In this document: positions 1 through 64,000 of the stretch, piece by piece
How positions within the stretch are numbered: the stretch's first letter is position 1
How the letters are laid out: each line of letters starts with the position of its first letter
Assembly (NCBI RefSeq): GCF_006345805.1
Contig: NC_043023.1
Span: 15,624,001-15,688,000, forward strand
Source of the DNA: Octopus sinensis
Lineage: Eukaryota
Direction of reading: 5' to 3'
DNA: 64,000 bases
Position numbers and translations under genes: made by a program
Notes under the pieces: model-generated
Seen by the model: only the letters and a program-made list of their open reading frames with translations
Database searches by the model: none
What the model was told of the DNA's origin: nothing

Positions 1-15
1 CGCCCTATATTAACC

Positions 16-242
16 GGAAAGAAGCCCGTCGTACATATGTGTATATGTATGTTTATGTGTCTGTGTTTGTCACCCTAGCATCGCTGGACAACCGATGCTG
101 GTGTGTTTACGTTCCCGTAACTTAGCGGTTCGGCTAAAGAAACCCAATAGAATAAATCCTGGGGTCGATTTGCTCGACTGAAAGGTGGTGCTCTAGCATG
201 GCCACAGTCAAATGATTGAAACAAGTAAACGAGAGAATAGAG
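16..242 (+). mobile_element. tRNA-derived SINE, 3' part (family A)
   Basis: Same body as the fuller copies at 2530-2929 and 52632-52980 (gaaagaagcccgtcgta ... ggcggtgctccagcatggcc ... tgaaacaagtaaa). Confidence 0.75.
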
Positions 243-1130
243 ATAACTATTAAAGCCAATCATTTTGACAAAATAAACAGCAAATAGTGATACGTAAGTT
301 ATACCTCTATAATAAAGCGATAGACAGCTTCGAACGGACACAAGTAACAAATGGAATGTCTACTGTAATAAAAGAAGGCGATCTTCCGGAAGTACCAGAT
401 ACATTTCAAAAAAGTGTTTTTTTTTATATATGGGGCGTTAGGGTAAGGTTTAAAGTTAGGGTGTGTGGCGATCCTTCGGTATATGTACACACGTGATTTT
501 GTTTACATTTCTGAAAATATGAGTTCCAGCGATGGTGCCCCAGCATGGCCGCGGCCTTCGGGCTAAAACATTTTTAATGATTTATAACAGAAACCCTGAC
601 CCCCCCCCCATATATAAAAAAACCCCACTTTTTTTTAATGTATCCGGTACTTATATCGTAACATCACCTAAAAGACATTAACAATTTGGTGCTTTTTCAT
701 CGACATACCAAGTAAAAATTAAGATTAGATTTTCTTGGCATTATTCAAGAAGTTTAACGGAGAATGGAATTAATATCGAAATCAGATTAGCAACATTCAA
801 AACTTTCACAATTGTCTGGAGTTTCCAATTAACCAGGGTCATCGGCTTTTACCACAAACAAAACATGTATTGTATCTTACCTGTGATGATAAATAAATTA
901 GTGTTTAATATGAATTAACGTTAATTACGGAAAGGATCGATCTGGCGGGAAATATAATTTAAAGGCACTTTAGAAAAACCGACACGGAACGTCAACGAAA
1001 CGAACTAAAATCTGAATATTGTATCCGTCCTATTACTACGTATTTGTCGGATGCTAAAACGGAAGTGGTAAATTTTTAATGGTTTTTATTGCTATAATTA
1101 CGTTTTCGAAATGTGATTTATAATGAAAAA
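240..1130 (-). promoter_or_regulatory. ZNF-cassette promoter / non-coding exon 1 / intron start for a gene lying left of the window
   Basis: Reverse complement matches the blocks upstream of ZNF-1, -2 and -3. It has ttagttcgtttcgttgacgttccgtgtcgg (about 1008-979) and a donor cag|gtaag at 881|880. Confidence 0.6.
377..668. mobile_element. MITE with GGCGATC-type terminal inverted repeats
   Basis: Imperfect inverted arms (aagtaccagatacatttcaaaaaagtg...atatgggg versus ccccatatata...aatgtatccggtactt). A related copy is at 10011-10186. Confidence 0.6.
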
Positions 1131-1214
1131 ACCCCGAATAATGGCAAAAAATACAAAAGTATATGCTGACTACTTATTTTCAGGTTTTTTGCTACTCTTA
1201 CGATCTCCTCTTTA

Positions 1215-1612
1215 AACCTATAGTGTCGTTCTTCGTTTATTTCTTTTTAAGGTTAAGGTGAGAAACCCGTGGGTTGTTTTCTAACCAATACCCAAGAAAT
1301 TATTTTTCTCTTAGCTTTATTGAGAAAATCCTACATTTTGTAAGATATTTGTTGTTTTTTATTTCTTCAATTTCAACTAATAAATGACGTCTATTGAGGT
1401 GAAAACATTCTGTGCCGTATGAATATGTCCCTCGTTTAAGAAACAGATTGGGTTTATTTACATTTCTGAAGAAAAAAAAGATAACCTTTCCTCAACTCCT
1501 AACCCTAAAACAGATTGAAATGCAATAGATCGATACTATGGTCATAATTATGGGTGACAATTTCATATGATGCCGCTAGAAAAAACTGCCGTTCAAACGG
1601 AAAACGTCCGAT
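1215..1612. mobile_element. MITE of the GGATCTTTTCCTTTTGAACGGC family, left end degenerate
   Basis: Internal sequence and right TIR (ctgccgttcaaacggaaaacgtcc) match 8115-8769 and 13588-13993. Confidence 0.6.
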
Positions 1613-1769
1613 GGGAGTAAGACACACGTGTCTGTTCCCCACACCCACCACTATCTAACAAGTCGTGTTGCTTTCTTTGACATTGTGGTTCGGTACGCGG
1701 AGGACGTAAAAGTAGCAATACAAATCTCAGCTTCTAGCTTTGTATCATTTGTTATTATTTGGATTTTTT

Positions 1770-1976
1770 CTTACAATTCACATTTTCAAAAATTTACCAC
1801 TTTACTTTTAGCATCAGACAAAAGTGTTATTAATACGGGAAGCACAACAACCGGATTCTTAATTCGTTTCGTTGACGTTCCGTGTCGGCTTTTCGATGTG
1901 TCTTTTTCGCTAGATCGCTTATTTGTGTAATTAAAAATATTATAAAACACCGACTAATATATTATAAGAGGTAAGA
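1770..1976 (+). promoter_or_regulatory. ZNF-1 putative promoter, non-coding exon 1 and 5' splice donor
   Basis: Conserved block with ttaattcgtttcgttgacgttccgtgtcgg and donor ag|gtaag at 1970|1971, shared by all cassette copies. Confidence 0.6.
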
Positions 1977-2529
1977 TGTAACACATATTTTCTTTTTAGT
2001 AAAAGCCTATGTATCTGGCTAATTTGAAACAGCAGGCAGTTTTGAAAGTTTTAAATACTGCTTCTCTGAAATCGATATTAATTCTATTGTCCAGTAAACT
2101 TCGTAAATTATGCCTAGAAAATCTGGATTTTACTTGTGGCCATGAAAAAGCACCAGATTTTTAATTACAATTATTTTAATAAATACTTCCTTATTTTAGT
2201 AGATATTTCAGTGTTTTCATTTCAAGTTTTAATTTGGAAAACTGACAGTTCATTCTATTAATAAACTGGTATAATTTTAGTAAAAAATAAAATTAAGAAG
2301 TGATTTTGTTATGGTTATCTGGATTGCTATAACCTTTAGAATAATACCTATCCAAACCGATTTTGGACATTTTCATTTTTAACTTAAAAACCACGGGAGG
2401 GGCCTTTTCGGTTAAAATAAAACAAGTAAACATTTTCAGGGGAAAAGGTGAACAATTCAAGGGATGTTTTGCTGGTGTTTCTAGCAGAACCCAAACCACC
2501 CTCCCTTTTCACTCTCACATGTATTATCT

Positions 2530-2723
2530 TTTTCTTACTTGTTTCAGTCATTTTGACTGCGGCCATGCTGGAGCACCGCCTTTAATCGAGCAACTCGACC
2601 CTGGGACTTATTCTTTGTAAGCCCAGTACTTAATGTATCGGTCTATTTTGCCGAACTGCTAAGTGACCGGGACATAAACACACCAGCATCGGTTGTCAAG
2701 CAATGCTAGGGGGACAAACATAT

Positions 2724-2766
<43 letters not shown>

Positions 2767-2929
2767 TAGGACAGGCTTCTTTCAGTTTCCGTCTACCAAA
2801 TTCACTCAAAAGGCATTGGTCGGCCCGAGGATATAGCAGAAGACACTTGCCCAAGGTGCCACGCAATGGGACTAAACCCGGAACCATGTGGTTGGTAAAC
2901 AAGCTACTTACCACACAGCCACTCCTGTG
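2530..2929 (-). mobile_element. tRNA-derived SINE (family A), full length
   Basis: tRNA-like head with B-box-like ggttccgggtttagtccc, internal (TA)n tract and A-rich tail. Many copies in the window. Confidence 0.8.
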
Positions 2930-2981
2930 TGTTGATGTTTTTTTAAAAAATATTTTTCTCCTATTATATTTTATGGAATGA

Positions 2982-4155
2982 CTAGCAGATACCCGGCGTT
3001 GCTCAGTATTAAAAGGTCATAATTTGTGTTTATATATATTACAGTTATGTTGAAAAAGGTGATATAGGAAAGTGCAGCATTGATGACAAAACATTTGTGG
3101 AGTAAAAGATGGGCTAACTGGACTAAGCGACTTGTCATTTGTCCGAGTATTCCTTGCCCTAACCAGTCATGGAAAATTGGGGGTGGAGGGTATGTGGTTT
3201 TTGAATGCACCGAAAAGCTGTCAGTGGATATGTTTTCCTTTCTGGCATCTAACATGACCCATCGTCTGAAGTTTTGACATCTCCTTTGGGTTTATTGTCC
3301 TACATCACTCATGAAGTAAATTTTGAGGACCTGTGACACATAAAAGCACCAACCGACCGTGGCCATTTGCCAGCCTCCTCTGGCCGGTGGCACGAAAAAA
3401 GCACCCACTATACTCACGGAGTGGTTGGCGTTAGGAAGGGCATCCAGCTGTAGAAACACTGCCAGATCAGACTAGGGCCTGGTGCAGCCTCGTGGTTTCC
3501 CAGATCCCGGTCAAACCGTCCAACCGATGCTAGCATGGAAAACAGACGTTAAACGATGATGAAGATTTGGTTGGTTGTTCATTTGTGGGTAACAGGGAAC
3601 CATTGCCCTTCGACTGTGAATGTCAGTGTAAATCCATGTTCAACTATCTCCTTAGATGCACCAAACAATGTCATTTGTGATGCAGGATTGTCTGATATTG
3701 TTCAGGAAATCCGACTGGATGGAAGTACCTTCCAGAAGAGGTTGAGAAGGAGCTGGTAGTGCTGGCAATATTACCTTACTGCCTGGGCATTGCATGCCAT
3801 TAGTTTCATTTGGAAATTTTAAAGCTTTACAGAAACAACGATTTGAGTTTAGCACACTAATTTGGCCAAAATTATCATTTTCATAAAAATGGGATGGATT
3901 ATATATGAAAGCAGCTCCAGGATTTGTGAAGAACGCATTTATACATAGTCTGTTTGTGAGAGCTATTCTATTGGACCACTGTCTAATCATTAAAATGTTT
4001 TAATGGCTAAGCATTAAATGCTGCAGCATGTGTTTGCTGATCTTGCAAAAGTCTCATCTCCCTTCTGTATTGAGACTCCATCTGACGTGCTGCGGCTTGC
4101 CTTTGCTCATCTTGAGAAAGTCCCATCTTGCTTCTGTCTTAAGAAGCAAGATGGA
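2982..4155 (-). mobile_element. Old degenerate Helitron remnant in ZNF-1 intron
   Basis: 3' hairpin plus CTAG at 2982-3005. Minus-strand translation gives Q/R/E-rich repeats (QDEQRQAAARQMESQYRREMRLLQDQ) and the RepHel N-terminal Zn-binding segment (CFCKALKFPNETNGMQCPGSKVILPALPAP...FLNNIRQ). Confidence 0.6.
3340..3562 (+). mobile_element. Short element with the RTE-LINE 3' tail ending in (GAT)n
   Basis: aaagcacccactatactc...ggagtggttggcgttaggaagggcatccagc...aaacgatgatga matches the 3' end of the LINE at 33445-36040. Confidence 0.75.
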
Positions 4156-4387
4156 AATATTGTCCAATAATATGTAATTTAATCTTTTACATAATATCCG
4201 AAGGTAGAGGAGCTGAAGTCTGTGTATATGTAGACATTACACAAGGTTGTATCATATAATTTCAATAACAGAATATATTTCAAAGACAACTTAAAGGATT
4301 ATATCCACAGTTTATGATTATGAAAATGAAATTATATTTTCTATTGTTGAATCTCTGCTTTTTAAGTCTTTCCTATATCTTCTACTG

Positions 4388-4404
4388 TTTCTGTGTCATT
4401 TCAG
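4388..4404 (+). promoter_or_regulatory. 3' splice acceptor of ZNF-1 coding exon
   Basis: TTTCTGTGTCATTTCAG, identical upstream of all six paralogs (AG at about 4404, 11694, 23236, 36893 minus, 39104, 56693 minus). Confidence 0.7.
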
Positions 4405-4782
4405 AATATGAGATGTTAGTGGTATAAAGGAGTTTTTACATCAGATACATCAGGAATATTGATCATCACTTGAAGACTAATGGAAGATGTTATAAATAAT
4501 ACATATAACCACGTTTATATAATTTATCTATGGTGAAGAACTGTGAAAAATTCCATCTGAATTAATAGCAACATTTGTTTCCATCATTGCCTGGAATATT
4601 TGCTAAAGTATTTCCCATTCAGTCTGAACTTGGAAAAATCTGCAAAGGTGTTTCTATTACCTTTAGATATTGACAAAGACCAGACTTGTGGAAAATATAA
4701 CTAGAGAATTATTTGAATCAACCAAGGAATATATAAGAAGAACAGGAAAATATATTTTGTGCTTGTATACTATAGAACAATA

Positions 4783-6423
4783 ATGAATCCTCAAGAGATG
4801 ACAAAAGAAAGAAAAAAGTTATCACACCAATGTGATATCTGTAAAAAGACTTTTTCTAATAAGGGAAATCTCACTGTTCACAAATTCATTCATGCAGGGG
4901 GGAAACAATATCATTGTGATATTTGTGGTAAATCAATCTCTCAGAAAAGTAACCTTACCTCTCACAAATACATTCATACAAGAGAGAAACGGTATCGCTG
5001 TGATATTTGTGGAAAGTCATTCTTACAGAAGGTTCACCTTACTTCTCACAAATACAGTCATACAGGTGAGAAACCATATCAATGTCGTATTTGTGGTAAA
5101 TCATTCTCTAAAAAAATTAACCTTACTTCTCACAAATACATTCATACAGGAGAGAAACCATATCGCTGTGATATTTGTGGTAAATCATTCTCTCAAACAA
5201 ATAGTCTTACTTACCACAAATTCAGTCATACAGGGGAGAAACCACATCCCTGTGATATATGTGGTATATCATTCTCCCAGTTAGGTGACTTAACTAAACA
5301 CAAATACATTCATAATGGAGAGAAACCTTATCACTGTGATATCTGTGGAAAGTCATTCTCCCAGAAAATACATCTGACTTCCCACAAAAATGTTCATACA
5401 GGAGAAAATTCATATCACTGTGATGTCTGTGGTAAATCGTTCTCTCATAAAAGTAGCCTTCTTTGTCACAAAGACATTCACTTAGGAGAGAAACCACATC
5501 ACTGTGATATCTGTGATAAATCATTCCGCCTGATAGGTAGCTTAACAAGACACAAATACATTCATACAAGAGAGAAACCATATCGTTGTGATATCTGTGG
5601 AGTGTCATTCACTCAGAAGACTAGTCTTACTTCTCATAAATACACTCACACAGGAGAGAAACCATATGAATGTGATATTTGTGGTAAATCATTCTCTCAA
5701 AACCGTACCCTTATGTATCACAAATCCATTCATACAGGAGAGAAACCATATCAATGTGATATTTGTGGTGAGTCATTCTCTCGGAAGACTGGCCTTGCTT
5801 ATCATAAATCCATTCATACAGGAGAGAAACCATATGAATGCGATATTTGTGGTAAATCCTTTTCGTTAAAAAGTTATTTAACAACTCACAAACTTATTCA
5901 TACTAATGAGAAGCCATATCAGTGTGATATCTGTGGTAAAACGTTCTCTCATAAAAGTAACCTTAGTAATCATACATACACTCATACTGGAGAGAAACTA
6001 TATCCCTGTGACATTTGTGGTAAATCATTCTCTCAAAAAAGTTGCCTTACTTATCACAAATACACTCATACAGGGGAGAAACCACATCACTGTGATGTTT
6101 GTGGTAAATCATTCCCTTGTTTGAGCGCTTTAACCTCTCATAAATACATTCACACAGGAGAGCAACCATATCAATGTAATATCTGTAGCACAGCATTCTC
6201 CCGAAAAAGTAGTTTATCTGTGCACAAACGCACTCATACAGGAGACAAGCCATATCCCTGTGACATTTGTGGTAAATCATTTTTTTATCAAAGCAAGTTA
6301 ACCTCTCATAAATACATTCATACAGGAGAAAAACCATATTCCTGTGATATCTGTGGTAAATCATTCTCTCATAAAAGTAACTTTAATAGACACAAATACA
6401 TTCATACAGGAGAGAAACCATAG
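4783..6423 (+). CDS. C2H2 zinc-finger protein ZNF-1, 19 tandem fingers, intact
   Basis: ORF track 4759..6423; first in-frame ATG at 4783. A 14-aa leader followed by 19 x 28-aa CxxC-x12-HxxxH repeats with TGEKP linkers; no KRAB, BTB or ZAD domain visible. Confidence 0.93.
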
Positions 6424-6785
6424 CACTGTGATATCTGCAGTAAATAATTGTGTGTTCAGTATTATTTAACAGATCACAATTCCACTCATGCTAGATATGT
6501 CAGTGTGATATCTGTGTTAAATCTTTCTCTGAGGAATGTGCTATATATACTCATAAATATTTTCTAATAGGAGAGAAGACCTATCACTGTGATATGTATA
6601 GTAAATCATTCTGTGTGGAACAATATATAACTAATCCCAAATGCATTCATAAGGGTGGCAAAAAGCACAACACTGTGGCATCTGTGATGTCATTCTCTTG
6701 TAATTACTTAACGAAATACAAACATATTCATACAAGATTGGATTCTTGTGGCTGTGTTATCTTTGGTAAATCATTCTCTCAATAA
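6424..6785 (+). pseudogene. Degenerate zinc-finger repeats in the ZNF-1 3' UTR
   Basis: cactgtgatatctg / ggagagaa / ggtaaatcattctct motifs continue after the stop, with stops and indels. Confidence 0.75.
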
Positions 6786-7029
6786 TGTACCTGAACTTAA
6801 CATATATGTATCCATATTACTCAATAACAATATCAGTGATATTGTGAATTAATGTAATAAACAGAAAGAAAATTAAAGTTGTCTTACTCTTTTTTCTCTG
6901 CTCATTTTATACGCAGAACATTCTACCAAATGTTGTAATGGTGAGACACACGTAAATTATAGAATTCACAGTGGATCAGTGTATGATAAAAGTCACACAC
7001 GTCTCCAAACTAACCTACTATAAGCGTTT

Positions 7030-7345
7030 ATTTTCTCTCTATCCACTCAGTTGAAGTCGACTCTCGGTCACTCGGATCAGTGTCCTCCAGTCAGTTCTAT
7101 CCTGGGTCGCTTCTTTCAGATTGGCCATGTCCATTACGGTATCACTGTTGCTGGTCGGCCTCTTCCTCTCTTGCCACTGACTATTCCGAGCATGATGTCC
7201 TTCTCCAGGGATTTTCTCCGCATAATATGACCAAAATATGCCAATCTATGCTTGGTGATCCTAGCTTCTAGCGACATTTTCGGCCTTATCTGCTTAAGAA
7301 CTTCTCCATTGGTGAGCCTCGCTGTCCACGGAATCCGCAAATTTG
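7030..7345 (-). mobile_element. RTE-clade (BovB-like) LINE 3' fragment
   Basis: RIPWTARLTNGEVLKQI...RLAYFGHIMRRKSLEKDIMLGIVSGKRGRGRP is a typical RTE RT C-terminus. Confidence 0.8.
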
Positions 7346-7699
7346 TTGATATTATTTAATTAAATATCAAGATACAGTGAATGGGAGACTTTTACATTTA
7401 AACCGCCTGAAATTTCATCTAGTTGTAACTTCTCCCCGTTAATTAATCCTTCAAATTAGTGCTGAAAGAAGAAATGTTTGATTTCATGGTAGGGGTGAAA
7501 CATCAGTGATATTATAATGGCTCAGAGTTACTTCCCTTAGCATTAAACAGAAAGAAATGCCTTCAAACTTTATATTTCGTCTTTATTCCTCTTCGACCAG
7601 ATCCAGCTGGAATAGCTCTCTGCTGTCTCTGATATTGCCTCTAGAGCATTGCTCATGTTCTTCCCAGAGACTGAGGGTTGTTTCTTTAAATCGTAGTGT

Positions 7700-8040
7700 G
7701 ATTTGCCCATAAGATCGCGCCTCTGTAGTGGGAGAAGCGTGGTCCTTTGCTATTTGTAAGACCCGCAAAAGAGAAAGCAGGTCAACCCCCGACACCGAGA
7801 GCATCGACGGATGGATGAATGCGCATCCAGGCTCAGCGGTTGCGTCGGAAGTCGGGGACAAGAAATAGGAAGAAAGAATGAGAGAAAGTTGGAGCAAAAG
7901 CGTACAACTGGGGTCGCCACCCACTGCCGGAGCCTCGGGTGTTTTCGCTCAATAAATACACACAACGCCCGGTCTGGGAATCGAAACCGTAATCCTCCGA
8001 CCGAGAGATCGCTGCCCTAACCACTGGTCATTGCGCCTCC
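7700..8040 (-). mobile_element. tRNA-derived SINE (second family)
   Basis: Minus-strand head ggcgcaatgaccagtggttagg (A-box-like) and ggtttcgattcc (B-box-like). The 3' boundary is uncertain. Confidence 0.55.
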
Positions 8041-8114
8041 ACTGTTGTTGCTGTTGTTGGAGGTGTTTGTGTTGAACTTATTGTTATTGTTGTGGGTGAT
8101 GTGGTTGTTATCGT

Positions 8115-8769
8115 GGATCTTTTCCTTTTGAACGGCACTTTTCAACACAATTTCTAGTTAAGTAAACACATTTAAACTTCGTATACTGGTAGAATGTGTT
8201 ATGAAACATCATTTTTTCTTGTCTTTATTGAGAAAATTCCATATATTGTAACATATGTCGTCTTTAATTTCGAGCATTTCGGCAATTTTAACCAATCGCT
8301 GACCTCCATTGACATAAACAACATTCCGTGCTGTATGAATATGTCCCTCGTTTAAGAAACAGATTGGGTTTATTTACATTTGCGAAGAAAAAAAGATACA
8401 CCCCGCTCCTAACCCTAAAATAGATTGAAATGCAATAGATCGATACTAGGGCCATAATGATGGGTGACATTTTCATTTGACACCGCTAGAAAAAAATCCC
8501 ATTTTCCGTAGCGGTGTCGTTTGAAATTGTCACCCATAATTATAACCCTAGTATCTATCTATTGCATTTCAAATGGACGTCAGCGATTAGTTAAAACTTC
8601 CGAAATGCTCGAAATTAAAGTCGAAATATGTTATAACATATAGAATTTTCTCAATAAAGCCAAGAGAAAATGATGTTTTATAAACACATTCTACCAGTAT
8701 ACGAAGTTTAAAACTGTTTAGTTAACTAGAAATTATGTTAAAAAACTGCCGTTCAAAAGGATAAGATCC
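8115..8769. mobile_element. MITE with long (about 175 bp) TIRs, GGATCTTTTCCTTTTGAACGGC family
   Basis: Left ggatcttttccttttgaacggc...aaacttcgtatactggtagaatgtg mirrors right cacattctaccagtatacgaagttt...gccgttcaaaaggataagatcc. Confidence 0.8.
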
Positions 8770-8969
8770 GAATGTTGTTGTTCCCACCAACACCGCTATT
8801 GTTTACATTAATTTGAAATTTGCCAGCAAAATCTCATAAAATGGCAATGTTCTATAAGTTGTACAAGCTTTTATGCTTTATATGAAAATAAAGAAGTTAA
8901 GTATGTTATGTGACTCCGGCGTAACCGTAACCGCCAAAAACGGGTGGTGTGGCTATTCGTTACCTTGGC

Positions 8970-9212
8970 CCAATTCACATTTTCAAAAAATTATTATAGT
9001 TGTAAACAAACATTAACAGTTTACCACCTTAATTTCAGCATCAGACAAAAGTGAGTAAATACGAAGCGCACAACAACCGGATTGTTAGTTCGTTTCGTTG
9101 ACTTCCGTGTCGGCTTTTCTATGTGTCTTCCAGTAATATTTCCCGCTCGTTCGAGTGTGTAATTAAAAATATTTCTTATGAAACAGCGACTAAATTATCA
9201 TCAGAGGTAAGT
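8970..9212 (+). promoter_or_regulatory. ZNF-2 putative promoter, non-coding exon 1 and donor
   Basis: Inr-like ttagtt at 9085 within ttagttcgtttcgttgacttccgtgtcgg, and a consensus donor ag|gtaagt at 9206|9207. Confidence 0.65.
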
Positions 9213-9647
9213 TGCAATACATATCTTCTTTTTAGTAAAAGCCTATGTATCTGGCTAATTGGAAAATCCAGACAGTATTGATAGTTTTAAATAATACTAG
9301 TCTGAAATCGATATTAATTCTATTGTCCAGTGAAGCACCTGGTTTTTAATTTCAATTATTTTGGTAGATAATCCATTTGCTGGTTGTGTCCATTCAAAGC
9401 TGTTTGTTGTTTTATCACAGATGTATCATTTGCTAAACATCTGTATTTGCTGTTTATTCTGTCAAAATGATACACGTTAATAATTCTGTCCATTTCAGCT
9501 TCTCACAATAAATAATCTGCAACATCATAAAACATCAATAGCTAACTGAAACATGTGGCCAGTGATAGCACTATGATAAAAAGCAGATACAGCCTTTTGT
9601 AGACAGAATCGGCAAGGGTCATAAACTGGCGATGGGTACTACTCTAG

Positions 9648-9990
9648 AAGAGTGGTCCCGGTGTGCGCACTCGCGCTTGTTAGTCGTGACTAGTAGATCC
9701 TTACTTTGTGTTTTTGTTTTATTTAATTAGTTAAAAAAGAAATTATTTACTAAAGAATATGAAAACTAAAAGAATATATCACACACATTTTATTTGATTT
9801 GTGTAAAAAAATCATATACATTGTTCTAAGAAATAATTTATTTACTTTCTTTAAAAAATTCTTTTATTATATTCTGTAAAATCAACTCATTTGCATACGC
9901 ACAAGTCGTTGTAGGATCGACTAATTACGACTAGCTAGCGCATACCGGGTCCAGTCTTCGCTAGTAGTACCTGTGTTTTTGTGTTTTATT
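9648..9990. mobile_element. MITE with AGAGTGGTCC-GGTGCGCGCACTCGCGC type ends
   Basis: Same family as the better-preserved palindromic copy at 31497-31740. Confidence 0.55.
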
Positions 9991-10010
9991 TACTTTGTTT
10001 TGAAAAGAAA

Positions 10011-10186
10011 GGCGATCTTACGGTATAAGTACCGGTGTACTTCCGGAAGTACCGGATACATTTCAAAAAGGTGTTTTTTTATATGTGGGTCGGGGATGAT
10101 TTAGGGTTAGGGGTGGGAGAAAAGGGTTTATGTTATCTTCAGAAATGTAAACAAAGTCACGTGTGTACCTATACCGAAGGATCGCC
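10011..10186. mobile_element. MITE, TIR GGCGATC(T/C)T(A/T)CGGTATA
   Basis: ggcgatcttacggtataagtac at the left; gtacctataccgaaggatcgcc at the right. Confidence 0.65.
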
Positions 10187-10820
10187 ATTCTGTCCTGGCT
10201 CTAATCTTCATACGTCAATTCACAGAACACTTTCTCTAAATTAGTGACCACACCTTCAACATATGTGAGTGCAGTTTGTTTTTATTATTGATAAAGTTAG
10301 GAGAGGAAAAGTCATGATGGGTTGGTTCACTAAATTGTAGTTTATGTTTATGTTTGATCTGTTACAGAAGTTGTAACAATCATGAACATTACCTAATTTC
10401 ATTAATAATAGATCTGCTCAGTCAGGGATAACCTAGGGTTAAACAGTAGTCACTTATCATATTATTGTCCAATATCCTATAGTTGAACCCTTTATTGTTT
10501 AAACCGGCCATATCAGGCCCAGATATTCTGCATGTTTTATATTCAAACTGGCGGTATCTGGCCTCTCACACCTAACCTACATTGACATTCTAGAAATAAA
10601 CAATCACATCATTGAAACCTCAAAGCTATAAGATAATGCATGATTAATTCAAAAGAATTTTAGTGAAAAAGAATTACATTTAACAGAATAATCTGAACAC
10701 TAAAGGGATAATGTTTTCCATAATATCTGAAGGAAGAGGAACTGAAGTCCGTGTATATGTAGACATTACACAAGGTTGTATCATATAATTTTAATAACAA
10801 AATAAATTTCATAGACCACA

Positions 10821-11536
10821 CCCTTTTGTTACTAACCTGGCCAAAACCGGCTCTGGCTCTGTGGTAAAATGTCTTGTTTTCATAAGTTTTGAATTAAAAT
10901 CTTCCACCAAACCTTAGTTACAATTTATGTTCCTAACACCAGTTGAATGATAACTAAGTTAGTTTACTAAATTCTTTATTATATTTAAAACTAGCAGTAT
11001 CGCCCGGCGTTGCTCGGGTTTGTAAGGGAAATAACTATATAAGCATTTTTAGAGAGTTACTTCCCATATAGATGCCAATTCGGGCTTTCTTAGCCATTTC
11101 TGTTTCGGTTTCTTCAAGCCATGAAGTCGTTGTTCTAAAAGAACGCTGGTCTCATTGACAACGCTTTACGACGTTGATTTCCTTACACTCCCTTCCCCAC
11201 AGCTTCACGAGGGAGGGATGAAGGGGGAGAAGCAAACAGGTGCAGATGTTAGCGTGGACGCCAACTCCGCCGCCATCGACACACGAAAAATTATGCATTA
11301 AAATGGAATAAAAAATGATGTTAAATTATTTTGAAAATCGTAGACTACTACGCAGACGGGCTCGATATAAATCACGACTATAAGATACCCGAATTTGGTT
11401 AAACTGCACCGCAAAATGTGGGAGTAGTTAGGAATCTAAATCGAAGGGGACAGACACTCACACAACTACAGTTTTATATATATAGATAATTGAAAGAAAC
11501 ACACTGAATCTCAAAAGAAATATGGTAACAAAAGGG
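10821..11536. mobile_element. piggyBac-type MITE interrupted by a Helitron
   Basis: Ends ccctttt-gttac / gtaac-aaaaggg(tta); the body is the reverse complement of the TTAA-flanked copy at 30028-30248. Confidence 0.7.
10991..11486 (-). mobile_element. Non-autonomous Helitron, 496 bp
   Basis: Minus strand: A|TCtatatatataaaac ... cccgagcaacgccggg hairpin ... gCTAG|T, no TSD. Removing it restores the host MITE. Confidence 0.85.
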
Positions 11537-12021
11537 TTACCATATTATAAATTACCATAAATAAATTTCAAAGACAAATTAAAGGATTATATCCACAGTT
11601 TATCATAATGAAGATGTAGTTATATTTTTTTTATAGTTGAATCTCTGCTTTTTGAGTCTTTCCTATATCTTCTTCTGTTTCTGTGTCATTTCAGGAGGTG
11701 AAATGTTAGTGATACTTCATGAATATTGATCATCTAATGGAAGATGTTATAAATATTTGACATAACTCTGTTTATACGATTTGTCTATGGTGGAAAACTG
11801 TGAAATATTTCTTCTGAATTAATGGCAACATTTGTTTCCATCATTGCCTGGAATATTTGCTAAAGGATTTCACATTCTGTTTGGAGCGGGAGATATCTGC
11901 AAAGGTGTTTGTATCATCTTCAGATATTGATGAAGATCAGAACTGCTGGAAATATAAGCAATAGAAATATATAAAAAAGGAAGCAAAATTATGTTTTGTG
12001 CTTGTATACTATAGAACAATA

Positions 12022-12906
12022 ATGAATCCTCAAGAGATGACAAAAGAAAGAGAAAAATTATCACACCAATGTGATATCTGTAAGAAGACTTTTTCTAATA
12101 AGGGAAATCTCATTGTTCACAAATTCATTCATGCAGGTAGGAAGCCATATCACTGTGATATTTGTGGTAAATCATTCTCCAAGAAGCACATCCTTACTTC
12201 TCACATATCCATTCATACAGGAGAGAAACCATATCAGTGTGATATTTGTGGTAAATCATTCTCCCAGAAGCACAGCCTTACTTCTCACATATCCATTCAT
12301 ACAGGAGTGAAACCTTATCACTGTGATATTTGTGGTAAATTATTCTCTCAAAGGACTGGCCTTTCTTATCACAAATCTGTTCATACTGGAGAGAAACCAA
12401 ATCAGTGTGATATTTGTGGTAAATCATTCTCTCAGAAAAGTAGCCTTACCACTCACAAATACATTCATACAGGAGAGAAACCTCATCAATGTGATGTCTG
12501 TGGAATGTCATTCTCTCAAAAAAGTAGCCTTGATTCTCATAAATACATTCATACAGGTGAGAAACCATATCAGTGTGATATTTGTGGAAAATCATTCTCT
12601 CAAAAAGGTAACCTTGATTCTCATAAATATATTCATACAGGAGAGAAACCTCATCTATGTGATGTCTGTGGAATGTCATTCTCTCAAAGACATTACCTTG
12701 AATCTCACAAACACATTCATACAGGAGAGAAACCATATCAATGTCGTATTTGTGGTAAATCGTTCTTCCATAAGCGTAGCCTTACTCATCACAAATCCAT
12801 TCATACTGGAGAGAAACTGTATAAGTGTGATATTTGTGGTATACCACTGTCTTGCTTGCGCTCTTTAACCTCTCATAAAAACATTCATACAGGAGAGAAA
12901 CCATAG
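12022..12906 (+). CDS. C2H2 zinc-finger protein ZNF-2, 10 fingers, intact
   Basis: ORF track 11998..12906, ATG at 12022; 14-aa leader plus 10 x 28 aa. Confidence 0.92.
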   Translation: MNPQEMTKEREKLSHQCDICKKTFSNKGNLIVHKFIHAGRKPYHCDICGKSFSKKHILTSHISIHTGEKPYQCDICGKSFSQKHSLTSHISIHTGVKPYHCDICGKLFSQRTGLSYHKSVHTGEKPNQCDICGKSFSQKSSLTTHKYIHTGEKPHQCDVCGMSFSQKSSLDSHKYIHTGEKPYQCDICGKSFSQKGNLDSHKYIHTGEKPHLCDVCGMSFSQRHYLESHKHIHTGEKPYQCRICGKSFFHKRSLTHHKSIHTGEKLYKCDICGIPLSCLRSLTSHKNIHTGEKP

Positions 12907-12939
12907 CGCTGTAATATCTGCAGTAAATCACTCTAAGTC

Positions 12940-13993
12940 AGATCCTTTCCTTTTGAACGGCAGTTTTTAACAAAATTTCTAGTTAACCAAACACTTTAAA
13001 TCTTCGTATACTGGTAGAATGTATCAAAACAAAACATTTTTTTCTCTTCGCTTTCTTGAGAAAATTGTAATTTGTTTGTTTAACGTAGTTCAATTTTTAG
13101 AATTTTAACCAATCAATGGCCTCTATTGAGCTAAAATCATTTGCAGCGTCTAAAACTGAGACAACATCCTGTCACTAACCCTAACCCTAAATTTTAGCCT
13201 TTTGTTTTTTTTGTTTTATTGTTATCCTTAAATTTATTTAAGGATAACAATTAAGAAAAAAAAACGAAAGCAAAAACTCAACCAATACGAAACGGTTAGG
13301 GTTAGGGGTGCAGGAAGGGTATCTTCTTTTCTTCGCAAATGTAAATAAACCCAATAAACATATTCATACAGCACAGTATGATTTGACTCCAAATGGACGT
13401 ATTTGATTGGTAAAAGTGGAAATGGGTTGATCGTAATCAGAATTCAATGTTGCATCGATAAACCAAAATTGAAAACGATCTAAGCAAAATTAATGATGGG
13501 GAGGGATCATTTTGCGAATAAGAAAGATTATACCAAAACATTTTAAATCTAGTAGCTATACCATCCGACTCTTTTGCTGCAGAACAAGGATCTTTTCTGT
13601 TTGACCGGCAGTTTTTTAAAATAATTTCCACGTAACTAAACACTTTTAAACTTCGTATACTGGTAGAATGTGTTTATAAAACATCTTTTTCTCTTGGCTT
13701 TATTGAGAAAATTCTGTAGTTTGTAAGATATTTGTTGTTTTTTTTTCTTCAATTTCTGCAATTTCAACCAATCAGTGACGTCTATTGAGGTGAAAACATT
13801 CTGTGCCGTCTGAATATGTCCCTCGTTTAAGAAACAGATTGGTTTTATTTACATTTGTGAAGAAAAAAAGATACCCCTAACCCTAACCCTAAAACAGATT
13901 GAAATGCAATAGATCGATACTAGGGTCATAATTATGGGTGACAATTTCATCTGATACCGCTAGAAAAAACTGCCGTTCAAATGGAAATGATCC
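12940..13993. mobile_element. Composite of GGATC-family MITE copies just after the ZNF-2 stop
   Basis: Left TIR at 12940, an internally inverted part to about 13430, and a second copy at 13588-13993 with right TIR ctgccgttcaaatggaaatgatcc. Confidence 0.65.
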
Positions 13994-15610
13994 GATGGGA
14001 GTAAGACACACGTGTCTGTTCCCCACACCCACCACTATCTGACAAGTCGTGTTGCTTTCTTTGACATTGTGGTTCGGTATGCGGAGGACGTAAAAGTAGC
14101 AATAAAAATGTCAGCTTCTAGCTTTGTATCATTTGTTATTATTTGGATTTTTTCTTACAATTCACATTTTCAAAAATTTACAACTTTACTTTTAGCATCA
14201 GACAAAAGTGTTATTAATACGGGAAGCACAACAACTGGATTCTTAATTCGTTTCGTTGACGTTCCGTGTCGGCTTTTCGATGTGTCTTTTTCGCTAGATC
14301 GCTTATTTGTGTAATTAAAAATATTATAAAACACCGACTAATCTCTCTATATATAAACGGCAGTTTGTCTGCATGTTTCTGTGTGTTTGTTAGCTTGTAC
14401 CCTCACCCTGACCACGGCTTTCAACCGATTCTGATGAAACTTGTGACACACATAGCCCAATGTCATAATTCAAAACTAACGTAGTGAAAATTTTGAAAAG
14501 TTCCCCCAGTTCTGAAAAAAATTGATAAATTCGACATGGGGTCGAGAATCAGAAACACAAACCACAGACTGTCTAGGGGACGCAACTCAGCCTTTTTAAC
14601 TCTGACCATCAATAAATCCCAAGGCCAAACACTACAAGTCGCTGGGTTACAGTTGGGCGAACAGTGCTTCGCCCATGGTCAACTCTACGTGGGCTGTTCA
14701 CGCGTTGGGAGGCGCAATGATGTTTTCATGTTTTCGCCCAAACGGACAGCTAGGAACATCGTATACACAGAAGTATTCGAGTGAAGACAAGACATTGCAA
14801 CCTACAAAATCGATAAACTCGGCATGGGGTTGAGAATCCAAGCTTTTTATATGCAACACATTATCTATGGTAGTTTTCGCAACTTGCAATCGATTTTCAC
14901 AAAACTCATGGGGAAGCTTAATGTTACCCTAAGAAACTCAATTCTGACGTTAGTTTTCCATACAATACCTTACCATCAGAAACAATCGATAAAATCATGC
15001 CATTTTGGGAAATCGCGTTCAAATTCAAGATGACATATTTTCGACAATATCTTTCACAAATTGGCAGAAATTTTTTTTTTTATTCACAGCGAGCATCATG
15101 TCTGCTCCAAGGAGCTATATAGCCCTTTTTATTCCAATAGGATACATTATTGGAAAAAATCGGTTAATTAAATCATGTGTGGCACACATAGCAAACTGAT
15201 TTGTGTATTAAACACAAACCAGACTGTCTAGGGGACGCAACTCGACCTTTTTAGCTATCGATAATTCGATCCAACCAATTCCTACCAGGAAGAAATTACA
15301 TTCGAGACTTCACCCCCAACACTTCTGCTAATAGCTACTGCAGCCGCAAGTTATTCGAATACTTTTTTTGTTTACACTTTCTTTATAACTACCACCCCAA
15401 ACGTTTTACCTTAAATTTTTGACGTACCCTAAGGGTCCTCGGACACTACTTGCAAACTCTTGGTTTATTACAAACCACTTTTGTCGTGTGCATCAAAAAA
15501 CCTTTTCCATTCGTTTGTTCAGTTTTGTCACTTTTGACTTTTTCGCTGTTGTCACTCACATTGCTGCCCGCTTTTTTGCCGTTTTTGTACATTTTTATAC
15601 ATTTTGGGAT

Positions 15611-15976
15611 ACTTACCCCACGAGCTCCTTTTTATTACACCTTTACCAAACACATTGCTATCCACCAAAATACTTACCCCACGTGTTCCTTTTTATTACA
15701 CCTTTGCCAAACACATTGCTATCCACCAAAATACTTACCCCACGTGTTCCTTTTTATTACACCTTTGCCAAACACATTGCTATCCACCAAAATACTTACC
15801 CCACGTGTTCCTTTTTATTACACCTTTGCCAAACACATTGCTATCCACCAAAATACTTACCCCACGTGTTCCTTTTTATTACACCTTTGCCAAACACATT
15901 GCTATCCACCAAAATACTTACCCCACGTGTTCCTTTTTATTACACCTTTGCCAAACACATTGCTATCCACCAAAAT
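15611..15976 (+). repeat. 61-bp minisatellite, 6 copies
   Basis: Unit acttaccccacgtgttcctttttattacacctttgccaaacacattgctatccaccaaaat starts at 15611, 15672, 15733, 15794, 15855 and 15916. Confidence 0.95.
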
Positions 15977-18900
15977 GCCACCCGAGATGAGAAGGACCCT
16001 CCTCAGCCCTCGGACTGCCAAGGCATCGGCTGCTAGGGCTAGAAGGGCACGCGAGACCCACGAGGAAACCGCCTTGCGCAAAAAGCTTCCCATTCTGCCG
16101 CTGCTCAGGCACCTGAAACTACTAGCGACCATTCTACCCGACTTGCAAGGGTCGCAGCGTACAGATCTTCCCTCCGCTCGAGGTTGACGAAGGAGCAACA
16201 GTCCAGCCGAAACATGCGGGCTTCTTCCTGTGCTTCCATCCGCAGAGCTCGCGAGAACCCCGAACAAAGGGCCATTCGGAATGCGGCTAACGCCACTAGC
16301 ACTGCCAGGACACGATCTGTCGAAACCTCACAGCAGAGGAGAACTCGCCAAGATGCAAACACAGCCATGGCTCGATCTGCCGAAACTCCACACCAACGAA
16401 CTATTCGGACATCCAGAAATGTCATTAACACTGCTTCTGCTAGGGCTTCAGAGGGTGCTGAGGCGAGAGCTGAAAGGCTTTCAAGGGATGCCACTGCTAC
16501 CGCTGTCGCACGTGCATCTGAATCTGCTGAGGCACGGTGCACTCGACTTGAGAGTATCAACAAACGTCGGGATATCATTCGTGGTGTACGTACCCCTGCC
16601 CCCCGTCACAATTCCTTGAAATAATTCGAAAGTACAACTGCTCATTCCAAATGACCTCTTTCGGGGCCAAAATTCCTCCCAGAGAAGGCTGGATGCCTAC
16701 TTTCAAAGTGCAGGGACAGGTCTACCATCTTATTGGGTCACTTCTGCCAGACGAGATTCAGCAGTCTTCTTTCCTCCAAATCTACTTCATTGCCGACTAC
16801 AACCAGCAGGTTGATGCACGCCTTGGAATAACAACGGGTACATGCTATGTTCCCCGCAAAGACGTTCTTCTCCGTCTCCAAACCATGCTTCATGATATCA
16901 ACAGCTACGTCTGCAGCTTCAGGTATGCCTTGGACAGTGCTCCGTCTCCAAACTTTACCGTTGTCATTGATGCTGATAAACGACCCCACCGGGAGCACCA
17001 ACGCCGTTTCAACGCACCTGCGTGCAACGAAATTGCCGCAGTCATACACGGAGAGCAACACAACAGCCGTGACATAATCATCTCTTCCCATGGTAACAGC
17101 CTACGTAGGATCAGCGAGACTCACAGATCTTATGACGCGCTTCAGTATCCATTGCTTTTCCCTTATGGGGAAGACGGCTACCACTTCGGAATTCCTTTAC
17201 GGCAGCCCTCCAATCAAACTACTGCGGCATCAAAGACGGTTTCCTGCAGGGCGTTCTACTCATATCGGTTCATGGTCAGGGAGGGTGAGTTCAGCTTATT
17301 GCCCCGTTGTCGTCAGCTATTCAACCAGTTCGCCGTCGACATGGCCGCCAAAATGGAATCGGAAAGGCTGCTATACATTAAACTTAATCAGACCAAACTT
17401 CGCTCCGACTCCTACATTCATCTCCGTGACGGCTTGCAACAAGAAAATGACCCTCGCAACATCGGCAAGCCATGCATTCTACCCTCCACCTTCACGGGAG
17501 GACCGCGATATATGCGTGAAAGGACCCAAGACGCCTTGACCTATGTGCGCATTTACGGCCGGCCGGACCTCTTTATCACCTACACGTGCAATCCCAGCTG
17601 CAACGGAATCACTCGCGAACTCCTCCCGGGTCAATCTCACACCCATCGACACAACATCGTTGCTAGGGTTTTCCGTCTGAATTTGGGCAAAATGAAGGAT
17701 TTGATAGTTATGGGTCAGATTTTCGGGCACGTCAGGTGCCACATGTTTTCGGTCGAGTGGCAAAAGAGGGGCTTGCCACATGCTCACATCTTAATTTGGC
17801 TAACTCATAAAATCGAGACTAATGACATTGACAAATTCATTTCCGCCGAGATTCCTGACCCCAAACTGTATGAAATTGTCCGTACTACCATGGTACACGG
17901 GCCCTGTGGACCAAATTACGCCAACACACCATGCTGCAAAAACGGATTAGCCTGCTCAAAGGGATTCCCTAAATGGTTCACTTTGGAGGCTCAAACAGGC
18001 GGCGATGGGTATCCGCTGTACAAACGAAGGAGTCCAGCCAATGGAGGCCACACGATTACGGTTGGGCGACATCAAGTGGACAACAGCTACGTTGTCCCCT
18101 ACTGTCCTCTCCTGTCGAAGATATTCAAAGCCCACGTCAACGTTGAGTTCTGCAGCTCTATCAGGTCAATACAATATGTCTGCAAATATATCAACAAAGG
18201 CAGCGATGCTGCCATGTTCAGCATCCAGAGGACCACCAGTGGACATCAAGTGGACAACAGCTACATTGTCCCCTACTGTCCGCTCCTGTCGAAGATATTC
18301 AAAGCCCACGTCAACGTTGAGTTATGCAGCTCCATCAGGTCAATACAATATGTCTGCAAATATATCAACAAAGGCAGCGATGCTGCCATGTTCAGCATCC
18401 AGAGGACCACCAGTCGCGACGAAGTGTCCAACTACTTGGCTGGCCGGTACCTCAGCAGCAACGAAGCGTTTTGGCGCATTTACGGCTTCCCGCTCCATCA
18501 GAGACACCCGGCTGTGGTGCAGCTTGCTGTACACTTGGAAAATGGACAGCGGATTTACTTCACAGAGCAAAGTGCTGTGCAGATAGCCACCAGCCCTATA
18601 GACACAACGTTGACTGGTTTCTTCAAATTATGCCAACGTGATGACTTCGCTCGAACGCTTTTGTACCCACAGGTCCCATCGTACTTCGTGTGGTCTAAAA
18701 ACACCTGGGTTCGACGGAAATCCGGCAAAAACGTCGAAGGCTTCCCAGGCGTCAAGTTTGACTCCTGCCTGGGTCGAGTTTACAACATCCCGCCAAACCA
18801 GCAAACCTTCTAGATGAGGTCACTGGTCCGACAGGTTTCGGCAATATACGTACCGTCAATGGGGTTCTGTGCGACACCTTCAGGGAAGCATGTATGAGAC

Positions 18901-20660
18901 TTGGCCTTCTAGAGGATGACTCCCAGTGAGACGCCACAATGGCAGAGGGCGCTTTACTGCAAACGCCTTCGGCCCTACGACATCTTTTCGCAATCCTTCT
19001 TCAAAAATGTCAGCTTAGTGACCCACTAAGTCTCTGGATGAAATACAGGGATAACATGTCGCACGACTTCTTACGTACGGCTCAGCAACACTGCCCTTCC
19101 GCCGAGATCACGTTCACCAACTTCATTTACAATTTTGCGCTCATTCAACTCGAAGACGCTGTCATCGATATGGGTGGGTCTGCTTTTACAGAGTACGGCC
19201 TTCCACCACCCACACGTGAACACGCCAATGTTATGTCTGCTGAATTGTTATGCGAAACTTCCTACTGCATTGAGGAACTGCACCAGTATGTCCAAGATAA
19301 TGAACCACGGCTGCTTCCAGACCAGCGCATAGCCTACAACACCATTGTAGACTCTGTCAGACAGCAACGTGGGGTGATTTTCTTCCTTGATGCACCTGGC
19401 GGCACTAGCAAAACCTTCGTCACTAAACTAATTCTGGCAGAGGTCAGACGCAACACGGACATTGCCCTGGCTGTAGCTTCCTCTGGTATCGCGGCCACGT
19501 TGCTTCCGGGTGGCAGAACCGCCCACTCTGCCTTCAGACTCCTGCTCGATCTGGCAAAGTCCGAGTCACCTATTTGCAACATCGCCAAGAACTCAGAACA
19601 GGCCAACATTCTGCGCAGATGCAAACTCATCGTATGGGACGAGTGCACTATGGCACACAAAGGCGCCCTTGAGGCACTGGACAGGTCCCTGCAAGACATC
19701 AGAGACTCTACGGCCCCCATGGGAGGATTAACTTTACTTCTTTCAGGAGACTTCAGGCAGACTCTACCTGTTATTCCAAAAGGAACCTGTGCCGATGCCG
19801 TGCGCGCGTGCCTTAAGTCGTCAGCTCTTTGGGCACATGTGCGGCCCTTGCACCTCCAAACTAACATGCGCGCGCAGTTAATTGGTGACAGCGGATCCGC
19901 TGCATTCTCCAGGGACCTCTTATCACTCGGTGAAAATAGGATGCTGGCTGATGCGGATGGCTGCGTTCAATTGGACTCACTTTGCACCATTGTCGACACC
20001 CCTGCTAGCCTCCGGGACGCTGTCTTCCACGACCTACAAAACAATTTACGCAACCTAAAATGGCTGGCAGGCAGAGCTATTCTCGCACCCAAAAATACAA
20101 CCGTCAACTCCATCTACTTGAAGCTATTCCTGGTGATGTCCACGTCTACAAATCTATAGATAGGACAGCAGACCCCGCCGAGCTTGCCGATTATCCTGTT
20201 GAATTCCTGAATTCACTTGAACCGCCAGGCCTGCCGCCACACATCCTGAAGTTAAAAGCCCATTATGCTCATCAGGAATTTGGTTCCACCTAAACAGTGC
20301 AACGGCACACGTCTGGTTGTGAAACATTTGGCACCACATTTAATAACGGCCACAATACTTACCGGTTGTGGGAAGGGAGAGGACGTCTTCATTCCACGGA
20401 TGCACCTTCAACCGTCGGGCGCTGACCTACCAATCCACTTCAGGTGTTCTCAGTTTCCTGTTAAACTCTGCTTCGCAATGTCCATCAATAAATCCTAAGG
20501 CCAAACGCTACAAGTCGCTGAGTTACATTTGGGCGAACAGTGCTTCGGCCACGGTCAACTCTACGTGGGCTGTTCACGCGTTGGGAGGGGCAATGATGTT
20601 TTCATGTTTTCGCCCACACGGACAGCTAGGAACATCGTATATACAGAAGTATTCGAGTGA
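15975..20660 (+). pseudogene. Helitron Rep/PIF1-helicase (RepHel), frameshifted
   Basis: Rep motifs PDLFITYTCNP, VEWQKRGLPHAH (HUH) and YVCKYINKG. Helicase motifs APGGTSKTF, SGIAATLLPGGRTAHSAF, VWDEC, GDFRQTLPV, KS*GQT and HGQLYVGCSRV. Split over several ORFs with a TAA at 20496. Confidence 0.92.
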
Positions 20661-20782
20661 AGACAAGACATTGCAACGCCCACATGCACCTTCGTTCCCT
20701 GGAGGGAAAGGACTACATTGGGATTAGTCGTTGCCTACTAGGGGCTCTTACATACCCGTGCAATGCCGGGCTATGCTGCTAG

Positions 20783-20801
20783 TATATTATAAGAGGTAAG
20801 A
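20783..20801 (+). promoter_or_regulatory. Residual 13 nt of ZNF-3 exon 1 and splice donor
   Basis: tatattataagag|gtaag, donor at 20795|20796, same as ZNF-1 at 1970|1971. Confidence 0.6.
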
Positions 20802-21354
20802 TGTAACACATATTTTCTTTTTAGTAAAAGCCTATGTATCTGGCTAATTGGAAACAGCAGGCAGTTTTGAAAGTCTTAAATACTGGTTGTCTGAAATCGA
20901 TATTAATTCTATTGTCCAGTAAACTTCGTAAATTATGCCTAGAAAATCTGGATTTTACTTGTGGCCATGAAAAAGCACCAGATTTTTAATTACAATTATT
21001 TTGATAAATACTTCGTTATTTTAGTAGATATTTCAGTGTTTTCATTTCAAGTTTTAATTTGGAAAACTGACAGTTCATTCTATTAATAAACTGGTATAAC
21101 TTTAGTAACAAATAAAATTAAGAAGTGATTTTGTTATGGTTATCTGGATTGCTATAACCTTTAGAATAATACCTATCCAAACCGATTTTGGACATTTTCT
21201 TTCTTAACTTAAAAACCACGGGAGGGGCCTTTTCGGTTAAAATAAAACAAGTATATATTTTCAGAGGAGAAGGTGAAGAATTCAAGGGATGTTTTGCTGG
21301 TGTTTCTAGCAGAACCCAAACCACCCTCCCTTTTCACTCTCACATGTATTTTTT

Positions 21355-21728
21355 TTTTTTTACTTGTTTCAGTCATTTTGACTGCGGCCATGCTGGAGCA
21401 CTGCCTTTAAACGAGCAACTCGACCCCGGGACTTATTCTTTGTAAACTCAGTACTATCGGTCTGTTTTGCCGAACTGCTAAGTGACGGGGACATAAACAA
21501 ACCAACACCGGTTGTCAAGCGATGTTGGGGGGACAAACACAGACACACAAGCATACATATATACGATAGGCTTCTTTCAGTTTCCGTCTAAAAAAAATTC
21601 ACTCACAAGGCATTGGTTGGCCCGAGGCTATGGTAGAAGACACTCTGCCAAAGGTGCCATGCAGTGAGACTGAACCCGGAACCATGTGGTTGGTAAACAA
21701 GCTACTTACCACACAGCCACTCCTGCGT
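21355..21728 (-). mobile_element. SINE family A (paralogous insertion to 2530-2929)
   Basis: Same flanks and orientation as the copy in the ZNF-1 intron. Confidence 0.8.
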
Positions 21729-21778
21729 GTTGATGTTTTTTTAAAAATATTTTTCTCCTATTATATTTTATGGAATGA

Positions 21779-22985
21779 CTAGCAGAGATACCTGGCGTTG
21801 CTCAGTATTAAAATGTCATAGTTTGTGTATATATATATTACAGTTATGTTGAAACAGGTGATATAGGAAAGTGCAGCATTGATGACAAATCATTTGTGGA
21901 GTAAAAGATGGGCTAATTGAACTAAGTGACTTGTCATTTGTCCGAGTATTCCTTGCCCTAACCAGTCGTGGAAAATTGGGGGTGGAGGGTTTGTGGTTTT
22001 TGAATGCACCGAAAAGCTGTCAGTGGATATGTTTCCCTTTGTGGCAGTTGTTACTGCATCTAACATGACCCATCGTCTGAAGTTTTGACACCTCCTTTGG
22101 GTTTATTGTCCTACATCACTCATGAAGTAAATTTTGAGGACCTGTGACACATAAAAGCACCAACCGACCGTGGCCATTTGTCAGCCACCTCTGGCCGCTG
22201 GCACGTAAAAAGCACCCACTATACTCACAGAGTGGTTGGCATTAGGAAGGGCATCCAGCTGTAGAAACACTGCCTGATCAGACTGGAGCCTGGTGCAGCC
22301 TCATGGTTTCCCAGATCCCGGTCGAACCATTCAACCCATGCTAGCATGGAAAACAGACGTTAAACGATGATGATGATGATGATGAAGATGTGGTTGGTTG
22401 TTCATTTGTGGGTAACAGGGAACCATTGAGGTGACAGACTTGCCCTTCGACTGTGAATGTCAGTGTAAATCCATGTTCAACTATCTCCTTAGATGCACCA
22501 AACAATGTCATTTGTGATGCAGGATTGTCTGATATTGTTCAGGAAATCCTTTGACTGGATGGAAGTACCTTCCAGAAGAGGTTGAGAAGGAGCTGGTAGT
22601 GCTGGCAATATTACCTTACTGCCTGGGCATTGCATGCCATTAGTTTCATTTGAAAATTTTAAAGCTTTACAGAAACAACGATTTGAATTTAGCACACTAA
22701 TTTGGACAAGATTATCATTTCCATAAAAATAGGATGGATTATATCTGAAAGCAGCTCCAGGATTTGTGAAGAACGAATTTATACATAGTCTGTTTGTGAG
22801 AGCTATTCTATTGGACCACTGTCTAATCATTAAAATGTTTTAATGGCTAAGCATTAAATGCTGCAGCATGTGTTTGCTGATCTTGCAAAAGTCTCATCTC
22901 CCTTCTGTATTGAGACTCCATCTGACGTGCTGCGGCTTGCCTTTGCTCATCTTGAGAAAGTCCCATCTTGCTTCTGTCTTAAGAA
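21779..22985 (-). mobile_element. Helitron remnant (paralog of 2982-4155) with nested RTE-tail element
   Basis: ORF 22489..22830 is nearly identical to 3652..3990; ctagcag...cctggcgttgctcag end at 21779. Confidence 0.6.
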
Positions 22986-23592
22986 GCAAGATGGAAATAT
23001 TGTCCAATAATTTGTAATTTAATGTTTTACATAATATCTGAAGTCTGTGTGTATATCTAGATATTACACAAGGTTGTATCATATGATTTTAATAAAATAA
23101 ATTTTAAGGACTAATTATTGGGGTAAAAGTTTATATCCACAGTTTATCATTATGAAAATGTAGATATATTTTCTATTGTTGAATCTCTGCTTTCTAAGTC
23201 TTTCCTATATCTTGTACTGTTTCTGTGTCATTTCAGAATATGAGATGTTTGTAGTATAAAGGAGTTTTTACATCAGATACATCAGGAATATTGATCATCA
23301 CTTGAAGTAATGGAAGATGTTATAAATAATACATATAACCACGTTTATATAATTTATCTATGGTGAAGAACTGTGAAAAATTCCATCTGAATTAATAGCA
23401 ACATTTGTTGCCATCATTGCCTGGAATATTTGCTAAAGTATGTCCCATTCAGTCTGAACTTGGAAAAATCTGCAAAGGTGTTTCTATTACCTTTAGCTAT
23501 TGACAAAGACCAGACTTGTGGAAGATACAACTAGAGAAGTATTTGAATCAACAAAGGAATATATAAGAAGGAAAATATATTTTGTGCTTTGA

Positions 23593-24821
<1,229 letters not shown>

Positions 24822-25009
24822 TACTGTAATATCTGCAGTAAATCACTCTAAGCCGGATCTTTTCCTTTTGAACGGCAGTTTTCAATAAAATTTCTAGTTA
24901 ACCAAACACTTTAAAACTTCGTATATAATCTACCTTAACTAAACATATACTTTTTCATATTGATCAATAACAAGAACTGGGATAAAATAGATGTCCTTTT
25001 TTTCTTTTA

Positions 25010-25585
25010 TATCTGTTTCAGTCATTTGACTGTGGCCATGCTGGAGCACCGTCTTTAGTCAAGCAAATTAACCCCAGGACTTATCCTTTGGAAGCCTAGT
25101 ACTTATTCTATCGGTTTCTTTTGCCGAACCGCTAAGTAACGGGGACATAAATACACCAGCATCAGTTGTCAAGCGATGTTGCGGGGGATAAACACACACA
25201 CACAAACATACACACACACATATATATATAAATATATAGGACGGGATTCTTTCAGTTTTTCTGTTTTCCAAATCCACTCACAAGGCTTTGGTCAGCCCGA
25301 GGCTATAGTAGCAGACACTTGCACAAGGTGCCACACAGTGGGACTGAACTCGGAACCATGTGGTTGGTAAGCAAGCTACTTACCACACAGCCACTCCTTA
25401 ATATATATATATATATACATACGATGGGCTTCTTTCAGTTTACGTCTACCAAATCCACTCACAAGGCTTTCGTCGGCCCGAAGCTATAGTAGAAGACACT
25501 TGCCCAAGGTGCCACACAATGAAACTGAACCCGGGACCATGTGGTTGGTAAGCAAGCTACTTACCATACAGCCACTCCTATGCCT
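25010..25585 (-). mobile_element. Two adjacent SINE family A copies (one full, one head only)
   Basis: The head aggagtggctgtgtggtaagtagcttgcttaccaaccacat occurs twice (ends near 25398 and 25580). Confidence 0.75.
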
Positions 25586-26059
25586 GGTGAAATAAAATAC
25601 AGCAATTGTATTACTTTTTATTGAATAAATTAATTGTTTCCATTTTCCTCATTTGCTTCAACTCATTAATTATGATGTGTGTTTTCCATTCAAATAATAT
25701 TGATTAAATTAATTTGTTCTATTTTCTTGTGGATGTGTCATTATCACACCAATATATGACATTCCAGTTCCCAATTACGATCGGTTGTGTCCTCCTGGAC
25801 ATGTTTTGAGTCTCAGGATTTGCAGTATTTGTGATAGCAACCCACATATTCTAGAACAAACTGGAGGCCTACTGCTTTTGTCATAGTGTTTGGTGTAGAG
25901 TGGATGATACAGCCTACTTATTTTTGCTAAATCATTCTGTAGATCCGGTTTTCATGGTCTTGTTCTTACCAGACACCAAGCAGGGATTTATGATGGGCAT
26001 CTTGGTTAGAATGGCACCTGTTGTGATGAGAGTAGACTGGTCCGAGTAAAGTATACTCC

Positions 26060-26430
26060 CACCGCCAATCTCTGGGGCCCCTTCCATCTGTCCTTCTGCA
26101 ACGGCGCTTGCGGTGGTTTGGACATGCATGTAGGCATCCGGTGGGTGAACTGAGCCGTGATGTCCTCCCAACTTCACTTCCCAACTGGTGGAAACGCATG
26201 GGCGGGCAGCTGAGGACCTGGATTACGACGATCAAGGAGGACCTCTCTGTGCTCACGGGTCCACAGGTGGTCTGCCTGCGCCGATGGAACCGTGACTGGC
26301 TTGCTATCTCCAGTGAACTGGCGCAGGACCGTCGTGCGTGGGCTGCCATGGTTTGAGATGCCTCGAGGGTGGTAGAAGAAGCCGACTCAACCCGCCTGGG
26401 GTGAATGTCGCCACAAGTACAAGTAAGTAG
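26060..26430 (+). mobile_element. RTE-clade LINE 3' end
   Basis: LRWFGHACRHPVGEL...GGQLRTWITTIKEDL...LAQDRRAWAAMV followed by a caagtacaagtaagta tail. Confidence 0.75.
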
Positions 26431-26439
26431 AAGAGGGTG

Positions 26440-26900
26440 CCATGAAATCGGTCTTTCTGTTTATCAGGTAACCCTGGCTGAGGGGCATAAGCCAAGATTA
26501 TGGTTGCTAATCCATGTTGCAACACTAATCTAAGCTTAAGTATTCTATCACAGACTCTGACTACCTTGATTACCTTATCAACCCTTTCTCTCTGCAAGAA
26601 GTATATCCATGCCCTCAACTCCATCAGTATTCCCTACCCAGAAAATCTTATACCTACGTTCTTTGCTTGTGAGGAACCTAGTAGAACTTCCTCTCCACCT
26701 TACTTCTTGGAAGCAGCACAAATCTACATGGCTCCATTCAAGAATCTCAACAATCTCACCAGACCTATCTTTCAATGTGCCAATTCTGAGGTTGTGGAAG
26801 GTGTGGGCCTGCAAGACCCTGGGGTGGGGGACAGCAGCATCAGGTACCTGAAAAGAAAGCTTGAATTTGACAGAACTCATAAACATACAATAGCCTTCAA
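26440..26900 (-). mobile_element. RTE-clade APE endonuclease fragment
   Basis: NLRIGTLKDRSGEIVEIL...DLCCFQEVRWRG...YKIFWVG...RILKLRL...IILAYAPQPG. Confidence 0.75.
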
Positions 26901-27269
26901 CCTGCACACACTACACCATTATTTTGTGCACTAAATTATCACTGCATTCCACAGGAGATAAACACTAAGTATGGATGGGGGAGCATCTAAGCCATTGGAG
27001 GTGTTCAGGGGAAAGGCATCCAATGGGGGTCAGAACATAGGGACTTCCAGTATAGGTGATGGGGGTGGGATGGGCGGACACACCACGAAATGGCAAACAC
27101 TCTGGCTGCCGGTGCAAAAGAATAACAACAACAATGATGATAATAATGAGATAGAACTGGACATTTGCATTCTTAACTAGAGCTGTAAGCAACCGTATTC
27201 GGTTAGCCAAACTGTGTCAAAATTAGATAAATTATATTTGGTGTTGCTACATGATTTTACTTCACGAAT

Positions 27270-27650
27270 GCTTTTTAGCAATTGCCATTTGGTGCATGAG
27301 AGAGTTCGATGAAGCTGCCCTCATCTGCACCTCCTGCCGTGAAGTTGGTTCATCTGGGTCACCTAACAGGAAGAGATCCAGTTTAATTTTAAAGACATCT
27401 GCATCCACCCCATGCAGGTCTCACAGGTCCTTCGAGAGGATATTGAAGAGCTGTGAACCTCTGAAGCCCAGGCTATCACAGTATCTTGTCCTATATCTTG
27501 ATGGCAAATTTGGAGTCCTTGGCACTATGCAGTGGCGCCCAGTTCTAGTATTTGTGTAACTCTCGATGCCAAAGTTCGGGACAAGTCCTTCTAGGATCTT
27601 CCAGATGTATATTATGGCATATCTATATAACATCCTTGGTTTGTAAAGAT
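27270..27650 (-). mobile_element. CR1/L2-like LINE 3' fragment
   Basis: RYAIIYIWKILEGLVPN...SLGFRGSQLFNIL resembles the CR1-type RT C-terminus. Confidence 0.6.
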
Positions 27651-28263
27651 GTATATGGTAACATCCTTTCTTATTATTGTATATATAACATAATGCAAAC
27701 ATGTAGCTTTTTTGTGCATTTTGTTTGCAGAAAATAATGAAATAACAGTAATAATGTTTAATAAATGTTGCTTACTGCAAGTTATGGATGATTCTTTTAT
27801 GACTTCATTGCTTTCAGGCTTAGCTTAAGGTATTTTCGCGCCCGACATCACAAAATGCATCTGAATAAACATTGCCGGACAACAAATAGAGACTCGGACA
27901 TTGCTTAGAAAATAATTTTCATTTTTAACCTTGCATATAGTACGCACTAAAGATTTTGACCTTTAAATTTTGGGGGTGGAAATGTGGATTATACTCAAGG
28001 AGTTACGGTACTTAAGAGGGTGGGAAGGTAATTTTTGCACAAAGGAAGATGTGTTTTGCAATAGAGAAGATACATAGCTACGCTACTCTAGATTTATGTA
28101 AGGGTCGGTGGGGTTATCTGGGGTAAACATCAGATGTTAGTGGCAGGACGCAATAGCAAAACCCCCAACAAGCAAGAGATGATATGCACAAGGGGTCAGG
28201 TCAAGAAAGGCAGTTATAAATATGTGTGGGTGTGTTCAGCATCATTTCACAGATGTAGGTTTC

Positions 28264-28966
28264 ATCATTGTTTAACGTCTGCTTTTCATGCTAGCATGGG
28301 TTGGACGATTTGACTGAGGACTGGCGAGCCAGATGGCTGCATGAGGCTCCAATCTTGATCTGGCAGAGTTTCTACAGCTGGATGCCCTTCCTAATGCCAA
28401 CCACTCCGTGAGTGTAGTGGGTGCTTTTACGTGCCACCAGTATGAGGGTCAGACAAGTGGTACTGGCAATGGCCATGCTCAAATGGTGCTTTTTATGTGC
28501 CACCTGCACAGAAGCCAGTTCAGCAGCACTGGCAACGACCTCACTCGAATGTTTTTTCCCGTGCCAGTAAGGCAATGCTGATAACAATCACACTCGAATG
28601 GTGCTTTTTATGTGCCACCAGCAGAAATGCCAGTCTGTTGCTCTGGCAACGATCATGCTCGAATGGTGCTCTTAGTGCTCCATTAGCATGGATGCCAGTC
28701 ATTGAATTAGATTTCGCTTGTCTCAACAGGTCTTTGCAAGCAGAGTTTAGTGTCCAATGAAGGAAAGCTTCACAAAAGTGGGCTGGTTACACCCCTGGCA
28801 TACGCCACGAGGTTATGGTCTCACTTGGCTTGCTGGGTCTTCTCAAGCACAGCATATTTCCAAAGGTCCCAGTCACTAGTCATTGCCTCGGTGAGGCCTA
28901 AAGTTTGAACGTCTTGCTTCACCACTTCATCTCAGGTCTTCCTCTTCCACAGGTTCCCTCAACCGC
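28264..28966 (-). mobile_element. RTE LINE 3' fragment with repeat-containing 3' UTR
   Basis: Reverse complement of the end of the 33445-36040 element (gagggaacctgtggaagaggaagacc; aaagcacc repeats; gat tail). Confidence 0.75.
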
Positions 28967-29063
28967 TAGGTTTATATACTACAATTTATATATATATATA
29001 GATGGGGAGGGCTTCACTATGCTATATATAAAGAACTCCTCTATGCTGATCATTTTGTACTTA

Positions 29064-29463
29064 TCTATATATATAAAGCTGAAGTTGTCTGTGTATGGCA
29101 GGTTTAGTAGCCTTCAACTAACACTATCTCCTCCGAGACCCTGCGGCGCAAGTTGACCAAAATTGAGAGTATGATAGAAGAAAGCTTGCTCTTCATTCCG
29201 TAGAAGATAAAATTCAAATCGGACCATGTTAACACTAAAAATTATTTACATCAAAAAGGTGCTTTTTTTTTCCATGAAAATTCCTATTTTTTACGATTTT
29301 ATTTACTGCTGTGTCGTCATTTTTTCGGTGTATTTCAACCAGAAAAATGTTCACTTAAAGAGAATAACAAGCTACATAATGCAAAATTTTTACTTTTCAA
29401 AAATTCCAATTCTAAAGGGTCGAAAAGAATACAAACCCTAGCAACGCCGGGCGATACTACTAG
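29064..29463 (+). mobile_element. Non-autonomous Helitron, 400 bp
   Basis: A|TCtatatatataaagc ... ccctagcaacgccggg ... taCTAG|T. Confidence 0.8.
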
Positions 29464-29574
29464 TAATAATAATAATAAAGTAGATGTGCTGTTTCAGGCA
29501 TTTATCAGTCCCTTTGATAGTCCCATCGACCCTCAGGGGTCGATATCAACCACTTTGGAGACCCCTGAATTAGG

Positions 29575-29735
29575 GTGATATGGTGTTCCTTTGTCCGATT
29601 CCTTTACCAGTTTTGATATCAGTTGCTGTGTGGTTTATAGCTGTTATATTTCCAGGGTCAGTGTACAAATTCTCTAATAACTTTATGGAGTCTGTTTCAA
29701 TTTCAAGTGCTGTTAGGATATCACCAATTTCCACA
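29575..29735 (-). mobile_element. Small non-LTR RT fragment
   Basis: Minus translation SVEIGDILTALEIETDSIKLLENLY...IKTGKGIGQRNTISP resembles the RT region around KGVRQGD.ISP. Confidence 0.5.
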
Positions 29736-30027
29736 GAAAAAGAAAAAATCTTTATTAAAATCTACAAATGTTAAGCATAAAGGTATGTTGGGAGTTTCTC
29801 ATTTTCCCCCACATTTGGTTTAACTGCTACAAATGCATCTGTGGATGGTGCAAAGTCCCTTCTCAACCTAAGGTAACGTGGTGGTGAAACAACATAGTTG
29901 ACAGGGTTATCAGGGAAAAGAAACAGGCATAGAAGGACTACAAATGTTAAGCATAATGGTATGTTGGGAGTTTCTCATTTTGCCCCACATTTGGTTTAAC
30001 TCCTACAAAGGCAAAGGCAATGCTTAA

Positions 30028-30248
30028 CCCTTTCGTTACTGAATTTATTTTGAGATGCTCAGTGTTTCTTCCAATTATGTTAAATATAACAAAGAATTAA
30101 GTAAAATAACATCGTTATCATTAAGCTAGAGTTAGGGACATGAATTGTGACTAAGGTTTGGTGGAAGGTTTTAATTCAGAACTTTTGAAAACCAGACATT
30201 TGTACTAAAGAGCCAGAGTCGGTTTCAGCCGGGTTGGTAACGAAAGGG
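30028..30248. mobile_element. piggyBac-type MITE, 221 bp
   Basis: TTAA|CCCTTTCGTTAC ... GTAACGAAAGGG|TTAA. Confidence 0.85.
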
Positions 30249-30320
30249 TTAAACAAAGGCACCAAATTGCTGGATCAGGTGAGTAAAGTTAGAGCTCAAT
30301 TAATTAGAAAGACAATTAGC

Positions 30321-31225
<905 letters not shown>

Positions 31226-31496
31226 TTTTTTCTCTTGGCTTTGTTGGGGGGGGGGGGTTCTGTACTTTGAAAGATATTTGTTGTTGTATTTTTCTGCAAT
31301 TTCAGCCAATCATTGACGTCTATTGAGGTAGAAAACATTCTGTGCCGTATGAATGTGTCCCTCGTTTGGGAGGCAGATTGGGTTTACATTTGTGAAGAAA
31401 AAAAAGATACCCTTCCCCTAACCCTGAAACAGATTGAAATGCAATAGATCGTATTTGTTTAGTGAAATTCTTTCTTTTAACTGGTATTACTTAATT

Positions 31497-31740
31497 AGAG
31501 TGGTCCAGGTGCGCGCACTCGCGCATCCGCATTAGCTAGTCGTGACTAGTCGATCCTACAACGACTACGTAGCAAAGTAAATAAAACACAAAATGCATAA
31601 TTTTTTTTTACACAAAGGAAATAATTTTTTAAAAAGAAAGTAAATAAAACACAAAAACACAAAGTAAATAAAACAAAAACACAAAGTAAGGATCGACTAG
31701 CTAGGGCGGATGCGCGAGTGCGCGCACCGGGATCACTCTT
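31497..31740. mobile_element. Palindromic MITE
   Basis: agagtggtccaggtgcgcgcactcgcgcatccgc versus gcggatgcgcgagtgcgcgcaccgggatcactct. Confidence 0.75.
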
Positions 31741-32959
31741 CTTAAGCAGTACCCTTTTAACTTACTCAACACATCGAAACAATCAGATATATGGCATGAC
31801 ACATATATAATAGAAATGTTTATATAAATATAATACTTACACAGTAATATATATATATATATATGTATATATGCAGAGTGAGTCAACGAGGAAGGTGTGA
31901 GAAGAATATATTGTAGTGAAAACTAAAGTCAGAGTGGACAAAGAGAGCTTCAAGAGAATTACAACAAACGTTAATTAATATTTTTCAGGTGCACATAATC
32001 AAAAATGCTGCATCTGTTTCTTTACAAATTTAATTACCAATCGTGTATATATTTAATTCGGTTTTCTCTTAAATATCAGTTGTAAAGTGGAACCGATCAA
32101 GCAATAAAAATGCGTACGAAACCGGAGCAAGAAAGCCTTTTACGAATTTATGTGAAGCACCTCTGCTCTTAATTAAAAACGGATGTTAGAAATAGAGTGA
32201 TTTCCCCTTGTCTGTTAATCGCTAAATCTTTCCAATTCTGTTTCCTTGTTTAAGAGAGAACCCAATTTAATATACACACGTTTGATAATTAACTGTGACT
32301 TGTTTTTCTCCCTCGTGACCGATTCACTTTCGGTTTTGGCTGTTTACGTCATCGTAACTTAGCGATTCAACGAAAGGAGAACGAAGGAATGAGTAGCAGT
32401 GTGAAGAGAGATAAGCGCAGCCTTCGATGAGTGTGAGTAAACAAGTCGATGTGGTGCTTCACCATGGCCTTGTCCAAGAATTGAAACCAGTAAACGACGG
32501 ACGAGAAAATCTATTTTGTAGGTAATTTGTATCAAGGGAGAGAACTCTCATATATAAACCACGTATATTTGAGAGTAGTCTCCCTTAAAAGTTAAACAAC
32601 AGCATACTGGTCTCAAGGCATTGTTCAAGGGATGTAACTCCCGCACAATATATTTGTGAGTAGTCTCCCTTAACACCAAACGTTATGCCAGCGTTATAGT
32701 ACAGAGGGTGAGAGATGTAGATGAAAAGAGGCAGACATACAACAGTCGGACAGACACGTAAATCGGTGAGTGAAGGATAGACACATATTCTGTGTCATTC
32801 CATAAATAATGCGGGTTTAAAAAAATTTTTTTTTCAAAATTAAGGGTTTTTAATCTAAAATTTTCTACATATATATATGTGTGTGTGTGTACATATATGT
32901 ATATATATAAATGTGCGTGTGTGTATATATATGTGTGTGTGTGTATATATATATATATA

Positions 32960-33190
32960 TGTATTTCTTTACTACCCACAAGGGGCTAAACATAGAGGGG
33001 ACAAACAAGGACAGACAAAGGGATTAAGTCGATTACATCGACCCCAGTGGGTAACTGGTACTTAATTTATCGACCCCGAAAGGATGAAAGGCAAAGTCGA
33101 CGTCGGTGGAATTTGAACTCACAACGTAACGACAGACGAAATACTGCTAAGCATTTCGCCTGGCGTGCTAACGTTTCTGCCAGCTCGCCG
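32960..33190 (-). mobile_element. tRNA-derived SINE (third family)
   Basis: Head ggcgagctggcagaaacgttagc, B-box-like gagttcaaattcc, and tail ccccttgtgggtagtaaag; the tail recurs at the window end (about 63984). Confidence 0.75.
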
Positions 33191-33444
33191 CCTTTGATAT
33201 ATATATATGTTTGTATTATATACCATGCCTGGTTGTTGACAAATTTTTAAATGGCGGTGCCCCGGCGTGGCCACGGCTCATGGGGTGAGGGTGGATGGAG
33301 TGAAAGGAAAAAAATATATATATATGCGTGTGTATGCTTGAATGTGTATATATATATATATATACATAATTATTTATATATTTTTTTTTCATTTCATTCC
33401 ATCTAGTTTCAGCTCGTGAGCTGTGGCCGTGCTGGGGCACCGCT

Positions 33445-36040
33445 ATTTAGAAATTCAACAATCGGCCATGGGACTTGAACCCAGATCCCTTGGAGATATA
33501 TGAAGAAGGGTCTGGAAGCTTAAAGACCCTGCAAATGGACAGAGATTTAGAGAAATGTTACTTGAAGCCTTTGACGAAATAGAAGGGGGTATAGCTACAC
33601 ATGGGGTAGAAGACAACTGGACACTTCTAAGGGACAACCTGCTGAAAGCCACTGACCAGATCTGTGGCTGGTGCAAAGTCCCCTCAAGACCCAAAATAAC
33701 GTGGTGGTGGAGCAATATTGTTGACAGGGCTATTAGACAAAAGAACAGGCTTGGAAGGACTGGAAGAATGGTGGTAGCAGGGAAGTGTATCAGACTGCCA
33801 GAAGGGAAGCTAGGAGGCAGGTGTATTTAGCCAGAGGGGAAGCAGATAAGAAAAAATTTGCCAATGTCCTGCGCCGGGAGGATGAAAGACTTGAGGTATT
33901 TCGTGTTGCAAGACAGTGTGTGAGAGAGAATCGTGATGTGGTAGGAGAGAAATGTGTTCGCGAGGATGACGGTTCACTTGCGCTAAATGAGGATGCAAAG
34001 AGAGAGGTTTGGAGACGCCACTATGAAAGGTTGCTGAATGAGGAAAATGAATGGGATAAAGAGAGCCTGCCGAATGTCGACCCAACAGAGGGACCAGCAA
34101 TCCGAGTTGACAGTTCTTTAGTAGTTAAGGCAATTACAGGCATGAAAACAGGGAAAGCCCCAGGCCCATCAGGTATTACTGCAGAGATGCTCAAAATATC
34201 TGGTAGTGTTGGCTATAGCCTACTCACCCGTATAGTTAACACGAAGGAGTCATACCCAATGACTGGTGTAGCAGCATAATAGTCAGTTGCTACAAAGGTA
34301 AAGGTGACGCCCTAGATACAAATAACTACAGGGGTATCAAGCTGCTGGATCAGGTAATGAAGGTTACGGAGAGGGTTATACCCCAACTAATTAGAGAGAG
34401 AATTAGCTTAGATGAGATGCAGTTTGGGTTCGTGCCAGGGAGAAGTACTACTGATGCTATATTCCTGGTAAGACAGCAGCTGGAGAAATACCTAGCCAAA
34501 GATAAGCCCCTGTACCTGGCTTTTGTTGACATGGAGAAAGCCTTCGACAGGGTTCCCCGATCCCTTATCTGGTGGTCAATGAGGAAACTAGGGATAGATG
34601 AATGGTTAGTTAGAGCTGTGCGAGCCATGTACAGAGACGCTGCTAGTAAGGTGAGGGTTGGCAACGAATACAGTGAAGAATTCCGGGTAGAGGTTGGGGT
34701 CCACCAAGGTTCAGTCCTCAGTCCCCTCCTATTTATCATAGTCCCCCAGGCAATAACGGAGGAATTCAAGACAGGATGCCCCTGGGAGCTCCTCTATGCT
34801 GATGATCTTGCTCTAATTGCTGAGTCACTATCAGAACTGGAGGAGAAGTTTCAGGTGTGGAAGCAAGGTCTAGAATCGAGGGGCCTCATAATCAATTGCC
34901 TGGGCAAAGTTTAGAGAGCTCTTACCCCTGCTGGTGACAAAAGGCCTCTCGCTCAGAGTAAAAGGCAGACTGTATGATGCATGTGTACGTACAACCATGC
35001 TACATGGTAGTGAAACATGGTCTGTGACTGCTGAGGATATGCGTAAGCTCGCAAGAAATGAAGCCAGTATGCTCCGATGGATGTGTAATGTCAGTGTTCA
35101 TAATCGACAGAGTGTAAGTACCTTGAGAGAAAAGTTGAACCTAAGAAGCATCAGTTGTGGTGTGCAAGAGAGACGTCTGCGCTGGTATGGGCATGTGACG
35201 AGAATGGGTGAAGATAGTTGTGTGCAAAAGTGCCATACTCTAGCAGTTGAGGGAACCTGTGGAAGAGGTAGACCCAGGAAAACCTGGGTCGAGGTAGTGA
35301 AGCACGACCTTCGAACTTTAGGTCTCACCAAGGAAATGACTAGAGACCAAGACCTATGGAAGTATGCTGTGCATGAGAAGACCCGGCAAGACCAGTGAGA
35401 ACAGTCAAAATCAAACCAAATCAACATCAGTGGAAATTGCAGCTGTGGTTAAGCGAACCATACGATCGTTTGTCCGTTGCCAGCCTCGCCTGGCACGTAA
35501 AAGCACCATCCGTTCGTGTCCGTTGCCAGCCTTGCCTGGCCCCCGTGCCGTTAGCACGTAAAAGCACCATCTGCTCGTGTCCATTGCCAGCTTTGCCTGG
35601 TCCCCGTGCCGGTAGCACGTAAAAGCACCATCCGTTCGTGTCCGTTGCCAGCCTTGCCTGGCCCCCGTGCCGTTAGCACGTAAAAGCACCATCCGCTCGT
35701 GTCCATTGCCAGCTTTGCCTGGCCCCCGTGCCGGTAGCACGTAAAAGCACCATCCGTTCGTGTCCGTTGCCAGCCTCGCCTGGCCCCCGTGCCAGTCGCA
35801 CGTAAAAGCACCATCCGTTCGTGTCCGTTTGCCAGCTCTGTCTGGCACCTGTGCAGGTGGCACATAAAAAGCACCCACTACACTCACGGAGTGGTTGGCG
35901 TTAGGAAGGGCATCCAGCCGTAGAAACACTGCCAAATCTGACTGGGCCTGATGAAGCCTTACGGCTTCACAGACCCCAGTTAAACCGTCCAACCCATGCT
36001 AGCATGGAAAACGGACGCTAAATGGTGATGATGATGATGA
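33445..36040 (+). mobile_element. 5'-truncated RTE-clade LINE with degenerate RT, antisense within ZNF-4
   Basis: QFGFVPGRSTTDAIF, FVDMEKAFDRV, HQGSVLSPLLF, LLYADDL and LRWYGHV motifs across frameshifted ORFs; 3' UTR repeats; (GAT)n tail ending at 36040. Confidence 0.9.
35463..35875 (+). repeat. About 61-bp tandem repeat (6-7 units) in the RTE 3' UTR
   Basis: gcacgtaaaagcacc at 35493, 35554, 35615, 35676, 35737, 35798 and 35860. Confidence 0.9.
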
Positions 36041-36498
36041 TCACAGTGATATAGTTTCTCTCCTGTATGAATGGATTTGTGAGGAGTAAGGCTATTCTTT
36101 TGAGAGAATGATTTACCACAGATGTCACACTGATATGCCCTCTCATTAGTATGCGTAAGTTCATGAGGAGTTAAATGACTTCTAATTACGAAGGATTTAC
36201 CACAGATATTGCAGTGATATGGTTTCTCTCCAGTATGAATGGATTTGTGATAAGTAAGGCTACCCTTGTGAGGGAATGATTTACCACAAATATCACAAGA
36301 ATATGGTTCCTCCCCAGTATGGATGTATTTGTGAGAAGTAAGGTTACTTTTCACTATAAAAGACTTTCCACAGATATCACAGCGATATTGCTTTCCACCT
36401 GAATGAATACGTTTGTGAACTTTGAGATTTCCCTTATTAGATAAATACTTTTTACAGACATCACATTGGTATGATAACTTTTCTCTTTCTTTTGTCAT
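35980..36498 (-). pseudogene. ZNF-4 5' half: 5 fingers fused to antisense LINE tail
   Basis: ORF 35980..36645. The usual start ATG is mutated to AAG (RTIKNPQEM). Five intact fingers, then YHCD-HHHHHH-LASVFHASMGWTV. Confidence 0.8.
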
Positions 36499-37754
36499 CT
36501 CTTGAGGATTCTTTATTGTTCTATAGTATACAAGCACAAAATATATTTTTGCCCCCTTTTTTATATATTTCTTTGTATATTCAAATACTTCTACTAATAT
36601 ATTTCCAGCAAATCTGGTCTTCATCAATATCTGGACATGATACAAACACCTTCGGAGATTTTTCCAAGTTAAAGCAGAAGGTCAAATACTTGTGTAAATA
36701 TTCCAGGCAATGAGGAAAACAAATGTTGATATTAATTCAGAAGAGATATTTCACAGTTCTTCACCATAGATAAATTATATAAACGTGGTTATATATATTA
36801 TTTATAACATCTTCCATTAGTCTTCAAATGATGATCAATATTCATGATGTATCTGATGTAAAAACTCCTTTATACCACTAACATCTCATATTCTGAAATG
36901 ACACAGAAACAGTAGAAGATATAGGAAAGACTTAAAAAGCAGAGATTCAACAATAGAAAATATAATTACATTTTCATAATGATAAACTGTTTATATAAAC
37001 TTTTACCCATTCAAATTTTATTATACAACCTTTGTGTAATGTCTACTTATACACAGACTGCAGCTCCTCCACCTTCAGATATTATGGAAAATGTTAAACT
37101 ACAAAACGGTGGACAATAATATTCTACTATCTTCAGAAACGTGGTAAGTCACTGTTGTTTAGCCCAAGGTCACCCCTGACTGAGCAGACCTCTTAATGAA
37201 ATTCGCTTGCATTCCCGACTGTCCTGACTTTTAGAATACATCAAACATAAACACAACTATAATTTAAACACCAACCCACCACGACTTTTCCTTCTGTAAC
37301 CTTATTAATAATGTAAATCTTTTAAAGAAATTCTGCATTCACATGTGTTGAAGGTCTGGATCATAAATACGTTTGTGTATTCGTTTCTTTTCAAGTTTAA
37401 GCCATTTGCTGATTCTGTCTACAAAAAGGTGTATCTTGTTTTATCATCGCGGTACCACTGGCCTCATGTTGCAGTCAGCTATTTCTGTTTTATTAGATTG
37501 CAGATTATTCACAGGAGCAAAAATCAGACATAATTAACGTGGATTATTTCGACAGGAACAGCAAATATAGATGTTTAGCAAATAATACCGCTATGATAAA
37601 TCAATAGATGGCTTTGAATCGACACAGTCAGCAAATGGAATATCTACTGTAATAAAAAAAAAGCTAAAAATTTGGTGCTTTTTCATGGCCATGCCAAGTA
37701 AAATCCAAATATTCTTGGCTTAATTAAAGACATTTATTGGCGAATAGAATTAAC

Positions 37755-38992
37755 GGTTAAACTAAAGCGTTACACCATTCAAAGAAACAAGAAAAAATAT
37801 GAACGAATATGAAAAAAAAATGCGCACATGCGAAAGGGGAGTGGGGGAGAGGCCTCGGAAAATTCACATCGAGAATTTCCGAAAGCGTCTGAGGGGCTGA
37901 CCCGGGCACCAAAACAACAAAAAAAAAAATAGTGTAATATGTGTAAAACAACTTGCTCTCAACGAATATGACAAAAAAAATGCGCCCTCGCCAAAGAGGG
38001 GTGGGGGAGAAGCCTCGGAAAATTTACATCGGGAATTTCCGAAACCGTCTGACCCGGGCACAAAACAAAAATAGCGTAATAGGTGTAAAACAACTTGCTC
38101 TAAACGAATATGATAAAAAAAAATACGCGCTCGCGAAAGAGGGGTGGGGGAGAGGCTTCGGAAATTTCACATCTTCAGTCCACGGCCTTTAAACTAAGAA
38201 AAAATAGTGTAATTGGTGTAAAACTACTTGTTCTAAACGAGTATCAAGAACACACACTCACACATGAATCATAAACTCCGTATTTTTGTACATATTTCGC
38301 AAAAAAAAAAAAAAAAAAAAAAAGAAAAGAAATTCTGGAAAAAGTGAAGAAATGTTGGATCTCCGCCATATGAATCAAAATACGTGTCAGAAACATCTTG
38401 AAATACTACAGAAATTATGTTACGAAAATGATAATGTATACATACCTCTTTGAGTGGTCCATCGACATTGATGATAAAGAAATGAGATGGGTTGGAGGAA
38501 AAAATTATCTCGGGCCAGGATAAAGACTTGCTGCTGCCAATAAGAATACGTGTATTCTCTTGGCAGCAGGTTTGATGCTTTCCATAAATAGGAACTTGGA
38601 GAGGTATTGCTTTAAGTAACAGGCACGAATGCCTGGGCGAAAAACTGATCTCTTAACTGACCCCCACAATCTCTCTATCGTCTGTGTGTGCACCGACGCA
38701 TTTGTCAGATCAACAAAATTTTCACTGCGGTTGATGCCTTATAATTTAGCACACTCATCGGTAAAATTTTGCAGTTATTTCTTACTTATTTCCTTTTTTC
38801 CTAAAATTTTCTTTGCGTCTTGCAACCTTTTCAATAGTTTTGACTCTGTCCGTTATTTACACTGCTTTTCCTTTTGTTTGTTTGGGTGCATTGAAACTAA
38901 ACTAGAGAAAGTATTAGATTTATGACTCAGGTCATTATAGACGAAAGTAATGTCTTGTGTCATGAGTATCATTTTAAAGTGTAATTTCTTCG
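37755..38992 (-). mobile_element. Merlin/IS1595-type DNA transposon remnant (terminus, subterminal repeats, transposase C-terminus)
   Basis: NHSENFVDLTNASVHTQTIERLWGSVKR matches the ISXO2/IS1595 DDE motif. The terminus GGTTAAACTAAAG at 37755 is preceded by GAATTAAC. Three G-rich subterminal repeats at about 37815, 37978 and 38122. Confidence 0.75.
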
Positions 38993-39439
38993 GGTAAAAG
39001 TTTATATCCACAGTTTATCATTATGAAAATGTAGTTATAATTTTTATTGTTAAACCTTTGCTTTTTAAAGTCTTATATCTTCTTCTGTTTCTGTGTCATT
39101 TCAGATACTCGTATAAAGGAGTTTTACGTGAGATACATCATGAATATTGATCATGTTTTGAAAACGAATGTCAGCCGTTATAAATAATAGATAATAACTC
39201 TGTTTATATAATATATCTATGGTGAATAACGGTGAAATATTTCTTCTGAATTAATAGCAACATTTGTTTTCCTCATTGCCAGGAATATTTACAAAAGTAT
39301 TTCACATTCAGTTTGAATGTGAGAAAATCTGGAAAGGTGTTTGTATCATTTTCAGATATTCAAGATCAGATTTGCTGTAGAAGATATATATAAAGAAGAA
39401 GGGAAAATATATTTTCTGTCTGTATACTATAGAACAATA

Positions 39440-40482
39440 ATGAATAGTCTGGAGATGTTAAAAGAAAGAGAAAAGTTATCAGACCAATGTGATATCTGTA
39501 AAAAGACTTTTTCTAATAAGGGAAATCTCACTGTTCACAAATGTATTGATCCAGGTGGAAAGAAATATTACTGTGATATTTGTGGTAAATCATTCTCTCG
39601 AAAAAGTCACCTTATCATCACAAATACACTCATACTGGAGAGAAACCACATCACTGTGATATCTGTGGTAAATCATTCTCTAAAAAATATAACCTTACTA
39701 AACACAAAGCCATTCATACAGGAGAGAAACCATATCACTGTGATATTTGCGGTAAATCATTCTGTCATGCGAGAAGCCTTGATTCTCACAAACACATTCA
39801 TACAGGAGAGAAACCACATCACTGCGATATTTGTGGTAAATCATTCTCTCAAAAAAGTAGCCTTTATTCTCACAAATACATTCATACAGGTGAGAAACCA
39901 TATCGGTGTGATATTTGTGGTAAATCATTCTCTCAAAGAAGTCGCCTTACTTCTCACAATTCCGTTCATACTGGAGAGAAACCATATCATTGTGATATTT
40001 GTGGTAAATCATTTTCATCAAAAAGTCACCTTACTAGACACAAATACATTCATACAGGAGAGAAACGATATCACTGTGATATCTGTGATAAATCATTCTC
40101 TTACTTGAGCCTTTTAAATTCTCATAAATCCATTCATACAGGAGAGAAACCATATCACTGTGATAAATCTTTTTCATCAAAAAGTCATTTAACTACTCAC
40201 GAACTCACTCATGCTCATGAGAGGCCATATCCCTGTGATATTTGTGGTAAATCATTCACTCAAAGGAGAGGCCTTACTTATCACAAATACACTCATACAG
40301 GAGAGAAACCATATAAATGTGATATTTGTGGTAAATCATTCTCTCAAAAAGGTCACCTTACATATCACAAATCAGTTCATACAGGTGAGAAACCATATCG
40401 GTGCTATATCTGTGGTAAATCATTCTCTCAAAAAAGGTACTTAAATGGACACAAATGCATTAATACAGGGGACAAACCATAG
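39440..40482 (+). pseudogene. ZNF-5, 12 finger repeats, frameshift in finger 2
   Basis: 1-nt deletion at 39614 (cttatcatcac versus cttactcatcac in ZNF-6). Finger 1 has H to D, finger 9 has lost a Cys through a 9-nt deletion, and the last finger has H to N. Confidence 0.85.
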
Positions 40483-41432
40483 CACTGTAGTATCTGCAGT
40501 AAATTATTCCGTTTAAGAAAATATTTAATTAATTACAAGTCTGCTCATACTGGAGAGAAACTATGTGACTGTGATGTCTGCAGCAAATCATTCTATTGTG
40601 AATATGCTGTATATACTTATAAACGTATTCATACAGGAGAGAAACTCTATTGCTGTGATACCTGAGGTAAATCATTCTCTGTGGAACAATATTGAACTCA
40701 TCACAAATACATTCATACAGGAGAGAAATCATATCACTGTGACATCTGTGACAAGTCATTCTTTCATAGAGAGAAATAATAAACTAAACACAAACATATT
40801 CATACAGGGTAAGATTCTGATGACTGTGTAATCTGTGCTAAATCATTCTCTCAATAATTTACATTAACTAAACATATACTTATTCATATTGATCAATAAC
40901 AATATCAATGATAAAACAGATGTCCTGCTGAATAAAATACTGCAAATGTATTACTTTTTACAAAATAAATTCATTTTTCACATTTTCCTCATTTGCATCA
41001 ACTCACTAATTACGATGTGTGTTTTTTATTCAAACAATATTGATTATATTAATTTGCTCTGTTTTCTTGAGGATATATTATTTTGACACAAATGTATTAC
41101 ACTCCAGTTCCCAGCCATGATCAGTTATCCTCTGCTGGACACACTCAGGGATCCCAGGATCTGCACCCTTTGTGCTACTGCCCACATATTCTGGCACTAG
41201 CTGGAGGCTTATTGCTGTTTGTCACAGTTTTGGGTGCAGAGTGGGAAATATTTTTCAAGAGCCTAATGCCCCACTCTACCTATGGTTCAAGCACATCCCC
41301 GCTCAACCCATGCAAGTGATTATCATCATACTTATTTTTTGCTAAATCATTCTGTAGAGCAGGTTTTCATGGTCTTGTTCTTACCAGACACCAAGCAGGG
41401 ATTTGTGATGGGCATCTGGTTAGAATGGCACC

Positions 41433-41670
41433 TGTTGTGATGAGAGTTACCATGTCCCCTTGTGAGAGATAGACTGGTTCGAGTTAAGTATAAATAGTAA
41501 CGATCTGAGTGGGTTCGCGGTTCAGAGTCAAGTGAAGTCAGAAGGTGTCGCTTGGTTTACTTCCTAAGGAATATTGAATGTTGGTTCTTAAAAGATTTGT
41601 TAGTTCATTAGATTGTTGTTACAATTTTCTGGTTATCTTATTTATTGTACGGAACAATTATGTCACAACA
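41433..41670 (+). mobile_element. LTR (238 bp) of a Gypsy-type element
   Basis: TGTTGTGA...TCACAACA inverted termini, followed by PBS-like TGGCGATGAGG at 41673. Confidence 0.75.
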
Positions 41671-42490
41671 TCTGGCGATGAGGGTTTCGAAGCTCTTGCA
41701 GGTCAGTTAACAAATTTTTGTGATACAAAATTGTTAAATCATGGAAGACTAATTAGCTTCTATAAAACTGTTGCAAAATCAACGACAAAGGCAACAACAA
41801 CAACAATTATTGGAGCTTTATTCAAAGAAGTCCAAAAATAAGGGAAGTACATTTTTGCCAGACGACATTTTGGACTCTATGAATTCAGTTATAACCCAGA
41901 GGACGGTATAACTGTTGCATTGTACTACAGCAGGTAATTTTTAAGGATGATTGTAAGACATGGTCAGACACAGAAAAAGTAAGGTTATTATGATATAAAT
42001 GAGCCCCATCTGAGTATGAACATTACTTTAATTTCATATTACCCAAAAAAACTCAATGAAATTTGTTTTAAAGAAACAATGGAATTACTGTCTAACATAT
42101 TCGGTGATAAAACTTCTCTAACACTTGGATGGTGTTTTGGAATATAATGAAAAAAGAGGATGGTGATTTTATCACATACACAGGAACAATTGACAGGATG
42201 TGTGAATATTTTAAACTCAAGAAGTTACACCTGAGATGTTCAGGTGTCTTATTTTGGTAAAAGGCCTTACAACAACTGAAAATACAGAAATTCACACTGC
42301 AGAACTAAATTCTGAAGATCAACCATTAAAGATCCTAGAGGGCTCTCAAAAGAAACAAAATTCGACTCCCAAATAAGAAAATTTGTACACGTAAAAATGA
42401 TTGGAATAAATATTAAACTTCAGTTCGATACTGGAAGTGATATTTCAATAATAAATATGGATACATGGAAGAAAATAGGGGAACCTGTCT
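41671..42490 (+). pseudogene. Degenerate Gypsy gag and aspartic protease
   Basis: EFSYNPEDGIT...DTEKVRLL...FNFILPKK...IFGDKTSL; MFRCLILVKGL; KLQFDTGSDISIIN. Many stops. Confidence 0.7.
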
Positions 42491-42494
42491 ATCT

Positions 42495-42843
42495 TACATG
42501 TTTCAGGCATTTGACAGTGGCCATGCTGGAGCACCGCCTTTAGTTGAGCAAATAGACCCAGGACTTATTCTATTGGTCTCTTTTGTCGAACCGCTAATGA
42601 CGGGGATATAAGCACCTCAGCATCGGTTGTCAAGCAATGCTAGGGGGACAAACACAGACACACAAACATACATATATACGATGGGCTTCTTTCAGTTTCC
42701 GTCTACCAAATCCACTCACAAGGCTTTGGTCGGCCCGAGGCTATAGTAGAAGACACTTGTCCAAAGTGCTACACAGTGAGACTGAACCTGGGACCATGTG
42801 GTTGGTAAGCAAGCTACATACCACACAGCCACTCCTGCGCCTA
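42495..42843 (-). mobile_element. SINE family A
   Basis: Mirror of 52632-52980. Confidence 0.8.
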
Positions 42844-43196
42844 TATGTACACATTACACAAGATATTGTTTGCTTTTTTCTCTGTTGTCTGTATTAAAGA
42901 AATATTTTCAAATTATTTCACTTTAATAGAATTTATTATTTCTTTAGCTTGTATTAAATAATTTTGACCTCATAACTCATTAAAATAATTGCATTATCTT
43001 TTTAACTTATCTCTCTGCTTTTATATATTATGTTGGGTGTGTAGGCATGTATAAATATATATATATAGAGAGAGATTTTAAAAGTGTCCCGAATATATGG
43101 TTTTCTAATTTGGCAACCCTATCCAAATGTGTCCCTTATGAGCCTATACAATTGATGATACAGCATAGAATTCACACTCGATCAATGTATGATAAA

Positions 43197-46100
43197 AGTT
43201 AGTTAGTTAGTTAGTTAGTTAGTTAATTTGGCTCAAAAGCAAATAGCAAGGCCATGTAGGGGGATATGGAGTTAAGTACAGGGTGGTGTTCATGTAAAGA
43301 GTTCAGGCCACTTGAGGTCCAGGGAGGCTTTGAACAAAGCGGTCGTCGGCATCTTCACCATCTCGTCTGGCAGCTTGTTCCACGGATCCGCAACCCGGAC
43401 GGAGAAAGCTCCTCTCCTTCGATTGAGATGAAATCGTCGCAGGTAGAGCTTTTCGGAATGACCCCGCAGCCGACGCTCCGGAGCAGGAGTGAAGAACAGC
43501 TCTTTCGAGAGGTTACACTTCCCGCTTATGATGTTGTGGGCGAGAATGAGATCACCACAGCGGCGGCGTTTTTCAAGAGAATAAAGGTCGAGCATCCTCA
43601 GCCTTTCTTCGTAGGACAAATTTTTGAGACCATGAACCAGGCGGGTAGCCAGCCTCTGGACTCTTTCGAGGTGCTGTATGTCTTTGAGGAGATAAGGAGA
43701 AGAGGCTTGAATCCCATACTCCAATATGGGTCTCACCAGCGTGACATAGAGTGGCAGGAATATGGCTGCTGTGAGCATTCCGAATGACCGTCGAATCAAA
43801 AACAGAATTCCGCGCGCTTTGTTGGCAGCATGGACGCACTGGGCCGAAGGCGAAAAGGAGGAATCCACCAAGATACCCAGGTCCTTTACCTGATCGGTCC
43901 TCTCCAGCAGCAGACGACCCGGCTCGAAATCAAGTTGAGTTGCAGGAGTGCAGATGACAGCACTTTGACACGTTCAGACACAGGTCCCAATCGTTAGACC
44001 ACTTCCAAATTTGGTGGAGGCATCGACGAAGATCCTCTATACTACCGCGAGGAGCGACCAGTTTGATATCGTCGGCAAATAGAAGGGTGTGTTGCGTGAG
44101 GTCGTCGGGCAAGTCATTTATGAAGACTAAGAACAACAAGGGCCCAAGCACTGAACCTTGAGGCACGCCACTGCTCGCACTGGAGACGTCGGACCGTGAA
44201 CCATTAACTTGAACTTGGAAGGAGCGATCTGAGAGGAAGGCACCAACCCATCGTACAATATCCGGATGGAAACTATATGCCTGAAGCTTGACAAGTAGTA
44301 GGCGGTGGTTTACCGAGTCAACAGCTTTGGCAAAGTCCAATAAAACGATGTCAACAGCATCACTATCATCGAGGATGCGCGTCACCAATTCTTCCATTAC
44401 TAGTAAGTTGGTCAAGCATGATCTCTTCGGCACGAAGCCATGTTGGGAATCAGTGATCGAGGCTGTGCTTAGGAGGTGGAGCATCATACTTTTCTTAAGG
44501 ATGGTTTCGAACATCTTGCTGATTATTGATGTAAGGGAAACCGGTCGGTAGTTAAGCGGGTCTTCGCGGCTCCTTTCTTGAAAATTGGGCAGATTATCGC
44601 TGTTCTCCAGTCTGCAGGTATAACACCCGTCGCCAATGACATATTGAATAGTCGTGTTAAGGGCTCGCAGATGACCGGAGCCAACGCTTTGATAACCCAT
44701 GGGTGTATGCCGTCAGGGCCGTGACCCTTGTTGACATCGAGGCCTTGAATAACACGTTTGACTTGGTCCCGCGTGATGATCAATCGAAGCATTGGAGGTA
44801 CCGATCTATCAAATGGAGGGGATTCACGACCATCATCTTGTTTGAAAATAGTTGAAAAAGCCTCGGCAAATAATTGACTCTGTTGATAAGGGTCCTCAAT
44901 CGATACGCCTGTTGAGTCTACCAATGTTGCAATCTGGTTGTTCAAGCGGGAATTCCGCTGGACATGGGCAAAGAAGGTTTTTGGATTGCTACTGGCATTT
45001 GCCGCGATTTTGTATTCATAACTGAAGCGTTCTTTTTTTTCAATTTTCACGGCTCGGTCTCGTTGAGTTTTGTACACCTCAAAAGCTGCAGTCGAATCCA
45101 GATTTTTGAATTCAGCCCAAGCAATATCTCTGAGTCGACGTTCTCGTTTAACCTTCTTCGTCACCCAGGGCTTGTGTTTCTTCCTCTTGGGAAGTCCAAC
45201 GGGAACTGCCTGGTCAGTGAAACAGATTACATATGCTTTGAGGGATGACCATAGTTCGTCTACTGAGGACAACGTCATCAGGGAACGCCAGTCCAGAAGC
45301 ACGGAAGCCTCGGTTAGAATTTCAAGATTAATTGCAGAGAAGACTCTACGTGGCAGCGAAGTAATCGTGGGCGTGGAAAAAGTTGTGTGCATGACGAACT
45401 TCAGGACCGCATGATCACTCTTGGCAAGAGGGGCGCACAGATACGTCTGACACTGATCTTGGATAGCGGGAGAATACCAGATCTAGCATAGATGGCTGCT
45501 GCCCAGACCGATGCCTTGTCGGATATTCAACATGTTGCGATAGAAAACAATCTTCAGCCACGTCAAGAAGGGCCTGGCCGAACCGGGAAGATGTTGTACA
45601 AATTGATGCGGGCCAATCGATCGTGGGAGCGTTGAAGTCGCCTAGTACCAAGCAGTCATGCGAAGCTGAAACGAATCTTATCGCCTCGAGTAGATGAGCA
45701 TCGTCCTGGGGGTCGGCTAGAGGCGGCCTGTAGACAGCCAACACGGGCAGGCAAAACTCAGATAGGCTCAGCTTGCAATAGACGGCATCGAATTTGGTTG
45801 TAGGTTGAGCATTTGTGGGTAGAATACCGCAGGACGGTTTGTGCTCAGACTTAACATACACAGCAACACCTCCACCTCGCCTTTTTCCTCTGTCACATCT
45901 GAAAAGGACGTAGCCCTGCAGGTGGATCTCTGAGTCCTTTACTGCTGGAGTCAGCCAAGTCTCGGTGATAGCTATCACATCAGGGGAGTCGCGTAGGGCC
46001 AGTGTAAATAGTTCACTGAACTTTGGGAATAAGGAGCACGAGTTGGTGTAGACGATGCTGAGCTGTGAAGTCTGAGGGGCGGGAGTTGGGGAACAAGCAG

Positions 46101-47831
46101 AATAAAGGGCATCAGAGATAGCATCGTTGACGGGGGTATCAACTTCACTTCGATTTGCCTTCACATCACTTTCCCTGTCAGCACTACAGCATGGGACCAG
46201 AGGTAGGACTTGATTATCTGTCCATCTTGGATTCGTAAACCCTTCTCTCCCATTGTTTCCTCATCTTTAGTCGGATATCAGGTTCCTCCGGCGAATTCTC
46301 TCTCTTAGTGAGTATTCCTCGCGAAAACCCATATTGGGGTCCTCCCAGGCATGCGTCTGAGCTCTGTTCAGAAAGACTGAAGCCTCCCGATCACAAGAAA
46401 AGATTACCCTTATTGGGCGTGGTCTAGTATCTGCGGTTGGGTTCGCTTGGAATCTTCCTAGCCGAGCGACCTTAAGAAACACTGACATTTTCGTTCACAG
46501 AGAACAATTTTCCAACCAAAATAGAAACAAAATTAATGTCATCTTTTAGGCGGTTTTGCCTGTATCACAGGTGGATTCAGCTTTGCCATATATTATTGCC
46601 GATCTTGAGTGGGCCAAAAAGTTCTCTACTATGAGCCGCGGTATTCGATTCTTCATTGGAGGATTTCGAAAGGGTGGTTTCATAGCCATCAGACTTATGT
46701 CGGCCTGTGGGGTCGATCGGAATGGATTTAGTGGTCATAATTTCCCGCCTGGTTTGAAACTGCACTGCCTCTTCTTTGGTTTGGGGGAGCACCACTCCCC
46801 AGATGACCCACATCGAGATCGTTCAGAATTGGTTGAGCAATGGCATTAATGGGAAGGACAAGTGAAGGAGAATCCAAACAGATTTTATCGTGATCAGGTT
46901 TCATAGCCAAATCTGCCCCTCTGGAGTTTTGACTACGTTTCTTCTTTTTGGGGAGAACAACGGTCTTCAGGTGGGTTTGGGTCTACGCTCCTCGAACTAG
47001 GTTGGGGAACCTCCGGGACCGAAAAGGCAGATGAGGAAGAATCTGCACAGGAACGATCATGTGCAGGAACGACCGCCGGTTCCTTCGCCTTCTTTGGCCG
47101 CTTCGATTTTGTTCCCTTCGGTTTGGACGTCTCCAGGGAAGAAATCAAGGGTGACTCTGCGTCAAACAGGAGACCGTTATCGTGGTCAGGTTTCATAGCT
47201 AAATCCGCCCCACTGGAGTTTTGACGACGTTTCTTCTTTTGGGGGAGAACAACGGTCTTCAGGTGGGTTTGAGTCTACGCTCCTCAAATTAGGTTGGGAA
47301 ACCTCCGGGACCGAAAAGGCAGATGGGGAAGAATCCGCACGGGAACGATCATGTGCAGAAACGACCCACGGTTCCTTCGCCTTCTTTGGCCGCCTCGATT
47401 TGTTCCCTTCGGTTGGATGTCTCCAGGGAAGAGATCAAGGGTGACTCTGCGTCAACAGGAGACTGTTTATTCAGTAAGAGAGCAACAACAGACTTTAGGT
47501 GCTCAACCTCTTGTTTGAGCAACAGCAATGTTCGTTGAGCTGGATATTGGTAGGACCAATCTTGATGAGAAGCCCTACTTGCAGATCTCAGTTTCGATGC
47601 GTAGGTAGCTGACATGATGGATGGTTGACTAAAAACAATCTTCTATGGGCTCTAGGACAAATCGGGGTTAAATCAGGAACAAAAAACAGGTGCAATCCTT
47701 GTAGGAGTAGGCAACAGCAGACAAAAACTGAGAGAGTTTGGGCTGAGCCGAATCACAATCCAAGATTGAAAGCAGACGGTGCTTGAGAGTCGGGAACCCT
47801 TCCTAATTGTCTGAAGCAGCTTTAGGATTAA
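43197..47831 (-). mobile_element. CR1-type LINE (ORF1 plus APE-RT ORF2), frameshifted, 5' end runs into the gap
   Basis: IAITETWL, LGDFNAP, PGPDG-like HGPDGIH, QHGFVPKRSC, LDFAKA, GVPQGSVLGP, FADD, LSYEERLR motifs; (TAAC)n tail; ORF1 ATG at 47615. Confidence 0.9.
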
Positions 47832-47931
47832 NNNNNNNNNNNNNNNNNNNNNNNNNNNNNNNNNNNNNNNNNNNNNNNNNNNNNNNNNNNNNNNNNNNNN
47901 NNNNNNNNNNNNNNNNNNNNNNNNNNNNNNN
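47832..47931. other. Assembly gap, 100 N
   Basis: Run of exactly 100 N, a typical placeholder for a gap of unknown size. Confidence 0.98.
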
Positions 47932-50900
47932 ACCAATAGTCAGCTCAACGAACAGTTGCTGTTGCTCAAACAAGAGGTTGAGCACCTAAAGTCTGTTGTT
48001 GCTCTCTTACTGAATAAACAGTCTCCTGTTGACGCAGAGTCACCCTTGATCTCTTCCCTGGAGACGTCCAAACCGAAGGGAACAAAATCGAGGCGGCCAA
48101 AGAAGGCGAAGGAACCGGCGGTCGTTTCTGCACATGATCGTTCCCGTGCGGATTCTTCCTCATCTGCCTTTTCGGTCCCGGAGGTTCCCCAACCTAATTT
48201 GAGGAGCGTAGACTCAAACCCACCTGAAGACTGTTGTTCTCCCCAAAAGAAGAAACGTCGTCAAAACTCCAGTGGGGCGGATTTAGCTATGAAACCTGAC
48301 CACGATAAACGGTCTCCTGTTGACGCAGAGTCACCCTTGATTTCTTCCCTGGAGACGTCCAAGCCAAAGGGAACAAAATCGAAGCGGCCAAAGAAGGCGA
48401 AGGAACCGGCGGTCGTTCTTGCACATGATCATTCCTGTGCGGATTCTTCCTCATCTGCCTTTTCGGTCCCGGAGGTTCCCCAACCTAGTTCGAGGAGCGT
48501 AGACCCAAACCCACCTGAAGACCGTTGTTCTCCCCAAAAGAAGAAACGTAGTCAAAACTCCAGAGGGGCAGATTTGGCTATGAAACCTGATCACGATAAA
48601 ATCTGTTTGGATTCTCCTTCACTTGTCCTTCCCATTAATGCCATTGCTCAACCAATTCTGAACGATCTCGATGTGGGTTCATCTGGGGAGTGGTGCTCCC
48701 CCAAACCGAAGAAGAGGCAGTGCAGTTCCAAACCAGGCGGGAAAATTATGACCACTAAATCCATTCCGATTGACCCCACAGGCCGACATAAGTCCGATGG
48801 CTATGAAACCACCCTTTCGAAATCCTCCAATGAAGAATCGAATACCGCGGCTCATAGTAGAGAACTTTTTGCCCACTCAAGATCGGCAATAATATATGGC
48901 AAAGCTGAATCCACCTGTGATACAGGCATAAACCGCCTAAAAGATGACATTAATTTTGTTTCTATTTTGGTTGGAAAATTGTTCTCTGTGAACGAAAATG
49001 TCAGTGTATTTAAGGTCGCTCGGCTAGGAAGATTCCAAGCGAATCCAACCGCAGATACTAGACCACGCCCAATAAGGGTAATCTTTTCTTGTGATCGGGA
49101 GGCTTCAGTCTTTCTGAACAGAGCTCAGACGCATGCCTGGGAGGACCCCAATATGGGTTTTCGCGAGGAATACTCACTAAGAGAGAGAATTCGCCGGAGG
49201 AACCTGATATCCGAGCTAAAGATGAGGAAACAAATGGGAGAGAAGGGTTTACGAATCCAAGATGGACAGATAATCAAGTCCTACCTCTGGTCCCATGCTG
49301 TAGTGCTGACAGGGAAAGTGATGTGAGGGCAAATCGAAGTGAAGTTGATACCCCCGTCAACGATGCTATCTCTGATGCCCTTTATTCTGCTTGTTCCCCA
49401 ACTCCCGCCCCTCAGACTTCACAGCTCAGCATCGTCTACACCAACTCGTGCTCCTTATTCCCAAAGTTCAGTGAACTATTTACACTGGCCCTACGCGACT
49501 CCCCTGATGTGATAGCTATCACCGAGACTTGGCTGACTCCAGCAGTAAAGGACTCAAGAGATCCACCTGCAGGGCTACGTCCTTTTCAGATGTGACAGAG
49601 GAAAAAGGCGAGGTGGAGGTGTTGCTGTGTATGTTAAGTCTGAGCACAAACCGTCCTGCGGTATTCTACCCACAAATGCTCAACCTACAACCAAATTCGA
49701 TGCCGTCTATTGCAAGCTGAGCCTATCTGAGTTTTGCCTGCCCGTGTTGGCTGTCTACAGGCCGCCTCTAGCCGACCCCCAGGACGATGCTCATCTACTC
49801 GAGGCGATAAGATTCGTTTCAGCTTCGCATGACTGCTTGGTACTAGGCGACTTCAATGCTCCCACGATCGATTGGCCCGCATCAATTTGTACAACATCTT
49901 CCCGGTTCGGCCAGGCCCTTCTTGACGTGGCTGAAGATTGTTTTCTATCGCAACATGTTGAATATCCGACAAGGCATCGGTCTGGGCAGCAGCCATCTAT
50001 GCTAGATCTGGTATTCTCCCGCTATCCAAGATCAGTGTCAGATGTATCTGTGTGCGCCCCTCTTGCCAAGAGTGATCATGCGGTCCTGAAGTTCGTCATG
50101 CACACAACTTTTTCCACGCCCACGATTACTTCGCTGCCACGTAGAGTCTTCTCTGCAATTAATCTTGAAATTCTAACCGAGGCTTCCGCGCTTCTGGACT
50201 GGCGTTCCCTGATGATGTTGTCCTCAGTAGACGAACTATGGTCATCCCTCAAAGCATATGTAATCTGTTTGACTGACCAGGCAGTTCCCGTTGGACTTCC
50301 CAAGAGGAAGAAACACAAGCCCTGGGTGACGAAGAAGGTTAAACGAGAACGTCGACTCAGAGATATTGCTTGGGCTGAATTCAAAAATCTGGATTCGACT
50401 GCAGCTTTTGAGGTGTACAAAACTCAACGAGACCGAGCCGTGAAAATTGAAAAAAAAGAACGCTTCAGTTATGAATACAAAATCGCGGCAAATGCCAGTA
50501 GCAATCCAAAAACCTTCTTTGCCCATGTCCAGCGGAATTCCCGCTTGAACAACCAGATTGCAACATTGGTAGACTCAACAGGCGTATCGATTGAGGACCC
50601 TTATCAACAGAGTCAATTATTTGCCGAGGCTTTTTCAACTATTTTCAAACAAGATGATGGTCGTGAACCCCCTCCATTTGATAGATCGGTACCTCCAATG
50701 CTTCGATTGATCATCATGCGGGACCAAGTCAAACGTGTTATTCAAGGCCTCAATGTCAACAAGGGTCACGGCCCTGATGGCATACACCCACGGGTTATCA
50801 AAGCGTTGGCTCCGGTCATCTGCGAGCCCTTAACACGACTATTCAATATGTCATTGGTGACGGGTGTTATACCTGCAGACTGAAGAACAGCGATAATCTG

Positions 50901-52280
50901 CCCAATTTTCAAGAAAAGGAGCCGCGAAGACCCGCTTAACTACCGACCGGTTTCCCTTACATCAATAATCAGCAAGATGTTCGAAACCATCCTTAAGAAA
51001 AGTATGATGCTCCACCTCCTAAGCACAGCCTCAATCACTGATTCCCAACACGGCTTCGTGCCGAAGAGATCATGCTTGACCAACTTACTAGTAATGGAAG
51101 AATTGGTGACGCGCATCCTCGATGATAGTGATGCTGTTGACATCGTTTTATTGGACTTTGCCAAAGCTTTTGACTCGGTAAACCACTGCCTACTACTTGT
51201 CAAGCTTCAGGCATATAGTTTCCATCCGGATATTGTACGATGGGTTGGTGCCTTCCTCTCAGATCGCTCCTTCCAAGTTCAAGTTAATGGTTCGCGGTCC
51301 GATGTCTCCAGTGCAAGCAGTGGCGTGCCTCAAGGTTCAGTGCTTGGGCCCTTGTTGTTCTTAGTCTTCATAAATGACTTGCCCGACGACCTCATGCAAC
51401 ACACCCTTCTATTTGCCGACGATATCAAACTGGTCGCTCCTCGCGGTAGTATAGAGGATCTTCGTCGATGCCTCCACCAAATTTGGAAGTGGTCTAACGA
51501 TTGGGACCTGTGTCTGAACGTGTCAAAGTGCTGTCATCTGCACTCCTGCAACTGAACTTGATTTCGAGCCGGGTCGTCTGCTGCTGGAGAGGACCGATCA
51601 GGTAAAGGACCTGGGTATCTTGTTGGATTCGTCCTTTTCGCCTTCGGCCCAGTGCGTCCATGCTGCCAACAAAGCGCGCAGAATTCTGTTTTTGATTCGA
51701 CGGTCATTCGGAATGCTCACAGCAGCCATATTCCTGCCACTCTATGTCACGCTGGTGAGACCCATATTGGAGTATGGGATTCAAGCCTCTTCTCCTTATC
51801 TCCTCAAAGACATACAGCACCTCGAAAGAGTCCAGAGGCTGGCTACCCGCCTGGTTCATGGTCTCAAAAATTTGTCCTACGAAGAAAGGCTGAGGACGCT
51901 CGACCTTTATTCTCTTGAAAAACGCCGCCGCCGTGGTGATCTCATTCTCGCCCACAACATCATAAGCGGGAAGTGTAACCTCTCGAAAGAGCTGTTCTTC
52001 ACTCCTGCTCCGGGGTCATTCCGAAAAGCTCTACCTGCGACGATTTCATCTCAATCGAAGGAGAGGAGCTTTCTCCGTCCGGGTTGCGGATCCGTGGAAC
52101 AAGCAGCCAGACGAGATGGTGAAGATGCCGACGACCGCTTTGTTCAAAGCCTCCCTGGACCTCAAGTGGCCTGAACTCTTTACATGAACACCACCCTGTA
52201 CTTAACTCCATATCCCCCTACATGGCCTTGCTATTTGCTTTTGAGCCAAATTAACTAACTAACTAACTAACTAACTAACT
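47932..52280 (+). mobile_element. CR1-type LINE, mirror copy
   Basis: ORF1 47956..49326 and ORF2 pieces 49323..52174; tail (TAAC)n at 52252-52280; same insertion flank as the left copy. Confidence 0.9.
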
Positions 52281-52631
52281 TTTATCATACATTGATCGAG
52301 TGTGAATTCTATGCTGTATCATCAATTGTATAGGCTCATAAGGGACACGTTTGGATAGGGTTGCCAAATTAGAAAACCATATATTCGGGACACTTTTAAA
52401 ATCTCTCTCTATATATATATTTATACATGCCTACACACCCAACATAATATATAAAAACAGAGAGATAAGTTAAAAAGATAATGCAATTATTTTAATGAGT
52501 TATGAGGTCAAAATTATTTAATACAAGCTAAAGAAATAATAAATTCTATTAAAGTGAAATAATTTGAAAATATTTCTTTAATACAGACAACAGAGAAAAA
52601 AGCAAACAATATCTTGTGTAATGTGTACATA

Positions 52632-52980
52632 TAGGCGTAGGAGTGGCTGTGTGGTAAGTAGCTTGCTTACCAACCACATGGTCCCAGGTTCAGTCTCACT
52701 GTGTAGCACTTTGGACAAGTGTCTTCTACTATAGCCTCGGGCCGACCAAAGCCTTGTGAGTGGATTTGGTAGACGGAAACTGAAAGAAGCCCATCGTATA
52801 TATGTATGTTTGTGTGTCTGTGTTTGTCCCCCTAGCATTGCTTGACAACCGATGCTGAGGTGCTTATATCCCCGTCATTAGCGGTTCGACAAAAGAGACC
52901 AATAGAATAAGTCCTGGGTCTATTTGCTCAACTAAAGGCGGTGCTCCAGCATGGCCACTGTCAAATGCCTGAAACATGTA
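52632..52980 (+). mobile_element. SINE family A
   Basis: Head ggcgtaggagtggctgtgtggtaag and B-box-like ggttcagtctc. Confidence 0.8.
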
Positions 52981-52984
52981 AAAT

Positions 52985-54026
52985 AGACAGGTTCCCCTAT
53001 TTTCTTCCATGTATCCATATTTATTATTGAAATATCACTTCCAGTATCGAACTGAAGTTTAATATTTATTCCAATCATTTTTATGTGTACAAATTTTCTT
53101 ATTTGGGAGTCGAATTTTGTTTCTTTTGAGAGCCCTCTAGGATCTTTAATGGTTGATCTTCAGAATTTAGTTCTGCAGTGTGAATTTCTGTATTTTCAGT
53201 TGTTGTAAGGCCTTTTACCAAAATAAGACACCTGAACATCTCAGGTGTAACTTCTTGAGTTTAAAATATTCATACATCCTGTCAATTGTTCCTGTGTATG
53301 TGATAAAATCACCATCCTCTTTTTTCATTATATTCCAAAACACCATCCAAGTGTTAGAGAAGTTTTATCACCGAATATGTTAGACAGTAATTCCATTGTT
53401 TCTTTAAAACAAATTTCATTGAGTTTTTTTGGGTAATATGAAATTAAAGTAATGTTCATACTCAGATGGGGCTCATTTATGTCATAATAACCTTACTTTT
53501 TCTGTGTCTGACCATGTCTTACAATCATCCTTAAAAATTACCTGCTGTAGTACAATGCAACAGTTATACCGTCCTCTGGGTTATAACTGAATTCATAGAG
53601 TCCAAAATGTACTTCCCTTATTTTTGGACTTCTTTGAATAAAGCTCCAATAATTGTTGTTGTTGTTGCCTTTGTCGTTGATTTTGCAACAGTTTTATAGA
53701 AGCTAATTAGTCTTCCATGATTTAACAATTTTGTATCACAAAAATTTGTTAACTGACCTGCAAGAGCTTCGAAACCCTCATCGCCAGATGTTGTAACATA
53801 ATTGTTCCGTACAATAAATAAGATAACCAGAAAATTGTAACAACAATCTAATGAACTAACAAATCTTTTAAGAACCAACATTCAATATTCCTTAGGAAGT
53901 AAACCAAGCGACACCTTCCGACTTCACTTGACTCTGAACCGCGAACCCACTCAGATCGTTACTATTTATACTTAACTCGAACCAGTCTATCTCTCACAAG
54001 GGGACATGGTAACTCTCATCACAACA
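52985..54026 (-). mobile_element. Gypsy LTR (53789-54026) plus gag-protease remnant, mirror copy
   Basis: Reverse complement of 41433-42490. Confidence 0.72.
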
Positions 54027-54682
54027 GGTGCCATTCTAACCAGATGCCCATCATAAATCCCTGCTTGGTGTCTGGTAAGAACAAAACCATGAAAACCTGC
54101 TCTACAGAATGATTTAGCAAAAAATAAGTATGATGATAATCCCTTGCATGGGTTGAGCGGGGATGTGCTTGAACCATAGGTAGAGTGGGGCATTAGGCTC
54201 TTGAAAAATATTTCCCTCTCTACACCCAAAACTGTAACAAACAGCAATAAGCCTCCAGCTAGTGCCAGAATATGTGGGCAGTAGCACAAAGGGTGCAGAT
54301 CCTGGGATCCCTGAGTGTGCCCAGCAGAGGATAACTGATCATGGCTGGGAACTGGAGTGTAATACATTTGTGTCAAAATAATATATCCACAAGAAAATAG
54401 AGCAAATTAATATAATCAATATTGTTTGAATAAAAAACACACATCGTAATTAGTGAGTTGATGCAAATGAGGAAAATGTGAAAAATGAATTTATTTTGTA
54501 AAAAGTAATACATTTGCAGTATTTTATTCAGCAGGACATCTGTTTTATCATTGATATTGTTATTGATCAATATGAATAAGTATATGTTTAGTTAAGGTAG
54601 ATTATTGAGAGAATGATTTAGCACAGATTACACAGTCATAAGAATCTTCTCCTGTATGAATATGTTTGTGTTTAGTTTATTA

Positions 54683-54793
<111 letters not shown>

Positions 54794-54967
54794 TCAGGTA
54801 TCACAGCAATCGAGTTTCTCTCCTGTATGAATACGTTTATAAGTATATACAGCATATTCACAATAGAATGATTTGCTGCAGACATCACAGTCACATAGTT
54901 TCTCTCCAGTATGAGCAGACTTGTAATTAATTAAATAATTTCTTAAACGGAATAATTTACTGCAGTG

Positions 54968-56356
54968 CTATGGTTTGTCCCCTGTATTAATGCATTTGTG
55001 TCCATTTAAGTACCTTTTTTGAGAGAATGATTTACCACAGATATAGCACCGATATGGTTTCTCACCTGTATGAACTGATTTGTGATATGTAAGGTGACCT
55101 TTTTGAGAGAATGATTTACCACAAATATCACATTTATATGGTTTCTCTCCTGTATGAGTGTATTTGTGATAAGTAAGGCCTCTCCTTCGAATGAACGATT
55201 TACCACAAATATCACAGGGATATGGCCTCTCATGAGCATGAATGAGTTCGTGAGTAGTTAAATGACTTTTTGATGAAAAGGATTCATCACAGATATCACA
55301 CTGATATGGTTTCTCACCTGTATGAACTGATTTGTGAGTAGTAAGGTTACATTTTTGAGAGAATGATTTACCACAAATATCGCAGTGATGTGGCTTCTCA
55401 CGTGTATGTCCACGTTTGTGAGTAGTTAAATGACTTTTTAATGAAAAAGATTTATCACAGATATCACACTGATATTGTTTCTCACCTGTATGAACTGATT
55501 TGTGATAAGTAAGGTGACCTTTTTGAGAGAATGATTTACCACAAATATCACATTTATATGGTTTCTCTCCTGTATGAGTGTATTTGTGATAAGTAAGGCC
55601 GTTCCTTCGAGTGAATGATTTACCACAAATATCACAGGGATATGGCCTCTCATGAGCATGAGGGAGTTTGTGAGTAGTTAAATGACTTTTTGATGAAAAA
55701 GATTTATCACAGATATCACAGTGATATCGTTTCTCTCCTGTATGAATGTATTTGTGTCTAGTAAGGTGACTTTTTGATGAAAATGATTTACCACAAATAT
55801 CACACTGATATGGTTTCTCTCCAGTATGAACGGAATTGTGAGAAGTAAGGCGACTTCTTTGAGAGAATGATTTACCACAAATATCACACCGATATGGTTT
55901 CTCACCTGTATGAATGTATTTGTGAGAATAAAGGCTACTTTTTTGAGAGAATGATTTACCACAAACATCACACTGATGTGGTTTCTCTCCTGTATGAATG
56001 TGTTTGTGAGAATCAAGGCTACTCGCATGACAGAATGATTTACCGCAAATATCACAGTGATATGGTTTCTCTCCTGTATGAATGGCTTTGTGTTTAGTAA
56101 GGTTATATTTTTTAGAGAATGATTTACCACAGATATCACAGTGATATGGTTTCTCTCCAGTATGAGTGTATTTGTGATGAGTAAGGTGACTTTTTTGAGA
56201 GAATGATTTACCACAGATATCACAATGATATTGTTTCCCCCCTGCATGAATGAATTTGTGAACAGTGAGATGTCCCTTATTAGAAAAAGTCTTTTTACAG
56301 ATATCACATTGGTCTGATAACTTTTCTCTTTCTTTTAACATCTCCAGACTACTCAT
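54968..56356 (-). CDS. C2H2 zinc-finger protein ZNF-6, 16 finger repeats, intact ORF
   Basis: 462 aa = 14 + 16 x 28; the last repeat has the second His replaced by Asn. Confidence 0.93.
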
Positions 56357-56804
56357 TATTGTTCTGTAGTATACAGACAGAAAATATATTTTCCCTTTCT
56401 TCTTTATATATATCTTCTACAGCAAATCTGATCTTGAATATCTGAAAATGATACAAACACCTTTCCAGATTTTCTCACATTCAAACTGAATGTGAAATAC
56501 TTTTGTAAATATTCCTGGCAATGAGGAAAACAAATGTTGCTATTAATTCAGAAGAAATATTTCACCGTTATTCACCAGAGATATATTATATAAACAGAGT
56601 TATTATCTATTATTTATAACGGCTGACATTCGTTTTTAAAACATGATCAATATTCATGATGTATCTCACGTAAAACTCCTTTATACGAGTATCTGAAATG
56701 ACACAGAAACAGTAGAAGATATAAGACTTTAAAAAGCAAAGGTTTAACAATAAAAATTATAACTACATTTTCATAATGATAAACTGTGGATATAAACTGT
56801 TGCC

Positions 56805-57900
56805 CGAAGAAATTACACTTTAAAATGATACTCATGACACAAGACATTACTTTCGTCTATAATGACCTGAGTCATAAATCTAATACTTTCTCTAGTTTAG
56901 TTTCAATGCACCCAAACAAACAAAAGGAAAAGCTGTGTAAATAACGGACAGAGTCAAAACTATTGAAAAGGTTGCAAGACGCAAAGAAAATTTTAGGAAA
57001 AAAGTAAATAAGTAAGAAATAACTGCAAAATTTTACCGATGAGTGTGTTAAGTTATAAGGCATCAACCACAGTGAAAATTTTGTTGATCCGACAAATGCG
57101 TCGGTGCACATACAGACGATAGAGAGATTGTGGGGGTCAGTTAAGAGATCAGTTGTTCGCCCAGGCATTCGTGCCTGTTACTTAAAGCAATACCTCTCCA
57201 AGTTCCTATTTATGGAAAGCATCAAACCTGCTGCCAAGAGAATACACGTATTCTTATTGGCAGCAGCAAGTCTTTATCCTGGCCCGAGATAATTTTTTCC
57301 TCCAACCCATCTCATTTCTTTATCATCACTGTCGATGGACCACTCAAAGAGGTATGTATACATTATCATTTTCGTAACATAATTTCTGTAGTATTTCAAG
57401 ATGTTTCTGACACGTATTTTGATTCATATGGCGGAGATCCAACATTTCTTCACTTTTTCCAGAATTTCTTTTCTTTTTTTTTTTTTTTTTTGCGAAATAT
57501 GTACTAAAATACGGAGTTTATGATTCATGTGTGAGTGTGTGTTCTTGATACTCGTTCAGAACACGTAGTTTTACACCAATTACACTATTTTTTCTTAGTT
57601 TAAAGACCGTGGACTGAAGGTGTAAATTTTCCGAGGCTTCTCCCCCACCCCCCTTTCGCGAGTGCGCATTTTGTTAGTCATATTCGTTTAGAGCAAGTTG
57701 TTTTACACATATTACACTATTTTTTTTTTTTTGTTTTGGTGCCCGGGTCAGCCCCTCAGACGCTTTCGGAAATTCCCGATGTGAATTCTCCGAGGCCTCT
57801 CCCCCACTCCCCTTTCGCGTGCGCGCATTTTTTTTTATCATATTCGTTCAGAGGAAGTTGTTTTTTGTTTCTTTGAATGGTGTAACGCTTTAGTTTAACC
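56805..57900 (+). mobile_element. Merlin/IS1595-type remnant, mirror copy
   Basis: GINHSENFVDPTNASVHIQTIERLWGSVKR; ends ctttagtttaacc at 57900, followed by gttaattc. Confidence 0.75.
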
Positions 57901-58581
57901 GTTAATTCTATTCGCCAATAAATGTCTTTAATTAAGCCAAGAAATTTGGATTTTACTTGGCATGGCCATGAAAAAGCACCAAATTTTTAGCTTTTTTTTT
58001 TATTACAGTAGATATTCCATTTGCTGACTGTGTCGATTCAAAGCCGTCTATTGATTTATCATAGAGGTATTATTTGCTAAACATCTATATTTGCTGTTCC
58101 TGTCGAAATAATCCACGTTAATTACGTCTGATTTTTGCTCCTGTGAATAATCTGCAATCTAATAAAACAGAAATAGCTGACTGCAACATGAGGCCAGTGG
58201 TACCGCGATGATAAAACAAGATACACCTTTTCGTAGACAGAATCAGCAAATGGCTTAAACTTGAAAAGAAACGAATACACAAACGTATTTATGATCCAGA
58301 CCTTCAACACATGTGAATGCAGAATTTCTTTAAAAGATTTACATTATTAATAAGGTTACAGAAGGAAAAGTCGTGGTGGGTTAGTGTTTAAATTATACTT
58401 GTTTGATGTATTCTAAAAGTCAGGACAGTCGGGAACACAAGCGAACTTCATTAAGAGGTCTGCTCAGTCAGGGGTGACCATGGGCTAAACAACAGTGACT
58501 TGCCACGTTTCTGAAGATAGTAGAATATTATTGTCCACCGTTTTGTAGTTTAACATTTCCCATAATATCTGAAGGTGGAGG

Positions 58582-58698
58582 GGTTAAACTAAAGCGTTAC
58601 ACCATTCAAAGAAACAAAAAAAAAAATGTGTGTAATAGGTGTAACACAAGCCAATGTGGTTAGCCATGGATGGCTTCTAAACTTCCTTTAGTTTAACC
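58582..58698. mobile_element. 117-bp two-ended deletion derivative of the Merlin-like element
   Basis: GGTTAAACTAAAG at 58582 and CTTTAGTTTAACC ending at 58698 (13-bp TIR), then GAATTAAC. Confidence 0.7.
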
Positions 58699-59090
58699 GA
58701 ATTAACATCGATGTCAAACTAGCAACTTTTAAAACTTTTTACTTTTCTTTGGAGTTTCGAATTAGCCAGGTTAATCGGCTTCTGCTAAAAAATAAGATAT
58801 ATATTACATCTTACCTGTTTTGATAAATAGATCATATGTTACGATAATTAGATTAATGTGAATTAATGTTAATTACACAAAAGAGCAATTAACGGGAATA
58901 TAGTTTAAAGACACTTTAAAAGTCGGCATGGAAAGTCAACGAAACGAACTAAAATATCCTGATGTTGTATACCTCGTATTACTACACATTTGTCGGATGA
59001 TAAAACTGAGTTGGTAAATTTTTAATGTTTTATTATTGCTATAATTACTATTTAAAATTTTGAATTGTAAGAAAAAATCCAAATGATGAT
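58699..59090 (-). promoter_or_regulatory. ZNF-cassette promoter, exon 1 and donor (minus strand)
   Basis: Inr-like ttagttcgtttcgttgac at 58952-58935; donor cag|gtaag at 58815|58814. The intron start continues the sequence broken at 37754. Confidence 0.65.
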
Positions 59091-59455
59091 AAAAGATACG
59101 AAACTAAAGCTTATCTTCCAGTCGATTGCTACTTTTACGCTGTTCTGTCGTCGAACCCGTAAGTTACAGGGACGGAAAGAAACGAATACAGCTTATCAGA
59201 GTGATGTTGGATGAGGATAGGGGGAAAGATGCAGGCATCAGTGTTCGAAAACCATTGTTGGTTTGTTTATATTCCAGTAACGTATTTGTGCAATGGGCGG
59301 GGGTAAAGAATACGCACACCACCCGTTTACGGTGTAAGCCTAACCCATGCGTCGCAGGAGGCGGAAGAGGTCAAGCAGGACGCACGTGTGGTCATCGACG
59401 AAGGGACAGTTCGAGCAGAGATGAGAAATCGCACGTTGACGTCGTTTGTGTTTTT

Positions 59456-62324
59456 GGTACTTGTCTATTGTCGTGGTCCCGGTTTCGCACACGCGAATTC
59501 GCGCGCCAGACGTAGGTACTCGATACTCAAGATCCTACGAGGTGACTTGCGCATGCGCAGTGCAGAATTCGCGCATGCGCGTTAACGCCCCCCCCAAAAA
59601 AGGTGTTGGATTTCACTAAAAATATATATGTGTGTGTGTGTGTGTATATATAACATTTTCAATTTTACACAAAAAAATTACATAGTCGCTTTCCTCGCGG
59701 ATTTACAGATAAATGAATTAATTACTATTTTACAGAATAAAATTAATGAATTAATTATATAAATTAAATAATTCTTGAAAATTAATTAATATCAATAATA
59801 TTTTTTGAACAAAGTAAATAATTTATAAAACTTGGTTAATAATTTTTTTTACACAAACGCGAACGTATATAATTTGTGAAACTTTTTTTTTTTTTACAGA
59901 CGTATATAATTTGGTAAACTTAATGAATTAATTTCTTATCATCATCATCATCGTTTAACGTCCGTTCTCCATGCCAGCATGGGTTGGACGGTTCGACCGG
60001 GGATCTGGGAAGCCAGAAGGCTGCACCAGACTCCAGTCTTATCTGGCAATGTTTCTACAGCTGGATGCCCTTCCTAACGCCAACCACTCCGAGAGTGTAG
60101 TGGGTGCTTTTTACATGCCACCCGCACAGGTGCCAGGCGAGGCTGGCAACGGCCACGGTCGGATTGGTGCCAGTCGAGGCGGCTCTGGCATCGGCCACGA
60201 TTCGGATAGTGCTTTTTACGTACCACCAGTCCAGGGGTCCTGGCATTTGCCGGGTGTCACACTTGCCCCAATATGTCTTCGCAAGCAAAGGGGGTTGGCA
60301 TGGGTGCCTGTCGTGGGATGAGGTTCGATATCAACTTCGCTTGCCTCAACAGGTCTTTGTGTATAAATGTATAAATTTTTCGCACTAAATTCTTTCCGTA
60401 GAATTTATCAAAAAACGCGCAAAATTATTCCGTAGAATTTATCAAATTAAAAAACGCAAAATTAATATATTTTTTGAAATTGCAAATTATTTAGAATATA
60501 AAACAAATGAAGTTAAATTTTAAAAATAAATGTCATATACTTATACTCTGTAAGGTGCTGTGTTCACACTTCAATTTACTATTTTCTAGAAATGTTGCTT
60601 TTCTAATTGAAACAATTTTTCTCAATCTCCATTTAAAAGTCCATCATGTCTCTTGAGACATATCAAAATGAACAACTTTGAATTACGCGGCGGCGGTGGT
60701 GGTGTGAGGTTCTAATTTTTTTTTCTGATCTCTCTTTGCCCCCTCTTTATCTCAGTTGTTCATTCCGCTAATATTTAGAAAAATTTTCGCGCCCAATTTT
60801 TGTTGTCGCGGGAAAAGATGAACGATTTAAAATAAATATATCTTAATTGTAGTGTGAGAAAGTATATATATTCTGATGACAAAATATATTATCTTTCAAA
60901 AACATCCCAAATTTATAGACTATATCGTGTAGGTTTAAGAAATATATATATATATATAGATATATATATATATACATATATAGTAGAGAATGAAACATCT
61001 TTCATCTGTCTCCCCACCACACCTCCATCTAGGGGGGCAAAGAGAGATCAGAAAAAAAAATTAGAACCTCACACCACCACCGCCGCCGCGTAATTCAAAG
61101 TTGTTCATTTTGATATGTCTCAAGAGACATGATGGACTTTTAAATGGAGATTGAGAAAAATTGTTTCAATTAGAAAAGCAACATTTCTAGAAAATAGTAA
61201 ATTGAAGTGTGAACACAGCACCTTACAGAGTATAAGTATATGACATTTATTTTTAAAATTTAACTTCATTTGTTTTATATTCTAAATAATTTGCAATTTC
61301 AAAAAATATATTAATTTTGCGTTTTTTAATTTGATAAATTCTACGGAATAATTTTGCGCGTTTTTTGATAAATTCTACGGAAAGAATTTAGTGCGAAAAA
61401 TTTATACATTTATACACAAAGACCTGTTGAGGCAAGCGAAGTTGATATCGAACCTCATCCCACGACAGGCACCCATGCCAACCCCCTTTGCTTGCGAAGA
61501 CATGTTGGGGCAAGTGTGACACCCGGAAAATGCCAGGACCCCTGGACTGGTGGTACGTAAAAAGCACTATCCGAATCGTGGCCGATGCCAGAGCCGCCTC
61601 GACTGGCACCAATCCGACCGTGGCCGTTGCCAGCCTCGCCTGGCACCTGTGCGGGTGGCATGTAAAAAGCACCCACTACACTCTCGGAGTGGTTGGCGTT
61701 AGGAAGGGCATCCAGCTGTAGAAACATTGCCAGATAAGACTGGAGTCTGGTGCAGCCTTCTGGCTTCCCAGATCCCCGGTCGAACCGTCCAACCCATGCT
61801 GGCATGGAGAACGGACGTTAAACGATGATGATGATGATAAGAAATTAATTCATTAAGTTTACCAAATTATATACGTCTGTAAAAAAAAAAAAAGTTTCAC
61901 AAATTATATACGTTCGCGTTTGTGTAAAAAAAATTATTAACCAAGTTTTATAAATTATTTACTTTGTTCAAAAAATATTATTAATATTAATTAATTTTCA
62001 AGAATTATTTAATTTATATAATTAATTCATTAATTTTATTCTGTAAAATAGTAATTAATTCATTTATCTGTAAATCCGCGAGGAAAGCGACTATGTAATT
62101 TTTTTGTGTAAAATTGAAAATGTTATATATACACACACACACACACACATATATATTTTTAGTGAAATCCAACACCTTTTTTGGGGGGGGTGCATTAACG
62201 CGCATGCGCGAATTCTGCACTGCGCATGCGCAAGTCACCTCGTAGGATCTCGAGTATCGAGTACCTACGTCTGGCGCGCGAATTCGCGTGTGCGAAACCG
62301 GGACCACGACAATAGACAAGTACC
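59456..62324. mobile_element. Foldback-like element, 2869 bp, with about 1.29-kb inverted arms and an 8-bp TSD
   Basis: GTGTTTTT|GGTAC...GTACC|GTGTTTTT; arms 59456-60743 and 61033-62324; spacer about 290 bp. Confidence 0.85.
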
Positions 62325-62496
62325 GTGTTTTTTTTACGCTCGTGAAATTTGGTAAAAAAGAACAAAAAGTGAGTGGGAAAATTGTTGTTGTTGTGGAATT
62401 TTGTACGTTTGTTGATGCGGTTTCGCGTTACACTGGTTCTATGCGTTGCACTGTTTCTGTTCGGGCGGCCGTTTTCGGTTTGTCAGACGGAGGGAG

Positions 62497-63591
62497 ATGG
62501 ACGACCACTCCCTAGTGGAGGAGTCGGAGGAAGAATGGATATTTGAGAACTTGTCGGAGACATCGACCTCTGAAGACGAGCAAATCGGTGATGTAAATAA
62601 TGTGGAGATAAAAAACAGGAAAACGTACGCAGGAGTTGCAAAAAAGAAGACGGTAGAGGAAAAGGAAATAAACCTAGAAAAATTGCCAGGTTTCCAGAGG
62701 TATATGAGGAAGGACAGCGGTGAGGTGGAACTAACACCACCACCAAAGAGAAAAGAATGGTTGGAGAAAAGGACCATCATATACAGGGTATTCGCAAGCG
62801 GAACGAAAAAGATAGAAGTGGTGAATATGGAGTGGATAAATGAGGCGCTAAGAAGAACGGAAGAGGAAATCGAATTTCTGTCGAGAGGTTCAAAATATGG
62901 TACTGTAGTAGTACAGTTCAAAAGTGAGAAGGCAGCAAGGAAGATGGCGGCGAAGGCGGTGAAATCCGAGAAGGTAATACTTTTGCCTACGTATTTAAAT
63001 AGAAAAATCACAAGAGTAAGGGTCGAGGGAATAGCCCCAAACGTTGAAGCCGAGTGGATTGTGGCGGCTATAATTAGCGGCCACGAGGATGAAGTGGACA
63101 TCCTCCATGCCTCGGTTAAGACCGAGGGCTGGAGAGGCGTGACAGTGGAACTAAATGTGCAGGCAGAGAACGATGTACTGGTGGACCTAACAAAAAACAT
63201 CAGATTGGGAGACGTGATCATGAGAGTGTGGGTGGAGGGCAGGGCGCCCAGGTGCTATAAGTGTGGCCTGAGGGGTCACATAAGAGCCTACTGCCCTCCC
63301 CCACAAAAAGAAACAGTGATCCAGGAAGAGGAGGAAACGGAGCCGGAAAAAGTTGAAGCGGAAGAACCTGAGGAGGAGAAGGAAATCCAAACTGAGTGGG
63401 AAGACGTACGGAAAAAAAGAAAAAGAAAGAAAGTGAACTTTATTGAATCCCAATCCACCCCAACACCACCCGCACCCTCTGAGCCCCATCCTTCCCCTGC
63501 AAACAAAGAGCCCACCCATTCCCCACCTACAAGAAAACCTAAAAACACAGACACACAGATGATACAAGAGCCCATACTTTATGTTTTATAA
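62497..63591 (+). CDS. Gag-like ORF1 with a single CCHC zinc knuckle (non-LTR, Tx1/L1-like)
   Basis: CYKCGLRGHIRAYC (CX2CX4HX4C), acidic N-terminus and basic KKRKRKK segment; first ATG at 62497. No RT follows within the window. Confidence 0.65.
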   Translation: MDDHSLVEESEEEWIFENLSETSTSEDEQIGDVNNVEIKNRKTYAGVAKKKTVEEKEINLEKLPGFQRYMRKDSGEVELTPPPKRKEWLEKRTIIYRVFASGTKKIEVVNMEWINEALRRTEEEIEFLSRGSKYGTVVVQFKSEKAARKMAAKAVKSEKVILLPTYLNRKITRVRVEGIAPNVEAEWIVAAIISGHEDEVDILHASVKTEGWRGVTVELNVQAENDVLVDLTKNIRLGDVIMRVWVEGRAPRCYKCGLRGHIRAYCPPPQKETVIQEEEETEPEKVEAEEPEEEKEIQTEWEDVRKKRKRKKVNFIESQSTPTPPAPSEPHPSPANKEPTHSPPTRKPKNTDTQMIQEPILYVL

Positions 63592-64000
63592 AAAAGGAAG
63601 ACAATGTGAAGCCGACAAGTATCTTTGGTGAAAAATCATGGTATGAGGGAGAAGATGGAAGTTACATGGCGATGAAAGGTGAAATAATGGACGCAAGGAA
63701 GATTTTGTCGGAAAAAAAGGGTGTAGAAGCGATTGAGGTGGAATTTTCGGATGAGAAGATAAAAGAGTGTGAAGAGATATTTGAGATAGTATTAGGAAAG
63801 GAGGGGCTTTTGATTGGAGATGATAGGTGACGAAGGGTTGTGAAGGACAGGTAAGTGATGCTGGCGGATGGGGCCGTTAGCATCGCTTTCATATTACCAT
63901 TTTTTCATTTAAAATTCATTTTTCATATTATTAATTATAATGTTCTATGTCCCCAATGTTTTGTAATGTCCCCTCTGCATCGCCCCTTGTGGGTAATAAA

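Follow-up and report, generated by a model that had tools for sequence, protein, structure and literature searches.

A Merlin-like transposon end at the breakpoint of an inverted zinc-finger gene block: possible transposase-driven duplication or inverted haplotypes

Did the end of a DNA transposon give rise to an inverted copy of a zinc-finger (ZNF) gene, or were two haplotypes of opposite orientation assembled side by side? This question is raised by a locus in the 64,000-nucleotide stretch of DNA analysed here (the window), in which the assembly displays two inverted arms of ~10.7 kb (37066–47551 versus 58581–47932) and the right arm ends at 58581, directly abutting 58582, the first G of a third identical copy of a transposon terminus. 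A preliminary description had placed the end of the right arm and the start of a terminus at these two neighbouring bases, and both placements hold. If the palindrome is real, a DNA transposon end would have created an inverted zinc-finger gene copy, and this would be a route by which ZNF clusters could grow, or could gain inverted repeats able to seed silencing RNAs. Experiments have documented alternative transposition well for P elements and, in maize and rice, for Ac/Ds; to our knowledge, natural examples at the sequence level are few in animals, and we know of none for Merlin.

We began from the outer boundaries of the structure. On the left, the 8-bp target-site duplication (TSD) GAATTAAC (37747–37754) is followed by the terminus GGTTAAACTAAAG (T1a; 37755–37767, plus strand); on the right, the terminus CTTTAGTTTAACC (T2; 58686–58698) is followed by a second copy of GAATTAAC (58699–58706), which leads into a flank, R (58699–59139), that is collinear with paralogues. 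The termini and flanking 8-bp repeats reported at 37747–37767 and 58686–58706 are thus present exactly. Exact copies of the 13-bp terminus occur four times in the window, at 37755 (plus strand), 57888–57900 (minus strand), 58582 (plus strand) and 58686–58698 (minus strand), against an estimated chance expectation of ~0.002 in the 128 kb of both strands; at up to 2 mismatches there are eight matches, a number reached by none of 100 shuffles. The terminus at 57888–57900 is just the counterpart, in the mirror arm, of that at 37755. With 37754 placed directly before 58707, the reconstructed empty site reads ...GCGAATAGAATTAAC|ATCGATGTC..., and we aligned this to four paralogous sites (700–860 and the reverse complements of 1990–2170, 20815–20995 and 9230–9420). 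The alignment is unbroken and a single AATAGAATTAATATCGAT is found in all four, the single-copy target at the paralogous sites reading GAATTAA[T/C]; the intron that this join was said to restore is, accordingly, uninterrupted.

The terminal inverted repeats (TIRs) open with 5'-GG, exact at 4/4 ends (GGTTAAACTAAAG / CTTTAGTTTAACC), and the TSD length of 8 bp fits the 8 or 9 bp characteristic of Merlin. These features, with the TSD read against four empty sites and an IS1595/Merlin transposase remnant nearby, support the view that the ends are Merlin-like. GG termini, an 8-bp TSD, a remnant of DDE_Tnp_IS1595 type and internal tandem repeats are shared with published Merlin elements (PMC8101967). 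Unlike those elements, the locus retains 75–92 transposase residues, and its TIR is perfect over 13 bp, after which the sequences diverge, below the published range of 24–462 bp (PMC8101967); because just one copy has two ends, the limit of an imperfect TIR cannot be set.

The left terminus belongs to a truncated Merlin copy (fM; 37755–38790, plus strand) made up of T1a, three tandem units of 143–160 bp each (~37800–38255) and the C-terminal part of a transposase, with an inner limit that falls within 38790–38970. The transposase remnant comprises the last 75–92 codons on the minus strand (38514–38789), 0.76–1.03 kb inside the left end. A library search returned E-values down to 2e-23 (best single-stretch match, 4e-16). 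The library matches are proteins of 300–340 aa that carry PF12762 above its cut-off, and the remnant is homologous to their C-terminus, covering residues ~243–325 of 329 by tblastn; taken alone, it scores 15.7 bits against PF12762 (DDE_Tnp_IS1595), under the Pfam cut-off of 27. Its closest named relatives are from sea slugs. What had been described as an IS1595/ISXO2 transposase fragment attached to the terminus proves to be this C-terminal IS1595/Merlin remnant, lying in fM on the minus strand. The window contains no transposase N-terminal sequence, no intact transposase and no autonomous copy, and a search for further members of the family beyond the locus found none, leaving one locus only.

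Two further pieces of Merlin sequence lie on the right. The mirror copy of fM (57008–57900, minus strand) holds the same remnant (57008–57283), two tandem units and the terminus at 57888–57900. Beyond it stands a two-ended, MITE-like remnant of 117 bp (58582–58698, plus strand), which runs from T1b (58582–58594) to T2 and whose first 36 bases are identical in T1b and T1a. The flanks of this 117-bp remnant do not match, reading GGTGGAGG on the left versus GAATTAAC on the right, as is expected for a moved end.

From left to right, the interval reads truncated Merlin, 5'-truncated ZNF gene, spacer, LINE, gap, the mirror image of these, and the 117-bp remnant. The left copy of the zinc-finger gene (ZNF-B; 38971–40900, plus strand) consists of the 3' part of an intron and a zinc-finger exon with a period of 84 bp. 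Homology to its paralogues begins at 38971–38995, the acceptor (...tttcag) lies at ~39105, the upstream region that the paralogues have is missing, and the frame is broken by a 1-bp deletion at 39614. The right copy (54600–56826, minus strand) carries an intact ORF of 462 aa (54968–56356) with 15 C2H2 fingers and exceeds the left copy by 336 bp, or 4 fingers. Within the window, no further ZNF-B copy exceeds 88% identity, and a donor site is likewise absent. The LINE is a near full-length non-LTR retrotransposon with APE and RT; its left copy (43197–47831, minus strand) has a 3' tail at 43197–43225 and an ORF1 ATG at ~47620 and runs to the contig end, and its right copy (47932–52280, plus strand) has an intact ORF1, which spans 456 aa and is open from where the contig begins, APE and RT at 49627–51555 and a (TAAC)n tail at 52252–52280.

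The mirror block (37066–58581) is offset from the TSD-bracketed interval (37755–58698), such that the arms take in 689 bp of flank beyond the left terminus. This flank (Lb; 37066–37754, plus strand) is upstream or intron sequence of a minus-strand gene, ZNF-A, lies outside the Merlin end and forms the outermost part of the left arm, matching 58581–57895 in reverse at 96.8%. Because the paralogue at 10795–10714 aligns across 37009–37091, the continuity of Lb with 37009–37065 is ancestral. Its inverted counterpart (Lb'; 57901–58581, minus strand) starts with GTTAATTC, which is the TSD in reverse complement, and stops at the equivalent of 37066. Of the earlier picture of some 21 kb bracketed by termini, then, the termini and the TSD stand; the interval is not an ordinary element, since it is a composite with its own flank inverted.

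At 58581|58582, the two sides have no common sequence able to cause a false overlap join, and we estimate at ~1e-4 the probability that, in 64 kb, a random breakpoint would hit any of the four termini. The coincidence of the arm boundary with a terminus fits a rearrangement that transposase may have made, and is compatible with alternative transposition of the kind seen in Ac/fAc sister-chromatid transposition of maize. Further, A'-Lb and R, on either side of the whole structure, keep the order and orientation found in the paralogues, a collinearity that a one-locus history predicts. An assembly gap of 100 N (47832–47931) sits on the axis of symmetry, homology reaching 47551 in the left arm and 47932 in the right, and the contigs on both sides stop within the same LINE. 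The left contig ends in the LINE 5' UTR and ORF1 start, with 280 bp that have no counterpart on the right; the right contig begins ~24 codons into ORF1 of the same LINE, on the opposite strand. One-base indels are 14-fold more frequent in the final 1.3 kb of the left contig, indicating that the sequence beside the gap is poor, and comparison of the contig ends revealed no link across the gap. Among the listed hallmarks of false duplications is a gap that separates the duplicated copies (PMC9516828). The arms diverge by 1.58%, patchily (0.3–3.8% per 750 bp; 162 arm-specific substitutions), and this divergence fits alleles as well as paralogues. The ZNF duplication is not secure, because its two arms come from separate contigs and the gap between these lies exactly on the axis. 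The proposal that Merlin drove a ZNF duplication is supported in part, for its Merlin-like ends and for the arm ending on a terminus.

Our preferred explanation, which we hold with somewhat less than even confidence, is a true Merlin-driven inverted duplication of the ZNF-containing block. A Merlin-superfamily transposon would have inserted in the upstream intron of the minus-strand C2H2 gene ZNF-A, duplicating the 8 bp GAATTAAC, and a later break exactly at a Merlin end would have rearranged the ZNF-A locus. After replication, transposase may have cut T1b (now at 58582) from the neighbour that is now at the centre; the severed flanks of both sister chromatids would have fused head to head; and T1b, together with T2 and the distal chromosome, would have inserted into the joined chromatid at 37065|37066, a point 689 bp beyond the other Merlin end. 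The outcome would be an inverted duplication extending from the new target at 37066 to the old donor site at the centre, with a duplicated load of the 689-bp flank, the truncated Merlin, the 5'-truncated ZNF-B, the spacer and the LINE. We infer both this order of events and the presence of the two arms on one chromosome. An excision footprint and a partner end would be expected at the centre, within the gap, and the reciprocal TSD, with a predicted target of CCTCCACC (37066–37073), would lie in the gap or on the other chromatid.

The TSD flank of T1a survives in both arms, so T1a is not the partner end; T1a and T1b face the same direction, and this duplication model requires either that another end facing that way, not visible here, lies at the centre or that both sisters contributed the same end. 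It also needs a composite progenitor, a further, unexplained step, in which host DNA of at least 10 kb, ZNF-B and the LINE included, would already have lain between TSD-sharing ends; such a progenitor could have been a composite insertion or macrotransposon with one partial and one complete Merlin border. The interval does have this composition: within the TSD GAATTAAC, ZNF-B and the LINE stand between a truncated Merlin at the left border and a two-ended remnant at the right. The junction of the truncated Merlin with ZNF-B is internal to the element and so is not a strand-transfer product, which calls for an extra, earlier event. A fuller and rather unlikely version would have Merlin go through alternative transposition twice in the germ line of an animal, by composite insertion and then by sister-chromatid doubling. 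In round one, a composite with a fractured and a complete Merlin would have brought the truncated ZNF and the LINE into a paralogous ZNF intron; in round two, sister-chromatid transposition of one Merlin end would have produced the 2 × 10.7-kb palindrome. Were this two-round reading true, it would represent transposase-driven growth of a ZNF cluster, distinct from unequal crossing-over.

A real possibility, if a somewhat doubtful one, is that an inversion polymorphism was assembled as a false duplication. Each chromosome would hold one ~10.7-kb block, in opposite orientations on the two haplotypes, and contigs kept from different haplotypes would have been scaffolded with 100 N; the rearrangement would still be Merlin-made, with no ZNF gene gained. 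The gap lies exactly between the copies, the contigs end near the same point of the LINE, the sequence at the left contig end is poor and the 1.58% divergence is patchy, all of which would follow from such a history. The nearest named relatives of the transposase being those of sea slugs, it is also relevant that molluscs are commonly very heterozygous. Known heterotype false duplications likewise share a scaffold, have copies split by a gap, which is one of the diagnostic features, and diverge to an allelic extent (PMC9516828). Unlike them, the copies here lie in inverted orientation and one of them stops at what looks like a real rearrangement junction, so a plain haplotig is insufficient and a haplotype difference in orientation is needed. 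The inversion could have originated by hybrid-element insertion, with T1b and T2 from different sisters inserting at 37065|37066, or by recombination between two inverted Merlin copies. When the two copies that occupy one site on sister chromatids transpose aberrantly, the product is an inversion flanked by copies (PMC2775673), and a hybrid-element inversion needs no unseen partner because the 117-bp element supplies its normal left and right ends. An inversion polymorphism predicts a junction of ...GCAGCTCCTCCACC followed by a Merlin end; however, the second element copy that it predicts at A'|... is absent from the assembly, a specific assembly chain is needed (contigs of opposite haplotypes kept, and a 10.7-kb inverted overlap left unpurged), and the same unexplained composite progenitor is required as for the duplication. 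If two haplotypes are indeed present, the locus would be a transposon-end-mediated inversion in a ZNF cluster and a textbook false gene gain beside a gap.

The remaining explanations carry less weight. A true inverted duplication could have arisen by break repair, with no strand transfer: after a double-strand break at T1b, produced by transposase or in some other way, the proximal end would have folded back and copied its own strand for ~10.7 kb, or a hairpin-capped end would have been replicated, either being followed by end joining to the free T1b. This would give the same mirror structure with a boundary on the terminus, would need no partner end and, as a spacer-free fold-back, is compatible with a centre hidden in the gap. 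We nonetheless consider it improbable: 58581|58582 has no microhomology, the left arm having T as its preceding base and the terminus C, a ~10.7-kb copy-back that ends by end joining at the terminal G is ad hoc, and all doubts on the reality of the duplication apply to it as well. Assembly error of another kind is a similarly poor candidate. The join across the gap rests on scaffolding, contig-end quality is low, and ZNF clusters and LINEs are difficult to assemble; yet a right contig chimeric at 58581|58582 would be unlikely to break exactly at the first base of a 13-bp terminus when nothing shared by the two sides could produce an overlap, and if unlinked paralogous loci had been scaffolded together, the match of A'-Lb and R to the order and orientation of one paralogous cassette would have to be coincidence. 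That the whole of 37755–58698 is one giant Merlin or macrotransposon inserted as now seen is highly improbable. Its outermost termini are identical and inverted, and a perfect 8-bp TSD encloses them at an empty site that the paralogues confirm, but in its present-day form such an element is contradicted by the inverted 689-bp left flank that it holds, including the TSD-terminus junction (57888–58581), because an inverted copy of the flank can only postdate the insertion. The interval also contains a host ZNF exon and a LINE.

Whether the duplication or the inversion polymorphism is correct, the 58581|58582 junction offers a precise and cheap target at the level of reads or PCR. We compared the locus with systems in which such rearrangements have been described. 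In maize, sister-chromatid transposition (SCT) products comprise an inverted duplication from target to donor, a terminus at the outer border and a central footprint, and composite insertions have partial or complete copies of the element at their borders (10.1101/2020.01.07.897926). The locus resembles the Ac/fAc SCT alleles p1-ww-id1 and p1-ww-id4 in having a cut-and-paste element with a fractured copy nearby, partial and full copies bordering the inserted DNA, an 8-bp TSD and, if the arms are taken as assembled, an inverted duplication from target to donor with a terminus exactly on its outer border. It differs in that the element is Merlin/IS1595 in an animal rather than hAT, in that the arms measure ~10.7 kb rather than 0.3–3.2 Mb, and in that no footprint, partner end or reciprocal deletion is observed and the putative duplication is read from the assembly. 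In hybrid element insertion by P elements, which has been considered as a source of Drosophila inversions, ends from sister chromatids integrate nearby to give an inversion flanked by copies, each with one old and one new flank, whereas a Galileo case has been attributed to ectopic recombination instead (PMC2775673). The family here is a different one and only one of the two breakpoint junctions predicted by hybrid element insertion is found in the assembly; the order along the right contig, ...T1a'-Lb'|T1b..T2-R, is like that of a P-element hybrid insertion.

The 8-bp TSD GAATTAAC abuts a 13-base Merlin-like terminus on the left, reading GAATTAAC|GGTTAAACTAAAG at 37747-37767 (terminus T1a, 37755-37767), and on the right, where the window reads CTTTAGTTTAACC|GAATTAAC at 58686-58706 (terminus T2, 58686-58698); both bracketing strings are exact, as the preliminary description had them. 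The whole window holds four mismatch-free copies of the terminus, at 37755 (+), 57888-57900 (-), 58582 (+; T1b, 58582-58594) and 58686-58698 (-), and no shuffle of the window reached its near-match count. Joining 37754 to 58707 gives ...GCGAATAGAATTAAC|ATCGATGTC..., and the claim that this join restores an empty site is borne out by an unbroken alignment to four paralogous sites of this cluster, which have a single AATAGAATTAATATCGAT copy apiece. An element with these two ends therefore did insert here, duplicating 8 bp.

In a self-comparison of the window, 37066-47551 matches 58581-47932 as its reverse complement. By global alignment the two arms differ at 162 of 10,282 aligned positions (1.58%) and by three larger indels, one of 143 bp (a single tandem unit in the Merlin fragment), one of 336 bp (four zinc fingers, longer in the right arm) and one of 16 bp. 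Divergence ranges from 0.3 to 3.8% per 750 bp, and a scan in such steps along the arms found no trend toward the centre, so a gradient does not separate the models considered below. The arms extend 689 bp past the 37755 terminus into the flank outside it (Lb, 37066-37754; inverted copy, 57901-58581), so that the mirror block is offset from the TSD-bracketed interval. Since the terminus at 57888-57900 lies inside the inverted arm, it merely mirrors the one at 37755.

From the outside to the centre, each arm contains the 689-bp flank, a truncated Merlin copy, a 5'-truncated C2H2 zinc-finger gene (ZNF-B), a 2.3-kb spacer and a LINE. The truncated Merlin copy includes T1a and tandem units of 143-160 bp, three in the left arm and two in the right, which were detected by a repeat search and not reported by Tandem Repeats Finder. 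A minus-strand reading frame within it (GINRSENFVDLTNASVHTQTIERLWGSVKR...) scores only 15.7 bits against PF12762 when taken alone. A first word-index search with this transposase piece returned no matches, and an exhaustive search matched it to 151 proteins; full-length relatives (300-340 aa) carry DDE_Tnp_IS1595 above the cut-off, and the match region is their C-termini. With relatives as queries, tblastn placed residues ~243-325 of 329 at 38514-38789 and 57008-57283, so that the IS1595-type transposase fragment noticed earlier proves to be a C-terminal remnant present in both arms; queries of 300-520 aa recovered no further transposase sequence in the window. Because only C-terminal residues are found, the element is truncated inside its transposase gene, at some point within 38790-38970. 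The closest named relatives are from the sea slugs Plakobranchus and Elysia (52-56% identity). GG termini, an 8-bp TSD and an IS1595-type transposase, here as a remnant, all agree with the Merlin superfamily, but the perfect inverted stretch of only 13 bp falls below the published TIR range of 24-462 bp (PMC8101967). Neither terminus sequence matched metagenome contigs. A further, 117-bp remnant (58582-58698) has both termini, with a perfect TIR of 13 bp, and shares its first 36 bases exactly with T1a. Its flanks do not match (GGTGGAGG on the left, GAATTAAC on the right), which rules it out as an ordinary insertion.

The right arm ends, as had been proposed, exactly where this remnant begins: its last base is 58581, and T1b, the third terminus, opens with its first G at 58582. 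At the opposite boundary, a paralogue (10795-10714) aligns straight over 37009-37091, including 37065|37066, which is therefore ordinary ancestral continuity. By our own arithmetic, a random breakpoint would land on a terminus with a chance of ~1e-4. There is no sequence common to both sides of 58581|58582, and the sole stretch that the two pieces share (47 bp, at the start of the ends) would link them the opposite way, so overlap-driven misassembly was rejected. Because nothing is shared at the junction and it falls on the very first base of the terminus, a false overlap join is unlikely. LINE 3' transduction, considered as a source of the right arm, was rejected since no tail repeat lies at 58581. 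A breakpoint placed precisely on a terminus marks the action of a transposase, by breakage or by strand transfer, and a Merlin end very probably made this one.

A gap of 100 Ns sits on the mirror axis. To its left, the contig breaks off in the LINE 5' UTR, ~70 codons upstream of the ORF1 ATG, and the right contig starts ~24 codons into ORF1 of the same LINE on the opposite strand. The arms lose homology at 47551 (left) and 47932 (right), leaving the left contig with a final 280 bp that have no counterpart on the right side; in a symmetric structure, at least these 280 bp and the centre would have to fall in the gap. Between the arms, single-base indels number 14 in 46250-47551 versus 47932-49250, against 7 in the remaining 9.2 kb, a 14-fold rise in density from 0.76/kb (37066-46250) to 10.8/kb over the 1.3 kb closest to the gap. 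Near the gap the LINE ORF1 is open in the right copy and not in the left. The indel rise and the one-sided reading frame suggest that the left contig ends in a poorly supported, low-quality consensus.

Our leading reading, a tentative one at somewhat less than an even chance, is a true inverted duplication driven by a Merlin end. In maize, sister-chromatid transposition involving Ac and fractured Ac fuses the sister chromatids where excision took place, and reinsertion of the ends yields one chromatid with an inverted duplication running from target to donor, the footprint central and the element on the outer border (10.1101/2020.01.07.897926). The layout here fits the same scheme, in which T1b would be the moved end and 37065|37066 the target. 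T1a is excluded on paper as the partner end because its TSD flank is unbroken in both arms, and the sister-chromatid pairs T1a + T2 and T1a + T1b give, in the same exercise, products that mismatch the left contig. Pairing T1b with T2 from sister chromatids gives an inversion between two element copies with no host DNA doubled, the same outcome as hybrid-element insertion, which leaves an inversion with an element copy on each side (PMC2775673). A true duplication, worked through in this way, would need the same end from both sisters, or a same-facing end at the centre, outside the read sequence. The outer flanks favour a true palindrome: the sequence left of and including Lb and the right flank R (58699-59139) are still arranged and oriented as in a single paralogous cassette. 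Equal arm lengths would follow automatically, and assemblies are known to break at the centres of palindromes.

An inversion polymorphism between haplotypes, assembled as a false duplication, is only slightly less probable. A gap separating the copies within one scaffold is among the listed hallmarks of false duplication (PMC9516828); the arms diverge on an allelic scale, the two contigs break off at the same point, and one of them ends in poor-quality sequence. A simple haplotig would not suffice: the contigs differ beyond 37066, so an inversion difference between haplotypes is needed, which the T1b + T2 reaction would supply. This reading alone predicts a junction in which ...GCAGCTCCTCCACC is followed directly by a Merlin end (GGTTAAACTAAAGGAAG...); it would also have a haplotype whose LINE 5' end continues into GGTTAAACTAAAGCG.... 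Duplication and inversion alike would require a progenitor ordered as Lb, T1a with the truncated Merlin, ZNF-B, LINE, T1b to T2, and R, a composite insertion or macrotransposon with at least 10 kb of host DNA already between the TSD-sharing ends. Because the truncated Merlin meets ZNF-B at a point internal to the element, that junction must stem from end joining or deletion, not strand transfer. Fold-back break repair at a cut end is improbable, as are other assembly errors. That 37755-58698 is a single giant element is less probable still, for its own outside flank recurs within it in inverted form, together with the flank-terminus junction, which rules out insertion of one 21-kb element as it stands. 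The ends and TSD of the 21-kb interval hold as first described. The proposal that Merlin drove a ZNF gene duplication stands in part: a Merlin end very probably made 58581|58582, but doubling of the gene is unproven, since the case for two copies on a single chromosome runs across the unread gap.

ZNF-B begins at 38971 with the 3' part of an intron, followed by a zinc-finger exon; the upstream region of its paralogues is missing. The right copy is an intact 462-aa ORF with 15 fingers, and the left is broken by a one-base deletion at 39614. The copies (39535-40900 and 54600-56261) differ by exactly four finger units (336 bp), only the right being intact, and their finger arrays diverge by 3.6% versus ~1% in the adjacent spacer. 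An exact look-up of ZNF-B in protein collections gave no match, and a homology search no relative above 56% identity. The LINE has endonuclease and reverse-transcriptase domains, with its 3' tail outward and its 5' end toward the centre; an ORF2 search gave no match at E<=1e-80. ORF1 carries a 291-bp tandem duplication in both arms (48014-48600; 46884-47470), and the tail is a (TAAC)n microsatellite (52252-52280 and 43197-43225).

The region 1-37000 is a C2H2 ZNF cluster of paralogues 76-88% identical, with exons at approximately 4173-6449 (+), 11560-12934 (+), 23101-24849 (+), 30325-31225 (-) and 36040-37008 (-). It includes a direct segmental duplication (1954-5940 vs 20779-24758, 88% match) and an upstream cassette in head-to-head arrangements (301-1158 vs 2163-1966). 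To the right of T2, at a distance of 750 bp, lies a foldback-type element of 2,869 bp (59456-62324). Its terminal inverted repeats, 1,288 bp long, are 99.3% identical; its first bases are GGTACTTGTC and its last CC, and an 8-bp direct repeat, GTGTTTTT, stands on either side. In its GG ends and 8-bp TSD it resembles Merlin, but its terminal sequence is unlike the GGTTAAAC family. A 381-aa ORF at 62446-63591 (+) had no Pfam match at E<=0.01; by eye it contains a CX2CX4HX4C zinc-knuckle motif, and it is probably a retroelement gag/ORF1.

Follow-up and report, generated by a model that had tools for sequence, protein, structure and literature searches.

The window analysed here, 64,000 nucleotides of Octopus sinensis contig NC_043023.1, can be recognised as belonging to an octopus C2H2 zinc-finger cluster, whose units repeat one cassette. 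The fingers stand in tandem, are of the C2H2 type with TGEKP linkers, and have their closest relatives in Octopus. As indicated by alignment, each cassette comprises a CpG-rich promoter, an exon 1 that is non-coding, ~2.4 kb of intron, and a single large exon with both the 5'UTR and the finger array. The intron measures 2,434 bp in ZNF-1, 2,488 bp in ZNF-2, and 2,441 bp in ZNF-3. At the acceptor, CTGTGTCATTTCAG, 23 consecutive columns are invariant in 6/6 cassettes, while the exon-1 donor is conserved in all five first-exon blocks, four of which have it at 1970/1971, 9206/9207, 20795/20796, and 881/880 (a slash marks the boundary). The CpG observed/expected ratio is 1.5-2.1 in all five blocks, compared with 0.72 for the window. 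A search against Rfam found no RNA families anywhere in the window.

The fifth first-exon block has an unusual neighbour. The first-exon and promoter module of the broken neighbouring gene ZNF-4 is followed, 2.1 kb downstream, by intact ZNF-6, a layout that is real in the sequence and that a previous sequence-only reading had taken for promoter capture. The features from ZNF-4 to this module are as follows.

36040-36892, minus strand: proximal part of ZNF-4 exon 2, with the initiator ATG changed to AAG and five fingers, followed by a SINE/LINE insertion
37066-37754, minus strand: native ZNF-4 intron segment B, with a TSD copy at 37747-37754, running unbroken into 37065-36893 (acceptor) and then exon 2
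37755-38991, plus strand: left-arm copy of a Merlin remnant, with a terminal inverted repeat (TIR) at 37755
38992-40482, plus strand: ZNF-5, with 113 bp of intron, the acceptor, and a frameshifted ORF (exon from 39105; 1-bp deletion at 39614)
47832-47931, no strand: scaffold gap of 100 N at the centre of an inverted repeat whose arms end at 47551 (+280) and 47932
54968-56356, minus strand: ZNF-6 coding sequence, 462 aa, with 15 intact C2H2 fingers and one degenerate last finger
56357-56692, minus strand: 5'UTR portion of the finger exon of ZNF-6, 336 nt long, with a mean column identity of 85% over six cassettes
56693-56805, minus strand: last 113 bp of cassette intron kept by ZNF-6 (acceptor AG at 56694-56693; exon begins at 56692)
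56806-57900, minus strand: right-arm Merlin remnant, with a TIR at 57858-57900, ~160-bp tandem units, an A/T tract, and a transposase remnant
57901-58581, plus strand: segment B', an inverted copy of ZNF-4 intron sequence that matches 37066-37754 at ~98% identity up to the boundary
58582-58698, plus strand: internally deleted Merlin-type element (MITE), 117 bp, with a long TIR at 58582-58624 and a short TIR at 58686-58698
58699-58706, plus strand: TSD copy GAATTAAC on the exon-1 side, abutting the short TIR end at 58698
58707-58812, minus strand: first ~108 bp of native cassette intron, joined to exon 1, with a pairwise identity of 68-82% to other cassettes as far as ATCGATGTTAATTC
58813-58814, minus strand: splice donor GT in ACAG/GTAAGAT, exon end at 58815, conserved in five first-exon blocks
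58815-59139, minus strand: promoter-proximal region and non-coding exon 1 of a ZNF cassette, assigned by homology to the other blocks, a conserved core, and CpG content

The conserved first-exon module occupies 58699-59139 on the minus strand. Its part at 58815-59139 has homologues at 767-1158 (-), 1705-2084 (+), 8971-9320 (+), and 14113-14341 together with 20783-20855 (+). The CpG observed/expected ratio of this part is 1.67, against 0.72 for the window, and ranks in the top 2% among 325-bp windows. Transcription would probably start near the conserved core at 58935-58967, with the core sequence GTTCGTTTCGTTGAC located at 58949-58935. Within the 33-bp promoter core, this block carries 5 changes, compared with at most 2 in the four other copies, and two of the five are CpG losses, which counts against capture. 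Conservation of exon 1 was also considered as a sign of selection and rejected, as its identity of 0.53-0.86 is not above the cassette background of ~0.8.

On the ZNF-6 side, 15/16 finger units fit the pattern C..C.{12}H.{3,4}H. The donor at 58814 and the acceptor at 56693 enclose an intron of 2,122 bp in sense orientation to ZNF-6, with canonical sites conserved in the family, and the 2.1-kb intron proposed earlier is thereby exact to the base. An intact downstream ORF, a shared strand, and a workable intron length together form the layout of promoter or first-exon capture, and an additional small intron may lie within 56357-56692. Yet it had also been claimed that the donor first meets the ZNF-6 acceptor. 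This holds for acceptors of the family but not for AGs in general, as acceptor-like AGs at 58569 and 58413 are, by crude scoring, as pyrimidine-rich as that of ZNF-6. These AGs count against capture, and so does B', which lies antisense to ZNF-6 over 681 bp, is flanked by two facing 43-nt TIRs, and includes the inverted TSD GTTAATTC at 57901-57908. The claim that ZNF-5 and ZNF-6 keep only about 110 bp of their own intron agrees with the alignment, in which homology begins at 38992 and 56805, respectively, 113 bp before the acceptor.

The intervening DNA carries the marks of a Merlin-type transposon. The 8-bp direct repeat GAATTAAC is found at 37747-37754, adjoining the TIR that begins at 37755, and at 58699-58706, adjoining the inverted TIR that ends at 58698, while uninterrupted cassettes contain this 8-mer once. 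The 13-bp TIR GGTTAAACTAAAG forms a perfectly inverted pair (37755-37767 and 58686-58698), the TIR GGTTAAACTAAAGCGTTACACC occurs 3 times compared with 0 in 100 shuffles, and long TIR copies of 43-47 nt are present at 37755, 57900, and 58582. The transposase remnant at 57023-57292 (+) is C-terminal. It resembles the IS1595 transposase profile NF033547 of NCBIfam (E=1.6e-6; 28 bits, below the cut-off of 75), with a match confined to the C-terminal profile positions 152-213 of 215, and Pfam PF12762 (E=0.008; 16.6 bits, below the cut-off of 27), again at the C-terminal end of the profile only. A homologue search with the remnant gave no candidate. Feschotte is said to have characterised the Merlin superfamily in 2004 by an 8-9-bp duplication and an IS1016/IS1595-like transposase. 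The octopus element shares an 8-bp target duplication, within the 8 or 9 bp expected of Merlin, as well as terminal inverted repeats and a putative IS1595-like transposase C-terminus, but what is left consists of non-autonomous derivatives and a degraded transposase fragment of ~90 aa.

When the two flanks are joined in silico as an empty site, they are collinear with the cassettes Z0, Z1, Z2, and Z3 through ATCGAT(G/A)TTAATTC/TATT. Because the TSD and this join restore an intron collinear with four cassettes, the exon-1 module is likely to be the 5' half of the ZNF-4 cassette. The sequence-only reading had assigned 58815-59090 to the 5' end of ZNF-4 by the split TSD, and the perfect 8-bp duplication and seamless join bear this out for the wider block 58699-59139. 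The 5' module and the coding exon of ZNF-6 are, by this comparison, of different gene origin, as promoter capture entails.

A 10.5-kb inverted repeat, with arms at 37066-47551 and 47932-58581, carries ZNF-6 in its right arm. The arms diverge by 0.2-2%, with length differences from a 336-bp indel of four fingers, a 143-bp repeat unit, and several indels of 8-16 bp. The right boundary, 58581/58582, is the sole rearrangement junction and coincides exactly with the outer end of a Merlin terminal repeat. Here CCTCCACC adjoins the TIR; only that one junction is in view, and the gap or another chromatid may contain its partner. At 37066-37073, the site is native and shows no duplication. Since ZNF-1 (4020-4420) is collinear with ZNF-4 across 37065/37066, the left arm boundary is native, and the ZNF-6 arm is taken as the derived copy. 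Likewise, B' appears to be a recent copy rather than the own intron of ZNF-6, because B and B' are ~98% identical compared with ~79% for the exons of ZNF-4 and ZNF-6.

The same comparison bears on whether exon 1 was always that of ZNF-6, with ZNF-4 unrelated to it. A Merlin insertion would then have been followed by a TIR-to-TIR inversion of 681 bp of intron and a deletion of the far end of the second copy. Two long TIRs facing each other across an inverted segment are indeed a classic product of transposon-mediated inversion. Moreover, in cassette coordinates the junction between Merlin and intron sits only ~60-100 bp past the arm breakpoint, which fits a deletion running out of an element inserted there and is left unexplained by the capture model. 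Yet the un-inverted segment is natively joined to ZNF-4 and ~98% identical to the inverted copy throughout, while ZNF-4 and ZNF-6 are only about 79% identical in their exon regions and 79-85% in the adjacent intron and exon. In addition, the recombination needed would have crossed over within the last ~22 bp. A native exon 1 with a local flip is accordingly a most improbable history, and it was rejected on the native ZNF-4 junction and the 98% identity of the segment copies.

The centre of the inverted repeat raises a different concern. An assembly gap between copies is a primary mark of false duplications (PMC9516828). Here the gap falls at the centre of the inverted duplication, so that a single gene in two haplotypes could underlie ZNF-5 and ZNF-6. 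The palindrome would then be an assembly product of two haplotypes that differ by an inversion (breakpoints at 37066 and the TIR end at 58582) with a switch at the LINE by the gap, and the juxtaposition of exon 1 and ZNF-6 would exist on one haplotype only. Besides the 100-N gap exactly between the copies, the 0.2-2% divergence is within the range of haplotype differences, and both contigs break off in the same 5' part of a LINE, where 291-bp tandem repeats occur. The contig ends also look poorly polished, with thirteen 1-bp indels located less than 1.6 kb from the gap. A haplotype with a single Merlin-bounded insert and a perfect TSD would also be the simplest ancestral state. While the near-identical copies on one scaffold resemble the heterotype false duplications described (PMC9516828), the octopus copies are inverted and have unlike outer flanks. 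As the outer flanks of the two contigs differ, some genuine structural variation must be present, whether or not the duplication is false. The large indels between the arms (336 bp, 143 bp, and 8-16 bp) speak against an assembly product as well, and an assembly would likewise break at the centre of a genuine palindrome whose LINE arms are 99% identical. On balance, an assembly origin is conceivable but rather unlikely. The earlier claim that the arrangement is independent of the gap holds for the local layout, as the gap is outside 56693-59090, but not for the wider story, where the gap occupies the middle of the duplication.

With regard to the capture reading, decay of the cassettes has been used as an argument. 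ORFs are intact in ZNF-1, ZNF-2, and ZNF-6, the cassettes with exon 1 at 2.1-2.5 kb, and broken in ZNF-3 (with a Helitron inside exon 1), ZNF-4, and ZNF-5, which have no exon 1 at that distance. Exon-1 presence matches ORF integrity in 6/6 cassettes, and random assignment would give the same split 1 time in 20. The distal fingers of ZNF-4 lie at 30320-31228, its array being split by ~4.8 kb of retroelements, and its acceptor at 36893 is 21,922 bp from the exon-1 donor, matching the 22 kb put forward previously. Besides its frameshift, ZNF-5 shows the change His37Asp, has lost a Cys ligand through a 9-bp deletion, and is four fingers shorter. The ORF states on which the decay argument was built are therefore as described, with the 462-aa frame of ZNF-6 on one side and a frameshift (ZNF-5) or lost ATG and split array (ZNF-4) on the other. 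Yet the argument is weak for ZNF-5 versus ZNF-6, because the arms differ by only 0.2-2% and, as estimated from their substitution and indel densities, ZNF-6 would be intact by chance with p ~0.17. Codon differences between the two genes (24 non-synonymous and 13 synonymous) are close to neutral and count against capture. Changes in the first 60 codons, polarised against paralogues, fall on ZNF-5 in six cases, including a zinc-ligand loss, and on ZNF-6 in two.

The layout could thus be real but inert, with ZNF-6 a young copy of a promoter-less gene that is not yet disabled and with exon 1 unspliced or its promoter inactive. The small arm divergence, the probability of chance intactness, and the near-neutral 24:13 ratio all agree with this, as do the degradation of the promoter core at CpG sites and a new intron with cryptic acceptors and a hairpin-forming inverted repeat. 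Furthermore, an open frame is no proof of expression, since the common ancestor of ZNF-5 and ZNF-6 had one although it was already without exon 1. Less readily accommodated are the intact donor and acceptor at normal spacing, the retained CpG enrichment, the agreement between exon 1 and ORF integrity in all six cassettes, and the bias of early codon changes towards ZNF-5 (six versus two). An inert layout is possible, though it is the less expected outcome.

In the history behind promoter capture, a Merlin-type DNA transposon inserted in the ZNF-4 cassette intron at GTTAATTC, producing the 8-bp duplication. Its ends are now apart, on the exon-1 side at 58698/58699 and on the side of ZNF-4 and the rest of its intron at 37754/37755. 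Between them lie the two inverted 10.5-kb copies, each with a Merlin remnant, the last 113 bp of another cassette's intron, and a finger exon. The left copy (ZNF-5) is natively continuous with ZNF-4, while the right copy (ZNF-6) stops at 58581/58582. The right arm would be derived by inverted duplication or by an inversion begun at a transposase-made break, and ZNF-6 would thereby have come to lie 2,122 bp from the donor of ZNF-4, in sense orientation. Transcripts starting in the CpG-rich block and spliced from 58815 to 56692 would combine the first exon and expression control of ZNF-4 with the finger array of ZNF-6. The local structure can be considered as described with high confidence, whereas actual use of the exon-1 block by ZNF-6 is a tentative proposal that is somewhat more doubtful than probable.

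Searches for the products place ZNF-6 among octopus genes. The exact products of ZNF-6 and ZNF-1 are not on record in public assemblies or transcript assemblies, and a collection of 5.8 billion proteins contained no close protein. The search for homologues of full-length ZNF-6 was dominated by generic vertebrate ZNFs. With the N-terminal 93 aa as query, the best named matches were ZNFs of O. sinensis, O. vulgaris, and O. bimaculoides with 55-72% identity, and the matches included no orthologue and no transcript-derived product. At the O. sinensis locus of match P0125, similarity was limited to the finger array (73-76%), with no cassette exon 1. The Octopus ZNF literature searched described no exon or promoter architecture of octopus ZNF genes.

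Partial or chimeric duplicates and retrogenes can recruit a resident promoter or 5' exon. The octopus locus is similar in that a promoter-less copy sits downstream of another gene's first exon, and it could represent a 5'UTR chimera with an unchanged protein. It differs in that donor and recipient belong to the same cassette family, and the regulatory novelty may be small, because the exon 1 now upstream is paralogous to the lost one. In maize, alternative transposition of Ac/Ds (reversed-ends or sister-chromatid) creates chimeric genes and activates genes (PMC1592236; PMC8225341; PMC4270019). Both systems involve a cut-and-paste transposon with several nearby ends, a breakpoint exactly at a terminal repeat, inversion or duplication that brings a coding region under the 5' region of another gene, and composite structures with duplicated flanking DNA. 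However, Ac/Ds are hAT elements while the octopus element is Merlin-type (IS1595-like), the second octopus junction with its expected new 8-bp duplication is outside view, and the octopus event is old (0.2-2% divergence) and reconstructed from sequence rather than observed. The octopus case is a fresh instance of an already known kind of event.

Because proper Merlin ends and a perfect 8-bp target duplication delimit the 20.9-kb stretch 37755-58698, it could be speculated that Merlin-type elements in octopus ZNF clusters act as composite or alternatively transposing units that re-pair finger exons with resident cassette promoters. While this is highly improbable, it would, if true, imply recurrent transposase-driven shuffling of finger arrays and promoters, which could be part of the reason why octopus ZNFs have expanded so greatly. 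As both genes flank the scaffold gap, ZNF-5 and ZNF-6 may be scored separately although a single locus in two haplotypes could account for both, which affects cephalopod gene-family counts. The locus thus offers a well-resolved structure with a putative function. If ZNF-6 is transcribed from exon 1, the locus would provide a clean example from nature of a transposon-associated rearrangement that places a DNA-binding array under the promoter of a family member and leaves the protein untouched, and it would show one route to regulatory diversity in large ZNF clusters.

The promoter module of ZNF-4 appears to stand now before ZNF-6, a structural interpretation supported by the organization of a zinc-finger cluster in the window. 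This AT-rich eukaryotic DNA contains six C2H2 zinc-finger arrays (ZNF-1 to ZNF-6, numbered along the window) interspersed with LINE, SINE, Helitron and DNA-transposon sequence, and a single run of 100 N (47832-47931). For the N-terminal part of the array at 54968-56356, the nearest named proteins reached only 55-72% identity and belonged to Octopus species (O. sinensis, O. vulgaris and O. bimaculoides), which identifies the window, on sequence grounds, as an octopod ZNF cluster; the window's own ZNF genes were not present in the protein collection searched. An ORF of 381 aa at 62446-63591 (+), which contains a CCHC zinc knuckle (CYKCGLRGHIRAYCP), probably encodes a retroelement Gag.

Self-comparison of the window together with alignments defined a repeated cassette, consisting of a ~330-440-bp upstream block with a strong donor, ~2.4 kb of intron, an invariant acceptor, a ~340-nt conserved leader and the finger ORF. 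The acceptor, CTGTGTCATTTCAG, lies inside 23 consecutive invariant columns of the six aligned copies. The splice sites are as follows.

1970/1971, plus strand: donor of ZNF-1
9206/9207, plus strand: donor of ZNF-2
20795/20796, plus strand: donor of ZNF-3
881/880, minus strand: donor of a gene beyond the left window edge
58815/58814, minus strand: donor of the exon-1 block before ZNF-6
4405, 11695, 23237, 36892 (-), 39105 (+) and 56692 (-): exon-2 starts

The introns of ZNF-1, ZNF-2 and ZNF-3 span 2,434, 2,488 and 2,441 bp, and splicing of the 58814 donor to ZNF-6 would remove an intron of 2,122 bp. CpG observed/expected is 1.5-2.1 in all five upstream blocks versus 0.72 window-wide (top 3% of 325-bp windows), providing independent support for these blocks as putative promoters. 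Conservation of the blocks was set aside as a sign of constraint, since identity inside them is no greater than the cassette background. The exon-1 blocks at 767-1158 (-) and 1705-2084 (+), with donors at 880 and 1971, are arranged head to head, suggesting a divergent promoter pair common to ZNF-1 and the gene past the left edge. One cassette intron segment carries its own imperfect 53-nt inverted repeat (58017-58069/58201-58253; also 9364-9627), which may be an older MITE and is why the ZNF-2 intron matches this segment in both orientations. In addition, a 1.29-kb inverted repeat (59456-60743/61033-62324; 99.3% identity, 290-bp spacer), with CpG-rich ends containing GCGCATGCGC and a SINE-like piece in each arm, starts ~320 bp upstream of the exon-1 block at 58699-59139 and might influence the promoter there.

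The origin of the exon-1 block (58699-59139, minus strand) can be traced through transposon ends. GGTTAAACTAAAGCGTTACACC occurs at 37755(+), 57900(-) and 58582(+), as compared with 0 in 100 shuffles, and its first 13 bases are also found inverted at 58686-58698, giving one 'short' end beside the three 'long' ones. GAATTAAC stands immediately before the long end at 37755 (37747-37754) and immediately after the short end, which finishes at 58698 (58699-58706), so the whole stretch 37755-58698 is bracketed by a perfect direct duplication of 8 bp. A scripted join of the outer flanks was collinear with the four uninterrupted cassettes across ATCGAT(G/A)TTAATTC followed by TATT..., and the duplicated 8-mer is single copy in these four. 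The duplication and the collinear empty-site join indicate that intron segment 37066-37746 formerly adjoined the exon-1 block, bearing out the split target duplication proposed in the sequence-only reading, all of whose coordinates proved correct. Between the ends, a ~90-aa remnant (57023-57292, plus its left-arm copy) resembles IS1595-family transposases over their C-terminal end (NF033547, E=1.6e-6; PF12762, E=0.008; both under curated cut-offs). The defining features of the Merlin superfamily, as reportedly set out by Feschotte (2004), include an IS1595-like transposase along with terminal repeats and an 8-bp duplication; the present element fits by its duplication and repeats, and in part by its transposase match.

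The native ZNF-4 intron segment B (37066-37754) is continuous with 37065...36893 and ZNF-4. As ZNF-1 4020-4420 aligns collinearly over the same boundary, e.g., CATAATATC.GAAGGT.GAGG/AGCTG.AGTCTGTGTATA, 37065/37066 is, judging by this alignment, ancestral. The inverted copy B' (57901-58581) is ~98% identical to B to the last base, lies antisense to ZNF-6 and meets the long terminal repeat at its outer base, 58582. Because ZNF-4 and ZNF-6 share only ~79-85% identity in adjoining intron and exon, B' is read as a recent copy of the ZNF-4 intron and cannot be the diverged intron of ZNF-6 itself. These observations support the earlier assignment of the block to the 5' end of ZNF-4. The view that ZNF-6 lacks its own exon 1 is likewise supported: cassette homology in ZNF-5 and ZNF-6 starts only 113 bp before the acceptor, with Merlin remnant upstream.

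The mechanism of REARRANGEMENT may have been an alternative-transposition-like event, with the breakpoint exactly at a transposon end and several ends nearby, as likewise yielded by Ac/Ds alternative transposition in maize. In maize, such transposition is on record as a source of chimeric genes and of inversions that activate expression (PMC1592236, PMC8225341), as well as of composite duplications formed by re-replication (PMC4270019). Two features are unaccounted for by such an event, namely the two long repeats facing each other across B' and the Merlin-intron junction lying ~60-100 bp (cassette coordinates) from the arm breakpoint. Both would fit an exon 1 native to ZNF-6, yet that model founders on the junction native to ZNF-4 and on B and B' being 98% identical. 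An attempted reconstruction found no single event giving both native B and inverted B'; the partner junction lies outside the view.

In self-comparison, the arms carrying ZNF-5 (37066-47551) and ZNF-6 (58581-47932) are inverted copies, with substitution divergence that is ~2% over the outermost 3 kb and drops to 0.2-1% towards the centre, and with indels of 8, 143, 336, 16 and 14 bp. Each arm terminates within the 5' region of a LINE that carries tandem repeats of 291 bp, the gap forming the centre. Two RTE-like LINE copies (43266-47831 and 47932-52174; 99-99.8% identical) meet there head to head, and the tandem repeats lie within the first ORF (48014-48600). Within 1.6 kb of the gap, 13 single-base inter-arm indels (46252-47528 versus 47955-49234), with very few elsewhere, suggest poorly polished contig ends of a long-read assembly. 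Among the listed marks of false duplications is a gap separating the copies (PMC9516828), and this duplication could itself have arisen in assembly. Three readings stand: a true palindrome whose centre the assembler was unable to cross, a heterozygous inversion (breakpoints 37066 and 58582) across which a pseudo-haploid assembly switched haplotype, or a wrongly oriented right contig, whose correct orientation would make the inverted repeat a direct one. In all three, exon 1, the 2.1-kb intron and ZNF-6 lie together on the right contig. Nor can a repeat-mediated chimera account for 58581/58582, since at this junction the repeat end meets B' at its far end.

ZNF-6 has an open frame of 462 aa with 15 intact fingers. 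Relative to it, ZNF-5 shows a 1-bp deletion at 39614, outside any homopolymer, a His-to-Asp zinc-ligand change, a Cys ligand removed by a 9-bp loss, and a 336-bp difference equal to four fingers. Ten substitutions, the His-to-Asp change among them, fall in 40 bp of finger 1 (39530-39575), a pattern suggestive of a short tract of gene conversion from another paralogue rather than of independent mutations. ZNF-4 has lost the family initiator ATG, and its array is interrupted after five fingers by ~4.8 kb of nested retroelements (31229-36039), the distal fingers restarting near 31228 (30320-31228, minus strand). The insertion contains the following.

33785-35398: reverse-transcriptase ORFs
35493-35875: 61-bp tandem repeats
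ending at 36039: SINE with a (GAT)n tail

Exon 1 of ZNF-3 holds a canonical 6.4-kb Helitron (14342-20782, 13 bp before the donor; Rep/helicase ORFs 16651-20159, plus strand) with TC...CTAG ends, inserted between A and T without target duplication, and the ZNF-3 ORF is frameshifted near 23955.

The contrast between intact ZNF-6 and broken ZNF-5 and ZNF-4 holds as originally described, but as evidence for promoter capture it is weak for the ZNF-5/ZNF-6 pair, because a neutral 1.39-kb ORF would stay open in one lineage with a probability of ~0.17, estimated from arm densities (~1.5% substitutions and, over 7.7 kb of non-coding arm, 16 indel events, of which 15 are not multiples of three). Codon differences between the two number 24 non-synonymous and 13 synonymous, and their common ancestor had an open frame although already without exon 1. 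In favour of predicted exon-1 use by ZNF-6, donor and acceptor are intact at normal spacing and the block is still CpG-enriched. Cassettes with exon 1 in place have intact ORFs (ZNF-1, ZNF-2, ZNF-6), and the three without it, including ZNF-3 with its Helitron-split exon 1, are all broken, a split of 1 in 20 under random assignment in a post hoc test. Against such use, the most conserved promoter core has five changes versus at most two in other copies, and the new intron contains an antisense segment between 43-nt inverted repeats as well as two acceptor-like sites (58569, 58413) scoring equal to the real acceptor by a crude pyrimidine count. The first, pyrimidine-rich TTTAACCCCTCCACCTTCAG/AT on the minus strand, lies 245 nt beyond the donor and was made by the rearrangement junction. 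Functional capture of the module, as part of a transcription unit with ZNF-6, is plausible but tentative. Events of this kind are already known in other systems, and the present case is a new instance, not a new mechanism.
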